A stretch of DNA of 64,000 bases from positions 1,550,001 to 1,614,000 of the forward strand of contig CDPCPM010000125.1 of assembly GCA_976551045.1 (NCBI GenBank). The letters are read 5' to 3'. How positions within the stretch are numbered: position 1 is the first letter of the stretch; each line of letters starts with the position of its first letter. This document shows positions 1 to 64,000 of the stretch, one piece after another. A model generated the notes under the pieces. The model was not told the DNA's origin. It saw only the letters and a list, made by a program, of their open reading frames with translations, and searched no databases. The translations under genes were made by a program, and so were the position numbers. The DNA is from Glaucostegus cemiculus (Eukaryota).

Positions 1-572
1 TGTCTGAATTTTGGAAGTTAGAGGTATTCTCAAATATTCCATCCTTTTGTCAGTTTTGACAACCAATAAGTCTGGAAGCGTGATTTAAGTAGATGCAGAA
101 GTTTAAATGTGCATTTGCAATTTGTGATCAGGGCAGCCAATGCTCAGTCATACCTCACCGATCTGTATTCATCCGTCTTTGTGCATGACGGAAACAGAAA
201 TCAACACATCCGCTCTCATGTTGGGGGTAAGTGAAGAGATCGGAAGCGGCTATGGGTGGCGAATTAATACGTGGAATATTCCATGCATGGAACCTTGCTT
301 TGCTGAAATTTGCCATTATCTTCCACTACATTTTCCCAAATTGAAACAAATAATTTGATTTGAGTGTTCATTATTGACTATACAGGGTAAATTGTTTAGG
401 AGCCGATGAATCATGAAACATATTTCATTGAAGCTTCACGTGTTGTCAAATCTGATATCTTCACTTCCTCCCACATGCTGACATGCAATGCACTGTTGCT
501 AATAGTGAACTCAGAAATAGAGTTAATTGGTGATTCAGCCCTATACCATGTTAAAATTTCTCTTGTTAACAG

Positions 573-608
573 AACTCCAACAAGTAAAGAAGAATTTTAC
601 GGATTGTG
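573..608 (+). CDS. micro-exon 1 (36 nt) ELQQVKKNFTDC
   Basis: tcttgttaacag|AACTCC...GATTGTG|gtgagc. Confidence 0.85.
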
Positions 609-3600
609 GTGAGCGAAGCAATGAGTTTCTTGCAGTTTAAGTCATTCAGCATTCTTCCTTGTTTAATCTCTAATTTACATGATTACTTCCGTGATTGTTG
701 AAATGAATGTTAACACATTAAAAATAGCGATGTGTCTGAATGACATTCTCCTAAGGGCATGTTACAATTGTTCAATCGATCTAGTCACACTGAGAGCTCT
801 AAATTCAGATTAAATTTGTGATGATGGATTCCAGACCAAAATTTGATCTGAGGTATCCATATTCTGAAATAAACCACCTGGGAGATTATTATTCATGTGA
901 TTTGCCTTCTTTAATGTTTCTGTTGGGAAAACTCGTGTCTTTCCACAGTAAAGACACGAGTCTACTGTGGAACGTGTTTTTACTTGAAGTAAAATGGAAA
1001 TTGCTGCGTGAAAGGTAAAATCTGTGGGATAAGAATAAAACTAACTGTTTGGGTTAATCATCACTTATCAGGAGTAAGTTAGAAAGCAAGCATTTTAAAG
1101 TTTCAGCGAAAGCGGAGAGTACAGTATGGAGCACAATCGACGGAGCTGACGACTAGTATTAATTGTTTTGTTTTTCAATGAAAAACGGAATGATTTCAGC
1201 CCTGTTGCAGAACGTCGCAACGGCCGCTCAAATAACTTCCAGATTTTATCTACTTCATAATTTTCCATTCTTCTTGTAATTAGAAAGTACTCTGACAAAC
1301 AAAATGAAAGGTAAGCGTAGAATTATGGCCGAGTTTTGGTTGTACAATTGTTTGGAACCAATATATTTTCAATTTAACTGGCCTGTTTATCTTACATCGC
1401 AATATATTTCTGAAAATAAACATCTTAGCGTCTTGTAGGCGACCATCCCCCAAGAGCAGTGACATTCCTAAAACAACTGAAGAAAATTGTTGGGTTGGCT
1501 CTCCATAGTGCTCTAAAATTTCTGAAAATGGTTTATCGCAATGAAAATGTCAGAAGTGACGAAGAATAGTGTCGTTTTCAGTATCAATTTTATTCAGCAT
1601 TAGTTCCTCGGCAACTAATAATATTTATTTTGGAGACCTGTTTAGTCACGGAAAATCAGATATGGTGAGAGTCTGCTAATACTTACACACTGAAGTTTAT
1701 CAACGACCTGTTATTTCCGCCTCTTAGCCTGAGACTTCGATAATGGCCAAATCATGATCGGCGAAACGGTTAATAGATTGCGATGGAGGCACGGAATAAA
1801 TAGTTTCAAGTTTTGGCATTTTCCGATAGAATTCTCCCAATTACTTCAGCGTCGGGGTTAATAGTGTTGCCTCTCAGATATCTGCCTTGTCTGGAAAACA
1901 AATATTCACCTTTGCTTGGAGCTTGTTCAGCCTGCGTTGACTCCCGACTTAAGTGCTTTACTAAACTTCACTGTGGTATCCTACGGTGGTGGATAAATGC
2001 TGTTTAAATGTGGTTTATTGCATTTTTTACTGCCCGCCCTATGCCTGTGGCCGCAGCTCTCGTTGTTCTTTGTCCGTTTAATGCCACGGGAAGTGTACTA
2101 AGGCATATTACGCTCGACTGGATTGTCAAGAAAAAAATATTATCAGGATTTATCTGAGTGTAAAACTTATCATTCTCGGTACAATACAAAATAATGGCTT
2201 TCGCTTACTTTCGCTCTTGAGTAAAGCTCATGAAATACTTCCAGTGTGGACAGAAATAAAATTATTCTTGGTTCCCTTTCCTTTTTGACAGAACTGCAAA
2301 AACTAAAAGAAACTATTCAAGATATCCGTGAGTATGCCTACCTTTAAAACCGAACGCATTTGGGCTAATATACGTTCACATCATTGTGTTTGATAGTTAA
2401 ATTCGGCGCATGGCATCCGTTCATCTGCGTCTCATGCTACACATCCTAAACTCCATTATATTGCTGTTGCGATGAATGTTGAGAGCCGGATATCTATGTC
2501 GACCGATGCCATATGATCTCCTTCACGCTATTACCTTAAGCAAATTTTGAACGCAGTCATGGTTTACTTTTCTTCCGTCCGCTTTACAATGAGGATTTCA
2601 AATGTTTCATCGGAGTCACTTTCTTATTAATAGAATTCATCGCAGTAAAAAAAGATTCTGTATTATGCGAACATTTCCAACGTTTAAACCTATTTTAAAA
2701 CATTGACGAGAGTGTCGCAACAAATTATAATCTGTGTCATCCATCGCGAATAAAAAAATGCATCCCCGATACAAAGTATCAGTACCAAAGACAAACAATC
2801 TTGGGCAGAAACAGTAAGAAAGTAGCTGTAATTCATTGTAACATTGTTGCTTCTATTATAAACAACACTGCCCTACGTTGACAACAGAAAGAAAGCTAAG
2901 CGGCAAGGAAAAAGGTAAGGGTATATCTGTGATATGGTGATTGGGTAAACAGTGTCTATCAACTGTATTGTAATGTCCGATTCTATTACTACATTGCACT
3001 GCATTGTATTACATTGCACAATCCGCCAGGTACTGTACTGAGTCCACATCCGAAAACGACTCAGAAACGAGCCCCTTTGCTCCAGAATCGTGTGCTTTAT
3101 ATTAAAATAATTCAAGCATTTTAAAATAAATTGACTTTCTGTCACGAGTTCAGTAATGTCTGAAAATGCCCCATACGTAAATACCCTGGCCTTCATTTGG
3201 CTGCTGACTTAATATTTTCGTTTCTCCTTGTATTCATGAGCAGTTAGCGATGGTTAATTGGCGCTGTCTTTGCTAGTGACGTATATAGCCTGTGTATAAA
3301 GAAACAAACAGGCAAAAAAAATAGAGCAGTTCAGGAAAAATCATAAACGGGATGCAGGTGGAGGTTTCGACACAGCAGGTGTGAGAATAGTGTTGATATC
3401 AAATCTGGAAACAAACTAGAGAGCGGAATTTATGATAAAATATCATCAATATTCTATAATTCAATGAACTCAGGACGGACATATGGCAATACTGCTCTGT
3501 TGGACGAGTCTTACGAAAGAAACTGAACGTATTAACGCATTGTTAAAAAAAACTGCTGTGGTGATGGAGTGTTCTAGTTCCTGCTCGCTCTTCGGGGAAG

Positions 3601-4542
3601 AGAATCCTGGATATCTGGGATGTTGCAGCACTTATGCACTGGTGCAACTAGCAGCCTATCGCTGCATATTTCGGTACTGTCATTTGAAAGCTAACTTGTT
3701 AACCAGTAAGGAGAATTCCAAACACACACCATGAGCAAATTAATAAAATGCGCAAGAGTGCAGAGTGAAAACGAGAAAATGAAACGATATTCTATCCTTA
3801 AGTTGAAGTATGCATTCATCCGCAATAGGCAAAAAGTGGGGGGGGGGACACCATAAATGTCACATATAACAGAAAATTATACACATCATTACGTGAACTA
3901 AGAGCATGAAAGAGATATGGACGATATATTAACACCTAGACAGGTGATTCAGAAATATGAAAAATGTGATCAAAACATTATATGTCTTGAACGCTTTGGG
4001 ACTGGAAATATGTTTCTGGAAAGAAATCAAGGGGAAACATTTTTACCATACATTGAGTTCAGCTGCATGGAAGTAGTATTCAAAATGAGAACATATCTCA
4101 GAATCAGAATCAAAAACAGTTTTTATTGTCACTACTATATACACATTCAGTATGCATAGGAGCGAAATACCGTACTCCACAGGTCAAGGTGCTCGTCACA
4201 TTAAAAAAAAACAATGAGTGACACAAAGACACTAAAAACATTTGAACCACAAAATTAAATACCACAACTTAAATAAATAATCTTAAAGTGAGCGTACTGG
4301 CAACGGACATTTAAAGTGTTGGTGCTTTTCTGTACGCCAAGCATCCTTTGGTGTTGGCTGGAGTGATGGAGGGATGCGGGAGTTCACAGTTCTGATAGCT
4401 TGTGGAAAGAAGCTATTGCACAGTCTGGTAGTCATTGCCCGGATGCACTGGAGCCTTCTTCCAGCTGGCAAGAGTGTAAAGAGATGGTAGGAGGGGTGTG
4501 AAGGGTCCGACATTATATTTGTGACCTTTCAAACACATCGAT

Positions 4543-4580
<38 letters not shown>

Positions 4581-7500
4581 CCGCAATAGAGGGTAGAGAG
4601 ACACCTATGATCTTCCCTGCCGTTCTCACTATTTTCTGGAGGGACTTCCGTCCAGCAGCTGAGCAGCTCCCAAACCAAATGATGATGCAGTGTGTCAGGA
4701 TGCTCTCAATGAGAATTATGTACATCTCACTGGAAAAAAAAACTTCAATGAGCATGAATGGAATTCAAAATTAACCACAAAAGAAGAAATTATTCTCCGC
4801 ATAAATACGTAAAGTTAAATGCTGATGAAAGCGAATGCAACAGTTTTGAAAAGAAATTATAGTAAACATGTGTCATTAATTAAACTGGCAACTTAAATGT
4901 GAAAGGGAAATTTCTTGATATATGCATTAAAAAGAATAACGGAACCGAAAGGTCAGGGATTTTAAAGAGTGCACATAATTAAGCATGCAATGAAATGCAG
5001 TAATATTGCCGTCACTGACCATTGGTATTTGTGTTACTCGTTAAACAATGCATGCGTCTATACATCCACGCTCGTTCAAGATAGAAAGGAAGACATCAGT
5101 GGTGAGAAAGAATACAATCTCGGCTCTTTGCATATTAAATGTGTTATCGATGACATAGCTGAGGTACGACTACACAGAAAAAAAATGTAAAGTGTCTATT
5201 GCTCTCTAATTCAGAAGTTGTTGTCTTGGCTTCGTTGGTTTGATGGCTTTTAACAACAATCTCGTCCCGTGTCGCCTCCCCATTTTAGAACTTGAAAAAA
5301 GTAGAAGCAGTCTGCTCGATTGTGGTGAGTGAGTAAACAATGTTAGCTGATCTTCCGAAAACCAGGAAGGGACTTTTTCATTGCTTTAGTCCTTCCTTTT
5401 CTTTAGTGCAGTAATTGTCATCGCACAGTCGGAACTACGAATTACCAGCAGAGTCATAAAGTGAACAAACACGGAAGGAACTGATGAGCCAATTCGAGAT
5501 CTTTGAAATATCGGACTAATCTTCAGCAGCTCTTCTTTTCCAAAGGATAAGATTTTTTAAAAAAAGATATATTTAATCCAAATTGTAATGTCTTTATTAA
5601 AACTGCATCAATATAATTTCAAAAGAAGAATTTCAGTTTAAAGAAAATGAATGCAGTCTCCGCTTCAGTCGGCTGGTCCGTCAAATATTTATCACATAAT
5701 AGACCTTTGCCACTCGTTCTGTCGGATTGTTCTGTTTATTCTTGATATATTATTCACTTCTCTTTCGCACGTTCAATGAACCGTTCTCTTCATTTGCATC
5801 TAACTGAAGTCCATCTGCATTGCTGCCTATCCCTGGAAACGTGGTATTTCCACAAATGGGAATGCTATGCAAGTGATAGTTCCACAACTGTGAATGTCAT
5901 GCATGTGAGGAAATTAGGTTTAAAAATATACGTAGTTGATTCGATCCGGCCTTTATTGTTGACAGGACATCGTAGGGTTAAATTCCGGCCACTATCTGTA
6001 AGGAAATTGTATGTTCTCCCCGTGCCTGCGTGGGTTTCCGCTGGATGCTCCGGTTTCCACCCACATTCCAAAAACGTACAGGTTAGGAAGCTTGCCGACA
6101 CTTGCGGGCTTCCCACAGAACAGTCTACTCAAAGGATGCATTTCACTGTGTGTTTCGATGTTCGTGTGACTAATAAAGATATCTTATCTTATACATTTCC
6201 AAAGCAATCAGTACACCAGTCATTAAGACCGACTTTGGGAAATTAATCTCAAAGCAAACACAGAATAAATATTGCTGCGTTTTCAGAAAAATAACATACC
6301 CTACGTGTTGTGAACTGTTATGTATCTTATGCATGCTCCTATGCATTATTTGGGTTCTTACGTATTTACACACTATCATATTTGCAATTAGAGCAAAGCC
6401 TGAACAATAAAGGGAAAGGTGAGCACCGAATGACGACTGAATTTATTTCTTTATATGAACAATCGGTTTGATATTATCTACAATTCGAATTTGTCTGTCG
6501 GACTTAATTAATTTTAGTTGCTTCTGTTTTACTTTCCACTCTATCATTAAGGGCCAGGATAACTCTATTAATAAAACTTTCACCGTAAGACGAAAGTGTA
6601 ATTCCAAAGAATCAATCATGCATAGTCCAATGGACTGCACCGTGAATGTGGATTACCGCAGATCATTTCGACTAACTTCAGCGCACAAACTAACTCCACC
6701 TCCGCTTGAACAGTCTGCGGCCACAACCTCCGCTTGAACAGTCTGCGGCCACACACCTTCAAAACACTTATTTGAAGACAATATGAACTACTACAGCTCG
6801 AGATCAGAGCTTCGGTGCCTGGAGACGGAAAGTAATGTCAGGTTCATGCGTGCCTCTGGCAAGCGTTGTCAAAAAGTTAAAGTGCCATATAAAACCCACT
6901 GTGTCTGTAACAGCCATCAGGAACCCATCGACGTAAATCACATTTAAGGCACTCGGCCCATGCTTCCTATGTCGTAAACTTCCAAGGGCTCCTGTAAATA
7001 CTTCCTAAATTTTGTGAGACTACCAGTTCTACCCCCTAACGTATTCCAGATTTCAAATACCCTCATGATGAATGTCTTCCACAAATAAAATTATCTCCAT
7101 TTTATCTTAAACTAATGCCCTCTGATCATAGAACCAAGGATAAGGGGATATATTTCTCACTACCTAATCTACGTCACTCATTCCATTAAAAATCACAGTC
7201 TGTCCACCCTGGCCTTCTGTGCTTCAAAGAAGGCAACTCCAGCTTCTCTGCATAGATGAAGAGCTCCATCCCATGGAAGTACCTGGTGAATTTCCTCGAC
7301 AACCTTTCTATAATCTCGTCCTTCATATAATGTGGTAAGCAGAACTACACACATTACTTCAGTTTTAGTATAACGAATGTTTAGATATACCATAATCTCA
7401 TTGTTTCTATTGCCTTTCTCTTGGCTAATGAAGACAAACATCACGTTTGCCGTATTATTTACCTTACTTCTGAGTGTTGCCATCAGCAGTTCTTGGATTT

Positions 7501-10500
7501 TTGTGCCAAGGTCCCTCTCTCTCTCAGAACTTTCTAGCGTCCCATCATTCATCGAATATATTTTAGCATAATTAGTCCTTCCAAATGCATCAAATAACAG
7601 TTTCAAGATTAAATTCTATACACCAAGGATCTACCTATCATAAGTACTTATCATGTTAGTACTATAGTCTCAGACGACCCTTCTCCATTTCAACATCATC
7701 AATTTCCGTTTCAGCTGCCACAAGACTAATAATACATATGGCGAAAAATAATATAAATTGTTAATAGAGCATAGAACAATACAGCACAGAACAGGCCCTT
7801 CGGCCCATCAAGCTGTGCCATCCTACAAACATCTCCCAAACTAACTCTTTCCACCCTCATATCCTACTATTCCACATTCTTCCATGTGCTTATCTAACAA
7901 TCTCTTAAACCTGTCCAACGTATCTGCCTCCACTACCACCCCAGGCAGTGCATTCCATGCACCAACCACTCTCTGGATGAAAAGCTTCCCTCTGACATCT
8001 CCCCTATACTTTCCACCAGTTATCTTAAATGCATGCCCTCTCGTCTTGAGCATCTGCGCTCTGGGAAAGAGGCGCTGACTATTAACTCTATCTATTCCTC
8101 TCAATATCTTAAACACCTCTATCAAGTCCCCTCTCATCCTCCTCCTCTCTAATGAGTAGAGCCCTAGCACCTTAAGCCTCTCTTTATATTCCATACCCTC
8201 CAATCCAGCCATCATCCTGGGAAATCGCCTCTGCACCCTCTCCAAAGCCTCCACATCCTTCCTATAATGCGGCGACCAGAACTGAACACAATATTCCAAG
8301 TGCGGCCTAACTAGAGTTTTGTAAAGCAGCATCATCACCTCTCTGCTCTTGAACTCAATCCCTTTATTTATAAAAGCCAACATCCCATAAGCCTTCTTAA
8401 CAGCCCTATCCACCTGCGAGGCAACTTTGAGTGAACTGTGGATATGAACCCCCAGATTCCTCTGCTCCTCTACACTGCCAAGAACCTTACCATTTACCTT
8501 ATACTCTGTCCTGGAGTTTGTCCTCCCAAAGTGCACCACCTCACACTTCTCTGGATTAAACTCCATCTGCCACCTGTCAGCCCAGTTCTGCATCCTATCA
8601 ATATCCCCCTGTAAGCTCCTACAGTCCTCCACACTATCTACCACACCACCGATCTTGGTGTCATCTGCAAACTTACCAACCCATCCCTCCACTCCTTCAT
8701 CCAAATCATCTATGAATATAACAAAGAGTAGAGGCCCCAGAACCGATCACTGCGGGACTCCACTAGTCACAGCCCTCTAATCCGAGGGCACTCCCTCCAC
8801 CATAACCCTCTGCCTTCTACAGGAAAGCCAATTTCTTATCCACACAGCCAACCTCCCCTGGATACCTCGACCTCTGACTTCTGAAGAAGCCTGCCATGAG
8901 GAACCTTATCGAACGCCTTACTAAGATCCATATACACTACATCCACCGCCCTGCCCTCATCAAGCTTCCTCGTCAACTCCTCAAAGAACTCTATCAGGCT
9001 CGTGAGGCAAGATCTTCCCTTCACAAAGCCATGCTGACTGTCCCTAATCAGTCCATGACTCTCCAAGTGCTCATAGATCCTGTCCCTCAAAATCCTTTCC
9101 AACAGCTTACCTACCACAGACGTGAGACTCACCGGTCCGTAATTTCCCGGACTATCTCTACTGCCCTTCTTGTTTAAGAAGGGAATAACATCCGCTACCC
9201 GCCAATCCTCCGGCACCATTCCCGTGGACAACGAGGACTCAAAGATCCTCACCAGCGGATCAACAATCTCCTCCCTCGCCTCCCGAAGCAGCCTGGGGAA
9301 TATTCCATCAGGCCCCGGAGACTTATCAGCCTTGATACTACTTAACAATTTCATCACCTCCTCCCTCTCTATAGCTACATACTCAAGAACATTACCCTTG
9401 TCAGTACTCACCGTCACATCATCAAGGCCCCTCTCCTTGGTGAATACAGAGGAGAAGTATTCATTTAGTACCTCCCCTACCTCTGCCGCCTCCAGCCACA
9501 TCCTCCCACCTTTGTCCTTAATAGGACCTACCTTTACCCTAGTCATCCTTCTGCCCTTCACATAAGAGAAAAAAAGCCTTGGGGTTTTCCTTAACCCTCC
9601 GAGCCAACATCTTTTCATGTCCCCTTCTAGCTCTCCTCAGCTCTTTCTTAAGTTCCCTTCTCACTATACTATACTCCTCACGGGCCACATCAGAGCCTTG
9701 CCGCTTACACCTTACGTAAGCCTCCTTCTTCCTCCTAACCAGTCTTTCCACCTCTCTTGTCACCCACGGTTCCTTCACTATTCCATTCTTCCTCCGTCTT
9801 GCCGGAACATATCTGTCCCCAACATCCTGTAAAACATCCCTGAACAACGTCCACATCTCTACAGTACACATCCCCTCAAAAAGGACTTCCCAATTTACAC
9901 TCCCAAGCTCTTTCCTTATAGCCTCATAGTCTGCCCTACCCCAATTGAATATCTTCCTACGCTCCCTGCACCTATGCCTGTCCATGACAATTCTAAAGCT
10001 TATCGAGGAATGATCACTGTCTCCCAGAGGCTCACCCACTAGTAGATCTCTCAACTGTCCCGGTTCATTTCCTAAAACCAGATCCAACACAGCATTCCTT
10101 CTAGTCGGTTTGTCAACATACTGCTCCAGAAATCCATCCTGGACACACTTAACAAACTCATTCCCATCCAAACCTCTGGCACTGAGCATGTCCCAGTCCA
10201 TATTTATATATGTATATAAAAAGATACAGGGATCGCTGTACCAGGCCCTGCGGTACACAACTGTTCACAGTTTCGGCCGGCACCCTATGCTGCCTATCAG
10301 CAAGCCAATCTCGGAAACAATTTTCCAAATTTGCCCTGGAAAATCCCACCATAGTCTCTTAAATTTTAGACCTATTTCTCTATGAGACCTTGCCAAAGTC
10401 TTACTGAAGTAGATCAAATGCACTATTTTCGTCGCACAAGTAGTCACCTCGTCTGAAAAACAAGATCAGTTTAGCCTGCCTGGATCCTCCCTTAACAAAG

Positions 10501-13500
10501 CTATGCCGAATGTTTGATAATCCCGGCTTCCTCAAGCGCAGCTTAATACCATCCTTCCGATATTTTATCCAATAAACTTCCTACCACTAATATTGGACAA
10601 TACTGCTAGAAATTAAAGTATATTGGATCAGGAGAGATATACTGGCAAGGGTTAAATATGTTTGACAGGTAATAATTAGTGAGTAGTCCTTATCTGAGCC
10701 AACGGCTGCGGTGGTTGGGCTTGTGTACCAACTACCTTCAATTTCTGTCAAAGACGAGAATGAGAGAACCAAATGTAATATTTCAACTTTTGCCATCGAC
10801 ACGAAACATGGTGGGAATTGTGAAGAAATAGACCTGAGGCGACAGCGTGATTTTCACATATAGAGTGTATTGGCAGGTACAGGACTGATGTAGTACAATG
10901 TGGATATATGCGAACGTTGTCAGGAGAAAAAATAGCGTATGCTATAAATGACGAGTAATTAGGAAATGTTGATGTAAAAAGATTTAAAAAAATATTCGTC
11001 GTTTTGCACACCAACCACTAGAAGTAAAATGCAGATGCAGCAAACAGTTAAGAAGGCTGGTGCGTTATTTCCCAGCTGGTTTGTTTTCTGATCGAGTGTA
11101 ATCACCGATTAATTCCGACTTGCTTATAGCGCTTGAAAAAGTAAAGAAAGATAATCTTGAATGTGGTGAGTCTATTTCTACATTGACATGAAGATGACAT
11201 CATTTTCTTCCTTTCCGGACATAGTTGCGACGCCGCAGACATTTCTTGTCTTACAAAATTACAGCCAGAGCAGTTTAATATTTTTCACAAACATTGAACC
11301 GAGTTTTTCCAGGAAATATTCAGTCGTTTGGTGCAAATGTGTGATGGTGAGCATACAGTTAGCCTTGGCCTCAAGATAGATATGATCACATACATAAATG
11401 ACATGGTTTGGCGTATAAAACAGTGCCTACAAGGTATATGCAATTCATTATTTTCCATTTGTGTGAAAGGATGCAGATGCAAAATTTAAAAAAAACAAGG
11501 GTGTTTTAATATCCATAGCAGAGGGTTATCATTATTTCTTAGACAATCTTCCCCATTACGGTCATTCGTTCTGCAATTGGCGACAGTGAATGCAGTGTTC
11601 AGTTGCCTCGCTGGTATTCAGCTTCAACCAGCAACACTTCATTCGGATACTTCTCTAAAGTTCACAAACTCCGCCATCAAACAAATATCGTGTCTACAAA
11701 GGCAGTGAATCCCGCACGTCAAAATTTGCACGCACGTCCCCCTCACTATCGCTTCTTCTATATCTCCCTCTCTCTCTCTCTTTCTCTCTCTCCTCTCTCT
11801 CTCTCTGTCACACACACACACACACACACAGATAAAGAGAGAGAAATTAACATTCTGCACTGCGAACCATGAGGCATTTCATGAAATATTGTTTTACTTA
11901 ATCTAATTAGACTGGGGCAAATTGTTGTCAATTTGGTCTGAAAGAATCATTATTTCATCGATGAAGCTGATTACTAATGATTCGGATAATCAGTGAATTT
12001 GGTCGATGATCAGAATTTTTTTAAATTTAATACGTGACAAAATAAACTGGAACAAATGTCGACCATTTGTAGCTACTTCTTCAGAGCATGGCAGAGACAG
12101 TTCTAAACTTTATGTACAAAACGTAATACCTCAGCATTTAGTAAACATAGGATATTGTAAAAAGAAGAGGACGAATACAAAAGCCACCTGGCATTTCACA
12201 GAATCTGTAGAGATACATGTGGACTCATGGAATATTAAGTTATGCAATCCTTGTACGTGAACGTGACCGGATTTCACATTAATAGATGAAGGAGTTCTAC
12301 GATATTTATTGACAGGGTTATGCGTCTTTTTGGAGATGTTAGCTGATTGGTAACCATCATTGTAACTCTAATATCTTATTTTTATTTTAGAAACAAAGCT
12401 TACCAGCAAAATCAAAGGTGCCAATGGAAGAAAATTTTCAGAATCTTTGCAGCGGGGCCATCCATAGACCTGATTAAAGTTCAAACATCACACAAAATTT
12501 GCAGTCTGAATGATTTTGAACCTTCAAGTAGATATGGATATTAGTCATTTAAAGGGGAAAGTTATGTTGAAAGAGAAAGTGGTACTCTGATACATGGATG
12601 TAAGAATACAAAAGAAGTTTGCTTTGAAACTTTCAGGGCTTAATATTTACGTCAAATTCGACAAGAAACGCCTTAAAAAGAACTGAAGAAACTGAAGGCA
12701 ATATGGAAGATAGCATTGGTATTTTTGGACAGGAGTAGGAGTTCAGCTTAATGGTTATATTGGAATAGATGTGGTTATTGTTGTTCTCACGGAAGCTATG
12801 CATTTGAGAACATATTTGAAGGAGATATGTGAAAATATTACGCATTTTATAAGGCAAGTGAAGTTCCATTTCAGTTAGCTATATCAAGGACCAGATTATT
12901 CCATCAACAACAACAGCTGACAGACATATGTTTTGTGTTCGAAATGCCATCGTGATATTTGTGAGGCAATTCTGTGCATAAATGAGCACCCATTAGATAT
13001 TTCATCAATTTTTCATCTCTCGTGATTTCCGCATTATTTCAATGACTCTAGTTGCTATTGCAACCTTACTCTCTAGCAAGCTCAATGCAGCAACCGATGC
13101 CTTTGTCACCAAAAGAAGTTTCAGTGGGGAAAAGATCCGATTTTCAGATTTCTTTACTTGATTTAGCAAGCCTCAAATTCGTAGATCTCCGAAACCTCCA
13201 GAAACATTAGTTCAGAGGACTTGAAAATCCGCCATTAAGATCTTTGAAAAATATTATTATGAGCAATATCCAATCTCGTAATGTACTTCCCTTATATCTG
13301 CAAAATATACGTAGTTAACTGAGTTGATTAAAACAGAGAAAGAGGAGCTCCAAATTTCAAAGATTAATATTGAGTTGGTCTAAGCTGACTAAAGTCATTA
13401 AAATGTCTGGGAGTTATCTTTCGAGAGCTTCCAAGCTAAGGCTCATGAGCCACTGTGCTGACTTTAAAGCAATATAAGATATACTGGTATTTAGAGTGTC

Positions 13501-16500
13501 GGTGACATTGTTGAGTCATAATTGCGGTGGACAAGAATGTATCCACAATTTAAAAAGATAAAGTGAAAGAAAGATATATGTTTTTTCGCGCTTTATAGTG
13601 CTTATTTTCTTCAAATTACAGAAAATTAAGAACATGTGGCTCGTTGTGCCTTCGGCAAGATCTTATTGACGGAATTTCAAGTCCACGGAACTATTGAGTC
13701 CCTGGGGGTTTTGGAATTCTGCGAATTCGAGGCTTGGTAAATCAAGTAAAGAAATCTGAAAATCTGATCTTTTTCACAACTGAAACTTCTTTAGATGAGA
13801 GAGGCATCGGTTGCTGCATTCAGCTTGGTTTCAATAGCAACTAGAGTCATTGAAGTAATGTTGAAATCACGAGAGCTGATAAATAGATGAAAGATCTAAC
13901 AGGGCCCATCAACATCGTGGTCAACACGAGAAAATGTTCCTGTTATTTGAAACGTGCTGTATTGAGTCCAGCTCAACAGTTAGCATTTATATACATTTTA
14001 TTTATCTCTCGCAGAACTGGAAACATTGAAAAATAATATCTACGACCGGGGTGAGTGCAAAATTAACGTGTGTTTGTCTGGCTCGTGCATATATTCAACG
14101 GAGCTCAACATAGTGGTGTTTTTAAACTTTGCATCCGAACAAAGATTGGAGTTTCTCAACGGACGAAGTGTTGCTGATAATTGAGTCACTACGAAGCCAA
14201 AACAATGTTAATCGCAGATGTTAAGATGGAAATGATATCATTTGAAGTTAGCAGAGAAATGAAAGAACAAAGGACAATATTTTAAATTTCAGTGTGTTTC
14301 TGGTTTATGAGACAGCGATTGGATATTTTAGTTACATTGCCTTTTGGATAAGCAGCTTCTGAAATGTTTCATTTTCTTTAAGTGGAACGCATCAGAAAGG
14401 ATACTCTTCAAAGCCTGCAGCATAAATATACTGGAATGGAGCTTAGAAGATTAAGCAGTGTTTTTGTTAAATGTAATTGGTTCATTGCAGAACTACTGGT
14501 AAAAAACTGAAGTAACGTTGGTTATTTACTGCAAATGGCTGTCGAAGTTTAGACTGATTAATGGAAGGGTATACATTTCTGAGACAAAGTAGTATGACAT
14601 TTCCACCATCCACGAATATGTACGTGTACAATCAATGTCGAACATGAAAAGGGAGTTAATCATTGTGTGATATGGACGAATGCTATCGCTGAATAACGTG
14701 GATGAATGCAAAACAAACGAAACATATTCAAGAAGGAATATGTGAAAATAAACGTTATATTTATATAATGTCTCTCCATTCCCAGTTGCACCAGGTCCTG
14801 CATCTTAAAAAAGCAATTCTATAAAACCATTTTTCTTGGAAGCAGCTTCTGTTGAATGGAGAAACGTAGACAGCAGTTCTTCAATCGATTGGGCAGTTTT
14901 ACAAAATCTTTACGAAATTGGGTCCTGGCTTTCGGATTACAGAACAGCCGGTTTTCCTGGTCTGATCAAGATTTTTTTAAAATCTGATTGCATTGTTTAA
15001 GAAGATAATCTTATGATGTATGTACAGAAACAAGAGCAATTGGTCTCGAAATACGGTGGGATAAGATGACATCATCTTGAAGATTATTTCTACCACAAAA
15101 TAATTTTAAAATAATGTTTGATTAATACACTCTGCAACTATTGCCATGAAAGCAACGTACGGGGTGATGATAAATATATGAAAGCTGCAAAATTATATGG
15201 ACCATTCAGTCTCTGCCCCTTCCATTCAATCTAAATGGCTCTTCGTTGTCTAAATTGATCTACAGCCTAAGTAAAAGAGACATAGACATTTTTCCAGCCG
15301 TTAGGGGAACTCGCTTTCTCTCTATATATTGAAACTAAATATTTCCACTAAAAGCCATCCAGCTGTGATATTGGTCCAGCTTTTCGCTATCCATTAGTAT
15401 GATATGTTTGGAAGGCTCATAGTGCTAGAATTAATAATAAATGACGCAGAAAAATAAGTGTAACCACTCTCCACCTGTTCCATTAACCCATGTGATCTGG
15501 TGTCGCACAATCACAGAAATGCGCTTTGTCCGATCCATCCATTCCAGCGCCTTTTCTGCAACGAAAACACACTTTTAATCTCTCTGTCCCTGTTTTGACG
15601 AATGACATCTTAACTGCTACGTTAACTTTGTTTCCCTTACTGCAGATGTTACCTGATCTGATCAGTGCTTCCAGCATGTACTGGGGATTTTTATGACAAA
15701 GAAGATTTATTGCAAAGGGCATCCAATGCATCCACATTATCCCTTTTTTTCTGTTTACTTTGTACCTGTAATTTATTATTGCAAATAAACAGGACCATCA
15801 GTATGACGGCGAAACTTAAATAAAGTGAGTTTATCTTGAACCACTATATCAGAATTCCGGCATGGGAACATGTGTAAAAGGCGAGAGTTTTAGAATAAAC
15901 TGGATAATTTTGTATGAATGACTGAGCTGAAGTAATTTCACTGCTTTCCCCTTTCCATATAGGTTCTTTGTAATTCCAATAATGTGAATACGTTATTTTG
16001 CAGAACAAAGTCTGAGCAGAGCAGAAAAAAGTAAGTAAAATCATGTCTGCTATAAATTTCAGCAGATAACAAATATAAAGAGGTGAGAATGCATCAAATC
16101 GCATGGATAGATTTCAGAGAAGGCTGTTCAAGAAAGCGAGGAATGAAAGCAATGCAGCATACGCTCATAGCTTTAGATCAGAGAAAGTGGCAGAAGGTTC
16201 GAAAAGGATGGACCAGCTGACCTGTCTTTGTACATTATTTCCTATTTAAATAGCCATTGTTTTTTCCTTTTGCTCGGGACAGGGAGTAACGGCAGCCACT
16301 AACTGGTCATCCCTTATTTCCGACCGCCAAAGAAAAAAACGTAATTATTATGAAGCATTCACTTTCTGATCCAAAAGCTCCAGCGAACACGCAACCCAGA
16401 ATAGAAAAGGCATCACGGTTTCAGCCTGACCATTAGACTCATGTTTTAGAACACCTCATAGTATTACATTCAAGAGAAACGATGGAGATATTGAAAAGTA

Positions 16501-19500
16501 CTTTCTGGTGTATACTTCGGAATCATCATCATCAGAAACAGCTTAGTTGAATTGCTCACATTGCTGTTGTCTGTAAACTGACAGGCGCATTTCCATTCAT
16601 AACTAATTGTATGACTGTCATCAGCTCTGGAACGTGGAGAGATTTAGAACATTGCGCACATGTGCAAAATGGGCATTATTTCATCCCTTTTTATTTTTAC
16701 TGGTATCTAGCACCGTTTAAACGACTGAATAATTTCCATACTATCTGATGCTTCATTAGTACACTGCTAACTGGAGGGCTTTGTGTGGGTGTAATTCAGA
16801 GCACAGGTCCTAAATTCCTTCCCGCAGATGATGTCAAATTGCTCCCTACACTTCCCTACCTTTTGATCATAAGAACAGTCGCGTTGCCATTTGTTAAAGA
16901 TGTCATGCCGCAGTTTCTTGCAATTGCAGTAATCCATAGATCTAGATTAATTACCATAGGCTTCTGGATTAGCATAAACGAGTTGGGCCAAAAGGCCTGC
17001 TTCCGTGCTATATAACCATACGGCTCTATTGCTTTATGACGACGGAGCTACCCATAACAGCAGCTGGGATATATAAATGACAGGAAATGCATAAAACGAG
17101 AATAACATTTATTATCAATAATCGATAATTAATTAGGTTCAGAATTAATTCTGTTACATATATATAAACCTTCCATTTGTTAATAGCCTCTTAAATCGCC
17201 AAGTGAATTGCATCAACTTTACTGCGAATATCAATGAATGAACAAAGTGGGTTTACTTTCCGTTAGGAACCTGACCGTTTTATTAGACAACGCTGTAGAC
17301 ACTCTGGACAAAACCTCGTCATCCACATCTGGGGAATGCTGGGGAAACAAAGCTGGAGGTAAGTTAAGCCACAATGTGACTTAGGGAGACCTCTTGCTTC
17401 TTTACCTGACAAGAGGTTTTGAAAAAGTTGATCATGCAGTCCACCTCCAAGTGCTCCCTTATTGGCCGCGAACCACACAAACAGTTTATTTCTCCTGCCT
17501 CTTGATATTCTTGTGGTTTTGTGCAGTATATTCAAAACGGGACCGAGGCAATGATTTCAAGAGGATTGACACGAGATCTTACTTTTTATATGCCGAATAT
17601 ATCGAGAGCTGCATCTTATCTCTTATTGAATCGACTGACATTGTCCAATATCAAACAAGCTGTCTGTCTTATAAGCCGGCTTTGCCCTTCCTTCATCATA
17701 ATTAAAAATATAGAAATGCTAGTTGTCGCTCAATGTACCTTTCTTTGTCGGGAATGATTGGTATTTTTTTGGAATCCAGTGAACGGAATGAGAACATTTT
17801 CTGCTTTTTAGGTATAGGAAAGCTGAAAGACTACATCGAGGATATCGGTGAGGAAGACCACATATTTAACAAATTATCGTTTCAAACAAACCGTGTAACC
17901 CCAATCCTGGCCACGCTCAGTAAGCAACACATATCTCTGCGAAAGCCGAAACGTTGGAATAAACTGAATAAACATTGGATAAACGAACAAAATACTTCCA
18001 ATGAAATGTTTAGCTGAGATTCGGAAGACAACGTGTTGACGAGATGTAGCATTGATGTTGCAACATTTTATTTCGATTAGTTAAAAGGTGCTGAATATTG
18101 AATGTGTGATACAACGCGTTCTGAAAGCTTTCCGTCCTTCCTGCTGGGCCTTTCATTCCACCAAATACTTTTTCTAATATGTAATTTTACAATTATAATG
18201 CAGACATGCTAATTAAATAAGATAACTGAAGACTTGCACAGTATACCTGTGCATTTAGAATATCCAGGCCAGTCAGGACGTCGAAGACTGTGTGGGATTT
18301 GTTGCAAACGCGAAAATAGCAAGAAATGACTAAATAACACAGAGGCATCATCATCAAATATATGTGAATCTTCAAAGATCTTACTTGTCAATTCAGCACT
18401 GACTCTAGCCAGTTTGCTTCGCTTGCGCTGATTAACGGGTATGCCATAAATCAACTTTTTGAAGGGAGGATGGGACCTCAACTAACTTAAATCTACAGCT
18501 TCTACTGTTAAATTTGGAGCTGAAGAGGTAGTACAGCTATTAAAGTGTCCACCCGTAATCAGCATCTCCTATGCTGATATAAGCATGTGATAATATGCAG
18601 ATGATTTTTATTTTTACTGCCATCCTGGGTATATTTGCATGGTAGATACTAAGAAAGGTGATAGCCTGAATATATTGCTCAACGATTTAATTTAGTGACA
18701 ATTACTAATACATGACTTGACATGAATTATAAGTTCATCATGACTTGAACTAAATACAAATTTCTTAAAGCCGTTTTATTCAAAATGGAATGGATATTCT
18801 TCTCTTGTGTGTCATGCGATCCGATATACTCCTCAGAGATGTTCACTTTGAAAGCAAGTAGTATGAATGAATACTGGGAATCACATGAACAAGTGGCCTT
18901 TGTAACTTCGGCTAAGACCAAATTCCAGCCCAATAACTGCGTTGATCTATATTTTCTTTCAACTAGAACTAAAACTCAACAAGAAAGAAAAAGGTGAGCA
19001 GTGAGTTTTGGTTTTATTTTATCGAATCAGCATTACATATTTTGCTACTGAATCTCGATGTGCACCAGCGAGATCAAAACACTTGAGTTGAGTCCGTGAT
19101 AGACCCAATACAACGTTGCATTTAGCTTGCCATTAAAAGTGTCTAGATTTTTAAATNNNNNNNNNNNNNNNNNNNNNNNNNNNNNNNNNNNNNNNNNNNN
19201 NNNNNNNNNNNNNNNNNNNNNNNNNNNNNNNNNNNNNNNNNNNNNNNNNNNNNNNNNNNNNNNNNNNNNNNNNNNNNNNNNNNNNNNNNNNNNNNNNNNN
19301 NNNNNNNNNNNNNNNNNNNNNNNNNNNNNNNNNNNNNNNNNNNNNNNNNNNTCCCTGGGCTGTCATAGTAAATCGCATTGCTTTGTCCGTCCTCTGTGGT
19401 CACATCTTCCCTTTGTAATACTTCCTTCCTGCTTGACTTGGATATTTCTTTCTTATTTTCTCCTTCATGTAATAGATGATTTATCCTCATCTGTCCTTAT

Positions 19501-22500
19501 TCTATCCTTGGTCATTTTGTCAATGCTTCGTTAAATTTGTCTTTTCTTTTATCTTTTTCATCTTAAGGGTAGCAATCTACATCGTTCTATTTCACAATGT
19601 GCATATTCTACGAGCTTGTAACAATTTAATTTCTTTCACATGTTTCCACTTTTTTTTCTTTTAGAAGTTGGAAAACTGAAAGACAATCTGAATGATACAG
19701 GTCAATGGAAACGTTTTGACTATAATTTATCTCAACCAAACTGGAAGACAAATTGCTGCGGTTTCGCCGGTGTGGACTAAAAATGTTTCGATTAAAATAT
19801 ATGATACATGATTTGCTACTTTTCCTGGATAATAAAAACATGACTGGAGTCGATGTTTAAATGGAATGAAAATTCATGTTTAAAAAAAGGATGGCGAATT
19901 GTTGAAGCTGCCACCAACATAGCCAACATTAAATATAGAGGAGAGTTAATATTAATTTACTCCCAGCGACATATCGTGCTTAACAAAAACTGGTGGAAGG
20001 GAAACAAATAATACATACTAGCTTCGACACCGAACTTGTTCGCAGGCAGATGGCAAAGGAAGGGAATATAGTTTTTCTTCGGTGAAGACTCAGTGTTTTA
20101 CCCCATTTAAATTTACTTTGCTTCCTCGGCTATCCCATTAAAATTTGATCGGAAATTGGGGCGAGAGGATTATAAACTTGCAAAAGAACACTCATGAAAT
20201 AAACACTTTGGAGAAAACACATTTATTCCATTATCATTGTGTTGCAATTGGAGTTCAAAATGAAGAACCAGTAGTGCCACGTGGACTTGAATAGTAATAG
20301 GTGCGTAATGGAGCATAATACGTAGAATGCACGCCGCACCATGTTGGTCTTGCAGGTGTTCAAGCGTCGATTCACCAAAAAGATATTCTATAAAGATTTT
20401 TTTAAGGTGTCGAAGCGCGTGACAATGCTTGGCTTTCCACGACAGTAAATTAGGAAGAGTTTGACTAGATACCAAACAATCGTATCGCTGGTGTGTGAGT
20501 CGAGGACAAATATGCGAGTTATTAAGTCGTACAGTATTTATGTCAGGATGGAGTTTGCAATTTAACTTACACTGCTCGTTGCTATAACTGACTGACCAAT
20601 TCAGCGAGGATCTTGTGGAACAGGAACACCAGAAGTATGTTGATCAATGTTTTTTGAGGCATGTAGCTTACGTGGAAATGTCTATCTGCGATGAACTGAG
20701 ATCATTTTTTTTTAAGTTTTATTTACAGTGTGATAACAGGCCCTTTCGGCCAAACGAGTCCACGCCGCCCATTTTAAACCCCCAAATTGTCCTACCCGTA
20801 CGTCTTTAGAATGTGGGAGGAAACCGGAACACCCGGAGGAAACCCAAGCAGACACGGGAGAACGTACAAACTCCTCACAGTCAGCGACGGGAATCGAACC
20901 CCGATCGCTGGCGCTGTAACAGCGTCGCGCTAACCGCTACGCTATCGTGCCGCCCCCACGACACTTCTTTTTCATGACATTTCTTTCTTCAGAGGTGCCA
21001 AATCTTTCAAATTTACTGCCAGAGAAGATTGTAGAGGCCCCGTCGCCTTATATATCTAAGAACGAGAAAATTTAAAGTTGTCATAGAAGGCTATCGTGAA
21101 AAAGCTGAGAAATGGTATTGAAATAAATAATCGGCCATCACTGTAAGAAGTGGTAGAACAAGTCGAAAGGTCAAATAGCCCATTCCTGTCCTGTTTCTTA
21201 TGTTACTATGGATAAATATGTTCCTTTAATTTTTGGGGCCAGGATTTTTTTTTAAATCTGATGTTTATTTAAATTCCTTCGACAAGCATACAAAGACTGA
21301 GTGAAAAACTAAATGGAGATATTGGGATGCTGAACAATTTACACCTGTTCTTAGGCTAAGACAAATGGTATGGTTAATGCTGAAGTGCAAACACCCGACT
21401 GTGTTCATTTCTAAATTAATGGCATTGAGAGGTGAAAACTTTATTTAAGGTTGAACTTCATTGTTTGGAATATGCAGACTGGCATATAGACAAATAGATT
21501 TTTTCTACAATTTATTTGTGGGTTTAATGCAAGATCCCCAGTAGATTTTGCCTTGAAGCTTTCTCTTATCTAGTGGTCTTAGATATATGATGGTCATTAA
21601 GTGTCCGATTAAGTATTCGTGGCAAACATTGTTATCCAGAGGCTCTTCATTTTTGTGGAATTTGATTAAGCATAATGATCGAGGCCACTTCTGTATATTT
21701 TTTCAAGGATAAGTTTAAGTTTCCCATGCAAATAGGGATCGTGGTGATGTAGATAGAGTTCGGTGCGGTTCACATGAAACATAGCATTCAAATGTTTAGT
21801 TACGCTGCTTAAAAATACACGAGCCAAAGGGAACAGACTTGCTGTAAATAGAAAGATATTTTGGAAATATTGTGTAATATCAAATAAATGTTTGGGACAA
21901 GGCAGATTCTGGTGATTGTTTGCATTCATCCGTAAAGTAAAGGCGAGTACAGGGTTCTGGTCGTTGTGAAGGTTTTGCCAGACCACAGGAGGATATGGTA
22001 TCCTACGTATTAGAATCTCATCAATACCTAATCCCACATAACTACTATACCGATGCTGGACGTTTATAGAGTTAGATTTTGTAGTCGTTTGTTGTAGTTC
22101 ATAAACTAATAAACAGTGTATTCAAACCTGTAAGGGCTACGCGATGAAACATAAAAGAAATCCATGCCAGTATTACAATAACAGGAATAAGATCTTCGAT
22201 ATATATTCCGTCAGCTTGATCAATTGCTATGTTTGCCACTGCAGTAAATGAATATTCTTGCTGTCAAACTGTAAAAGCACGATCACGTTTTCTGTTGAAT
22301 TTGTTACAAAAGCAATCCAAAGAGTAGCGATTCCTCGGTTTCAGATGATTTATCGACTGCTTGCTGTCGCTTTTTTGTCATCATTTGCATAAATGATTAT
22401 TATGTCTTCATTTTGACTCAGAACAAAGATTGGGCAAAAAAGAGAAAGGTACTGATGCATTTCTTTCAGTGACAATGAGAACGGATTGGAACATACTAAA

Positions 22501-25500
22501 AGTAGTTTCACTTCATTGGACTCATAGAATATGGTCATTTTTATAGTACGATCAGCAACACTAATGCGACTATTCGAATTAGAAACAAAAAACATACTCA
22601 GTTCATCAAATCTGCTCACCTATTTAATAAGGCTATGGCTGATTAGATTGTAATCTTAACTCTGAATTCCCTTTTACCTACATCAATATTTCAAACACTT
22701 TCTCAGAAAGAATCTGTCTACTTTCACCTTGAAAGTATACAGAGAATCTGCTTCCATATGGGTTGATGAAGTGATTTGATTTCAATATGCGGAACAGTCT
22801 TAGAGAATGAAGAAATTGCCTTATTTCCGTTTCAAGTGGCACGCCATCAAGCAGTAGCACTTCATTCTAGATTCTCCCAAAGCAGAAATATCTGAGCTTC
22901 ATTCACACTGCCCAGACATCGTGGGTTGTGATATGATTCAATCAAGCCCTGTCTGACTCTTATAAATTCTTCCTAATTCCAACCGATACAAGCCTAGACT
23001 GTCGAAACTTTACTCTGAAGACACCGAATCAATTCTCGATATTAGGTACTAGCCTATTCAATCTTTACATTTGTGAAGAAAGGTGAAATTTGGAAATTCT
23101 TGTATTTGATCCATTTGTACAGCTGCAGTTCATCAATATGTTTAACCAAACAAGGGTGCTTGTTCCTTCCCCACCGCTCTGAAAATTCCCTGATCCTTGG
23201 TGTAACACACAATCTATTCATCTGCTGAAGATCAGCCTGTCACTCAATAAAAGTCGGGGAATATATGAAGGAAAGTATAATTTATTTTGTCCCAGCTTGT
23301 TTTCACTTCATGCCTGATTCATTTTTAGAATGTCTTACCTTGCTCACAGCCGAAACGGTAGATATGGTTTGGTAAAATAATTTTTTAAAAAAAGAAAACA
23401 CTGAATAAATCACCAAAAAATTAATATGTAAGATACCATACATGGTATTTAGTGCACGGATTCTGTTATTTGCTATGAAATTTTGTATTTTTAACTAAGT
23501 GAACATTATAAAATCGTGAAACGTGTTATAATTGTGGATGTAGAGTCGCACCTCTCGCATGTGGGGAAGTTCCAATGTGAGACACTAAAAGTAAGATTAT
23601 AAGGAGACCAATTCTCATAAACTTGTCTACCTGCAGAGTACTTAGATTGTGGAAGTAAATCCTTCTTGGAAGCATCAAAGCGACTAGCCTACAAGGGTTG
23701 AAGGATGTGTTCTATAGGTAGAAAACTAAGGGTCAACAAATTCACATCCTCTCAATTTATACCCACACGGTTTGTTCGTATCTTGATATTAATGCAGTTA
23801 GTGCGAGGAAATATCAATATTCGGAGTCATCCGGCTTTTTCTATGCTGTAGTGAATATTACTTTGGAGTCAGAGTAGGTTCAGTAACGAAGGAAACAAAG
23901 AAGGCAATCAGTGCACAGCAAGGTCTCACAAGGAGGCATGGTTAAAAATTAGATCGTGTGCTTTCGAGAACAAAACTGCTCACCCAAGGCGATGCGTTGC
24001 GGGGGTGGAGAGGAATGGGGGATGTACGTGGAACGGGAAGGGGTGGAAGCCAAGATTTGCGTTTTATGCGTGGGTTATTTAATTTGCACCTAAAATCCCA
24101 AGTCAATATAATAACGTTCCGTCAAAAATAATGCAGCATTCTCTCGAGGTTGGTGTTCAACATCTGAACACAGACTTTGTGCTCATTTACATAATGAATA
24201 CCTTTGTCAATGGAATCAGAATAGTAACTCACCTTCAGCTGAATCCCATTACGTGCGATTTTTTTTCAGATGTGGAAAAACTTAGAGCTAATCTTCAAGA
24301 AGCAGGTCAGCGGAAATATTTGATTTCATCTTCCAACAATAGCAAAGGAGCCTGTTTATTTTATTCCTCGTTCCACCCAGCGTTTGTTGTGTGCGATATC
24401 ATCCTTCTTTTCATACAGCAAGAAGACCGATCAGATCGGGGCTTCTACTTCCAAATAATTGCAGTAAACAAGATATATGTGGATTGAACATCTGACTGAT
24501 TCCCCTCACTCAAGTGTCCGGTGCAAGGTTCAGGCCTCACGTACTGGAGCCCTGCCTCCGGATCATCCTTGATAGTCCCTAACAAAACGCAAGGTGGGGT
24601 CACATTTGTGTCAAGAATAATGAGTTGGTCTAAGATAGCGTCATTGCCTTTGTCAATGGCAGCATTTCGAACACTACAATTCATTTTACTAATTAAATTC
24701 TGAAAACGGATTCTGCCAAAAATTTATGACCAACACAAACTGAACAAAAGGCTTACCGTTTACCACTTTCGTTTCTCGTTTTCAAGAGGACACTCCTCTC
24801 TTGTTTACTAACCTTTTTAATTGTTTAATAAAACTGGAAATCCCAGTTTTTCAAGAAACAGCTGTGCACACAGGTTCGGATCGAATGCTTTCATTCGAAC
24901 CCTTTCATCGGTAAACTGGGCAGAATCACTAAAAACATATTAAACTGTAATCCCTATTAAGCAGGACGAGAACATATTTTTCAGATTAACTGAGTATTTG
25001 GCCTTGTACGAGGTCTGACTTGGCGCAATGTAAAAGAAGTCAAATCCGGCACAATACTGGGGAATCCCAGCAAGACCGATTTAGATTGCTGGACATGACG
25101 GTACATGATGACACATGCTATTGTATCCGTCACTCCATCTAATTAACCTCGTGTTAATTTCGTCATCAGGGAACTCACCATCACAGCCTTCGGAACAATG
25201 CAAATCGTTGTTGAATAGTTCAGTACTTTAGCGTAAAACACACATGTCAGTCTCACAACATAATTAATATAAAATAAATCAGTTTCACTGTCCTAGCTAA
25301 CACAACCATTTATCCAAATTTCACTTTCACTAATGACACTCGGCTCTTCCTGTTCAGAAGCTCTCATTCCGCTCTCTCAGCCTAAATTTGCCAAAACATC
25401 AAATGTCAAATGAGCAGAACTTTGTTGAATGAAACATTAAGATCATAATTTCTGGAATCATTACTTTTTACGATTCAGCAACCGAATTCATCTCCGTTGC

Positions 25501-28500
25501 CTGAGCTCGGCCAGAACACCTTAAAAATATATTATCTAATTTGGAGAGAACTTGGCTTCGAAAAGAGTTCAAGTCAGTCAGACTTAGTTCAGCGTGCCTG
25601 TTGTCTTCGCCCTCACCAAATTTTTGTCTTTGTTTTCTATGCACTTGAATATTACAATGCGTTCCTGGAAGTCTGCTACTATCCAACATACAAAAACAGA
25701 AGTTTCTACTTATCTGCAGGGTATGGCGGCTCTACAAAACTTAGATATTGAATTTGCCTTCGTTTTAAATCCAAACATGACTGCAGATTGGCCTTTCCTT
25801 TCTCCATAACTTCCCTTTGCCCTGCAGATACCTATGGTCTCCAATCAGTTACAGCTTTGGCCTCTGCAAGTGTTTCTTTTATCTCTTCTTTCCGTATTCC
25901 CAATATAGCTTTCCATCAATTTATACTTCTCTTCCCATTTATTTCCGTTTCTCATCATGTTTCATTCTCGTCTACAAGTGAATACCTATCTTGTCTGCTA
26001 CTCTTTTATGTATTTTTAATTGTCCCGGAAATCATCGCCGACTCAATACTATTGGCTTGGTTCTCCTTAAAATCCTTTTGCTTTTTTTCTACATCCTGCT
26101 CTCCTTCATCCTTTTCTCCACATCTCCTCATTGTTCCGACTTTAGAGCGGTAGAGGTAAAGGAGGTTACGAGGCTGAACGAGGGCATTTGGCCCATTAGT
26201 TAATTATTTTTCTTTATTCTCCATCACCTTAGTTCTGCGCTTTCCTTTTCATTTCCAAACAGTTTCTGGCTCTATTTTAGAAACCACTGTCATATCTGGC
26301 AGTGAAATCCTTACCATTCGCTCCACAAAAAAATTACTTCCCTCGTGTTACTATCAGTTATTTCAACAGTAGTATTCATAGTATACTTTTCAATTACAAA
26401 TCCATTTGTCAATGGGAACCGTTTCCCCTTATTTATTCTGTCTATACGTTGCACGTTTTAACAGTTCTATCAGATCCCCACTCAGCCGTCTCTTTCTAAC
26501 GAGAACACGAGATTCTCCTGCATATCACGATGACTGAGGTGACCTTGCCCTAAAATTATCCTAGTGAATCCTTTCCTTTCCCTCCCTTAAAATGGCACGT
26601 CATTAAATCCTTACTCTTTTATCAATGCTCCCTCTGCCATATTCCAACGACTAGTCCAGCGCCTCTCCGCAGAATCCTTATGCTTTTAACCATTCTCTCA
26701 TCCTACAATTTGGTTCATAACAATGCATGCATATTTTTCTGTTCATTTATGCTTCTTAAATTATGGCCTCTTGTTTAAGCAGCGCTTTGCACTCTTCCGC
26801 ATTATTTCATTCTCCACGTCCCCATCTATTTCCTCCAATTATGTCCATATGAAGTCAACTGCAATTATCCAGTTTACTGCCATTCCAAATTCTATGTCGC
26901 CTGCAGATTTGGAAATAGTGAGTGCCTTGTACACGGGATCCCAATCGATTATTTTTTAAGGAGAAAGACGAGCTCACGCCTGATTCTCTCGGAAGACCAC
27001 AGCTACTTTCTGCTTAATGACTTTCAATTTCCTCTTCATGCTTCACGCGAGTCTTCCTCGGGTCTAATCTAGATGACAGAGCTCGTATGTGGCGTTCTAA
27101 CAAACGGCTTTTAAACGTCCATTGCCACTCATCAGAGACACAAAAACTTCTGCAGACGGAGGAATCTGGAGCAATACACAAAACAAAATGCTGGAGGAAC
27201 TCAGCAGGTCAGGCAGTATCCGTGGACGGAAAGAACCAGTCGAAACCCTTCATCAGGACTGGAAAGGAAGAGGGCAGAAGCCAGAGTAAAAAAGTGGGGA
27301 AAGGGGGAGGAACAAACGGAGGCAGGTGATACGTAAGTTTAGGTGATAGGCGAGTCCAGGTGAGAGGGGAATGGTAGGAGGGGGGGAGAGGGGGAGAAAT
27401 TGTAATAAGCTGAGAGGGGATAGGTAGAAGAGGCAAAGAGCTGAAGAAGAAGGAGGGGGCAGAGGACCATGGAATAAAGCATGGAGGAGGGGAGGACAGG
27501 AGGTGACCAGGTCATCAAGGCGGAGGAAGGGAGCCACGGGAATAAGGGGATACAAAGGAGTGGTTGGGAGAAAAAGAAAGGGTGGGATTACCGGAGTTAG
27601 AGAAATCAATGTTGTGACCATCAGGTTGGAGACTCCCAAGGCGGAATATGAGGTGATGTTCCTCCAACCTGCGTCTGGCCTCAACCTGGCAGTGGAGGAG
27701 GCCATGAATAAACATGTCAGTCGGGGAGTGGAATGTGGAATTGAAGTGGGTGCCCTCCGGGTGGTCCTGGCTGTTGCGGCGGACGGAGCGAAGGTGCTCC
27801 ATTAATCAGCTCTTTTTCCATTTCTGACCTGTGTGGTTACTTCATAAAAAAAAACAAAATACATTAGCAGAGGTATTCGCAGTTTGAGCTTCAGGTTTTG
27901 AAACTTGAGCGCCTCCTAGATGCACAACGAAGTATACACGTTATTGAAGCTTCCATAGATAACGCTTTATTAAAAACGGTCTCTGCATGTCTTAAGGAAA
28001 TTGAGACAGTAAGAATGAGTGAGCACCGGGCGGAGGAAGGAAGGCAGGCATTTCATCAGGGAAGTCTTGAATATCATCTCCCTTCGAAACTTATTTTCTC
28101 CGTGCTGAGTCACAGTGGGGTGAATGTATCTCTGAGGTGTCAAGCCAGAACTAAAGTCGTGGCACGATGAGTAGCTCAGCTGCAAAAGAGGAGGTGAATT
28201 TTAAAGGGAATAGTATTGAGAGACTCGACAGAAGCGGGGAGAGACAGGCTTTTGTACAGCTTCAGACGTGAGTCCAGGATGCCATTTTGTCTCCCTCTTT
28301 GTCGGGTCCAGGATGTCACAGAATGCTTGCAGGACATCCCAAAGGGAGAGGGAGGGGGTAAACAGCAGGTTTACTGGTCCACGTTGGTACTAATGACATA
28401 GGTAAAACGAGTTTGATGTCCTTCGAAGTAACTTTAGGGAGCTAGCTCGGAGATTAAAGAGCACGCCCTATAGAGCTCTGGATTGATTCTGGTACTACGT

Positions 28501-31500
28501 GCGAGTGCATACCGGGAGAGGAAGATGTGTCAGATGAATGTGTGACCAAAGGGACGATATGGGCAGGTGAGTTTAATATTTATGTATGATCGGGACTGTT
28601 CATGGGCAAGGTGATTCCAGTGCAAGTATTAAATAAAGGTTCAAGTGATTTCCCGGCTCTTAGACCATGAATAAATGACTTCATAGACTTCAGTGATAAA
28701 TTTCGGAATGTTTATCTCGTTTAATGACCATTTTCTCAAGAAACCCCGTCACTTCCAGTGAGCTTTTCACCCTTATCTGCACGTCCCTCTGCTCCTGACC
28801 CCCTATTAGAACAATATCATTTATTCTGTGTTGCTTGTTCCCATATTTCATTTCAAAATTCACCTTAAATTTTATAGGCCACAGGTCTGACTATTCTCTC
28901 AGACTAGTCTTGACGTTATTTATTACTATGGTGTTCGCACAAATATTATTTCCTAGAATACGTCATTATTCTCCTTCCTCTGGTCCACAAATGAACTACT
29001 CACCGCAACCCTATGTGACATGTTACTTAACCAATTTAATGTCCATGCTATCAGTGTCCATTTATGCCACATGCTTTAAATATGCTGATGGCCCTCATCT
29101 GTTGTACCGTATCAAAACACTTTAGCTGAACTAATCTTATCAAATCTATCCACCTTATCAACAAATACGACCAAGTGCATTGAATACGATTTACCCTTAA
29201 CGTTCATGATGACCTGCCGTAATAAACCCATTTTCCTCCAGATTATCATAAATTGCATCCTATATTAATATTTCTAAAATTTTTCTAACCACTGAGTACA
29301 GACTGACTAGCTTGTAGTTCTGGGCCTTTTCTTATCCTTTTTATTTAAAAATGGGTAGCGCCCCTTTTATTCCCGTACATCATTCAAAATTCTAGAATAC
29401 ATCCCATCCAGTCCTAGCGAATTACTTATTTTAAACTCAGATGACTAATACGTCTATGTTGTCAAATGTTAGCCCAGGTACTGCCACAACGATTTCTTCT
29501 TTCACTCTATCTTTGGAATCAACCTCTTGCCCGCTGAAGAGAGGTGCGCAGCGTACTTAATGCTCATATGGTAAGTATCTTTAGCATTATTTTCTTCAAA
29601 TTGAGAGGTGGTGCGAGGTGAAAGCAGAATCCGTACATTTTTAGGACAGAATTCGACAGATATTTGGAATGTAAATTTCAGGTTACAATCAGTTCAGTTA
29701 TTGTTTTGCAAATTGTCCTATTACAAGTTTGAGAGCTGAGTGCTCTATTCCTCTCCGTAAGGCATGTGTTTGATAATTCGCATGCAAATTGCCATCACTT
29801 CCTTAATACGAGATTCTATCAATTTCTTTTGTACTGATGTTCGGCTGATTTTTACATCATTGTTTTTCTTCCCTCTCCCCTGAAAGGTAACGTGTTTGCA
29901 GAAAATCTATAATGTATCGCGTTATTTCCAGAAGAAGTAATGTGTTCAACTTCCTTTCTCTCTTCTTGTCTGTGTTTTCTTTTTCCTACCTTTTAATATG
30001 AATAGCTTTATCAATAATGGATCATTTTGTTTCAGAAAGCAGTTTGAAAGCAAAGACTAAAGGTAGGGAAGGGCGTTCAAATTTTTGTTGGTGACAGCAC
30101 AGCGTGAGCGTGAATTCAATCTAACCGTAACAGCTGAATGGCTGACTATAACCACTCCCGGTTTAAGCAACTGCTCATATCATTTCGCAAATAACTCAAT
30201 CAACATATGCTTGAATTCCATTCTCTATCATGTGTCTATTTTGTACCTACTTCAGTGCAGTTTTGCTAATTGCTTCCACTTTTCATTCTGAATGCGAATT
30301 CAACATTTTAAAGCGTTTTGGCTAAAGTAGCTGTTGAATGTTCCAATTGTAATATCATATTGTTGCCCATCCGTTATGCCCTACCTTGTGTAAGCCTTCT
30401 CTCAGTTTATAAACCAACAACGTAGTACATGAATTTATTTTTATCCTATGCACGTTTGTTTCAAAAACAAACTCCGTCTCTTCCTCGTTAATTATGTCCC
30501 TGAAATAACAACCAACACGCTATTTATCCAGAGAAGTGGTTATGCTATGCACATGTTAATGTTAAGAACTTCGTGTATCAATGAAGTCTTGATCATTTTT
30601 CATGTCTCATTATTTTTTACGATTTTTATTTTCATTTTCGCTGGCTGTGGATGTCTTTACGTTTTCGTATGATATGTGTCATTTGTTGTGCTCTCAGCCT
30701 TTCAATTAAACTGTGTATGCCCGCTTGAATTCACTTCACATCTCCTTGAAACCCATATTGCCACTCCGCTTCATATCGTCAGCATATTGGATATAATCCA
30801 TCCGGCGATCTTATCCAGTATATTCATTAAAAAATATATGAGAAAGTGGAGTCACAAAACTGATCCCTGAGCACCCCAATGATTACGGCCTTCAAAACCT
30901 AAAATGGCACATTTAAGCTTATTCCCTTTCCTCTTTGTCAACTGATATCAACTCACACCAATATGTTCAGCCTAATATCATATTATGTGCAATAATGTGC
31001 GATAATGTGCAATTATGTGCGATAAACTTTGGTGTCTTCTGTACTCTACATGAATTCCCTACTGATTAAAGTGTTGCAGTCATTTTGCTCTTCCTCCCAG
31101 CAGTCTTTACTCTCCAGCACACAGGTTTCAGGAATTGAGCGCACATCCGTCAAATCGGCAGGCTAGGCTTGCTGTACCTTTGTCCAAGGACTGCCCAGAA
31201 GAGAGTATTGCTGCTGCATCACATTTCTAAAGATTCGAGTTTGCTTTTCTCCCCGGAGACTGACTAAGTGGAGATTAAATCTCGCCCTGTGACCTAGTGG
31301 GTTTCCCTGGGTGATTCGCCCACGGTGTATTTCCCAGATAGCAGCAGGTCTGTTAATTCGCTGCTGCAGGGGGAATTCATCTTATAGTGTCTGCGATTGC
31401 CAGGCCAATCGGGGGTATTTCTGGGCACGTGAAAGAGAATAAGTTAATTCACTGAGGTTACCAGACTGATAGAATTCTTTTAGAACGACGTGATTTCAAT

Positions 31501-34500
31501 GGGCCGAATGACCCCATTTATGTCACAAAAAATTAATCTCCTTTTCATCTGATGTAACAGTGCTAAACCTAGCAGATAACTCATTGTTACCTCTCTAATT
31601 GCTGCATCTTTGTTCTAATCCATCTCAGTCGCTGATCCGTACCTTTTTTTAAAATACATCCCGGTCGTTCAAGAATGAGAGGGGCTGGCAGTAAAAAAAA
31701 ATGCAGGCTATACAGACTGGATATGGGACGCATGCTTCCCTTCGTTTACGTCTCAGGATATTGGTTAAGAGGTTCAGGGTGGAAATAAGGAGGAATTTCT
31801 TCACAGTGGTGAACCTGTCTAATTGTTGCTGGCAGAAAACGATGGAAGCTAAGTAGCGGAGTGCAGTTAAGAAGGGATGCAGATGTCCTGACACAAAATC
31901 CGTGAGTTGAACTCAGGAGAGAATGCGAATATTATAAACGGTAAATTAGTTTATTATTGCTTATTCCCATAAAGATTTACCAAGGGTTTTTATCAGAAAC
32001 TTCACAGAGACTTGGTAGAAAGCCGTTTTGAGATATAGAGCTTGGAAGCTTTAACTGCAAAATGAACAAGTTAGGTCTGGTTCTAACCTAGATTTGGGGG
32101 GACAATTATGAGTTTATAATGTGAACCATCCTTCCTAGAAACTGTCCAACGTCCTGCTCGAAGGCTGGACGAGAGTTACATAGTTCACATTTGACGGGAA
32201 ATAATATGGAATATAATACACCATAGAATTAATTTTCATATTTAATATGTACTTGTGGGTATTTCTGATTTGATATGATCGTTTTCTTCCTTTCAGAATT
32301 AAACAATCTCAACAAGGATTACACGGATATAGGTGTGGACAATAACTCTGTAAATATAGAATGAAATAAAACATATGTTACAACCAATTCTAACACGTAA
32401 ATGATCTTTACTCGATTTAAATATAAAGAAATCCTATTATTCATATATTGCATAAGATTACAATTCAATCTGTTTGTTCACTGAGACTACGCCACTTGTT
32501 TTGGCACTGTTGGAAAGAAGGTCCGATTGAGATAATAAGGAGTTTAGTAAGACTATCACTGGAAATTATTCAATGGTGGTGTGCTAAACAACCAGTACTC
32601 TATTTGTAGTCTGCTTGATTTTCTATTATATTGAATACTGAGATAATTGTTGGAGCGATACACAATTAAATCTCTGGTCTCAAATGGACTCCATTATACA
32701 GTATTTTAAAAGTGGATGGTGAGATCGATCGTCTATCAGTGTTGACATTCCAAAAATTGCCAGGATCAAGGGAAGATTCCGTTCTGTTTGGAAGTACCAC
32801 ATGTAGCCTACTTCATCTCAGGGGTTGGGTGGGGAAACAAGCGCAAGGAATTACAAACTGGTTAGCTGAACGCCCGATACAGCAACAATGTTACAATCTG
32901 TTGTTGAAGGTGGTACGGTGGGTAGAAGAAATGCAAGTTAATAGGGCACTATCGGCAAGGTTATCGGTTAATTTACTTTTCTTTCAACAAGTAACGTGCT
33001 GTGAACAAAGAAGGATCGATAAATTCACAGAAGACAGTTAGTATTAAAGTTTATCATAGAAAATAAAAGCCAATGCTTGATAACCAACAGGTGCAAGTTA
33101 ACTTTGTTTGCTCGGAGCGTGGAGTGGAGTTAAAGTTGCAATCAGATCAGCCACGACTTTATTCAATGGCAGAGTAGGGTCAGAGAGAGGAGGGAGCAGT
33201 TTTCAAGTTTAATACTGGCTTATAATGTCAGTAAAGTACACTGTGGAAATTGGATGATTAAGTGAAAATTAATGGCTGTGTCTTTTACCCCCAATTTAAT
33301 ATGGTCCGTCATACAGAAATAGAATAAGGATTATATCAATAAACGTCAATTACCGATTGAACAGATTTTAGTCACCTCAAATCGCTCGTAAATTTTAGTG
33401 GAATTTTTTGTTTTTGATGCAAAAATCTGTCAACAGGTGAAAGGTAAATGTAAATGCAATGTTTTGCTGCAGTAATTGACCAAGAATGATCGGTGCCCTA
33501 TTTTACTTATAGATGATAAGCTAAGAACCAAAGAAAAAGGTAGATAAAACTATCCTTGCCTCTATTGTTTTTTTAAATAGAAAGAAATAACCCCAATATA
33601 TTTAGTGATCAAATTTTTAACTAAAGAACAAGTTTTTTTCTGATATTTGTTTATTCTTATTCCATTAAATGACAGCTGAAACTACCACAGGACAATTTTT
33701 TTGATAAATCTTGGTCAATGAATCTCAGTGAAGTAACATATAATGAATCGTACTACACTTTTCTGACACCGCTGTGAGTTTTCCCTATTTTCTTATTCAA
33801 GTATTCCAAGTATTTTTTTATTACAGTTTAATCCCACACTATTGCTCTTCACGGCTTCAGTTGGTTGAAAAATATTATCTGTGTGCTTTAATATCAGATT
33901 CTCCTGTCGTCCTGTCACAGAAAGCAGTTGCTCCTTGTTTCTTTTTTCCATTCCCTTCTTAACTTTGATTTCTCAAATTACATCTCCACTTGCTTTCTGC
34001 TTTGAGGTGCATAATTCCAACTTCTCATATTACAACCATAACCATTCCTCATAGATATTTCTTCTTCGTCCGCCTTTTTTCTATTCTTGCCAATTGTCCA
34101 TCGTGGGGATTCTATGACACCATTTGGGAATGGCAAGCTATCCGTGTATATCTGTGCAGCTTCAAAAAATAACCTGAGAGCCAGCACACCTATTCAGGGT
34201 TAATTGTTAATGGTATTAATGGATGTCATTATGTATCAATGGTTTTTGTCATAATGATAAAATCGGCGCTGAAGGAATGGGCCATGTTGCTCACTCCATG
34301 GTTTTCCACGTACTGTGCGATTGTGAATTAACTAATTATCAATTGTGAGTCCCACTCCCAATATAGAATCAACTCCGCCCCATCTACTTTGGTTGGATTG
34401 GTGGTCAATTGCTGTATGCTCTCGTAGCTAGAAGTAAAACAAACAAACCATTGTTACTGCTTGTAATAAAAGGAAACAAGGAAGGTCCACCTTAACCTGA

Positions 34501-37500
34501 CGCTTAATTTAGGACGAAAGACCAAGGGGGCAATTTTGGAAAGAACAACAAATTTTTCCCGAGTATGGCTTAAAAGTGAAATAAACTATGGATTGGGTGA
34601 AAATAAATATAAAGTAGCTCTTGAATCTAATTGGATCAGCATATTAAGAGAAAACTGTAGGATTACGGGGTAAGATCCACTAATTAGATTTTTCATAGAA
34701 AATGTATTACTGGACCAGTTTGCAATTATTTTATTTTTACACTGATATAGAAATAATAATCTAATGAAACTTCCTGACGCATTTCTTATAGAAACTGGTA
34801 AACTGGAATTGAAACTGTCCTGCAAGGAAATCTCAGAAGAGCTTGGTCAAAAAGTCAATTTTCAGAATTCACTTCATGAATAGAGATGAGGAAAGTAATA
34901 TATTGCTCTACAGATCGTCCACCTTGCATTAAGCAAACTTTAATTATAATTTATGCATTCTTTGGTAACGAAAATCTATTCCAACAATGGACCACGGTGA
35001 TGTGTACTACTCCTAAAGTTCAGAATTGCTGTATCAATCCGATCTGTGAGATTTCAGCTGCCAAGCCAACCGGAAATGTTAGGAGAGCTGCACTTTTGCA
35101 GATCACATACAAGGAATATTAAAACGTCGATTTGTCATCAACTGTCACTGGTCTACAAAATCCCCTACAGTATGACGAAGAGTTCATCTCAAGTGCGCCA
35201 TCCAGAGTCTCTCCCTCAATGAACATCATTGAAACAAGTTATGTTGTCCCTACCTGTTAGTGCTGGTACTGCAGCTCGTACGTTGTAATTTATCAGAAGT
35301 AATAAGCTAAAACGTAGAACATATAGATTAAGAGCAGGAACAAGCCACTTCGCTCTCCAGTCCCGCTCATTGGGAGCCGAAATCTCACATTTCGGGTTGA
35401 TTCAGACGTTCTGAACTTTAGGAACGGTGGACAGCGCCGTGGTCAATTTTTGGAATTGTTCTGCTAGTAAGGAATGCATAAATTATAACTAAATTCAACA
35501 CAATCATGGCTCATCATACATTTGAGTTCTGTATTTTCACGTGCTCTGTGTGTCATGTGATGTCTTTGGCATTAAGAAGTGTCCCTCTTTCCTTCTTGAA
35601 TATAGTTAATAATTTAGTGTCGGTTTCCTTCTGTTGTAGAATTCTATAGCTTCGCCGCCATCTGCAAAACGATATTTCTCCTGGCTTCGTTTCAAAATGA
35701 CACATGCTGTACCTTGATGCTCAGATCCTTGGTTCTAGTCTATGAATCTAGATTTCCTGCATACAGTCTGCCTAGTGCTCGCAGCATTTTGTAGGTTTCT
35801 ATAAGTTCCCTTGTCATTCTGATATGCTTCAGTATAGCCGTTACCGATACAATCGTGCGTCTGTCCTATCATGCAGAGAATCATTTCAGTATTCCGTTAT
35901 TACATTCAGTCCTTGACAAAAAGGCCCTTTGTTGAATAATCAAGCCAAAACTGTACACACATCTCCAGATTTCGTCTCACTAAAGCTTGTCCAGCTGTCG
36001 GAGGACATCCTTGTTCCCGTACATATTTTCATTTGCCTTCCGAACTCCTGGCTGGACCTGAATGCTTGTTTTCAATGACTGGTGCACAAGGACACTCTGG
36101 TCTCGTTGAACCTCCTCTTTTCCCGAACTACAACCTTAAAGAAATTAATCTGCCTTTCTGATTTTCGATCCAAAGTGTTTATTCACAAGAAAGCGATAAT
36201 GCCATGCATTTACCCACTCGCGCAACTTGTCTAACTGGAATGCCATTGCATCATCCTCACACCTCACACTCCCAACCTAATCATTACGTCGTCTTCAAAT
36301 TTGCAGATGCTGAATTTAGTTCCTTCATGTAAGTCACTGACATAGATTGTGAGTGGCTGGGATTCAAGGTTTGATCCTTTGGCACAACGTCAGTCATTAC
36401 CTGTCATCCAGGAAAAAAAGCAATCTATTACCTACCTTGCTTCCTGTCTGATGATTAATTCTCAATCCTTACCAGCATATTATCCCCAATCGCATGTGAC
36501 CTACTGTTTGCCACGAACCTCTCGCGGGGCACTTTATCAAAAAGGATTCTGTAAGATCCAAACTCAAGACACGCGCAATTTCTCTCACATCTATCATACC
36601 TATTGCATCCTAAAATGAACAATCCAGTTGTTTTTTTAAGCATAGTTTCCCTTTCCCAAACCCATACGGAGTTTGCCCAGATTCGTTTGAACCACGCTGA
36701 GATGCTCTCGAGGTATGACAGTATAGACAGTGTGATTCACTTTTACAGCTAGTTATATATACTCCAAAAATCTGGAATCAGCGTCTATTATAAAAGACGT
36801 TCAAAGAACTGCAACTTTCACCCTGAATTACGCCCAACTAATTTTACAAAAACATTCCTGTTTTCGCTGTTTCTTTCTCAGAACTTAACAAACTGAAGAT
36901 CCGATTGGACGATACAGGTGAGAGATAAGGCTGGAAATTTATTTCTCCGAGTAAAGTCCATGGAAAAGAAGATTGAACTAGCCACACAGTGCGCTGCGCA
37001 GTCAAGGTTTCGACTTTTTACGCAGCCATTCAGCGCACAGTTCAGCGATTCGTAGAGCTATCTCCACTAATGTACTGAGGCGTTAGATTCCGGTGCTAGT
37101 TATTTTCGACTTTTTGTTCATTACATCTAAAAGTTTTACGTTGTTTAAATATTTTCGAACTGCATTAGGTGTCTCTGATCAGCAGCCAAAGGTGATCAGG
37201 GCAGTTCTGGAATGAGGATACAAGATGCGCTTTTGGAGGCTGTGTCATTTGCTCACTGAGCACTCCATCTCGCTGACGAGAGCGACAGCCAGGACTTAAG
37301 CTCAGTTGATGAATAGGTCACAAACCTTGCCCCTGCAAGAATACCGCCAGTGTCGTGCACAGGTGGCAGGCTTTATTGAGTACGGACCGGCCTATAAAAA
37401 ATCATTAAACTGAGTCTAAATGAACGTAAAATATGGAACTCTATAATGCATGAGTTCAGTTGTTATAACTCTGCATGTTCATTTAATGAACTTATCATAA

Positions 37501-40500
37501 ACAGATGGACAATGCGTTCAGAATATGAAAGGTAAATTTTCAGAACTTACTATCAAATTAAATCGAAAACGGTTTACCTCTTAATTGCGCTGCATATCCA
37601 GTAACTTTCACTGCCTCCTCAATATTTGAAGGGCATCTCCTTCATCTCCCTCCAGTAAAGTCAAAATGATTGATCAACCGCTTCTTCTTTAGCCCGCTGG
37701 TGTTCCAATAAAAATAAAAAGCTGGTGGGTGGTACCACAAAAAGACGTTTCATTGCCGGCCTGTGATGAAAATAAGGCCTTAAAAAATGGAGTTATATTA
37801 AACCTAAGGATTTTAGATTTTCCAGGATTATTTTATGCACAACCCTAATAGTAATAAAACTTCAAATGATTGCTTGCTGTCAGAAAATTTCCAATCATTT
37901 TTAATAACGAAACGATCAGCGTTTACTACTATGGTGCAGGAACATCTCGGCCATCATCTCGTGAACACACGTGCACAGTAATGCACGAAATTCCAGTACT
38001 TACTGTTGGTGATTGAGTACCATAGCAAAGCAAAGCCCGCCGACAGTAATCTTCCGTAGAACTTCCAGAAAACTGTAACTACCGTAAAAATAAGCTGTTA
38101 TTAATTGCATAAGTAAGATTCTTACTGTGAAGTGAGTCATAATTTCTGCTTCATGTATTGCCTAGTCACATCACAATTGGCATAATTGGTTCTAAAATTC
38201 CCTCACATGAGCATTTCAGATATTGATCTATAGAAAAATTGGAAAGAATATGTTTATTACTTATATTTCACCTTTACTTGTGTTTTATGTCAATCTTTAT
38301 TTCTACGTTTTTTTAATTAGAAACGTCTACTGGCTAGATATATACCTCTGGCAGAGGATCTTTTTGGGGATGGTTGGACAAAAATAACTTAATCTGCAGG
38401 ATATCGCTGCGGTGTTACACGTTCAATGCCGAAGGTCTAATCTTTATCAGATATTTTTAATGATTTTCTTTCCATCTAAATTTTGGTAGTTGGAAGGTCA
38501 GCAGATAATTGAACATTGTTCGCTGCCTGTCGCTGAATGTAGTCAATGTTAATGCGCGGGAGGAAAGATAACGAAAAATGTAGAAACAAGAGCCTGTAGA
38601 TGTTGAAATCTGCAGCAACACACACGTCAATTTCCCGAGATGTATGTTGCCTGACATGCTGAGTTTCTTTAGCGTTCTGTGTGTTGTTGACAAAAAATAT
38701 GCCTGCCGAACAGTTTCCAATAAATGAATAAAAGGTAGTGTTGCTATTTACTGTGGCATGAACATCGCCCTGTATTTTGGCATCAGTATCGTTTCAATCA
38801 ACATTTAGCAGATATGCAACTGGGTCAGCCACGTGAATACACTGGCAGCAAAGGGTAGATATTCTGCGTAATCTCTCATGACTACAAAAAAAAGCCATAA
38901 GACAGAAATCAGAGCCACAAAGAAGAATTCTGCACTTGCCTAAGACAGGGCAGCTCCTAAAAGCATCGTCCATGATGAAGTAGCTTGCGCGTTTATGTTC
39001 CCTTAAATATACAGTTCTTTCACCAAAGGGAGACAAAGAATGTGAGCATGACATCTGCACTGATGTTATTCATTGGGCTGCAAGGGCAGATCTCATAAGT
39101 TCAGGCGCCCTACCACAAGGAAGTACAAGACAACAAGCTGCAAGGTCTTCAATTGTTCCCGTTGCCAGCTAACCTTTCTCCTCTCAAAGGTGAAAGGAAA
39201 TGCACAATAGACTGTTTGATTTCAAAACAATATAAAATGCTGGAAATGTTCCGCTGGTCAGGGCGCAGCTGTGGGAGGAGAAACAGAGTCAACATTTCCA
39301 ATCGATGAGCTTTGGTTGGACGGCCTGTGGTATTACCTCTTTCGGAGAGACAAGAGATTGCAGATGCCAGACTATGAAGCAACAATCTACTGGAGGAATT
39401 CAGTGGGTCGAACAGTATCTGTGAGAGGAAAGGAATTGTCGACGATTCGAGTCGAAAGCCTGCATAAAGATTTAGAGTGGCGAGGGGAGTATAGAGTATA
39501 AAGAGGAAAGGGGGAGTGGTGAGATTTGAGCCCGACATGATTGGTGTACTGCGGGTGAAAGGCAGGTTGTGCAAGGTGTAGAAAGGGAGGGGGTGGTGTT
39601 GGGAGACAGTGGTAGGTGAGTGATAGCTAGAGGCAGACAAAGAGGAAAAAGACACCAATGGAGCAATGTGGGAGTCGAGGTTCGAGACAGTTGCTGGACC
39701 GGGATAACGTTTGAGGGCGTTAACTATATTTCTCTTTCCACAGATGCAGCCTCACCTGCTGAGTACTTCCAGCATTTTCATTTTTTATTTTAAATTTCCA
39801 GCATCAGCAATTCTTTTTTTTATTTTCAATAAAACGTAAGAATCACAAATATTCCTTAAATGAATAAAACATGTTTCAAATAACTTACATTTGGTTCCAA
39901 AGTTCCTTTTTTTGTTTTCCGTATTCTGTTGGAAAATCTACACTTCTTCTGAAACTAGTTTGAGAACATGTGAAATGTCCGCTGCAGTGACGACGCGGAT
40001 TTTATTGGCGGCCCTCAAACATTCCATTGATGTGCGTGATTACTTTGATGCTGTCCACGATATGTATGTCATTATTGTCATTATTCACATCACGATAACT
40101 TTAAACCTCGTTACTTCTACTGATATAGCTATTTATATGTATTTTATTATATTGTTCAAATATGGTTTTAGTGTTATTCCTATTGTTGGTAATATTATCT
40201 GCATGATTCTTATTAATGTCAGATATTATTCCCGTAATTGACGTTGTTATTTCTATTACAACAGTCCTTATTTTGTTATTTGATAATATTGTTTTGTATT
40301 GCTATCACAATAATACTTTTATTACTGTTCTGAGGAATCATTTTCGATATATTTGTCCCGGCAGCTTTTATTTACATCTGTAATCAGGCTTAACATTGAT
40401 GCTTGTTTCTTCGTATTATTTCTTATTGCAGCATTGGAAGAAAAACTTAAAACTTCAGGTGAATACTCAAATGTTTGCACAGCGAAAAAACTATTACGTC

Positions 40501-43500
40501 GCCAAAAGATAAGATTTACTCAATCATTTCACAACCTTATCTTGCTCTAATTAGTTTATAGGGAGCCTAAACGACAACTTCACCAGAGGCTGAATTTGAC
40601 TGCTTCTTAAACACTAATAACTTATCAGAGGTGTCAGCGGGTAAAAAGGAAAATCCTCAGCATGGGTACGGAAATTGACCCGGTAATGAGTCTCTTACCG
40701 TTACTGCACTTCAATTTCTAACGATGTTAACCCATGAAACAAAGAAAGAAATGTGGCAAAGGTGTTTTTCCCTTTTTATATCGTGTCTGATTATAATTTT
40801 ATTGTCGAAACTGAGCGTAATTATTTCCTACTTCCCACATCCTATGCAGAGGAAACACTACTTTCGACCCAAGCAGGTAATGTCGATTCACATAGGTAAT
40901 TCAATACTCCGAACTCTTCTGAAACATCGGCTGAAAGACATTTTTATTGAATCACAGATATTGTTTGTGAACACGAAAGCCATATAATTTGCTTAAGTTC
41001 AGACGAATCTTGATCTATGCATTCCAATGGAATATGATATTCAATGTTACGTCATGGATAACGAAATAACTTTCTTCTCTTATTTCCAATTATTAACTAA
41101 AGGTACTATAGGTCAAGAATAAGGCGATCATTTGAACCACAACGTCTTTTCTGACTCAGTGAAATAAAAACACAATTCGTATCAGGCAAACAAATTATAC
41201 TAAAGGCTGAAAACCCCTCTGTAACAGACGTTTACATTCTCGGTTCCTAAAAAAAAGAGTGGCCACAGAGGTACTGGTTGGAATGATAGTGGCTGTAAAT
41301 GTTTAAAACGTTTAGATTCTCGGGTACAGATGATGGAATGAGAAACTGCCAAAGTGGTAACCTTATTCAAAAAGAGTGTAGATAGAAATGGAGTTTAGTT
41401 GGACAGCCTGACGTCTATCACTGGAAAATCAATCGTTTCGGAAGTATTAGCAGAACACTTGGAAAGAAATAATTTGATCGAGAAGAGCCGTATTGGGTTC
41501 TTGAAGTGGAAATGATGGCTCACAAATTTATTCAAGTTATTTGAAGAAATGCCAACCTGGATGAATAAAAGCGAACCGGTATACTATCAGAAGATGCTCG
41601 GTTTCACAAGATGAAAGCTCATGGTGTGGGACATATTATTTCAGCTTAGATAGAGAATTAGCTAACGAGTAAGAATAAGTAAGGAGGAGCTGGTCTCATA
41701 TGTTTGCAATCCCCATTTGGTGCGGTGTGGTTGGAATCAAATGGGCCGGCAAATTGTTACAAGATATATAAATGATTTGGAGGAAGGAAGTGAGTATACG
41801 AAGCTATATCTGCAGGTGATACAAAAATTAGATGGGAAGGTAAACTGTGAGCAAAATACATGGAATGTATGAGACCTGTTGCTAAGATAAGTGTGTGAGC
41901 AAAAATTTGGCACATGGATTAAAATGGGGGAAATTGTGAAATTGCATCAATGTAAGGAAGAATGACAAAACAGATTATTTAGGTTGAAAAGACTGTAGAA
42001 AGTTGCAGTGCAATTGGCCTTTGGACTCCTCACAGCTGAAACGCAGAAAACTGGCATGGAGCTGCAGCGCGTCATTAATAAGTCTAATGGAATGTCGGGC
42101 TTAAAATCAAGGGAGCTGACGATTATTGCATGTAAGTCATACGAAAAGTGCTGCAGGGCACCAATGAGGCTACATCTAGTAGACTGTGTAATTTGAGGGA
42201 GAAGGTGAAAAGGTGACTTGGAATACCTATAATCCTCCCGAACAGAAGAACAGGCAGGAAGAGCTTCATAAAGTACACATGTTTCTAATTTTTAAGGTCT
42301 TGTCAACTTTTCCACATTGCTTTCTTCTTCTATAAACGATACCTATGTTGGAACGACTAATTCATAATCACGGTCACTTGGCAACAACATTTCTGTAAAT
42401 TCTGTTCTATCGTATTTATCTATGTTTGTGCGGTTAATTGATTACCTGTGATGATTTTTGAGTGCATTCATACATTGAGCCTTCAGCTTTGTCGATGTTC
42501 CGTTTATTCATGCTCTGATTCTAGTTGGAGTGATGCTTCTTATGCAAGGTGCCATTCTGGCGGATTCGTGCCATCAGCATTCGTTTTGCTACTCCGCATT
42601 TTAGTTTTGTCCTTTCTCTTTAACTTTCTGGATTTCTCTTCAGCAGAAAGAGCGTCCCCGTCCCGTTCTTCCATCACCACACTCTCCATTACCCGCCCCA
42701 CCCCACCCCCACACGCGCACACACCGTTATTTAATTCGAAGTGTTCTCCACACCCTCATTTATTTTACTCATCATTACTCTGGAGCCAGCCCGATTCAAG
42801 TGCAGTCCATCAGAAATTGCAATTTAGAAAGTTAAAAATACGCCATCTCGAAAACGTGGACGGGGATCTGATGCTTATAAGGCTACAAGCGACCAGGGTG
42901 TCATTTGACAATGAAGTAGTAAGAGCTCAGGATCAGCGTGCAATGGTGAAACATAGGGCTAACTGGTCTAACGAGCCCGATATAACACAGAATATTGAGG
43001 GTTGGTTAAAAAAAGGTAGCTTGTGGCAGGTTTAAAGAACTAGAAACTGGCGAGGCCCCACAGGAGTATATCATGAGGAAGGTGATACTTTATAAGATGG
43101 TTAACAGAATGAACTTGGTCGGAGAATAACACTGGCGGTCAACTTTAAGGGAAACACAACATATTTTACAAGTATATTAAGGGCAATAGAGTAACAAGGG
43201 AAAAAGTAGATTCCATTGGGGACTAAATAAGCAGTCTGTGCATTCATTGAGGACATAGGCGAGAAAGCAGTAAGTGCTACAAAATCAGATCACAATAGAT
43301 GAATACCAGCCGATTCGGTGGGTTGAGTTAGTTTCAGATTCAGATTATTTTATTTCAAATACACAAGGGTGTAATGAAACCTGTGGTTGTAATGTTGTAG
43401 CCATCGTGTTTCTGCAAGGTCTACTTCCTCCAGTATTATGTCTGAAGGGCAACATCTGCCTCACTCGAAGTCACACCATCTTGTCCCTTTCGTCTGGCCA

Positions 43501-45780
43501 AATTGACTATTTAATCTGCGGTATTTGACTGCCTCCTGGAACGACGCTTCCAGGTAATGTATCCCCTTCCTTGGCGCATTGCAATTTCCTAATCTTAGAT
43601 TCCAGCTCATCCACTTCGAGCCGAAGTTTCTCAAACTATGGATATTTACTAAAGATTTGGTCACCGCTGATCCCTGCGGTTTCCATCAGCACTGAAAACC
43701 AAAGTGGCAATCTCTTAACTACCCTTATTTGAGTTTACTAAAGCATTTAAGTCAAGCAATGTATTTCATCCTGTTACTGTTGTCTTCAGCACAACGCAGT
43801 CTCTTACTCAACCAGGTCCATACCTCATAGTCACGTCACTCAATGGATGATGCGCTAAAAACATGTGATTGTAGTTGGGACAAAATATTTCATTTGCAAG
43901 ATATCGTAGTTTTTGTTTCAATTGATTCTAATTAACTACTTACTAGTGGACTATTTTCTTCTTGTACCACGCCGGTTAAAAGAAAAGGAAGAAAAATTAA
44001 CTATGACAATCCTGGAAGCAAAGTCCATTCACTGAGAAGGCTGCACCCAGAAAACTCTCCATTGTCAGCAGGCTGTGCGTCATGACTAACTTTGTTTTGG
44101 GTGACATCAAACAATCGTTACAGCTGGTTAATAACCATTAATTTTCAATTACACTAATAAGTGGACCACTCTTATCAGTGTAATTGAAAATTACAAGTTT
44201 AAGAAAATGCAACTTTAATATTAAATAGAACAAATGTTTCAAGTTGAAAATAAGGTCATCAATGGCAATATTTCATAGATGGTGCTCTCGGAGAACTTTT
44301 GTGTTTTAAGAAAAGGCGCTGTTCTTCCGTTATTCTGTTCAGTTCATCCCATAAAAATGCAAAGCCGTGGGCACATGCATGCTGAATGATAGATCGAGTG
44401 TTTTCTATTTTCTGGTTGTGCTGTTTATATACAATTATATTAAATGCACGAAACTAAAGTATGCTAATTGATCCGATTTATGTCTGCGAGTTCTCGAATG
44501 CAATCAACCATTCAATCTCATCTACCTGCAACTGCTACAAGTTTTCAAGTTTGGTTTTCAAACTGTCTATACTCTTCCGTTCAACTGTCTCATGTAGGAC
44601 CATTTTCAAATAACTTCAGGATAAATAATTTACCCAACATCCTTCTGGATTGGTGAAGACACCTTTCTAGATCATATAATAATACTCCTCTGTTAGAAAC
44701 ATGTTTTGTTTCTTGTACATCACCCATGCTTTAACAACCCCTATTAATCTTTCCTTTGGGTTGTCCTTGTGCATGGAAAAGGATCCTGGTTCTTTATAGT
44801 TTTTATTATTGTCCTCACAGTTGTATGCTTATGCTGCTAGTATGGCAATGGAATTAAATTCTTCAGAAAATTATCACCAGAAAATTGCGAGTATAGAAAC
44901 TGAGAACGGATGCAATGGGTCTTTTTCCCTTTTAGGAACGAAAGACGAATTAAAACTAAGGCTTCGTTCTAATGACAGAAGGCTTTGTGCGTAGAATTAG
45001 AGAGAACTTCTCCACTTGTGTGGTATAAATCAAATAGAACTAACGAATCTGCCAGAACCTTCAAGGAAACAGGGACAAAAATATCGAGAAATAAATAGGA
45101 ATCTCTGGCATGCGAAAACAACAAAGCATGTAGGATAGATAAATTTCGCAGCACACTGCAATCGCATGTGAGGAAAGAGAAAATAAGGGGATATGATGAG
45201 AGATTGATGTGATGAAAGGAAATGCACAATAGGGCATAAATGCCTCGATGCTCTGGTTGGTCAGATTGCCAGATTCTGCGCTGAATATACAAAGTTATCA
45301 TGTGATTTACATGTTCTTAGCTTGTTTTAGCTAAATTACAAGTATTTTTCTATGCCACGATATGTGCATAAAATGATGTTAGCAACTGTTGACAGATCTT
45401 TTCTCGTCTCAATAAGTTTTTTTTTCAATTTCAGAAAATGAAGATCTTTCAAAAAATGTGAAACAGTTGGGTGAGAAAATGACACATTTCTTTATTTATT
45501 TGGGTGATTATCGAAGGTACAGAATAATACTGAAAGGTGGAAACCAAGATTACAATTGGACAAATCATTAGAGTCCATGGAAGAAAACATATAATGGAGA
45601 AAACATTAAAATCTGGTACGGAAAATGCAATTGCTAAGGAAATACTGGCTAAATAAAAGAATAATCTGAGATACAACCAGTTCAAAATGTAGAGAAAGTT
45701 GCATAGCAGAACATGGCGAGATGACTGTAAAGGCAGAGAAAAACACGATGTCACGAGAAAGGATATCACTTCTGAGATGG

Positions 45781-45859
<79 letters not shown>

Positions 45860-48800
45860 TGTGTCTTTCTGTGTGTATTTGGGAGCAGGAATATGTGAAG
45901 GGGACATGTTTTATTTAGATTGTGATTCTTTCTTCTTCATTCCTTTCTTTCATTGCTTACCTCCTTTCTTTCCTTACTTTTTTTCTTTCTTTCCTTGTCT
46001 TTCTTTCTTAGCTTTTTTCTTTCGTCCATTGATTCAGAAGAGCATCAGGATAACTAATGCATGGCGACGCCGTCAGAAAGCATTTTCTTGAAGATACTTT
46101 TTGATGTTAATTCTACTTCAATAATTATTTGAATCTGAGTTTATGTTAAATATTACTTCAGATTATTTCAGCCGTTTGCAAACAGGGAGAGAGGGAATTG
46201 CTGCCCCTCTATCAATCCCACTCCTTTTCTCCTTCATATACTACATGCACATGTTGTGACTTCAAATTAAGCAGAAATTTGTGTCGACTCCCCTCGTTTC
46301 TTCTGCTTCTTATTTAATATGACGTGCACCTGTGGAGGATGGTATCTCGCCCCTATGCATATGGTTGTGACAATAAAATGATTCTGATTCTGATTCTAGT
46401 TGCTGGGATGTAATTCACGATGTGAACACAATGCTGGAAGTTCGGGTTTTTTTAATCGACTGTTTTCCTGACTATTTTATGTGCTTCCCACAGAGGAAAC
46501 TTTGCATTCGAAAGAGGAAGGTAACGCCCTCGAAATTACTATGATTGCAAACAACAACGATTCTTTTTCATAGAGCGAAAGAGGAGACCTGTTCAGAACA
46601 AAGTGATACCTCGAGAAAAACTATAAAGCATATCCGAAGTGCAGAACTCCAAAATAAAATTATCTGAACTTGATTAGTATAGAGGGCAAGTAAATTTGAC
46701 TCCCTGGTTTTAAAAACCAAGTAGTGATGAGACTGACATGTGCAGGTCGGTTAGTTTAACTTTATTTGTATGAAAGCTTTTAGAAGCATTGATCCGTGAT
46801 AGAAATAATAGTCACCTGGAGGAAAATGAATAAATTTAAGTAATCCAGCGCAACTTTACAGGGGAAATCATGTTTAACGAACTTTGCAGAATCTTTGGTG
46901 AAGTAACTGAAAGAGACCATGACGATAACGCATACGGTGTGATGTGCTTGGGCTACCAAAAGGCATTTGATAATGTGCTTCATTCCAGGCTTACCAGTAA
47001 AATTGATGTGGATGGTAAAGAGGGTACATAGATAACTTGGCAGGAAGTTGGCTGAGTTAGAGGTAATAGAGGCTAGTAGTGAACGGTTATCTTTTTTTTG
47101 GACGAGCGGAAGGTGAAAAGTCTCATTCTGCATGGGTTGCTGTTGGGACTTATGTTTTTTTTTGTGTATTAATGACCGAGGTTTAGGCTTTCGGTGAAAT
47201 ACATAGTTTCTAAATTTTGTTGATGTCACTGATCTTGTCAGTGTTTTGAACTGTGAACGGGATAGTGATAAACTGCAGCAGATTGTAAACTGATTGTATA
47301 AAATGGGACAAATATATGATATGTGTAAATATGTGGTTGATTTTCGGCGGGGATTTGGTGGGTCGAATGGCCTGTTTCCATACTCTATAACTCCATGTGA
47401 ATGGGCAAACACGTGGTACGTGGAGTTTGAGGAAGAATGTATTTAGCGGTAATATGAAAAACAAAAGTGCAGGAGAAGCAGAAGGGGCTGGGGCGTGGAC
47501 GCACAGGTCATTGAAAGGGGTTGTGCTGGCTGACAAAATGGTTATTAAGTTGCACAATTACAAGCGTTAACAATAAACACATTAAGTATAATATGCTGAA
47601 GTCATGCTGAAACTTATAAAACACTGATCCAGCCTCATCTGGAGTTCAATTATGGTCACATCATGAAAGGGAGGAGGTGGAGACAATGGAGAGAGTCCAG
47701 GGGAGAAGCAAATGATTCCTCAGATAAGGAATTGCGATTTCATAGAGACTGGAGAGAATGGAGCTGATTTCTTTGGAGAAGAGAAGACCATGGATGAAAT
47801 GTTGGAAGTATATAAAACGGTGAAGATTATGGACAGAGTGTATAGCTGAAATTTGTTAACGTCAGTGGAAGCATAAAGAGTTAGATGTCACCGAAATAAA
47901 ACGAAGGGTAAAAGGCTGAAGATTGACATGAAAATGTAGTTTTAATGCAGCATCTAGTTGTAATTTGGAATGTACTCCCTGCAGATGTGGTGGAATCTCT
48001 TCCCATCGCTGCACTGCTGACTTCAATAGAAAATTCTATTAAAATGGGAGGTGGAAAATATGTACAAGGCTTCATCGAAGAGCTGAGGTGTGAAACTAGA
48101 GAGCTGTTTTGATGGGAACTTGTGCCGATGCAATGAGCAAACGAACTCCTAGTGTGTTTTGTCTATTCGGAAATTCTCTGATCTGGTCCCTGACCGACGT
48201 CAAAAAGAACCGTGGGAAACGGTATTGGATATTATCGATCAGTTTTGTGTCAAAGAATGCAATCCCAAAAAAGGAAGTGGAAACTGATGCCCAAAGCAAA
48301 AAAAAAATTGAAACAGAAAGAACTTGTGCTAAGTGCAGCAAAACATTGTTGCAATACCATGAGGAGAAGCACAGAACAATCTGAAAATGGATAGGAGGTT
48401 CAATTGACCAGCCTCTGCTGCCGTATATCTGGCGAGCCTGCATGTAATTCATTATATATGCCCATCAACAAATTTTTACTCTGATGAGTTCAAGGCAATA
48501 TTCATGAATTTGTGTAACTTTCGAGTAAAATGGGGTAAAAAAAATCTGCTGGGAAACTGCAATGTTTTCCTGTCACATCAAAATTAATATTATCTGAAGG
48601 CTGATTGATCCTGTCACAAAGAAATATGTCTGATGGTGGGTGGAGTTTAATCATCTCAATCATGAGATATCTCTGCAGGAGCTCCTCGGGAGAGTGTCCT
48701 CGACCCACCGATTTTCAGATGCTTCTTCGATGACCTTCTTTCAATGATAATGTCAGAAGTGGGAATGATCGCTCAGGACTGCAAAATGTTCAGCCTGACT

Positions 48801-51800
48801 TCTAAGATAATGAAGCAGATCGCATACAAATTCAGCAAGGCCTGGATAACATGCAGGCTTGGACTGAGGGGTAGCAAGTGACACTCGCAACACACAAGTG
48901 CCAGGCTAATACGATATGCAACAAGAGAAAATCAACGGCATTCAGTTGCATTCTCATCGATGAAACTCCCACTGTCAATGTCCTGAGGGTTAGCCATTGA
49001 CCAGAAACGGAAACATAATGTACCACAAAAACAAGTCGGAGGTTTGAAATCCTGCGGCAATTAATTCAGCTCCTAACATCTTCCCCCTCCCCAAGTCTGT
49101 CCACCACCTCCAAGGCTCTAGTCAGAATCAGAATCAGAATCAGTTTTATTGTCACAACCACATACATACAAAGTATGCAGAGGAGCGATATACCGTCCTC
49201 CTCATGGTCTCGTCCCATACAAAAAAAAATGACATAACAACCAACAGAGACACATACACACTTGGCAGAATACATAGTATAGATCATTACACCTTAAAAG
49301 CTAAGGGGATTGAACTTAAATTCAGGATCGATTTTCACTTACACATATACATGTGCAAAAGACATCAAAGACAACAAAGGACACCTGGACAAAAACATCA
49401 AAACATTAACAGCCCCCCTGCCTCACCCCGCACCGACGACCACCTCCAACCCCCCCAGTCCTACAACCTCAGGGCCCACAGACCATCAACAACCCCCGGC
49501 CCACAGTCCGACCACCTCCGGCCCACAGTCCGACCACCTCCGGCTCCTTCGCCTCCGGCACCACCTCCAGCCCACAGTCCGACCAGTCAGGGATGTGATG
49601 GAACACTCTCCACTTGCCTGGATGGGTGCAACTTCAACAACGCTGGCTGAGCTCGACACCATAGAGCACATAGCATCCCACGGCAGGCATCCCATCAAAA
49701 ACTATTCAGTCAACACCAGCGACGAATAATAGCAGCAGTTTCTGGCATCTAAAGGATGAAACTGCAGCAACTCACCCAGACGCCGCAGACAGCACTTTCC
49801 AAACTCACGACCTCTGTCAGCTAGAAGGGCAAGAGCAGCAAAAGCACGGGAACACCATCACCTGTAAGTTGCCTTCCAAGCCACACGCCATCGTAACTTG
49901 CAAATAAATCGCCATTCCTTCATCGTCCTGGGTCAATAATATGGCTCTCACTCGCTTACAGCAATGTGGATATACTCACACTTCAAGAACACAGCTCACT
50001 ACCACCTTCTGCAGGACAATTAGGGCTGAGCAATTAAATGCTGGCTCAGCCTGAGAAGCCCACATCTCTTAAAAGAATACAAAAAGAATGTATGAGCTGA
50101 ACTATGATTATTAAAAATGGGTATTCAATTTAGCTGGAAGATTTGAACATTTGAAACTTAATACAACAGATGCTCAATATCTATTTTTACAATTGTTTTG
50201 ACATAATAATTATTTCTGATACTGCATTTAGTGTCTGCGTTCTCTTTTACATAATGCTTGTATTATAATTTTTACTAAGGGTTGAGTTGCTTAAATGTTT
50301 AATGCATTAACACAATTGCGCTATGGGTATCCTTGCAATTATTAGATTTTGTTTACTATCAATCAATGATTTGGCATGATTTTGCTTCAGCTCTGTTATT
50401 ATTACTATTTTTACTCTGGTTTAGAATTTTCCAAGTGCAGAATTGATGGTGAGTAGGCTGTCATTAAAGCAGGTGGCTTTATTTTTTGGGAAATTGCCTT
50501 GCGTTCAAAGTACCATTTGCTGATAATAGATTTTCGTTACAAATTAATGTAATCACAGAAACTTTAGTACCATACCTGTTCTGCTGATAGTCCAACTTTA
50601 CCACCCCTATTAGCTGCAGGCAATAAACGTGGAGTTGTTAAAGTGGCCCTCAACTGGCAAATGAACAAACTGGCTTCTAAACTACCATACTCGAAAATCT
50701 GCAGGGCAATAGCGGATTTAGGTTTCACCGTCTTAACAATCATAATTTCACATTTGTAACTAAGAATAATGTAAAGGCTGGGGCCTGTTTTCCTTAAATT
50801 CAGGTCAAATAGTTTCTTGTCAGCGAAGTTTTTCTGCATCTTTTAATACCTCGATCAGATTATTTTGATGATTCCCTTCATGAGATATTTTCTCTCAAAT
50901 TGATCTTCCAAATGATCGCTTTCATTCCCGAGAGCCTGCTCTGAAGAACTTCCAATGCAAATGGTTCCTTCCGAATTGAAATTGAGGAGAGCATACATTT
51001 ACACACATTTGGGGAAACTTTTCCCACAGTAGAGGTATATAAATCTTCAGAGCAAACATTTCTTCTTGAAGTTACGGAGAGCATACATCTGGAAGTTATG
51101 ACTATCTTTTCTCAGTGTGGACCGATTTTTCAGCACTGGCACGTTCAGGTTGCTATCCAACTTCCTTCTCTTAAATGATGTAACTTTTCGGAAAATAATA
51201 AATTAAAAGGAAGTCAGTCCGTGCAACTGAGAGTAGATATTGGCTTCACGTTGGTTGTCCGCCATACGTGCCCCCCACCAACCCCACCCCCGCCCGGTGT
51301 TCTGTTCTTAGAGAAAGTAATAAAGTTCTTATGTGCAGCCCTCTAGAAATGAATTTCCAACGGAAGTTGGATTTCGACAACAATTAAACGTCCTTCATGT
51401 ATACTTCTCTAGTGTTAATATTGAAAGACCCGTTCAAAATGTGTAAGTTCAATTGCGGATGTAATGAGCCAAGAAACAGAGAAATGACTCATTACTTTGG
51501 GCTCTCACAGCATATTTCCTGCGCATCGAAAGGCATGCAAACTCGGCCCCCATAAAAAGTATGAGGGACATAGATAGGGTAGTTGGCAGGAAACTTTTCC
51601 CCACAACAGAGGCATATAAAACGGCAGGGCATCGGTTTAGTGCAGGAGGTAAAGATAGAGTTTAGACAGGGGCCGAAAAGGACGCCATTCGCACAGAGTG
51701 TGATTCGAAGTTGAAACGCACTCTGGGAGGGTGGCGAGGGCAGTGTTTCTCATATTTTAAATGTCTAGACAAGCATTTGACAAACGACAAGGCAAAGTAG

Positions 51801-54800
51801 AAGTACTAGTTAATAGTATTTGGAAGGATTGGTACAAGATGGATGGCATGGGCATCCGAAACCGAGGATTTGTTTCTGTGCTGTGTAACACGACGACACC
51901 ATGCCTCGGGAACCCATGCTCAATAACGCGAACTTCACCAGTCCACGCAAAGGTGAGAATTTTCAATAAGTGAGAAGGAAAACCGGACGGTGTTTCAAAG
52001 GAACGGGGACCGGTAAGAAGATTCACTGCGTCGTGGTTGCTGATATCTCTACCATGCGTTCCCCTTCAAGTTTCTTTTTCAAAACTTATCATGTCGCCAT
52101 GGAATGTTAGCTATGTAATGCATTCCTAATGGCTAAGTTATTCGAACCCCAAGATAAAAATCTGAAATGACATTTATCCTCCAGGTGATAAGCAATCAGG
52201 TGTCTATTTGCAAACAATTACTGCAGTAAAATGTTAAAGAAATAACTTATCGACCTTTGTTCTCCACTGCCTCTGTCTGAAGTTTGCACTGATTTTTTGC
52301 GATGTTGCAGATGAAGAATTACGTGAAAAAGATGGAGGTGATGTCACGGTTACAATTTTAAAACTCTAGAGTTATGAATTAAAACAGTACTTTCAGTATC
52401 GAGATCCGCACTGAATGCAGATCGTGTCTCTCAGTGTTGAGTCCAACTTCCTCACTGCTGACTGTGGTTCCTTTCTTTACCTTCGGTGACGAGCTGAAAT
52501 TTCCCTATCAAACAGTTTATAATATAGTAAAAATAACTCTGTGAAATAATTCATGAGAAAAGTTTCGAAGAGTTTTCAAATTTCTCATGTTCGTAAGCCT
52601 TGCATTCTGGTGTTGTTATATATGTATTATTTTCCTTGATAAAATCAACATTATGGCTATTAAATGAACACGATAATTTAGGAAATGCGTTTGCATTTCC
52701 ATCCAGGTCTGGATAATGCACAGCAAGCGTCAATTATTCAACATCTTGAAAGGGAGTTGAATAAATGTTAAATACATCAGTACGTGTGATGTCGTTGACG
52801 TAGCAATAAATACCACATTGAAATTAGGTGCTTTAAGTTCCACATGTGCTGCTGTTTATTTGCGCAAAACGTGAACTGTAAATCGGAAAATATATCTTCA
52901 AAATCAAGAGCAGCATCATACCTAGAATCCAGAGGAAGCACCACTGATTTTCTTTAATTTCATATTGCGTCTCAGGTCAAGCTGATGGGGCATAATCATC
53001 GATTCGAGCATAACAAGACGAGAGATGGGGGATTCTGAGCCTTAAAATGAGGATGGTAATCTGGCGACGCTGCATGGAACCTCCAGTGAATAAGCAGTTC
53101 CTGGGTTTACCCCTGCACACTGCAACGTATTTCAGCAGTGGAGAGGGGGTGCAGGTGTTCAAACACGAGAGTAAATGATCTCTTGCTTCTCTTGCCTCGG
53201 TTGTTAAATACCATTGTGCTCAGAAGAGTTCTGTAAACTATTAACCTAAAGAGTTGGTCTGATATTTTGTCTGAAGCCTCATGTTTATGCCAGAGATAGC
53301 TGGCACGTTTACTGCGCCCGGTTGATTTGAATAGGCTAAGTGAAAAATGGATGCTAGGCCCAGGACTGGACAATATGACTGTTCGTGCCTGCTCGGGCAA
53401 TCATTGCGATCATGGCAGATCATCGCTCTCAATACGCAACTCCTGCTTTGTTCCCAAACTCCTTGAAACCCGTTATTGCCAGAAATATACATTTCTTTTT
53501 CTTAAGTAAAAATAGCAATTTTTCCTCTCGATAGCGAATTCAACTGTTTAATTTGCTTCTGTTCAAAACAAAAAGGTCTAATTTCAGCCTCTAACGTAAG
53601 ATTATGGCCCCACGTTCTGCATCTCATAGCCCCATGTTCCATCTGTCCACCCAAGTGAGAATGCTGTACACTTCTTTTACACCCGCTCTTATTCTTCTTT
53701 ACTGCAATGAATACAAGCATAGTCGACCTAGTCTCTATTCACAGGACGGTCCCACCATCTCAGTAAATCAGTGTGGTGAACTAGGCCATATCAATAGCAA
53801 GAATATCCCTTCCAAGTTAAGGAGAACGAAACTGTGCAAAATACTCCAAGAGTAGTCCCGCCAATGCTCTGCGACAATCATGTTTGCTCATATATTCAGG
53901 GATTTACAAATCACAGAGACGAGCCCTTTGGTCCAATGTCCATGCCAACTAAGGAGCCCACATGAGTTAGTTCCAATGCCTGTGTTTGGTCCATAGCCCT
54001 CTTGACCTTTCCTTTCCATATACCTGTCCAAATATATGTTAAACCTTCTAGTTGTACCTTCGTCTACCATCTCCTCTGGCAGCTTGTTTCATATACCCAC
54101 CACCCTCTGTGTGAAAATCTTTCCCCCATGTGCCCTGCAGTTCTTTCCCCTCTTACCTTAAATCCATGATATCGAGTTTGAGACTCGCCTACCAAGCGAA
54201 AAGGACCGTGACAATCCATCTGATCTATGTCCTTCAGAATCTTATGAACCTCCATAAGGTCACCACTCAAAGTCGTTCGCTCCAAGGAAAGCAGTCCCAG
54301 CCTATCCTGTCACTCTTTATAATTCAAGCTCTCCTTCCTCAGAAACATCTTTGTGAAACTTTTTTGCACAACCTGTAGCTTATGGCACATATTCACTCAT
54401 CAAGCCTTGCCGGACGTTTTGACATAGATTATCAGTTAAGCTCACATTCCACAACACTGAGGTCCTTTTCTCCTTCAGCTCTTTACCCAGCTTCCTTTGG
54501 AGGTTCCCGATGAATCTGCTTCCGGTACCCCTTCAGGATGCATATCTCAGTATATTTCCCTTCACACAAAAGCCAGCTGTTTCCACATTTCTCCTCCACT
54601 CATTCCGGCTGAAGAGACAGTGAGGTCTGTTGTGGAAAACAAAAGTGCAAGGAAAGGGACCACGAGTCTGTCAATCGGGCACTTGAGCCTGCATTGTCAC
54701 TCAGTAAGAACACAACTGGTTCTGAACCTCATCCACTCTACTATCCAATTCCCATATTCCACTATTATCCAGCGCCCGAAATCCTCTGTGGTTGTATCGT

Positions 54801-57800
54801 TAAGAAACAGATCGATTTCCTTACAATGCATTGTCAAATGAAGGATAGACTTACAATTCTTCCTGATCTTCATTTCCCTTAGCTTCACAAACGACCAGTG
54901 AAATGCAGGGACCATAAAAGTCAGCCTATACACAACAAGCTCCAACTACCAGCAATGTGTTATGTTTTAACTTGCCAAGGCTACTCCTCCAAGCCCAAGT
55001 CCTCTACACCAAGGGGGACAAGGATAGAAGGTGCATGGAATACGACCATCTGTGGGTTACCATTTAAGTTGCACACCATCTAGACAAAGAAATATATCAC
55101 CGTTCCTTCATCTGAATCCTGGAACTCCCTCCCCACAGCTCTGCGGCAGCACCTCAAGAACCAGTTTCAGGGGCAATTAGAAATAAGCATCCAGCAATGT
55201 TCAGTTGGTGAACAAGGAATAACTAAACGAAATATCTGGGTTTTGCTGAAGTTGGTTCAGGGATAAATATCGAACAGAACATCTTGAAATGCATTCAGAT
55301 GTTTTTGCGACCATCTGAAAGTACAGATACCTTTTCCTCTCATCTGCGGGTGCAATGCCCACTCATCACCAGCCCTTCCACAGTGCGGCGCTCCGTTGGA
55401 ACTGTCCTGCAATAAGGTTCGGGAGTTTTTTGCTCTAATGTGAGACTTAAACCCACAATCTTCGGTTGGTGTCTAGAGTGGTAACCACAATGCAATCCCC
55501 TCCCCAGAATAAAATCAGTTATTCCACTGAATTTCATGCTTGACTAATTTTCTGAACAGGTTATACAATTCTAGTTAATTGCTCCGAAACATAAACCAGA
55601 CTATGTCTTCTCACACTGTACATCCAGACATATCATATAAGTTACAGCCATCGCAAGACCACCCTCCCTCGCTACTGACACAGGGAGGGAATATATTTAG
55701 TTTAGTGTCACAGTTCTTCCCGTAAAATCGCTCAGCACTGTAATTAACCATGATACGTGGTTCAAAACTTAAATTGGAAAGCGAATTACGACAGTTGCTG
55801 GAAACATTCAGCAGGTTGGGTGGCATCTGTAGAGAGAGAAAAACAGAGCCAACGCTCCAGTTCCACACCCGTCTCCATCAAAACTGAAAGGAATTTATTG
55901 ATTCATGTGTGGAGCCTGGGGAATTACGAAGAGGTTGAGCGCTGTGGTGGAGTGGAGAGCGGGAAAGATTAAATGGTGAAGGGGTGATTGGCCTTCGTGA
56001 GAAACAATAAGAATGGAACGGTTAAAGAAATAATGTGAGAACGTAACCATGTTCTCCACGTAGCAGTGGCGGGCAACTGTTTCCATCTACATTTTCCCGG
56101 TTGCAATGGGAGGTAATTGACGCGAAACATCAACTCCGTTTCTCTCTCCACAGATTCCCGCCCAACCCGATGAATTTTTCCATATCCAAAAATACAGAAT
56201 TCTCGCTTTTATAAAACCACAATTATGTTCTGATTTAACATCTGATTTGAACTGACCCGGGAATGTGATTGGCCTTGAGGAACTAATTGTGCATTTCATT
56301 GGCCTTTCCCTTCATCTTCCTCTGAATGATTGTGACTTCTGGGAGTAGAGGCAACTGACCAACATCTAATCCAATGTGGCAGCCGTCGGTGTGGAGTAAC
56401 TCACAAAAAAGACCTGCATTGTTTGAAACAAGACTTTAGCAGTGAGGCGGAAAGATGTGGGGAGCGGGGTCGGCGGATCCCAAACTTCCAGATAACGATG
56501 CCCTGGAGGACAAATTCAAGAACACGCACAGACATGGACGTCACAAAGACATGAATATGTATGCTCACACATAAAGACACAAGAAAAATTACATACACAT
56601 AAACGCAAATATACAAAGATATAAACAGACACAATCACATGCAGATGCACAAGACCTGGACACATACATGTAGACACACATGGTTACACGTACAAAAAAA
56701 TCGCAGTCGCACAAGTACATATATACCTATAGAAAATCTCAGACACACAGGCGTGCACACAGACAGACACAAAGATATGCTCGAAATCACATGCCTTCTT
56801 GTGCTTGTTCACGTGTATGTTTACCTTCAACAAGTAGTGTATAAGAACACATTTTACATCAATCCAGTTTTAATAGTGTGCTATCTCACTTTTTTCACAA
56901 TTAACATGGATTACATCACATTAATCCACAAAATGAAAATCATTAATTTTCCAGCAAATGCCAGAAATCTGAAGCAAAAATACTGGAAACTCTCAGCAGA
57001 GGGAGCCCAGCTAATGTTTCATATCAATAAAATCTTTCCTCTCTCTGCGTGTCGAGCTTTCCAGCATTTTCTGTTTATGGTGATCCTCGTCACGATGTTT
57101 TACCTATTCATTCAATCTGATTCGTCTTGAAGCCCTTATTTTTATTTCAATGTAAAGAAATAGGTCATAAGCCACTTGAGAGCCCATAAATAGATCAACA
57201 GAAGGAAGACCATCATCCTCGACCTCGGGGGATAGGCATGATGCCGAAGGAAATAGAATCATCATTAACATGATATTGTCTTCCAGCACAAGAAAGGGAG
57301 ATCCACTGCACTGTAGCAGGCTATTGTCTCCGTTCCTGAGTTGTTCTGCGTTAGCCCTTTCTGTGAAAGTAAATGCTAGACAACAGACCGGTTTGTGCCT
57401 GACGTCCAATCGCGTCAATTGCAGATGTCCACCTGCCAAAATAACCTGACAAAGATTCAAGCGCCCTGACCTCTATAATCGGTGGTCCTCACTCCGAGTG
57501 GAGAAGGATGTGAGTGAAGATTACGTGTCAGGCAGCAGGGTCGTTCGTCCCTGGCCCTGGACTATCCTGAAGTCCTTTGAACGGATGCCCTTAAATGCCT
57601 TGATAATCAAAACCCTTCAATGACGGTTGAGTTGTGTGTAAATAAACTTAGCAATACCAGTTCTTTTAAGAGGGAGTTAAGGAAGTGCACCTTGTTTAAT
57701 TCAAATTCCTTAAAATATAGTAAAGTAAAATACATAAAAATAAATCACCCCACCCAGTGCACTCACCACTTAATGTAGAGTTGCTGGATCATTTCAAATA

Positions 57801-60800
57801 TATATTTTCTCCATCCAGAACCTGGTGTAATAACGAGGACTCAATATGTTAGTGGTCTGTCGCCGTGTCATTTGATGTGCCAGTTAAAAGTCAGGTATGA
57901 AAATAAGATATAAGAAATAGAAGCTGTTCGGCCATTGGACGTCCTACTCTGCCCTTCAACGTGATTGTGGCTGATCTTTTACCTCAGTGTCACTTCCATG
58001 CACTAAAATTATATGCCGCTATTCCCTTTCTATCTAAAAGTCTGCCGCTCTCGGTCTCGAATATACTCCTCCGTTGAGATGTCACAGCTCTGTAGGACAG
58101 AGAATTCCAAATATTAACTATAGATAATCTGACCGATGAGGAGCTTCTGGCCAAAATATTCTAGGATCTTTCTATTTTCACAGCAACTGCGAGAATAGAG
58201 TTAATAGGTAGCAACACCTTCGTCAAGATTATCCTCAACAATGGAGTCCCACAAGGCTGAGTCCTCAGCTCCCTACACTACTCACTATACCACACGACTG
58301 CGTGGACAGATTCTGCTCTAACTCCATCTGCAAGTTTGCAGATGATACCGCCGTAGTGGGCCGTATCTAAACTAATGATGAGAGTGCAGGATGGAGGTAT
58401 AGAGCCTAGTGACATCGTGTCATGACAACAATCCTTCCCTCAGTGTCAGCAAAAGAGATGGTGGCTGACTTCATGGAGAGGGGCGGTGCACCTGCTCCTG
58501 TTTACATCAACGGCGCTGAGGTCGAGAGGGTGGACAGCTTCCAGTTTCTAGGAGTGAATATCACCAACAGCCTGCCCTGGTCCAACCACGTAGACACCAC
58601 GGCCAAGAAAGCTCACCAGCTCCTCTACTTCCTCAGGAACCTAAAAATATTGGCATGTTCCTTTTAAAACTTCACCAGTTTTTACCGATGCACAATGGAA
58701 AGTATCCTGTCCTCATGCATCACAGACTGGCAGAGCTACTCCTCCATGGACTCTGCCTACACTAGTCGCTGACCAGGTAAAGCAGCTAACATAATCAAAT
58801 ACCCCACCCACCTCGGACATTCCCTCTTCTTCCTCCTCCTATCGGGCAGAAGATACAAAATTCCTGAAAGCACTTACCATCAGGCTCAAGGACAGCCTCT
58901 ATCCCGCTGTTATAAGACTATTGAACGGTCCCCTAATAGGATAAGATGGACTCGTGACCTTATCATCTATCTCATCATGGCTTTGCACCTTATTATCTAA
59001 CTGCACTGCGCTTCTGTAACTGCAACACTTTAATCTGCATTCCGTTCTCGTTTTACCTTGTACTCCCTGGATTCGCTGTTGTAATGAATTGATCTGTTTG
59101 AACAGTATACAAGACAAGCTTTTCACTGGACTTTATATATGGAACAATAATAAACCAATTTACCAGCTAAGTTTGGTCGTGGAAAATGGACTTCCGCAAG
59201 TTGGCTTACGGAAAACAATGCCTGTGACGGCAGAGGATGAGAGTCAAGACGAGAAGGTGACAGGCATATCAGTTACAGAGGTAACACAGGCATAACGATG
59301 TGAAACACAGGAGGAATCTGGAAGAGGTGTTCATTATTGCAGATGTAAATATAGATCATCATGATGATAGTCACAATATGCTAGTGGAAATTCATTACAT
59401 TCCTTGGCGACAGCAGAGAAATTGATGACTGAGAAAGTTCATGTTATTCTTCGTTTGATAGATACACGGATAAAATAATACATTCCTGCTCCTATACTAA
59501 TATCTCAAATACTTTTTGAGACTGTTGATAGTTGAGGTGTGGTGACACATGTGTTTTTGATGACGTAAATACAGGGTATGTCTATGCGGTACATAACAGT
59601 AGAAAATGTAATTTATTCGAAAGAATAGTCCGGTCACTCTGCAAAAGAAAACAACAACACGATAGCGTAGCGGTTAGCGCGACGCTGTTACAGCGACAGC
59701 GATCAGGGTTCGATTCCCGTCGCTGACTGTAAGGAGCCTGTACGTTCTGCCGTGTCTGCGTGGGTTTCTTCCGGGTGCTCCGGTTTCCTCGCTCATTCTA
59801 AAAGACGTACGGGTAGGTTAATTTGGGGGTTCAAAATGGGCGGCGTGGACTCGTTGGGCCTGTTACCACGCTGTAAATAAAAAATAAAAATAAAATTAAA
59901 ATGTCTAACTGCTGGGACCTAGCTCTGTAGCTGTGAAGTGCAAGAAAGCTACAGGAACGCCTAGATCCCATACTACTTCACAGCCACTTGCCGATCACTT
60001 CCGTCATGGATTCAAGTCCTGAAATGCCGACTTCCTGCAGTTCCCGGCACCTAATTCGTTTTAAATGTTTCTGGCCTTTTAAGCATTCTGCATGTATTTC
60101 AATTTAAGACATATGTTCATTGTTAGGAGCATTTGACTACTTTTAGTATATTCCATTCACAAATTTTCAAGCTGTTTAACATCTTTAACATCCAGTGTAA
60201 CATGAGGACGATGACTGCCAAAATATTTCTATGCTATTTACGACCCATCCTAGCAGAAAGCCTCATCGATCAATTTCAAGCAAATTGCAAACACTTCGTT
60301 GCCTCTCGAAGATTTATTCTAGCTAAGATAACGTTTACTACATAGTTATGAGGTGATTGCGTGTGGTGACACAGAGTAACTTCCCACTGGGCCAATAACA
60401 ATTTATTTTACATATATTATTTCCAAGTTCAGTAGGTCCACAACCTAATCGTAAAACAAATACGGTTTGCAATTTGCTTTCATGATTCGTGGTCGCCAAT
60501 CATCGATCACTTATGTAATTTGTGGAACAGGTAAGATTGGGTGCATATGATAAATAGAGGACAGATAGTAATTGATGAAATACTTACAGGGGTAATTGCG
60601 AATAACACTGGTGCCACAAGTTCCGATCTTACGGTCACCTCCACAAATTGTGACGGAAGCAGTTTCAATTTCACATTTCTAAGAGAAGGAAAAAGAATAT
60701 GAACTTGAAAATACAAAAGCATTAGATTCTGTGAAAATGGGAAACAAAACCGCCACTTTGATTGTTTCCTCAAAGTTCAACCAATCGCGCACTTGTGTCC

Positions 60801-63278
60801 CTATGATGTGACATCATGCTTTGAAGATCAAGAGCTGCAGAAGCAAGCATTTTCTGTATGGACATAATAAATCTTTATATAACGGCAGCTAAAGACATGC
60901 TTTCATTTACTTTCAGAAATAACAGCTTTGAGAAAAAGACTTCAAGAAGCAGGTCAGTGGAACAAAAAGCAATAAAAAACAGAGGCAATTTGTTTTTACG
61001 TCGACGACGAGAACATACTGAAGCAACATTTGACAAAGAACCAAATCAGGAGATAACGGGGCTGGTGATGAAAAGGATGGTTATAGCCTTAGGTCGGGAA
61101 AGAGAAAATTGCATATTGATGGAAGTAATCTCTGTTATCCAAACCAGTAAGTTTTTCAACATGACTGCCAATGAAGAAGGGATAAAACAAACACAGGACA
61201 TGCTTAAAACACTGAGCAGGTCAGGCAGCATCTGCGTAGAGAGAAAATGGTTTAACGTTTCAGATCCGAGACACTTCTTCAATACAGAAAGATGAATACC
61301 TGGCATTCCCAAGGACAAAAGATTCAAAACAATTCAGGAGATTCGTCGTATTTACGTTTCGGGGAAGATAAAAAGGTCTGGTGACCGGACAGACGAGCAA
61401 TTTGAACATAATTAGAATTTATTGGATCCATATTAGTAAGATCTCGTGAGAATGTGCGGAGAATGAAAATGGAATTAATGTGGAGTTAGGGCAAAACGGG
61501 TGGTTTATCGTCAGTGCGGACTCTATGGGCCGAAGGGTCTGTTTCCAGGCTGTATCTCTGTGACTCTAAGATTCCATAACAGTTATTATACTGTATTAGG
61601 GAATAAAAATTCGCCGTGGCAGAGCACAGCCGTAATGACTTTCATACCCAACACACTGCTCGCCGAACACTCGTTCCTGGACCAAGCAAGCTGAATTGCG
61701 TTCGTCGAACATCATCACCGCCCATAGAATCCACTCGCCTACACGCAACTGAGCCGAATGCGGAGATCCCATCTCGTTGGTTCTCCGCACTTTGGTCTAG
61801 TGAGATGGGGGTGTGGTGTCCATAGCCAACAATACTGAAAAATCAATTAAAGCTTTGAACTGGATGTACTTTATTTTAAATGCCAATCCCATGAAATGAA
61901 CGGGGAATTCAGTCCTAAGCCACTCCATGAAGAGAAATACGTCGTTGTTAAATGAGGTCGCTGTTCTGCAGAGATCCAGGGCAGATTTTCCAGAATTTCC
62001 TCTTTATCAAATGAGATGCGTTCCATTTTCTCCATCTATACTGATGCAGCATGGTCTGTTTTTATTAACAGTGTGAACGGTTTCCCCCCATGCAGTAAAT
62101 CTGTGATTTTACCTTGATTTTCGATCATTCCTTCAGACTAAGCATTTTTTTATGAAGAAATACGGATGCGCACATTAATTTCGAATAAAGCCAGCTTTAA
62201 TATTCTTAAATGGACTGTAAACAACTACTTGAAATTAAATCAGTGTCGGGGCTGGGAATGACAAGCAAGGAAGATATATAGTGAGGATTCAGACAAAATA
62301 GCTTCTCGGGGTTTTTTTATCCGAATTAACTCTCCTATCTGAATCAAGGTGTTGAAAAGGTTGAGAGAAGGCTTCGTTTCATTTGGGGAATTCCTGAACC
62401 TTCTTCGAAAGCATCGTATCAGTAAAATTAGGGGAGGAGTCCAGTAAACAGCAAAATGACTGATACCATGATACTTAATCGGCTTCAATCCTTTGAGCCT
62501 GGAGATAGGAATCACAAACTCAGAAACGTGTTACTTTTTGCCACTGATGCTAAAAGGAAGGCAAAGAAACCCGAAGACAAAGCACACTTTCTTTTTCGAT
62601 CTTCGTCTGCGTAGTAATCCCACGATTTTCCACTGATTTAAATCTGTTCCTGGTGTAGGGTAACTAGATCTCGCCAATATCGCTTTGTCACCTATTGACT
62701 CTGGTCAAAGTGGAACACGAATATTCCACTTTAAATTTCCACCTGGTTTGTAACTAGTGGCTTAGAATGATGCGATAGAAGTGCAAATTATGATTACAAA
62801 CAAGAAGGAATCTGAAGCAGCAGCAGCATATGAATCAACATTTCAAAATAGATTTGAGGCCCTGGATGACATGGTTATCCGGTAATGACATAGTTTCCGA
62901 TGAGTAAAGTGCACTGATTTCCCTAGCATGCATTTCTCATAATCTGATGAAGATAATATCCAGCATGTTTATCTTCGGCGGTGAATACATATAACGGCTG
63001 GAACAAGGAACAATGTTTCAGCAAAGGAAGATCTGCTTCATTAAAATGAGAGGCAGCATATCTGCAAAGTAATGCACATGACCGTTTAATCACAATTCAT
63101 GTTTGGGGGTTTCTCGGATCTTTCCGGTTTATCGATCTCTGTGCCCACGTGGTTGAAGCAATATTTGGCGAAAGGTTTTGCATTGAAAGATAGGTAAAAA
63201 GTATAAATAAGCAACCGGCGAAATCGAAAAACCCTATCTCTCTTGTTGCAGAAAATGACTTGGAGAGGAAAGAGACAG
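573..63278 (+). CDS. Internal part of a multi-micro-exon gene (28 exons, 861 nt, 287 aa) encoding a long heptad-repeat coiled coil with a 21-aa period; 5' and 3' ends outside the window
   Basis: 28 AG...GT-bounded phase-1 exons (12x36, 15x27, 1x24 nt) in near-strict alternation. Spliced translation is stop-free: ELQQVKKNFTDCESTLTNKMKELQKLKETIQDIQRKLSGKEKELEKSRSSLLDCEQSLNNKGKALEKVKKDNLECETKLTSKIKELETLKNNIYDREQSLSRAEKSIGKLKDYIEDIELKLNKKEKEVGKLKDNLNDTEQRLGKKEKDVEKLRANLQEAESSLKAKTKELNNLNKDYTDIDDKLRTKEKELNKLKIRLDDTDGQCVQNMKALEEKLKTSEETLLSTQAENEDLSKNVKQLEETLHSKEEEFSKCRIDDEELREKDGEITALRKRLQEAENDLERKET (first residue assumes an upstream G). Confidence 0.88.
1284..1310 (+). CDS. micro-exon 2 (27 nt) ESTLTNKMK
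   Basis: ttcttgtaattag|AAAGTA...ATGAAAG|gtaagc. Confidence 0.85.
2292..2327 (+). CDS. micro-exon 3 (36 nt) ELQKLKETIQDI
   Basis: ctttttgacag|AACTGC...GATATCC|gtgagt. Confidence 0.88.
2888..2914 (+). CDS. micro-exon 4 (27 nt) QRKLSGKEK
   Basis: gttgacaacag|AAAGAA...GAAAAAG|gtaagg. Confidence 0.83.
4098..4740 (-). mobile_element. 3' fragment of a Rex1/Babar-type LINE with (GATTCT)n tail, interrupted by (TA)n
   Basis: Minus ORFs 4513-4755 (ILTHCIIIWFGSCS) and 4283-4513 (DPSHPSYHLFTLLPAGRR...RLCNSFFPQAIR) match the typical C-terminus of this LINE clade. Confidence 0.8.
4546..4579. repeat. (TA)n microsatellite
   Basis: Direct reading. Confidence 0.95.
5289..5324 (+). CDS. micro-exon 5 (36 nt) ELEKSRSSLLDC
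   Basis: ccccattttag|AACTTG...GATTGTG|gtgagt. Confidence 0.88.
5975..6192 (+). mobile_element. Degenerate V-SINE-like element
   Basis: Core ttctccccgtgcctgcgtgggtttcc...gctccggtttcc shared with the SINEs at 20.7 and 59.7 kb; different 3' tail ending aataaagatatcttatctta. Confidence 0.65.
6392..6418 (+). CDS. micro-exon 6 (27 nt) EQSLNNKGK
   Basis: tttgcaattag|AGCAAA...GGGAAAG|gtgagc. Confidence 0.85.
6698..6753. repeat. Perfect 28-bp tandem duplication
   Basis: acctccgcttgaacagtctgcggccaca x2. Confidence 0.95.
6945..7750 (-). mobile_element. Old degenerate CR1 LINE, 3' part (host of the younger CR1)
   Basis: ORF 7193-7606 is decayed CR1 ORF2 C-terminus (FGRTN...ERDLG); FADD-like motif near 7715. 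Confidence 0.7.
7765..10203 (-). mobile_element. Young 5'-truncated CR1 LINE, ORF2 (end of APE endonuclease plus RT), frameshifted
   Basis: ORFs 9539-10258 (LDLVLGNE, GDSDH), 8836-9618 (KSPGPDGI, QHGF, DLSKAFDKVPH) and 7841-8704 (KFADDTK, RPHLEYCVQFWSP); CR1 3' end motif near 7770-7810. Confidence 0.95.
10204..10590 (-). mobile_element. Old degenerate CR1 LINE, RT part (continues into 6945-7750)
   Basis: Minus translation DWLADRQHRV...VPQG; decayed DFSKAFDKV-like motif. Confidence 0.7.
11130..11165 (+). CDS. micro-exon 7 (36 nt) ALEKVKKDNLEC
   Basis: acttgcttatag|CGCTTG...GAATGTG|gtgagt. Confidence 0.86.
11762..11830. repeat. (CT)n(CA)n compound microsatellite
   Basis: Direct reading. Confidence 0.92.
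12391..12417 (+). CDS. micro-exon 8 (27 nt) ETKLTSKIK
   Basis: tttttattttag|AAACAA...ATCAAAG|gtgcca (weak donor). Confidence 0.8.
12989..13904. repeat. Long inverted repeat (arms ~12989-13246 and ~13656-13904, ~410-bp spacer)
   Basis: ttttcagatttctttacttgattt vs aaatcaagtaaagaaatctgaaaa; aatgcagcaaccgatgcct vs aggcatcggttgctgcatt; ttcaatgactctagttgctattg vs caatagcaactagagtcattgaa. Confidence 0.92.
14015..14050 (+). CDS. micro-exon 9 (36 nt) ELETLKNNIYDR
   Basis: tctctcgcag|AACTGG...GACCGGG|gtgagt. Confidence 0.88.
16004..16030 (+). CDS. micro-exon 10 (27 nt) EQSLSRAEK
   Basis: ttattttgcag|AACAAA...GAAAAAA|gtaagt. Confidence 0.86.
17812..17847 (+). CDS. micro-exon 11 (36 nt) SIGKLKDYIEDI
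   Basis: ctgctttttag|GTATAG...GATATCG|gtgagg. Confidence 0.85.
18967..18993 (+). CDS. micro-exon 12 (27 nt) ELKLNKKEK
   Basis: tctttcaactag|AACTAA...GAAAAAG|gtgagc. Confidence 0.87.
19157..19351. other. Assembly gap (195 N)
   Basis: Run of N. Confidence 1.
19665..19700 (+). CDS. micro-exon 13 (36 nt) EVGKLKDNLNDT
   Basis: ttttcttttag|AAGTTG...GATACAG|gtcaat. Confidence 0.83.
20705..20957 (-). mobile_element. tRNA-derived V-SINE, full-length young copy
   Basis: Minus strand has A box TAGCGTAGCGG, B box GGTTCGATTCC, V-domain gggtttcctccgggtgttccggtttcctccc and an A-rich tail; close match to 59658-59900. Confidence 0.88.
22422..22448 (+). CDS. micro-exon 14 (27 nt) EQRLGKKEK
   Basis: ttttgactcag|AACAAA...GAGAAAG|gtactg. 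Confidence 0.84.
24270..24305 (+). CDS. micro-exon 15 (36 nt) DVEKLRANLQEA
   Basis: ttttttttcag|ATGTGG...GAAGCAG|gtcagc. Confidence 0.86.
27137..27805 (-). mobile_element. Penelope-like element 3' fragment (GIY-YIG C-terminus and 3' terminal region)
   Basis: ORF 27515-27802 EHLRSVRR...HFNS...RRRLEEHHLIFRLGSLQPDGHNIDFSN; terminal motif ctgctgagttcctccagca. Confidence 0.82.
28200..28620 (+). mobile_element. Degenerate CR1 ORF1 (esterase-like) fragment
   Basis: CLPxxRVQDV and HVGTNDIG-like (cacgttggtactaatgacatagg) motifs. Confidence 0.7.
28900..29560 (-). mobile_element. Highly decayed CR1 ORF2 fragment
   Basis: Residual RT-region motifs on minus strand. Confidence 0.45.
30036..30062 (+). 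CDS. micro-exon 16 (27 nt) ESSLKAKTK
   Basis: ttttgtttcag|AAAGCA...ACTAAAG|gtaggg. Confidence 0.86.
30986..31025. repeat. 10-bp unit x4 (tgtgcRatWa)
   Basis: tgtgcaataa tgtgcgataa tgtgcaatta tgtgcgataa. Confidence 0.85.
32297..32332 (+). CDS. micro-exon 17 (36 nt) ELNNLNKDYTDI
   Basis: cttcctttcag|AATTAA...GATATAG|gtgtgg. Confidence 0.84.
33513..33539 (+). CDS. micro-exon 18 (27 nt) DDKLRTKEK
   Basis: ttttacttatag|ATGATA...GAAAAAG|gtagat. Confidence 0.84.
35310..36680 (-). mobile_element. Old CR1 LINE 3' fragment
   Basis: CR1-like 3' end near 35315-35360; minus-strand KFEDD (FADD-like) near 36290 and LFDKVPRER (AFDKVPH-like). Confidence 0.7.
36882..36917 (+). CDS. micro-exon 19 (36 nt) ELNKLKIRLDDT
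   Basis: ttctttctcag|AACTTA...GATACAG|gtgaga. Confidence 0.88.
37505..37531 (+). CDS. micro-exon 20 (27 nt) DGQCVQNMK
   Basis: atcataaacag|ATGGAC...ATGAAAG|gtaaat; poor pyrimidine tract but correct size, phase and AAAG end. Confidence 0.68.
39225..39810. mobile_element. Cluster of Penelope-related short terminal remnants in opposing orientation
   Basis: tgctggaaatgtt.. and ctactggaggaattcag.. face cctgctgagtacttccagcatttt; similar remnants at ~15640, 38600, 55795-56190, 56960-57075 and 61200. Confidence 0.55.
40432..40458 (+). CDS. micro-exon 21 (27 nt, in a 36-nt slot) ALEEKLKTS
   Basis: tcttattgcag|CATTGG...ACTTCAG|gtgaat. Confidence 0.8.
40850..40876 (+). CDS. micro-exon 22 (27 nt) EETLLSTQA
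   Basis: atcctatgcag|AGGAAA...CAAGCAG|gtaatg. Confidence 0.8.
41290..42200 (+). mobile_element. Old CR1 LINE RT fragment
   Basis: Decayed VTLFKK, SLTS, IYINDLEEG and DDTKL-like motifs. Confidence 0.7.
43440..43690 (-). mobile_element. Probable CR1 ORF1 N-terminal fragment
   Basis: Decayed leucine-zipper-like coding on minus strand resembling CR1 ORF1. Confidence 0.4.
44139..44193. repeat. 55-bp near-perfect palindrome
   Basis: TAATTTTCAATTACACTAATAAGTGG-A-CCACTCTTATCAGTGTAATTGAAAATTA. Confidence 0.92.
45435..45470 (+). CDS. micro-exon 23 (36 nt) ENEDLSKNVKQL
   Basis: ttcaatttcag|AAAATG...CAGTTGG|gtgaga. Confidence 0.84.
45783..45858. repeat. (GT)n microsatellite
   Basis: Direct reading. 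Confidence 0.97.
46320..46397 (+). mobile_element. Short 3'-end copy of the Rex-type LINE with (GATTCT)3 tail
   Basis: ttgtgacaataaaatgattctgattctgattct; reverse complement of the ends at 4098 and 49122. Confidence 0.75.
46494..46520 (+). CDS. micro-exon 24 (27 nt) EETLHSKEE
   Basis: gcttcccacag|AGGAAA...GAGGAAG|gtaacg. Confidence 0.84.
46650..48130 (+). mobile_element. Old CR1 LINE ORF2 3' half
   Basis: Decayed GKSCLTN, KAFD, INDRG...KFVDVT and LYKTLIQPHLE motifs. Confidence 0.72.
48650..50070 (+). mobile_element. CR1/L2-clade LINE 3' fragment interrupted by an insertion at ~49126-49590
   Basis: VMEHSPLAWMGA motif; 3' end ctcactaccaccttct...caattaggg...aatgctggc; a related fragment at ~54850-55190. 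Confidence 0.72.
49126..49590 (-). mobile_element. Short non-coding retroelement with Rex-type 3' tail and ~21-bp internal repeats, flanked by agtcag
   Basis: Tail (tcagaa)n and ~110 nt similar to 4098-4210; ccacagtccgacc x3. Confidence 0.7.
50425..50448 (+). CDS. micro-exon 25 (24 nt, in a 36-nt slot) EFSKCRID
   Basis: ctctggtttag|AATTTT...ATTGATG|gtgagt. Confidence 0.72.
51555..51890 (+). mobile_element. CR1 3'-end fragment
   Basis: MRDIDRV...LFP...GHRF-like coding; tgtttctgtgctgt terminus. Confidence 0.6.
52311..52337 (+). CDS. micro-exon 26 (27 nt) DEELREKDG
   Basis: gatgttgcag|ATGAAG...GATGGAG|gtgatg. Confidence 0.78.
53900..54380 (-). mobile_element. CR1 3'-end fragment
   Basis: ORF 54064-54285 GDLMEVHKILKDID...HGFKVRG. 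Confidence 0.75.
58200..59165 (+). mobile_element. Rex1/Babar-type LINE RT 3' fragment
   Basis: GVPQG*VLS, KFADDTAVVG, VERVDSFQFLGV, KKAHQLLYFLR and PTHLGHSLFFLLLSGRRY motifs. Confidence 0.85.
59658..59900 (+). mobile_element. tRNA-derived V-SINE copy
   Basis: A and B boxes, V-domain, (taaaaa)n tail; close match to 20705-20957. Confidence 0.88.
60917..60952 (+). CDS. micro-exon 27 (36 nt) EITALRKRLQEA
   Basis: ttactttcag|AAATAA...GAAGCAG|gtcagt. Confidence 0.87.
63252..63278 (+). CDS. micro-exon 28 (27 nt) ENDLERKET
   Basis: tcttgttgcag|AAAATG...GAGACAG|gtaact. Confidence 0.86.
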
Positions 63279-63789
63279 GTAACTGAGTCAATATCATTCT
63301 CTGTTGTCCCGTCAAAACATGAACTGTTGCGATTGGAAATGACGCGGTCCAGCCTTCATAAGAGGCACATAAGTGTACTGACCACAGGAGCCGATAGGAG
63401 ACTGTATATCGTCAGCTTCCTCTCAGTCTTCCCGATGTCTGCAAGGCAAAGGTCGCGACCATGATACAGTCCACATTGAATGCTTTTCAGCTTAAGTGAC
63501 AAAAGAGAAGGTCCGCCATTCACAACTAAACGACCCACGCAATTGATACTGTGTTCTTAAGCATGACCACTCATTACCTGCCACATCGGATCACCGTGGA
63601 TTCAGTATATACCATTTGGAAAATGCATCACATTTATTTGTCACCACTACAGCCTGTCACAAATCCTAATTATCTGTCACATAGCATTCTGACAGAGAGA
63701 TATATCAGTACTTACTTCTTGTTCCTGTTAGAATAAAAGGCAAGGTTAACAGATTTCTCGAACCTTGGTTATCGAGGGAGATTGAGACA

Positions 63790-64000
63790 CTGATAAAGAA
63801 AACGAAAGTGGCGCACATAAGGTATAGGCAAGTTAGGATCAAATGGGGTGCTTGAGCAGTTTAAGAAATGAAAAGTAACACTTAAGAAAGAAATCAGGAG
63901 GGCAAAATCAGGTCATGACCTTGCTCTGGCAGACAGGGTGAATGAGAATCTCAAGGGTTTCTAAAACTAAATTAAGGTCAAAAGGATTGCGAGGGACAAA
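63790..64000 (+). mobile_element. CR1 ORF2 fragment (runs off window)
   Basis: LKKEIRRAKSGHDLALADRVNENLKGF, homologous to LKKELRRARRGHEKMLARRVKENPKAF in the 9.6-kb CR1. Confidence 0.8.

Follow-up and report, generated by a model that had tools for sequence, protein, structure and literature searches.

CD23 carries a 21-residue repeat, schistosome MEGs are made of symmetric micro-exons, the coiled coil of TRIM proteins is antiparallel, and B30.2 domains are mostly cytosolic. The closest described counterparts of the locus analyzed here are the butyrophilins and the chicken BG proteins. In the accessible sections of PMC8813856, BG proteins are described as having a V domain, a transmembrane segment and a long heptad tail, and butyrophilins as having short heptads and a B30.2 domain. 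According to the available portions of PMC5938342, the BG tail consists of heptad repeats, about 38 at most, on 21-nt split-codon exons, and zipper protein, a BG tail in soluble form, regulates actin-myosin. Human BTN3A3 has four small exons ahead of the B30.2 exon (PMC5829056, available in part), and butyrophilins are present in cartilaginous fishes (PMC12841164, likewise in part). In the 2.85-Gb genome of Glaucostegus cemiculus, ordinary butyrophilins (contigs C200 and C581) encode IgV, IgC and a transmembrane segment, followed by 33- and 27-nt phase-1 exons and then B30.2. A Trp motif precedes B30.2 in two of the three butyrophilin genes read (WKRICSHQ and WERVRFFE), the sequence of BTN3A1 at this place being EWKKALFKP.

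Here we analyze a 64,000-nt window of the same genome (contig CDPCPM010000125.1, C125 in the following, positions 1,550,001-1,614,000), together with 854 kb of C125 read around it. The window is the middle part of a 460-kb array of micro-exons which resembles the butyrophilins in its small phase-1 heptad exons, a Trp-bearing 27-nt exon, a single B30.2 exon and the retention of three basic pocket positions plus Trp391. It differs from them in having about 172 small exons instead of two to four, in lacking any Ig or membrane exon that we could find, and in a B30.2 domain belonging to a separate clade. With chicken BG and zipper protein it shares a long coiled coil encoded by many symmetric split-codon micro-exons (PMC5938342 and PMC8813856, as far as available). 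The BG tails, however, are described in the accessible material with mostly 21-nt exons in about 29-38 repeats behind IgV and a transmembrane segment and without B30.2, whereas the 460-kb gene pairs 36- with 27-nt exons, spans about 250 heptads and ends in B30.2, no ectodomain having been found. TRIM-B30.2 proteins (TRIM7, TRIM21, TRIM39) and their RING-less relatives likewise place a coiled coil before PRY-SPRY, but in the 460-kb gene no RING or B-box was found, and the coil is micro-exonic and far longer. In contrast to CD23, the terminal domain is B30.2 rather than a C-type lectin, and the repeat unit is split into two exons; there is no sign of kinship of the 460-kb gene with either CD23 or the schistosome MEGs. 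The earlier note on this window had already pointed to BG and butyrophilin tails as analogues, a comparison strengthened by the small-exon tail and the B30.2 end. Judged by its sequence, the gene would be a member of none of the butyrophilin, BG and TRIM groups and appears to join a long rod of micro-exons, as in BG, to an end like that of butyrophilins, with no ectodomain as far as the search went. The reading we favour, and consider reasonably likely, is that of a single cartilaginous-fish gene for a predicted anchor-free parallel coiled-coil rod of ~1,900 residues with ligand-binding B30.2 heads at one end.

Within the window, 28 AG..GT-bounded phase-1 micro-exons lie on the forward strand between 573 and 63278 (12 of 36 nt, 15 of 27 nt and one of 24 nt at 50425), all 28 with a GT donor. 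Together they amount to 861 nt, or 1.37% of the span, and read in phase 1 as 286 whole codons without a stop. The earlier note, which listed no individual exons, had given the same exon number and summed length and likewise a stop-free spliced product. Profile scans seeded with a few exons yielded 12 clear 36-nt and 12 clear 27-nt exons, the next candidates scoring far lower; four weaker exons at 37505, 40432 and 40850 (27 nt each) and 50425 (24 nt) complete the set. In the first 20 exons, from 573 to 37505, 36-nt exons (class A, or head exons) at 573..608, 2292..2327, 5289..5324, 11130..11165, 14015..14050, 17812..17847, 19665..19700, 24270..24305, 32297..32332 and 36882..36917 alternate with 27-nt exons (class B, or tail exons) at 1284..1310, 2888..2914, 6392..6418, 12391..12417, 16004..16030, 18967..18993, 22422..22448, 30036..30062, 33513..33539 and, weakly scored, 37505..37531. 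There are zero exceptions, exactly as first proposed. Downstream of these, a 27-nt shortened head exon (class C) at 40432..40458 is followed by a weak tail exon at 40850..40876, a 36-nt head exon at 45435..45470 by a tail exon at 46494..46520, a 24-nt shortened head exon at 50425..50448 by a tail exon at 52311..52337, and a last 36-nt head exon at 60917..60952 by a tail exon at 63252..63278. The shortened exons form a third class, of 27 or 24 nt, that begins like the 36-nt exons. The strict 36/27 rule holds for exons 1-20, and for the array as a whole we recast it as a head exon, either of 36 nt or shortened to 27 or 24 nt, followed by a 27-nt tail exon. Profile and splice model support these exons together, the one at 11130..11165 being the sole window exon below the threshold of the held-out splice model; the exon at 17812..17847 has an alternative acceptor 6 nt inside, which would shorten it to 30 nt.

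A scan of the flanks for 27- and 36-nt exons, suggested in the earlier note, showed that the array continues upstream of 573 and downstream of 63278 and that both ends of the gene lie outside the window. For positions beyond the window, 1,550,000 is subtracted from the contig base. An automatic caller of non-overlapping exons returned 160 exons; by hand curation 15 were added from profile scans, three were dropped and three re-bounded. The resulting array of about 172 micro-exons runs over ~460 kb, from -296,157 (C125 1,253,843) to +163,084. The curated 172 exons (99 of 27 nt, 65 of 36 nt and eight of other lengths) sum to 5,217 nt and encode 1,738 aa without a stop. The last 27-nt micro-exon, at C125 1,713,058-1,713,084, lies on the forward strand outside the window and is followed by the terminal B30.2 exon on the same strand at C125 1,713,892-1,714,412 (window +163,892 to +164,412). 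Array and terminal exon together form a frame of 1,911 aa with its sole stop at the end, 1.25% of the locus being coding, and the array is likely read as a single frame into B30.2. Introns within the array have a median length of 2.1 kb and reach 13.4 kb at most, and a stretch of N at 19157-19351 sits between two exons that preserve the alternation. Heads and tails alternate at 148 of the 170 neighbour steps; in 10,000 shuffles the mean was 85 and the maximum 111.

Just upstream of the first curated exon, an open 63-nt segment (L050:2761-2823, -297239) resembles a 27-nt piece joined to a typical 36-nt exon without an AG of its own, and would represent either a fused unit or a decayed acceptor. 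Between -281601 and -227669, near the 5' end, 27-nt exons that are 81-89% identical recur in the same order, as traces of a multi-exon block duplication. In the intron around 7844-10264 of the window, LINE-like retroelement remnants were recognized by eye on the reverse strand, and a 1.3-kb piece near 7763 has a counterpart of 98% identity at -272573.

The exons were further assessed with a splice-site model trained outside the window only. On the forward strand of the window this model recovered 27 of the 28 exons, and on the reverse strand it called no exon of 27 or 36 nt. Across the 462-kb locus, splice-only calls comprised 74 exons of 27 nt and 62 of 36 nt, as compared to two and four on the reverse strand (854 kb) and one and three in the flanks (392 kb). 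Without a coding filter, the lengths of the splice-only calls peak exactly at 27 and 36 nt. Phase-1 stops occur in none of these 136 exons, compared with 66 and 90 in the other two frames, a test that is partly circular in that the model's training exons had first been found with coding profiles. With a combined splice and composition score above 20, 146 calls fell inside the array, and none in 390 kb of flank or on the reverse strand. Furthermore, the conserved Leu residues are encoded by five or six different codons, and codon-position entropy is highest at the third position (1.69/1.61 bits, as against 1.22/1.23 bits at the second). The varied Leu codons and the most variable third positions point to selection acting on the protein. 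The introns have fully diverged and the splice sites are retained. We regard it as very likely that the micro-exon gene is real.

Hydrophobic residues of the spliced product peak at a period of 3.5, in agreement with the heptad coiled coil with a 21-residue (12+9) unit first described in the earlier note. Core positions were evaluated in 58 pairs, each made up of a 36-nt exon plus the 27-nt exon that follows it. Four core positions are hydrophobic in 90-93% of the pairs, and the other two d positions are occupied by Thr/Ala/Cys and by Lys (74% Lys/Arg). Cys is present at position 12 (d) in six of the 58 pairs, and about two dozen Cys residues occur in the whole rod. The residue at the exon junction is Glu in 111 of 159 junctions; it lies at g and faces a basic e position (69%), while a second g position is often basic (40%) and faces an acidic e (53%). 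This charge pattern fits a parallel, in-register coiled coil, in which two, possibly three, chains would zip together via Glu(g)-Lys(e) and Lys(g)-Glu(e) pairs. Units of a shortened head plus a tail, 18 residues in length, would act as stutters in the rod. With 0.1485 nm per residue, the predicted length of the rod of about 250 heptads is about 258-260 nm. Such a rod might serve as a cytosolic spacer or tether, comparable to the BG tail or zipper protein.

The last micro-exon, of 27 nt, encodes WKKIINCK and is followed by one B30.2/PRY-SPRY exon and the stop codon; a terminal domain of this kind was among those named in the earlier note as worth looking for, and it is situated at the 3' end. 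In a Pfam search, the terminal exon matched SPRY with an E-value of 5e-16 and PRY weakly (E 0.007), and it is the one B30.2 copy in the 854 kb read. The best match by sequence in the PDB is the B30.2 domain of BTN3A1 (E 4e-26). An AF2 model of the head, of moderate confidence (pLDDT 65.6), matches the B30.2 structures of TRIM7 and BTN3A1 at E-values of about 1e-11, with TRIM7 ranking first. The head is only 39-42% identical to the closest skate-cluster protein, as compared to 71-73% between the head of a paralogue on contig C274 and its electric-ray match, and the head of the 460-kb gene appears to have diverged fast.

For the comparison with BTN3A1, residues of the phosphoantigen pocket were taken from the accessible parts of PMC5829056 and PMC7348870. 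In a pairwise alignment that passes through gappy loops, and with BTN3A1 numbering placed from the W350-H351-Y352 motif, W81, R83, R106 and K158 of the head align with W391, K393, R412 and R469 of BTN3A1. The combination of W81 with a basic residue at 83 and at 106 is present in eight of nine members of the head's clade and in none of 141 other B30.2 domains. A basic residue is found at 158 in eight of the nine. Three of the six phosphoantigen residues of BTN3A1 are kept as basic (K393, R412, R469), and H351, H378 and R418 are not kept, H351 being described in the available part of PMC7348870 as a key residue in phosphoantigen sensing. By these residues the head does not belong with the BTN3A1-type sensors. 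A conserved basic pocket in the head is nevertheless likely. Structures of TRIM7 have been solved with C-terminal peptides (PDB entry titles), and since TRIM7 is also the top match by fold, the ligand might just as well be the carboxyl end of a peptide. The heads might bind an anionic ligand, either a phosphate-bearing small molecule or a peptide carboxyl end, via the basic BTN3A1-like pocket. This mechanism of a ligand-binding tether is a reasoned guess. A further-reaching idea, which we consider doubtful, is that cartilaginous fishes possess an ancient, undescribed, membrane-free family of butyrophilin tails, with rods of at most ~260 nm encoded by about 170 micro-exons and heads bearing a BTN3A1-like basic pocket, acting as intracellular sensors of phosphate-bearing metabolites or pathogen products. 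If true, this mode of sensing would need no membrane receptor and would predate mammalian BTN3 by far.

Among 151 matches to the head in the genome, the next best is located at C274:546,048-546,539 (130 bits), all others scoring 99 bits or less; the head itself is single-copy. The paralogue on this contig, C274:598007-546033(-), has the same design with about 35-40 micro-exons of 27, 36 or 24 nt. Its start exon ends with ATG TCA G (Met-Ser) about 430 bases before the first micro-exon, and no signal peptide or membrane segment is present at this start. Of 42 candidate exon rows of the paralogue, 19 match RefSeq Narcine XP_069775384 in order. This protein also starts with Met-Ser, and two of its isoforms (predicted models) differ by the absence of whole exons, one of 9 aa or two of 8 aa. 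On contig C274, a SLAM/CD2-type gene with IgV, IgC2 and a transmembrane segment (by eye) is located at ~705,900-710,300 (-), with TRIM-like B30.2 genes further on.

In a representative protein library, the closest single-domain matches to the head are 33-50% identical. Eight clusters were looked up: six carry names from catshark, skate, electric ray, elephant shark and basking shark, one is unnamed, and one, taken as control, is a bichir butyrophilin. The lineage restriction supposed in the earlier note is in line with this result, six of the seven closest B30.2 relatives looked up carrying chondrichthyan names and one being unnamed. Its suggestion that the gene might be unannotated has to be modified: relatives are annotated, under wrong names and often as fragments. 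Their database names are TRIM39/58/69-like or zinc-binding protein A33-like, and Pfam shows only PRY/SPRY in them. The chondrichthyan coiled-coil plus B30.2 proteins in RefSeq (XP_069775384, XP_038672306, XP_038668997, XP_055510696, XP_042191566 and XP_078422387), which bear no family name, share the B30.2 clade of the head, and XP_069775384 also shares the 27/36/24-nt exon grid via the paralogue. Their models are short, in contrast to the far longer 460-kb gene. XP_038668997 begins with repeat-derived sequence, and Leucoraja XP_055510696 with a hydrophobic stretch of 17 residues, possibly a signal peptide and possibly an artefact of annotation. In a quick tree search with 69 of 101 domains, for which 32 of 94 eligible library domains had been left out at random, nine B30.2 domains form a separate long-branch clade (SH-aLRT 100), a clade chosen by similarity rank, whose named members are all from cartilaginous fish. 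The head carries the clade's invariant W96, R106 and G109. The ESM Atlas contains SPRY clusters with representatives of 1,277 and 1,579 aa (scores 0.92 and 0.88), one of them named putative leucine-rich-repeat protein, a hint that databases already contain long forms. We found no paper on a chondrichthyan coiled-coil plus B30.2 family in the open literature; supplements of genome or proteome papers may list members.

For the start of the 460-kb gene, scans for exons with Met plus a hydrophobic stretch and for short Met-phase-1 exons gave weak candidates only. A donor at -321660 looks like exon 1 of a neighbouring GPCR gene and was rejected as start exon. The first clear 36-nt exon is a possibility, as it offers an ATG in good context, yet Met is found at this place in six of 62 such exons. 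Two open stretches at -390632 and -363576 were dismissed as parts of the array, as they lie beyond the GPCR gene and no link to the array was found; they are related to each other, have strong donors and similar downstream sequence, and are located between GPCR genes. Because the start exon of the 460-kb gene was not found, the reading of one membrane-free product from one transcript rests on the paralogue and the relatives. On this basis the protein is probably membrane-free.

It could be argued that the locus encodes a true membrane receptor of the butyrophilin or BG type, its Ig and membrane exons lying farther upstream or having been missed, with the rod as a giant cytoplasmic tail. The butyrophilin-like last exon and the B30.2 domain would suit this, as would the many 21-nt split-codon exons of the BG tails (PMC5938342, in its available part) and the position of the SLAM/CD2-type Ig-Ig-TM gene on the same strand 110 kb upstream of the paralogue. 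However, none of the 43 butyrophilin-type IgC (PF22705) matches of the genome is on C125 or C274, and among 40 filtered forward-strand frames from 300 kb upstream (frames cut at 10-kb borders) none matched an Ig, RING or B-box family, only GPCR and retroelement matches being obtained. A tblastn search upstream with 161 proteins for RING, B-box or Ig returned repeats only; it also missed the SLAM-type Ig exons near the paralogue, and tblastn is accordingly weak for distant Ig domains. Moreover, an intact GPCR exon is situated 20 kb upstream of the array, no GPCR gene being found inside it, the paralogue and its RefSeq orthologue both begin with Met-Ser, and Ig, RING and B-box domains were absent from all seven clade relatives scanned. 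A membrane receptor is quite unlikely in view of these findings, and a stalk of a CD23- or BG-like membrane protein is not borne out, as neither an Ig exon nor a C-type lectin was found and the Met-Ser of the paralogue leads onto micro-exons. We assign a similarly low likelihood to a secreted rod-and-head protein with a signal peptide and a disulfide-linked coil, of the collectin or CD23 type, in mucus, plasma or egg-case fluid. The Cys residues at d positions, among them those at position 12, would suit disulfide linkage, and the hydrophobic start belongs to a Leucoraja protein whose B30.2 cluster has its best match in this genome in the 460-kb gene. In addition, a 'zinc-binding protein A33-like' entry is listed in a shark skin proteome (PMC10707392, available in part), its kinship to the family being an assumption. 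Against secretion, no signal peptide is evident by eye at the start of the Narcine, catshark and Callorhinchus models, no convincing exon with Met plus a hydrophobic stretch was found upstream of the 460-kb gene or of the paralogue, and most B30.2 domains are located in the cytosol.

The array might instead be a row of several shorter rod genes, or its exons might be a pool for alternative use, with only the last part joined to B30.2; either would account for the short annotated relatives (175-460 aa) and for the isoforms that skip single exons. Such an arrangement is unlikely: the called exons are stop-free without a long gap along the 460 kb, the long same-strand duplications inside the array (<=1.3 kb) resemble dispersed repeats, and the long ESM Atlas representatives, as a lead, argue for long forms. 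It is hardly credible that the array makes no protein, whether as a decaying relic or as a pattern arisen by chance. The fast divergence of its B30.2 domain in comparison to that of the paralogue would be expected of a relic, but the absence of in-frame stops from all 136 splice-only exons, the varied Leu codons, the most variable third positions and the persistence of splice sites amid fully diverged introns speak against it.

With regard to the origin of the favoured single rod gene, the mean identity between repeat exons is 47.5% (36 nt) and 41% (27 nt), and the repeats are old. Only two matches among 344 flanks were obtained when introns were compared for homology. The similarity among 36-nt exons does not follow that of their next exons (Mantel r -0.06; 1651 of 2000 permutations as high) and follows that of the previous exons weakly (r 0.10; 83 of 2000 permutations as high). 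The growth by exon-pair duplication proposed in the earlier note has thus left no traceable signature, both intron homology and partner co-similarity being negative or weak. It is a plausible process, compatible with the alternation though without a sequence trace, and selection keeping the heptad register accounts for the alternation equally well. The gene might have arisen from the inner half of a butyrophilin-type gene, with the Ig and membrane exons either lost or absent from the outset, and its symmetric phase-1 exons would have multiplied before the split of chimaeras and elasmobranchs.

With about 172 coding exons, mostly of 27-36 nt, across 460 kb, the gene represents an extreme design for a vertebrate. 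The building blocks themselves are known; the gene unites two halves known separately in chickens (BG-like rod) and mammals (butyrophilin-like B30.2 head). A protein family of sharks, rays and chimaeras has probably been hidden, since annotation mostly catches short, misnamed models. The locus also provides a natural system for the ordered splicing of long runs of micro-exons, and the family-specific basic pocket offers a direct biochemical test.

As to the surroundings of the gene, the CpG observed/expected ratio was followed on C125 from -380 kb to +130 kb; it amounts to 0.62-0.71 within the array, compared with 0.22-0.46 in parts of both flanks, and may reflect low germline methylation of the domain. 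Upstream, a cluster of rhodopsin-type GPCR genes (7tm_1) is present at L052:2964-3863 (-317036 to -316137) and at further places as far as -577 kb, its copies being ~40-70% identical to the nearest one and some of them broken or inverted. Downstream, where the Pfam scan took in 70 of 225 non-repeat frames, a single-exon Shaker-type K+ channel gene most like Kv1.2/KCNA2 (L039:6327-7877, +), some 86 kb from the B30.2 exon, is a possible synteny marker. MHC class I and class II beta gave no match on C125 or C274, and the contigs lack chromosome placement. Large clusters of other B30.2 genes are present on contigs C172, C200, C581, C661, C841, C475 and C196. Butyrophilin-type IgC exons, about 30 in number, and MHC class I-like exons occur there as well, in part on shared contigs.

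Follow-up and report, generated by a model that had tools for sequence, protein, structure and literature searches.

The 64,000-nucleotide stretch of DNA analysed here (the window) lies wholly inside one array of tiny exons on contig C125 of Glaucostegus cemiculus (C125:1253843-1713084; window -296157 to +163084). We consider it probable that the array is a single predicted 460-kb gene in which approximately 150 symmetric micro-exons, likely a mostly fixed chain, encode a long coiled-coil rod that has joints and bears at its tip B30.2, a binding domain of the immune type. The exons share a phase and a heptad pattern, and they precede a B30.2 exon that belongs to a clade of sharks, rays and chimaeras; all array exons would be joined in one transcript. 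A sequence-only reading of the window had proposed that splicing tunes the length of the rod by pairs of exons. The exon anatomy of that reading holds, and its ruler idea is unsupported.

Exon array and gene extent

Array exons were scored with an exon model, using the best minus-strand scores as the control. Nineteen exons between positions 573 and 36917 strictly alternate between 36 nt (type A) and 27 nt (type B), and all of them have AG and GT at their borders; they are multiples of three and of phase 1-1, as had been claimed (Table 1). In leave-one-out scoring within 573-37531, the eight 36-nt training exons reached 19-41 (minus-strand best 10.9) and the seven 27-nt training exons 12-40 (minus-strand best 5.5). 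The range originally given ran to 37531; it stands as far as 36917, but the exon at 37505-37531 that closes it scores within the noise. Introns between the exons of this range measure 0.56-5.7 kb. A borderline candidate at 34792-34845 would, if real, break the alternation inside it.

The array is at its most regular in the window. The predicted gene of about 460 kb comprises about 141-164 micro-exons and reaches approximately 296 kb upstream of the window and approximately 127 kb beyond 37531, with gaps of 11 kb and 20 kb. No additional array was found in a further 100 kb on each side of the 664 kb scanned; 148 of 189 ORFs downstream of the gene were scanned. Two candidates at -92514 and -89043 lie inside a retrotransposon-like insert and were discarded (165 to 163 rows). 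In the refined chain, 34792, -26389 and the 36-nt form of 119455 were dropped, and four exons were added. The rod is estimated at 1,460-1,660 aa. It contains no proline in 1,459 aa, a count that is partly circular, as the exon model favours such codons.

Table 1. Exons of the window (window positions) and the two terminal exons (C125 positions).
Position	Strand	Feature	Length	Donor, score or remark
573..608	+	Type A exon, phase 1-1	36 nt, 12 aa	
1284..1310	+	Type B exon	27 nt, 9 aa	
2292..2327	+	Type A exon	36 nt	TCC/gtgagt, 0.1 bits; weak, absent from the earlier list
2888..2914	+	Type B exon	27 nt	
5289..5324	+	Type A exon	36 nt	
6392..6418	+	Type B exon	27 nt	
11130..11165	+	Type A exon	36 nt	
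12391..12417	+	Type B exon	27 nt	AAG/gtgcca, -0.8 bits; lowest of the gene's 137 donors
14015..14050	+	Type A exon	36 nt	
16004..16030	+	Type B exon	27 nt	
17812..17847	+	Type A exon	36 nt	
18967..18993	+	Type B exon	27 nt	
19665..19700	+	Type A exon	36 nt	CAG/gtcaat, 1.0 bits
22422..22448	+	Type B exon	27 nt	AAG/gtactg, 0.5 bits
24270..24305	+	Type A exon	36 nt	
30036..30062	+	Type B exon	27 nt	
32297..32332	+	Type A exon	36 nt	TAG/gtgtgg, 2.5 bits
33513..33539	+	Type B exon	27 nt	AAG/gtagat, 2.7 bits
34792..34845	+	Borderline candidate exon, phase 1-1	54 nt, 18 aa	20.0 vs minus-strand best 19.1; single-copy DNA
36882..36917	+	Type A exon, final secure member of the strict run	36 nt	
37505..37531	+	Doubtful exon	27 nt	10.2, below minus-strand noise maximum 19.1
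40432..40458	+	Atypical exon	27 nt	30.1
40850..40876	+	Type B exon	27 nt	
45435..45470	+	Type A exon	36 nt	
46494..46520	+	Type B exon	27 nt	
50425..50448	+	Probable joint exon, Cys-containing	24 nt, 8 aa	17.0; peptide resembles exon +85661
52311..52337	+	Type B exon	27 nt	
60917..60952	+	Type A exon	36 nt	
63252..63278	+	Type B exon	27 nt	
C125:1713058-1713084	+	Linker exon	27 nt	In Narcine, two annotated isoforms differ by its 9-aa counterpart
C125:1713892-1714412	+	Terminal B30.2 (PRY-SPRY) exon, phase 1, with stop		SPRY E 5e-16; PRY E 0.007, below cut-off

Heptad register

The 19 joined exons contain no stop in phase 1 (the other two phases have 19 and 17), and a sense codon is formed at each of the 171 possible skip junctions, which confirms that any subset can be skipped in frame. 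Their hydrophobic period is best at 3.50, with an amplitude of 0.178 that was reached in none of 2000 residue shuffles and none of 2000 exon-order shuffles. Large hydrophobic residues, mostly Leu, occupy positions 2, 5, 9 and 16 of the 21-mer, with Lys at position 19. This periodicity and the helix-forming composition are those expected of a coiled coil. The rod segment of an ortholog is predicted to be helical (pLDDT about 60-76), in a single-sequence fold that is poor overall (pLDDT 43).

The arithmetic put forward earlier is correct: 12 + 9 gives 21 aa, or approximately 3.1 nm per pair. Skipping a single exon lowers the whole-chain amplitude to 0.024-0.164 (17 cases), and skipping an adjacent pair leaves it at 0.169-0.184 (16 cases). 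That only pairs are neutral is true of the regular stretch in the window, but not of the whole gene, where other modules are present. There, the A-to-A period is exactly 21 aa in 43 of 63 cases and breaks register in the other 20. The lengths of two adjacent high-confidence exons add up to a multiple of 7 in 111 of 140 cases, vs 67 in shuffles (maximum 89 in 5000). Because so many periods are exactly 21 aa and the gene has only one direct 36-36 junction, the heptad register does look to be under selection in the genome.

The B30.2 exon and its clade

The B30.2 exon lies downstream of the array in the same phase and on the same strand, and it is single-copy on the scanned stretch. Its named relatives are exclusively from sharks, rays or chimaeras. 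A quick tree sets the 14 domains of the family apart from the rest at a branch with SH-aLRT 100; their clade is long-branched. Automatic names of the relatives are TRIM39-, TRIM58- or TRIM69-like and zinc-binding protein A33-like; annotation pipelines keep just the last exon or last few exons, giving models of 172-289 aa. We found no paper on this B30.2 family of cartilaginous fishes.

In the RefSeq ortholog model from Narcine, B30.2 is preceded by seven peptides of the array type and by the linker exon, in an order that matches exons +85661 to +163058. Since this model spans only the final 78 kb of the gene, it is the continuity of the array that would link the window exons to B30.2. No full-length ortholog was found among proteins of 302-2000 aa with the B30.2 query, or with the ortholog rod segment as query; both are weak negatives. 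The best match in the ortholog search, a fused TRIM model, is unrelated outside B30.2 and was rejected.

Donor sites and splicing

Four donors had been singled out as weak, namely those after exons 12391, 19665, 22422 and 32297. All four exist, each with AG at -2/-1, but the set is not unusually weak. Against a generic vertebrate matrix, the donors of the 19 exons average 3.94 bits vs 4.14 for the matrix, and 5 of 19 are at or below 2.5 bits vs 28% expected.

Annotated RefSeq isoform gaps in the family measure 9, 6, 9, 9 and 9 aa (four genes, three species). None of the five is a multiple of 7 or equals a 21-aa pair, which is indirect evidence against the proposed bias to even numbers of skipped exons, and two are accounted for by the linker exon, not the rod. 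These single-exon-sized gaps would fit loose splicing without pair bias, in which many micro-exons are each skipped singly at a moderate rate and the resulting in-frame cloud of rods, with extra kinks, is tolerated or used for variety. In 6 of 63 periods (30 aa) the gene already encodes the shift that skipping one 36-nt exon would cause. A helix can absorb insertions of 4 or 5 residues according to the available text of PMC4786415, where insertions of 2 or 6 residues in trimers give short β-layers. Against this account stand the linker gaps and the near absence of direct 36-36 junctions from the genome, and because of this near absence, such register shifts would seem to carry some cost. We regard it as unlikely.

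Regulated skipping of adjacent 36 + 27 pairs, by which rod lengths would form a ladder with 3-nm steps, is improbable. Its register arithmetic holds, and the window has two adjacent pairs of weak donors (19665/22422, the strongest candidate for pair skipping, and 32297/33513). The tail length of chicken BG varies through splicing in the available text of PMC5938342. A length-coded ruler is also hinted at because two blocks present here are absent from the Narcine model, one of 4-5 exons (41-50 aa) and one of 10 exons (105 aa, 15 heptads), with the flanks joined 27-to-36 or 36-to-27 so that the alternation is kept. In that model, the two absences may reflect block skipping that keeps register instead of a loss from the genome; the family's RefSeq models, which begin within introns, are partly unreliable. 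Opposed to the ladder, weak donors are adjacent 5 times in the whole gene vs 8.6 expected, with a lag-1 correlation of -0.23, and 2 times in the window vs 1.6 expected (P 0.52). The step from exon anatomy to a splice-tuned ladder thus finds no support in donor adjacency, which does not exceed chance, or in the isoform gaps. The introns of the range show no visible coupling, one exon pair amounts to about 1.3-1.4% of the rod, and in its 20 irregular periods the gene itself already breaks register. The BG splicing reported in the same text of PMC5938342 truncates the tail by intron read-through. It is improbable that splicing removes register-neutral pairs or blocks and sets the reach of a 200-nm B30.2-tipped rod by cell type.

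Upstream region and known systems

Chicken BG genes and the zipper protein also have a long coiled coil encoded by many tiny exons, 13-36 of them and each of 21 or 24 nt, and its length differs between genes, alleles and transcripts (available text of PMC4046983 and PMC5938342). By that description, a BG exon is one heptad and register-neutral singly, whereas the unit here is 12 + 9 aa; BG genes have Ig-V and membrane exons without B30.2, in contrast to the present gene, with about 150 exons and a B30.2 domain, where neither an Ig nor a membrane exon was found. The cytoplasmic half of butyrophilins (BTN/BTNL) likewise consists of heptad repeats with B30.2 as the terminal domain (PMC4046983 and PMC12841164, as far as available), but these proteins have few heptads and an IgV/IgC plus membrane segment, and the tree gives the present B30.2 a long-branched clade of its own.

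The array could be the tail of such a membrane protein with distant upstream Ig and membrane exons, or several tandem genes. It shares heptads in small symmetric exons with butyrophilins and BG, and the terminal B30.2 with butyrophilins; moreover, no first coding exon was found in the scanned upstream region, and the array has its 11-kb and 20-kb gaps. Against both versions, neither an IgV/IgC domain nor a transmembrane exon before the heptads was seen in the scanned upstream DNA. No Ig or RING family was detected among 92 plus-strand ORFs (≥85 aa) in 150 kb upstream or among 80 ORFs (≥100 aa) in the next 100 kb, scans in which border-cut ORFs could be missed. In 144 kb upstream there were no hydrophobic phase-1 candidates, vs two on the control strand. 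On the same strand, the upstream DNA carries single-exon GPCR genes, and the stretch has just one B30.2 exon. We consider this reading highly improbable. The C274 paralog has Ig V and C exons 110 kb upstream of it, which were treated as a separate gene because an RRM/zinc-knuckle gene lies in between (115 of 123 ORFs scanned). Matches to MHC class I (0 of 38) and class II alpha (0 of 5) were absent from C125, a contig-level result in an assembly of 1,511 contigs.

B30.2-class TRIM proteins also place a coiled coil before B30.2. They carry an N-terminal RING and B-box, in contrast to the gene here: neither was found in five scanned family models or in the upstream ORFs, and the models of all 14 family domains lack a RING or Ig motif. 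Enterophilins are mammalian, cytosolic proteins with a long leucine zipper and B30.2. The predicted protein would resemble them as a soluble long heptad rod with a B30.2 end. Enterophilin-1 is reported to bind SNX1.

A decaying relic is extremely improbable: about 141 old exon copies (mean mutual identity about 48%) are all open with intact splice sites, and the B30.2 exon is 63-80% identical to four other records.

Proposed explanation and meaning

In the single-gene, mostly fixed-chain explanation that we prefer, the rod would measure about 220-250 nm and form a parallel dimer or trimer. By analogy with the cytoplasmic half of a butyrophilin or chicken BG, minus the membrane head, it may have an intracellular role as a tether or spacer for the presentation of B30.2. 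The gene may have grown by the 36 + 27 pair (21 residues) as a unit. It is the alternation that points to this, since co-duplication of A and B partners was not shown by a Mantel test (rho -0.03 and 0.07, P 0.67 and 0.13). Duplication would leave only symmetric exons surviving, and in-frame skippability would be a by-product because of this. Selection in the genome would keep the register, with joints built in; occasional skipping is probable, predicted to be mainly of single exons.

The gene is striking as a 460-kb array of 27/36-nt exons in a cartilaginous-fish B30.2 clade. Its building block spans two exons and three heptads, in contrast to chicken BG, where each exon is one heptad. It offers a natural test bed for the splicing of micro-exon arrays and for the influence of protein register on exon skipping. 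Pair-biased skipping, if true, would directly exemplify selection on splicing for the geometry of a helix.

Results and Discussion

A scan for short AG..GT exons revealed 36- and 27-nt candidates in alternation on the plus strand, and profiles for each exon class separated these cleanly from the minus strand. Strict alternation holds for 19 exons (573–36917, plus strand). Exon 37505, with which the sequence-only reading had closed the run, scored 10.2, which is within the noise, the minus-strand best being 19.1; at 34792, a 54-nt candidate exon had a borderline score. The 19 joined exons are free of stops in phase 1, against 19 and 17 stops in the remaining phases; all 171 possible skip junctions are sense codons. 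The 21-residue unit (12 + 9 aa) carries large hydrophobic residues at positions 2 (10/10), 5 (9/10), 9 (8/10), and 16 (9/9, all Leu), and Lys at position 19 (8/9). The best hydrophobic period is 3.50 with an amplitude of 0.178, which was equalled in none of 2000 residue shuffles and none of 2000 exon-order shuffles. Skipping pairs preserves this periodicity and skipping single exons reduces it, and the frame and heptad arithmetic first proposed for the run is correct. In exon 2888–2914, one low-depth contig (run X1) is missing one base from an A-run at window position 2909, reflecting either an error in sequencing or a null allele.

The window sits at G000:C125:1550001–1614000 (G000, the 2.85-Gb assembly GCA_976551045.1; C125, contig CDPCPM010000125.1). 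The surrounding 664 kb yielded 165 candidate exons, from −296157 to +163084 in window coordinates. Two of them lie in a retrotransposon-like insert and were removed; 141 of the remaining 163 are of high confidence (73 of 27 nt, 64 of 36 nt, and 4 other), totaling 1,459 aa. An extra 100 kb on either side held no more of the array. Upstream, no Ig or RING exon was found in 150 kb plus the next 100 kb, and no membrane exon among phase-1 candidates over 144 kb. Flanking genes comprise single-exon GPCRs and an NLR gene on the upstream side, with a Kv channel ORF on the downstream side (see table). MHC class I and class II alpha gave no match on C125, in an assembly that is itself in contigs. The rod gene is real and unusual. 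A higher-order block recurs in its 5′ part (−296157 to −227643), where exons −281601, −246667, and −227669 are 74–81% identical and −248887 and −230491 are 89% identical. At +119455/+119464, two in-frame acceptors 9 nt apart share one donor, giving a 36- or 27-nt exon.

Features around the rod gene and its paralog (C274, another contig of the same genome)
Feature	Location	Strand	Remark
7tm_1 GPCR ORF, single-exon	C125:1232964-1233863	+	upstream of array
7tm_1 GPCR ORF, single-exon	C125:1107886-1108818	+	upstream of array
7tm_1 GPCR ORF, single-exon, split across two frames	C125:1013578-1014538	+	upstream of array
NLR (NACHT) gene	C125, about 1028941-1030704	minus	upstream of array
Voltage-gated potassium channel ORF, single-exon, BTB_2 + Ion_trans, 517 aa	C125:1800327-1801877		86 kb past B30.2 exon
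Paralogous micro-exon rod gene	G000:C274:546033-597572	minus	B30.2 at its end
RRM-RRM-zinc-knuckle gene	C274:610003-617187	minus	upstream of paralog
Ig V + Ig C gene	C274:707816-710327	minus	upstream of paralog

The terminal phase-1 exon at +163892 encodes a B30.2 domain without a close copy in the genome (further matches ≤41% identical). Its nearest records are from Narcine (80%), Hypanus (74%), Scyliorhinus (63%), and one further contig (80%). A Narcine model contains seven array-type peptides, the 27-nt linker exon, and B30.2, ordered as exons +85661 to +163058, with the counterpart of +91061 assigned from position alone; both Narcine models start within introns. A quick tree of 74 domains (midpoint root, no bootstrap) placed the 14 family rows together on one side of a branch with an SH-aLRT of 100, the other 60 being a subset of search matches. 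All named members among the 14 are from sharks, rays, or chimaeras. The C274 paralog shares the array and B30.2 design, with mostly 27-nt exons (31 candidate rows above the score threshold, two being overlapping forms). Its B30.2 end is 71% identical to Narcine XP_069775384.1, a model that lacks some of its exons. The model of the Leucoraja family member XP_055510696.1 opens with a hydrophobic, signal-peptide-like stretch, to which the sequence upstream of the array offered no counterpart.

Between 36-nt exons, 43 of 63 periods measure 21 aa; the other 20, never a multiple of 7, include four of 39 aa and six of 30 aa, the shift expected from one 36-nt skip, all counts hinging on the exon calls. 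Over the whole chain, the hydrophobic amplitude drops to 0.05. The only direct 36–36 junction in the refined chain joins −218523 (C125:1331477) to −215594 (C125:1334406), which are 83% identical; it is a single-exon duplication. A strong acceptor upstream of exon −218523 also yields a 45-nt form. Because there is just one such junction, and many 27–27 neighbors contain a 27-nt exon resembling the 36-nt type, the register looks to be under selection, with built-in joints. Passages of one study describe coiled coils in which insertions of 4 lead to 11/3 or 18/5 and of 5 to 19/5, and trimers in which insertions of 2 or 6 form short β-layers (PMC4786415). Rods need not break on a register shift.

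The frame and heptad arithmetic of the exon pairs had suggested a ruler, in which splicing skips adjacent 36 + 27 pairs to give a ladder of rod lengths. One pair corresponds to 3.1 nm in a rod of about 220–250 nm (rise per residue from general knowledge). An exon that spreads by duplication persists only if it is symmetric, which makes frame neutrality the expectation even with no alternative splicing. The exon copies are old (about 48% identity), and joint duplication of 36- and 27-nt partners was not demonstrated among them. The four donors called weak (gtgcca, gtcaat, gtgtgg, gtactg) exist, each with AG before the cut, but the 19 donors average 3.94 bits on a generic matrix from general knowledge versus 4.14 for simulated ordinary donors; 5/19 score ≤2.5 bits (expected 28%) and 4/19 ≤1 bit (expected 16%). 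Across 137 exons, +5G occurs in 57/103 donors with AG and 29/34 without (Fisher P 0.002), which is the usual compensation. Weak donors are adjacent 5 times in the gene versus 8.6 expected (lag-1 correlation −0.23), in a set biased to strong donors because donor score contributed to exon discovery. Within the window, two pairs are adjacent (19665/22422 and 32297/33513) versus 1.6 expected (P 0.52).

In four family genes, current RefSeq isoforms differ by internal gaps of 9, 6, 9, 9, and 9 aa, none a multiple of 7; in these annotated models, two of the gaps are the linker exon and three lie in paralogs without strict alternation. One more gap, of 7 aa, comes from an older chimaera model, and none of these gaps equals the 21-aa pair. 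Two blocks of the G. cemiculus array (41–50 aa and 105 aa) are absent from the Narcine model, both joined with alternation intact. This favors the ruler, yet 2/2 falls short of significance and loss from the genome accounts for it equally well. Literature outside subscription journals yielded neither pair-biased heptad skipping nor a description of this gene family. The splice-tuned ruler is possible but unsupported, and we consider it very unlikely.

The rod gene resembles a greatly enlarged inner half of a butyrophilin/BG gene. Passages of the respective papers describe chicken BG tails of 13–36 exons of 21 or 24 nt (PMC4046983), BG transcript variation by intron read-through (PMC5938342), and butyrophilins with Ig domains, a membrane segment, a variable heptad number, and B30.2 (PMC12841164). 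Unlike these, the rod gene showed neither Ig nor membrane exons in the upstream sequence searched and is therefore not classed as a member. Enterophilin is a parallel to the rod gene. It is mentioned in a passage of PMC13749957. Beyond the observed exons, phase, heptads, B30.2 end, and family, a single transcript would run from the array to B30.2, with mostly fixed splicing. Its product is probably a parallel, jointed coiled-coil rod, which would act intracellularly by holding B30.2 at a distance.
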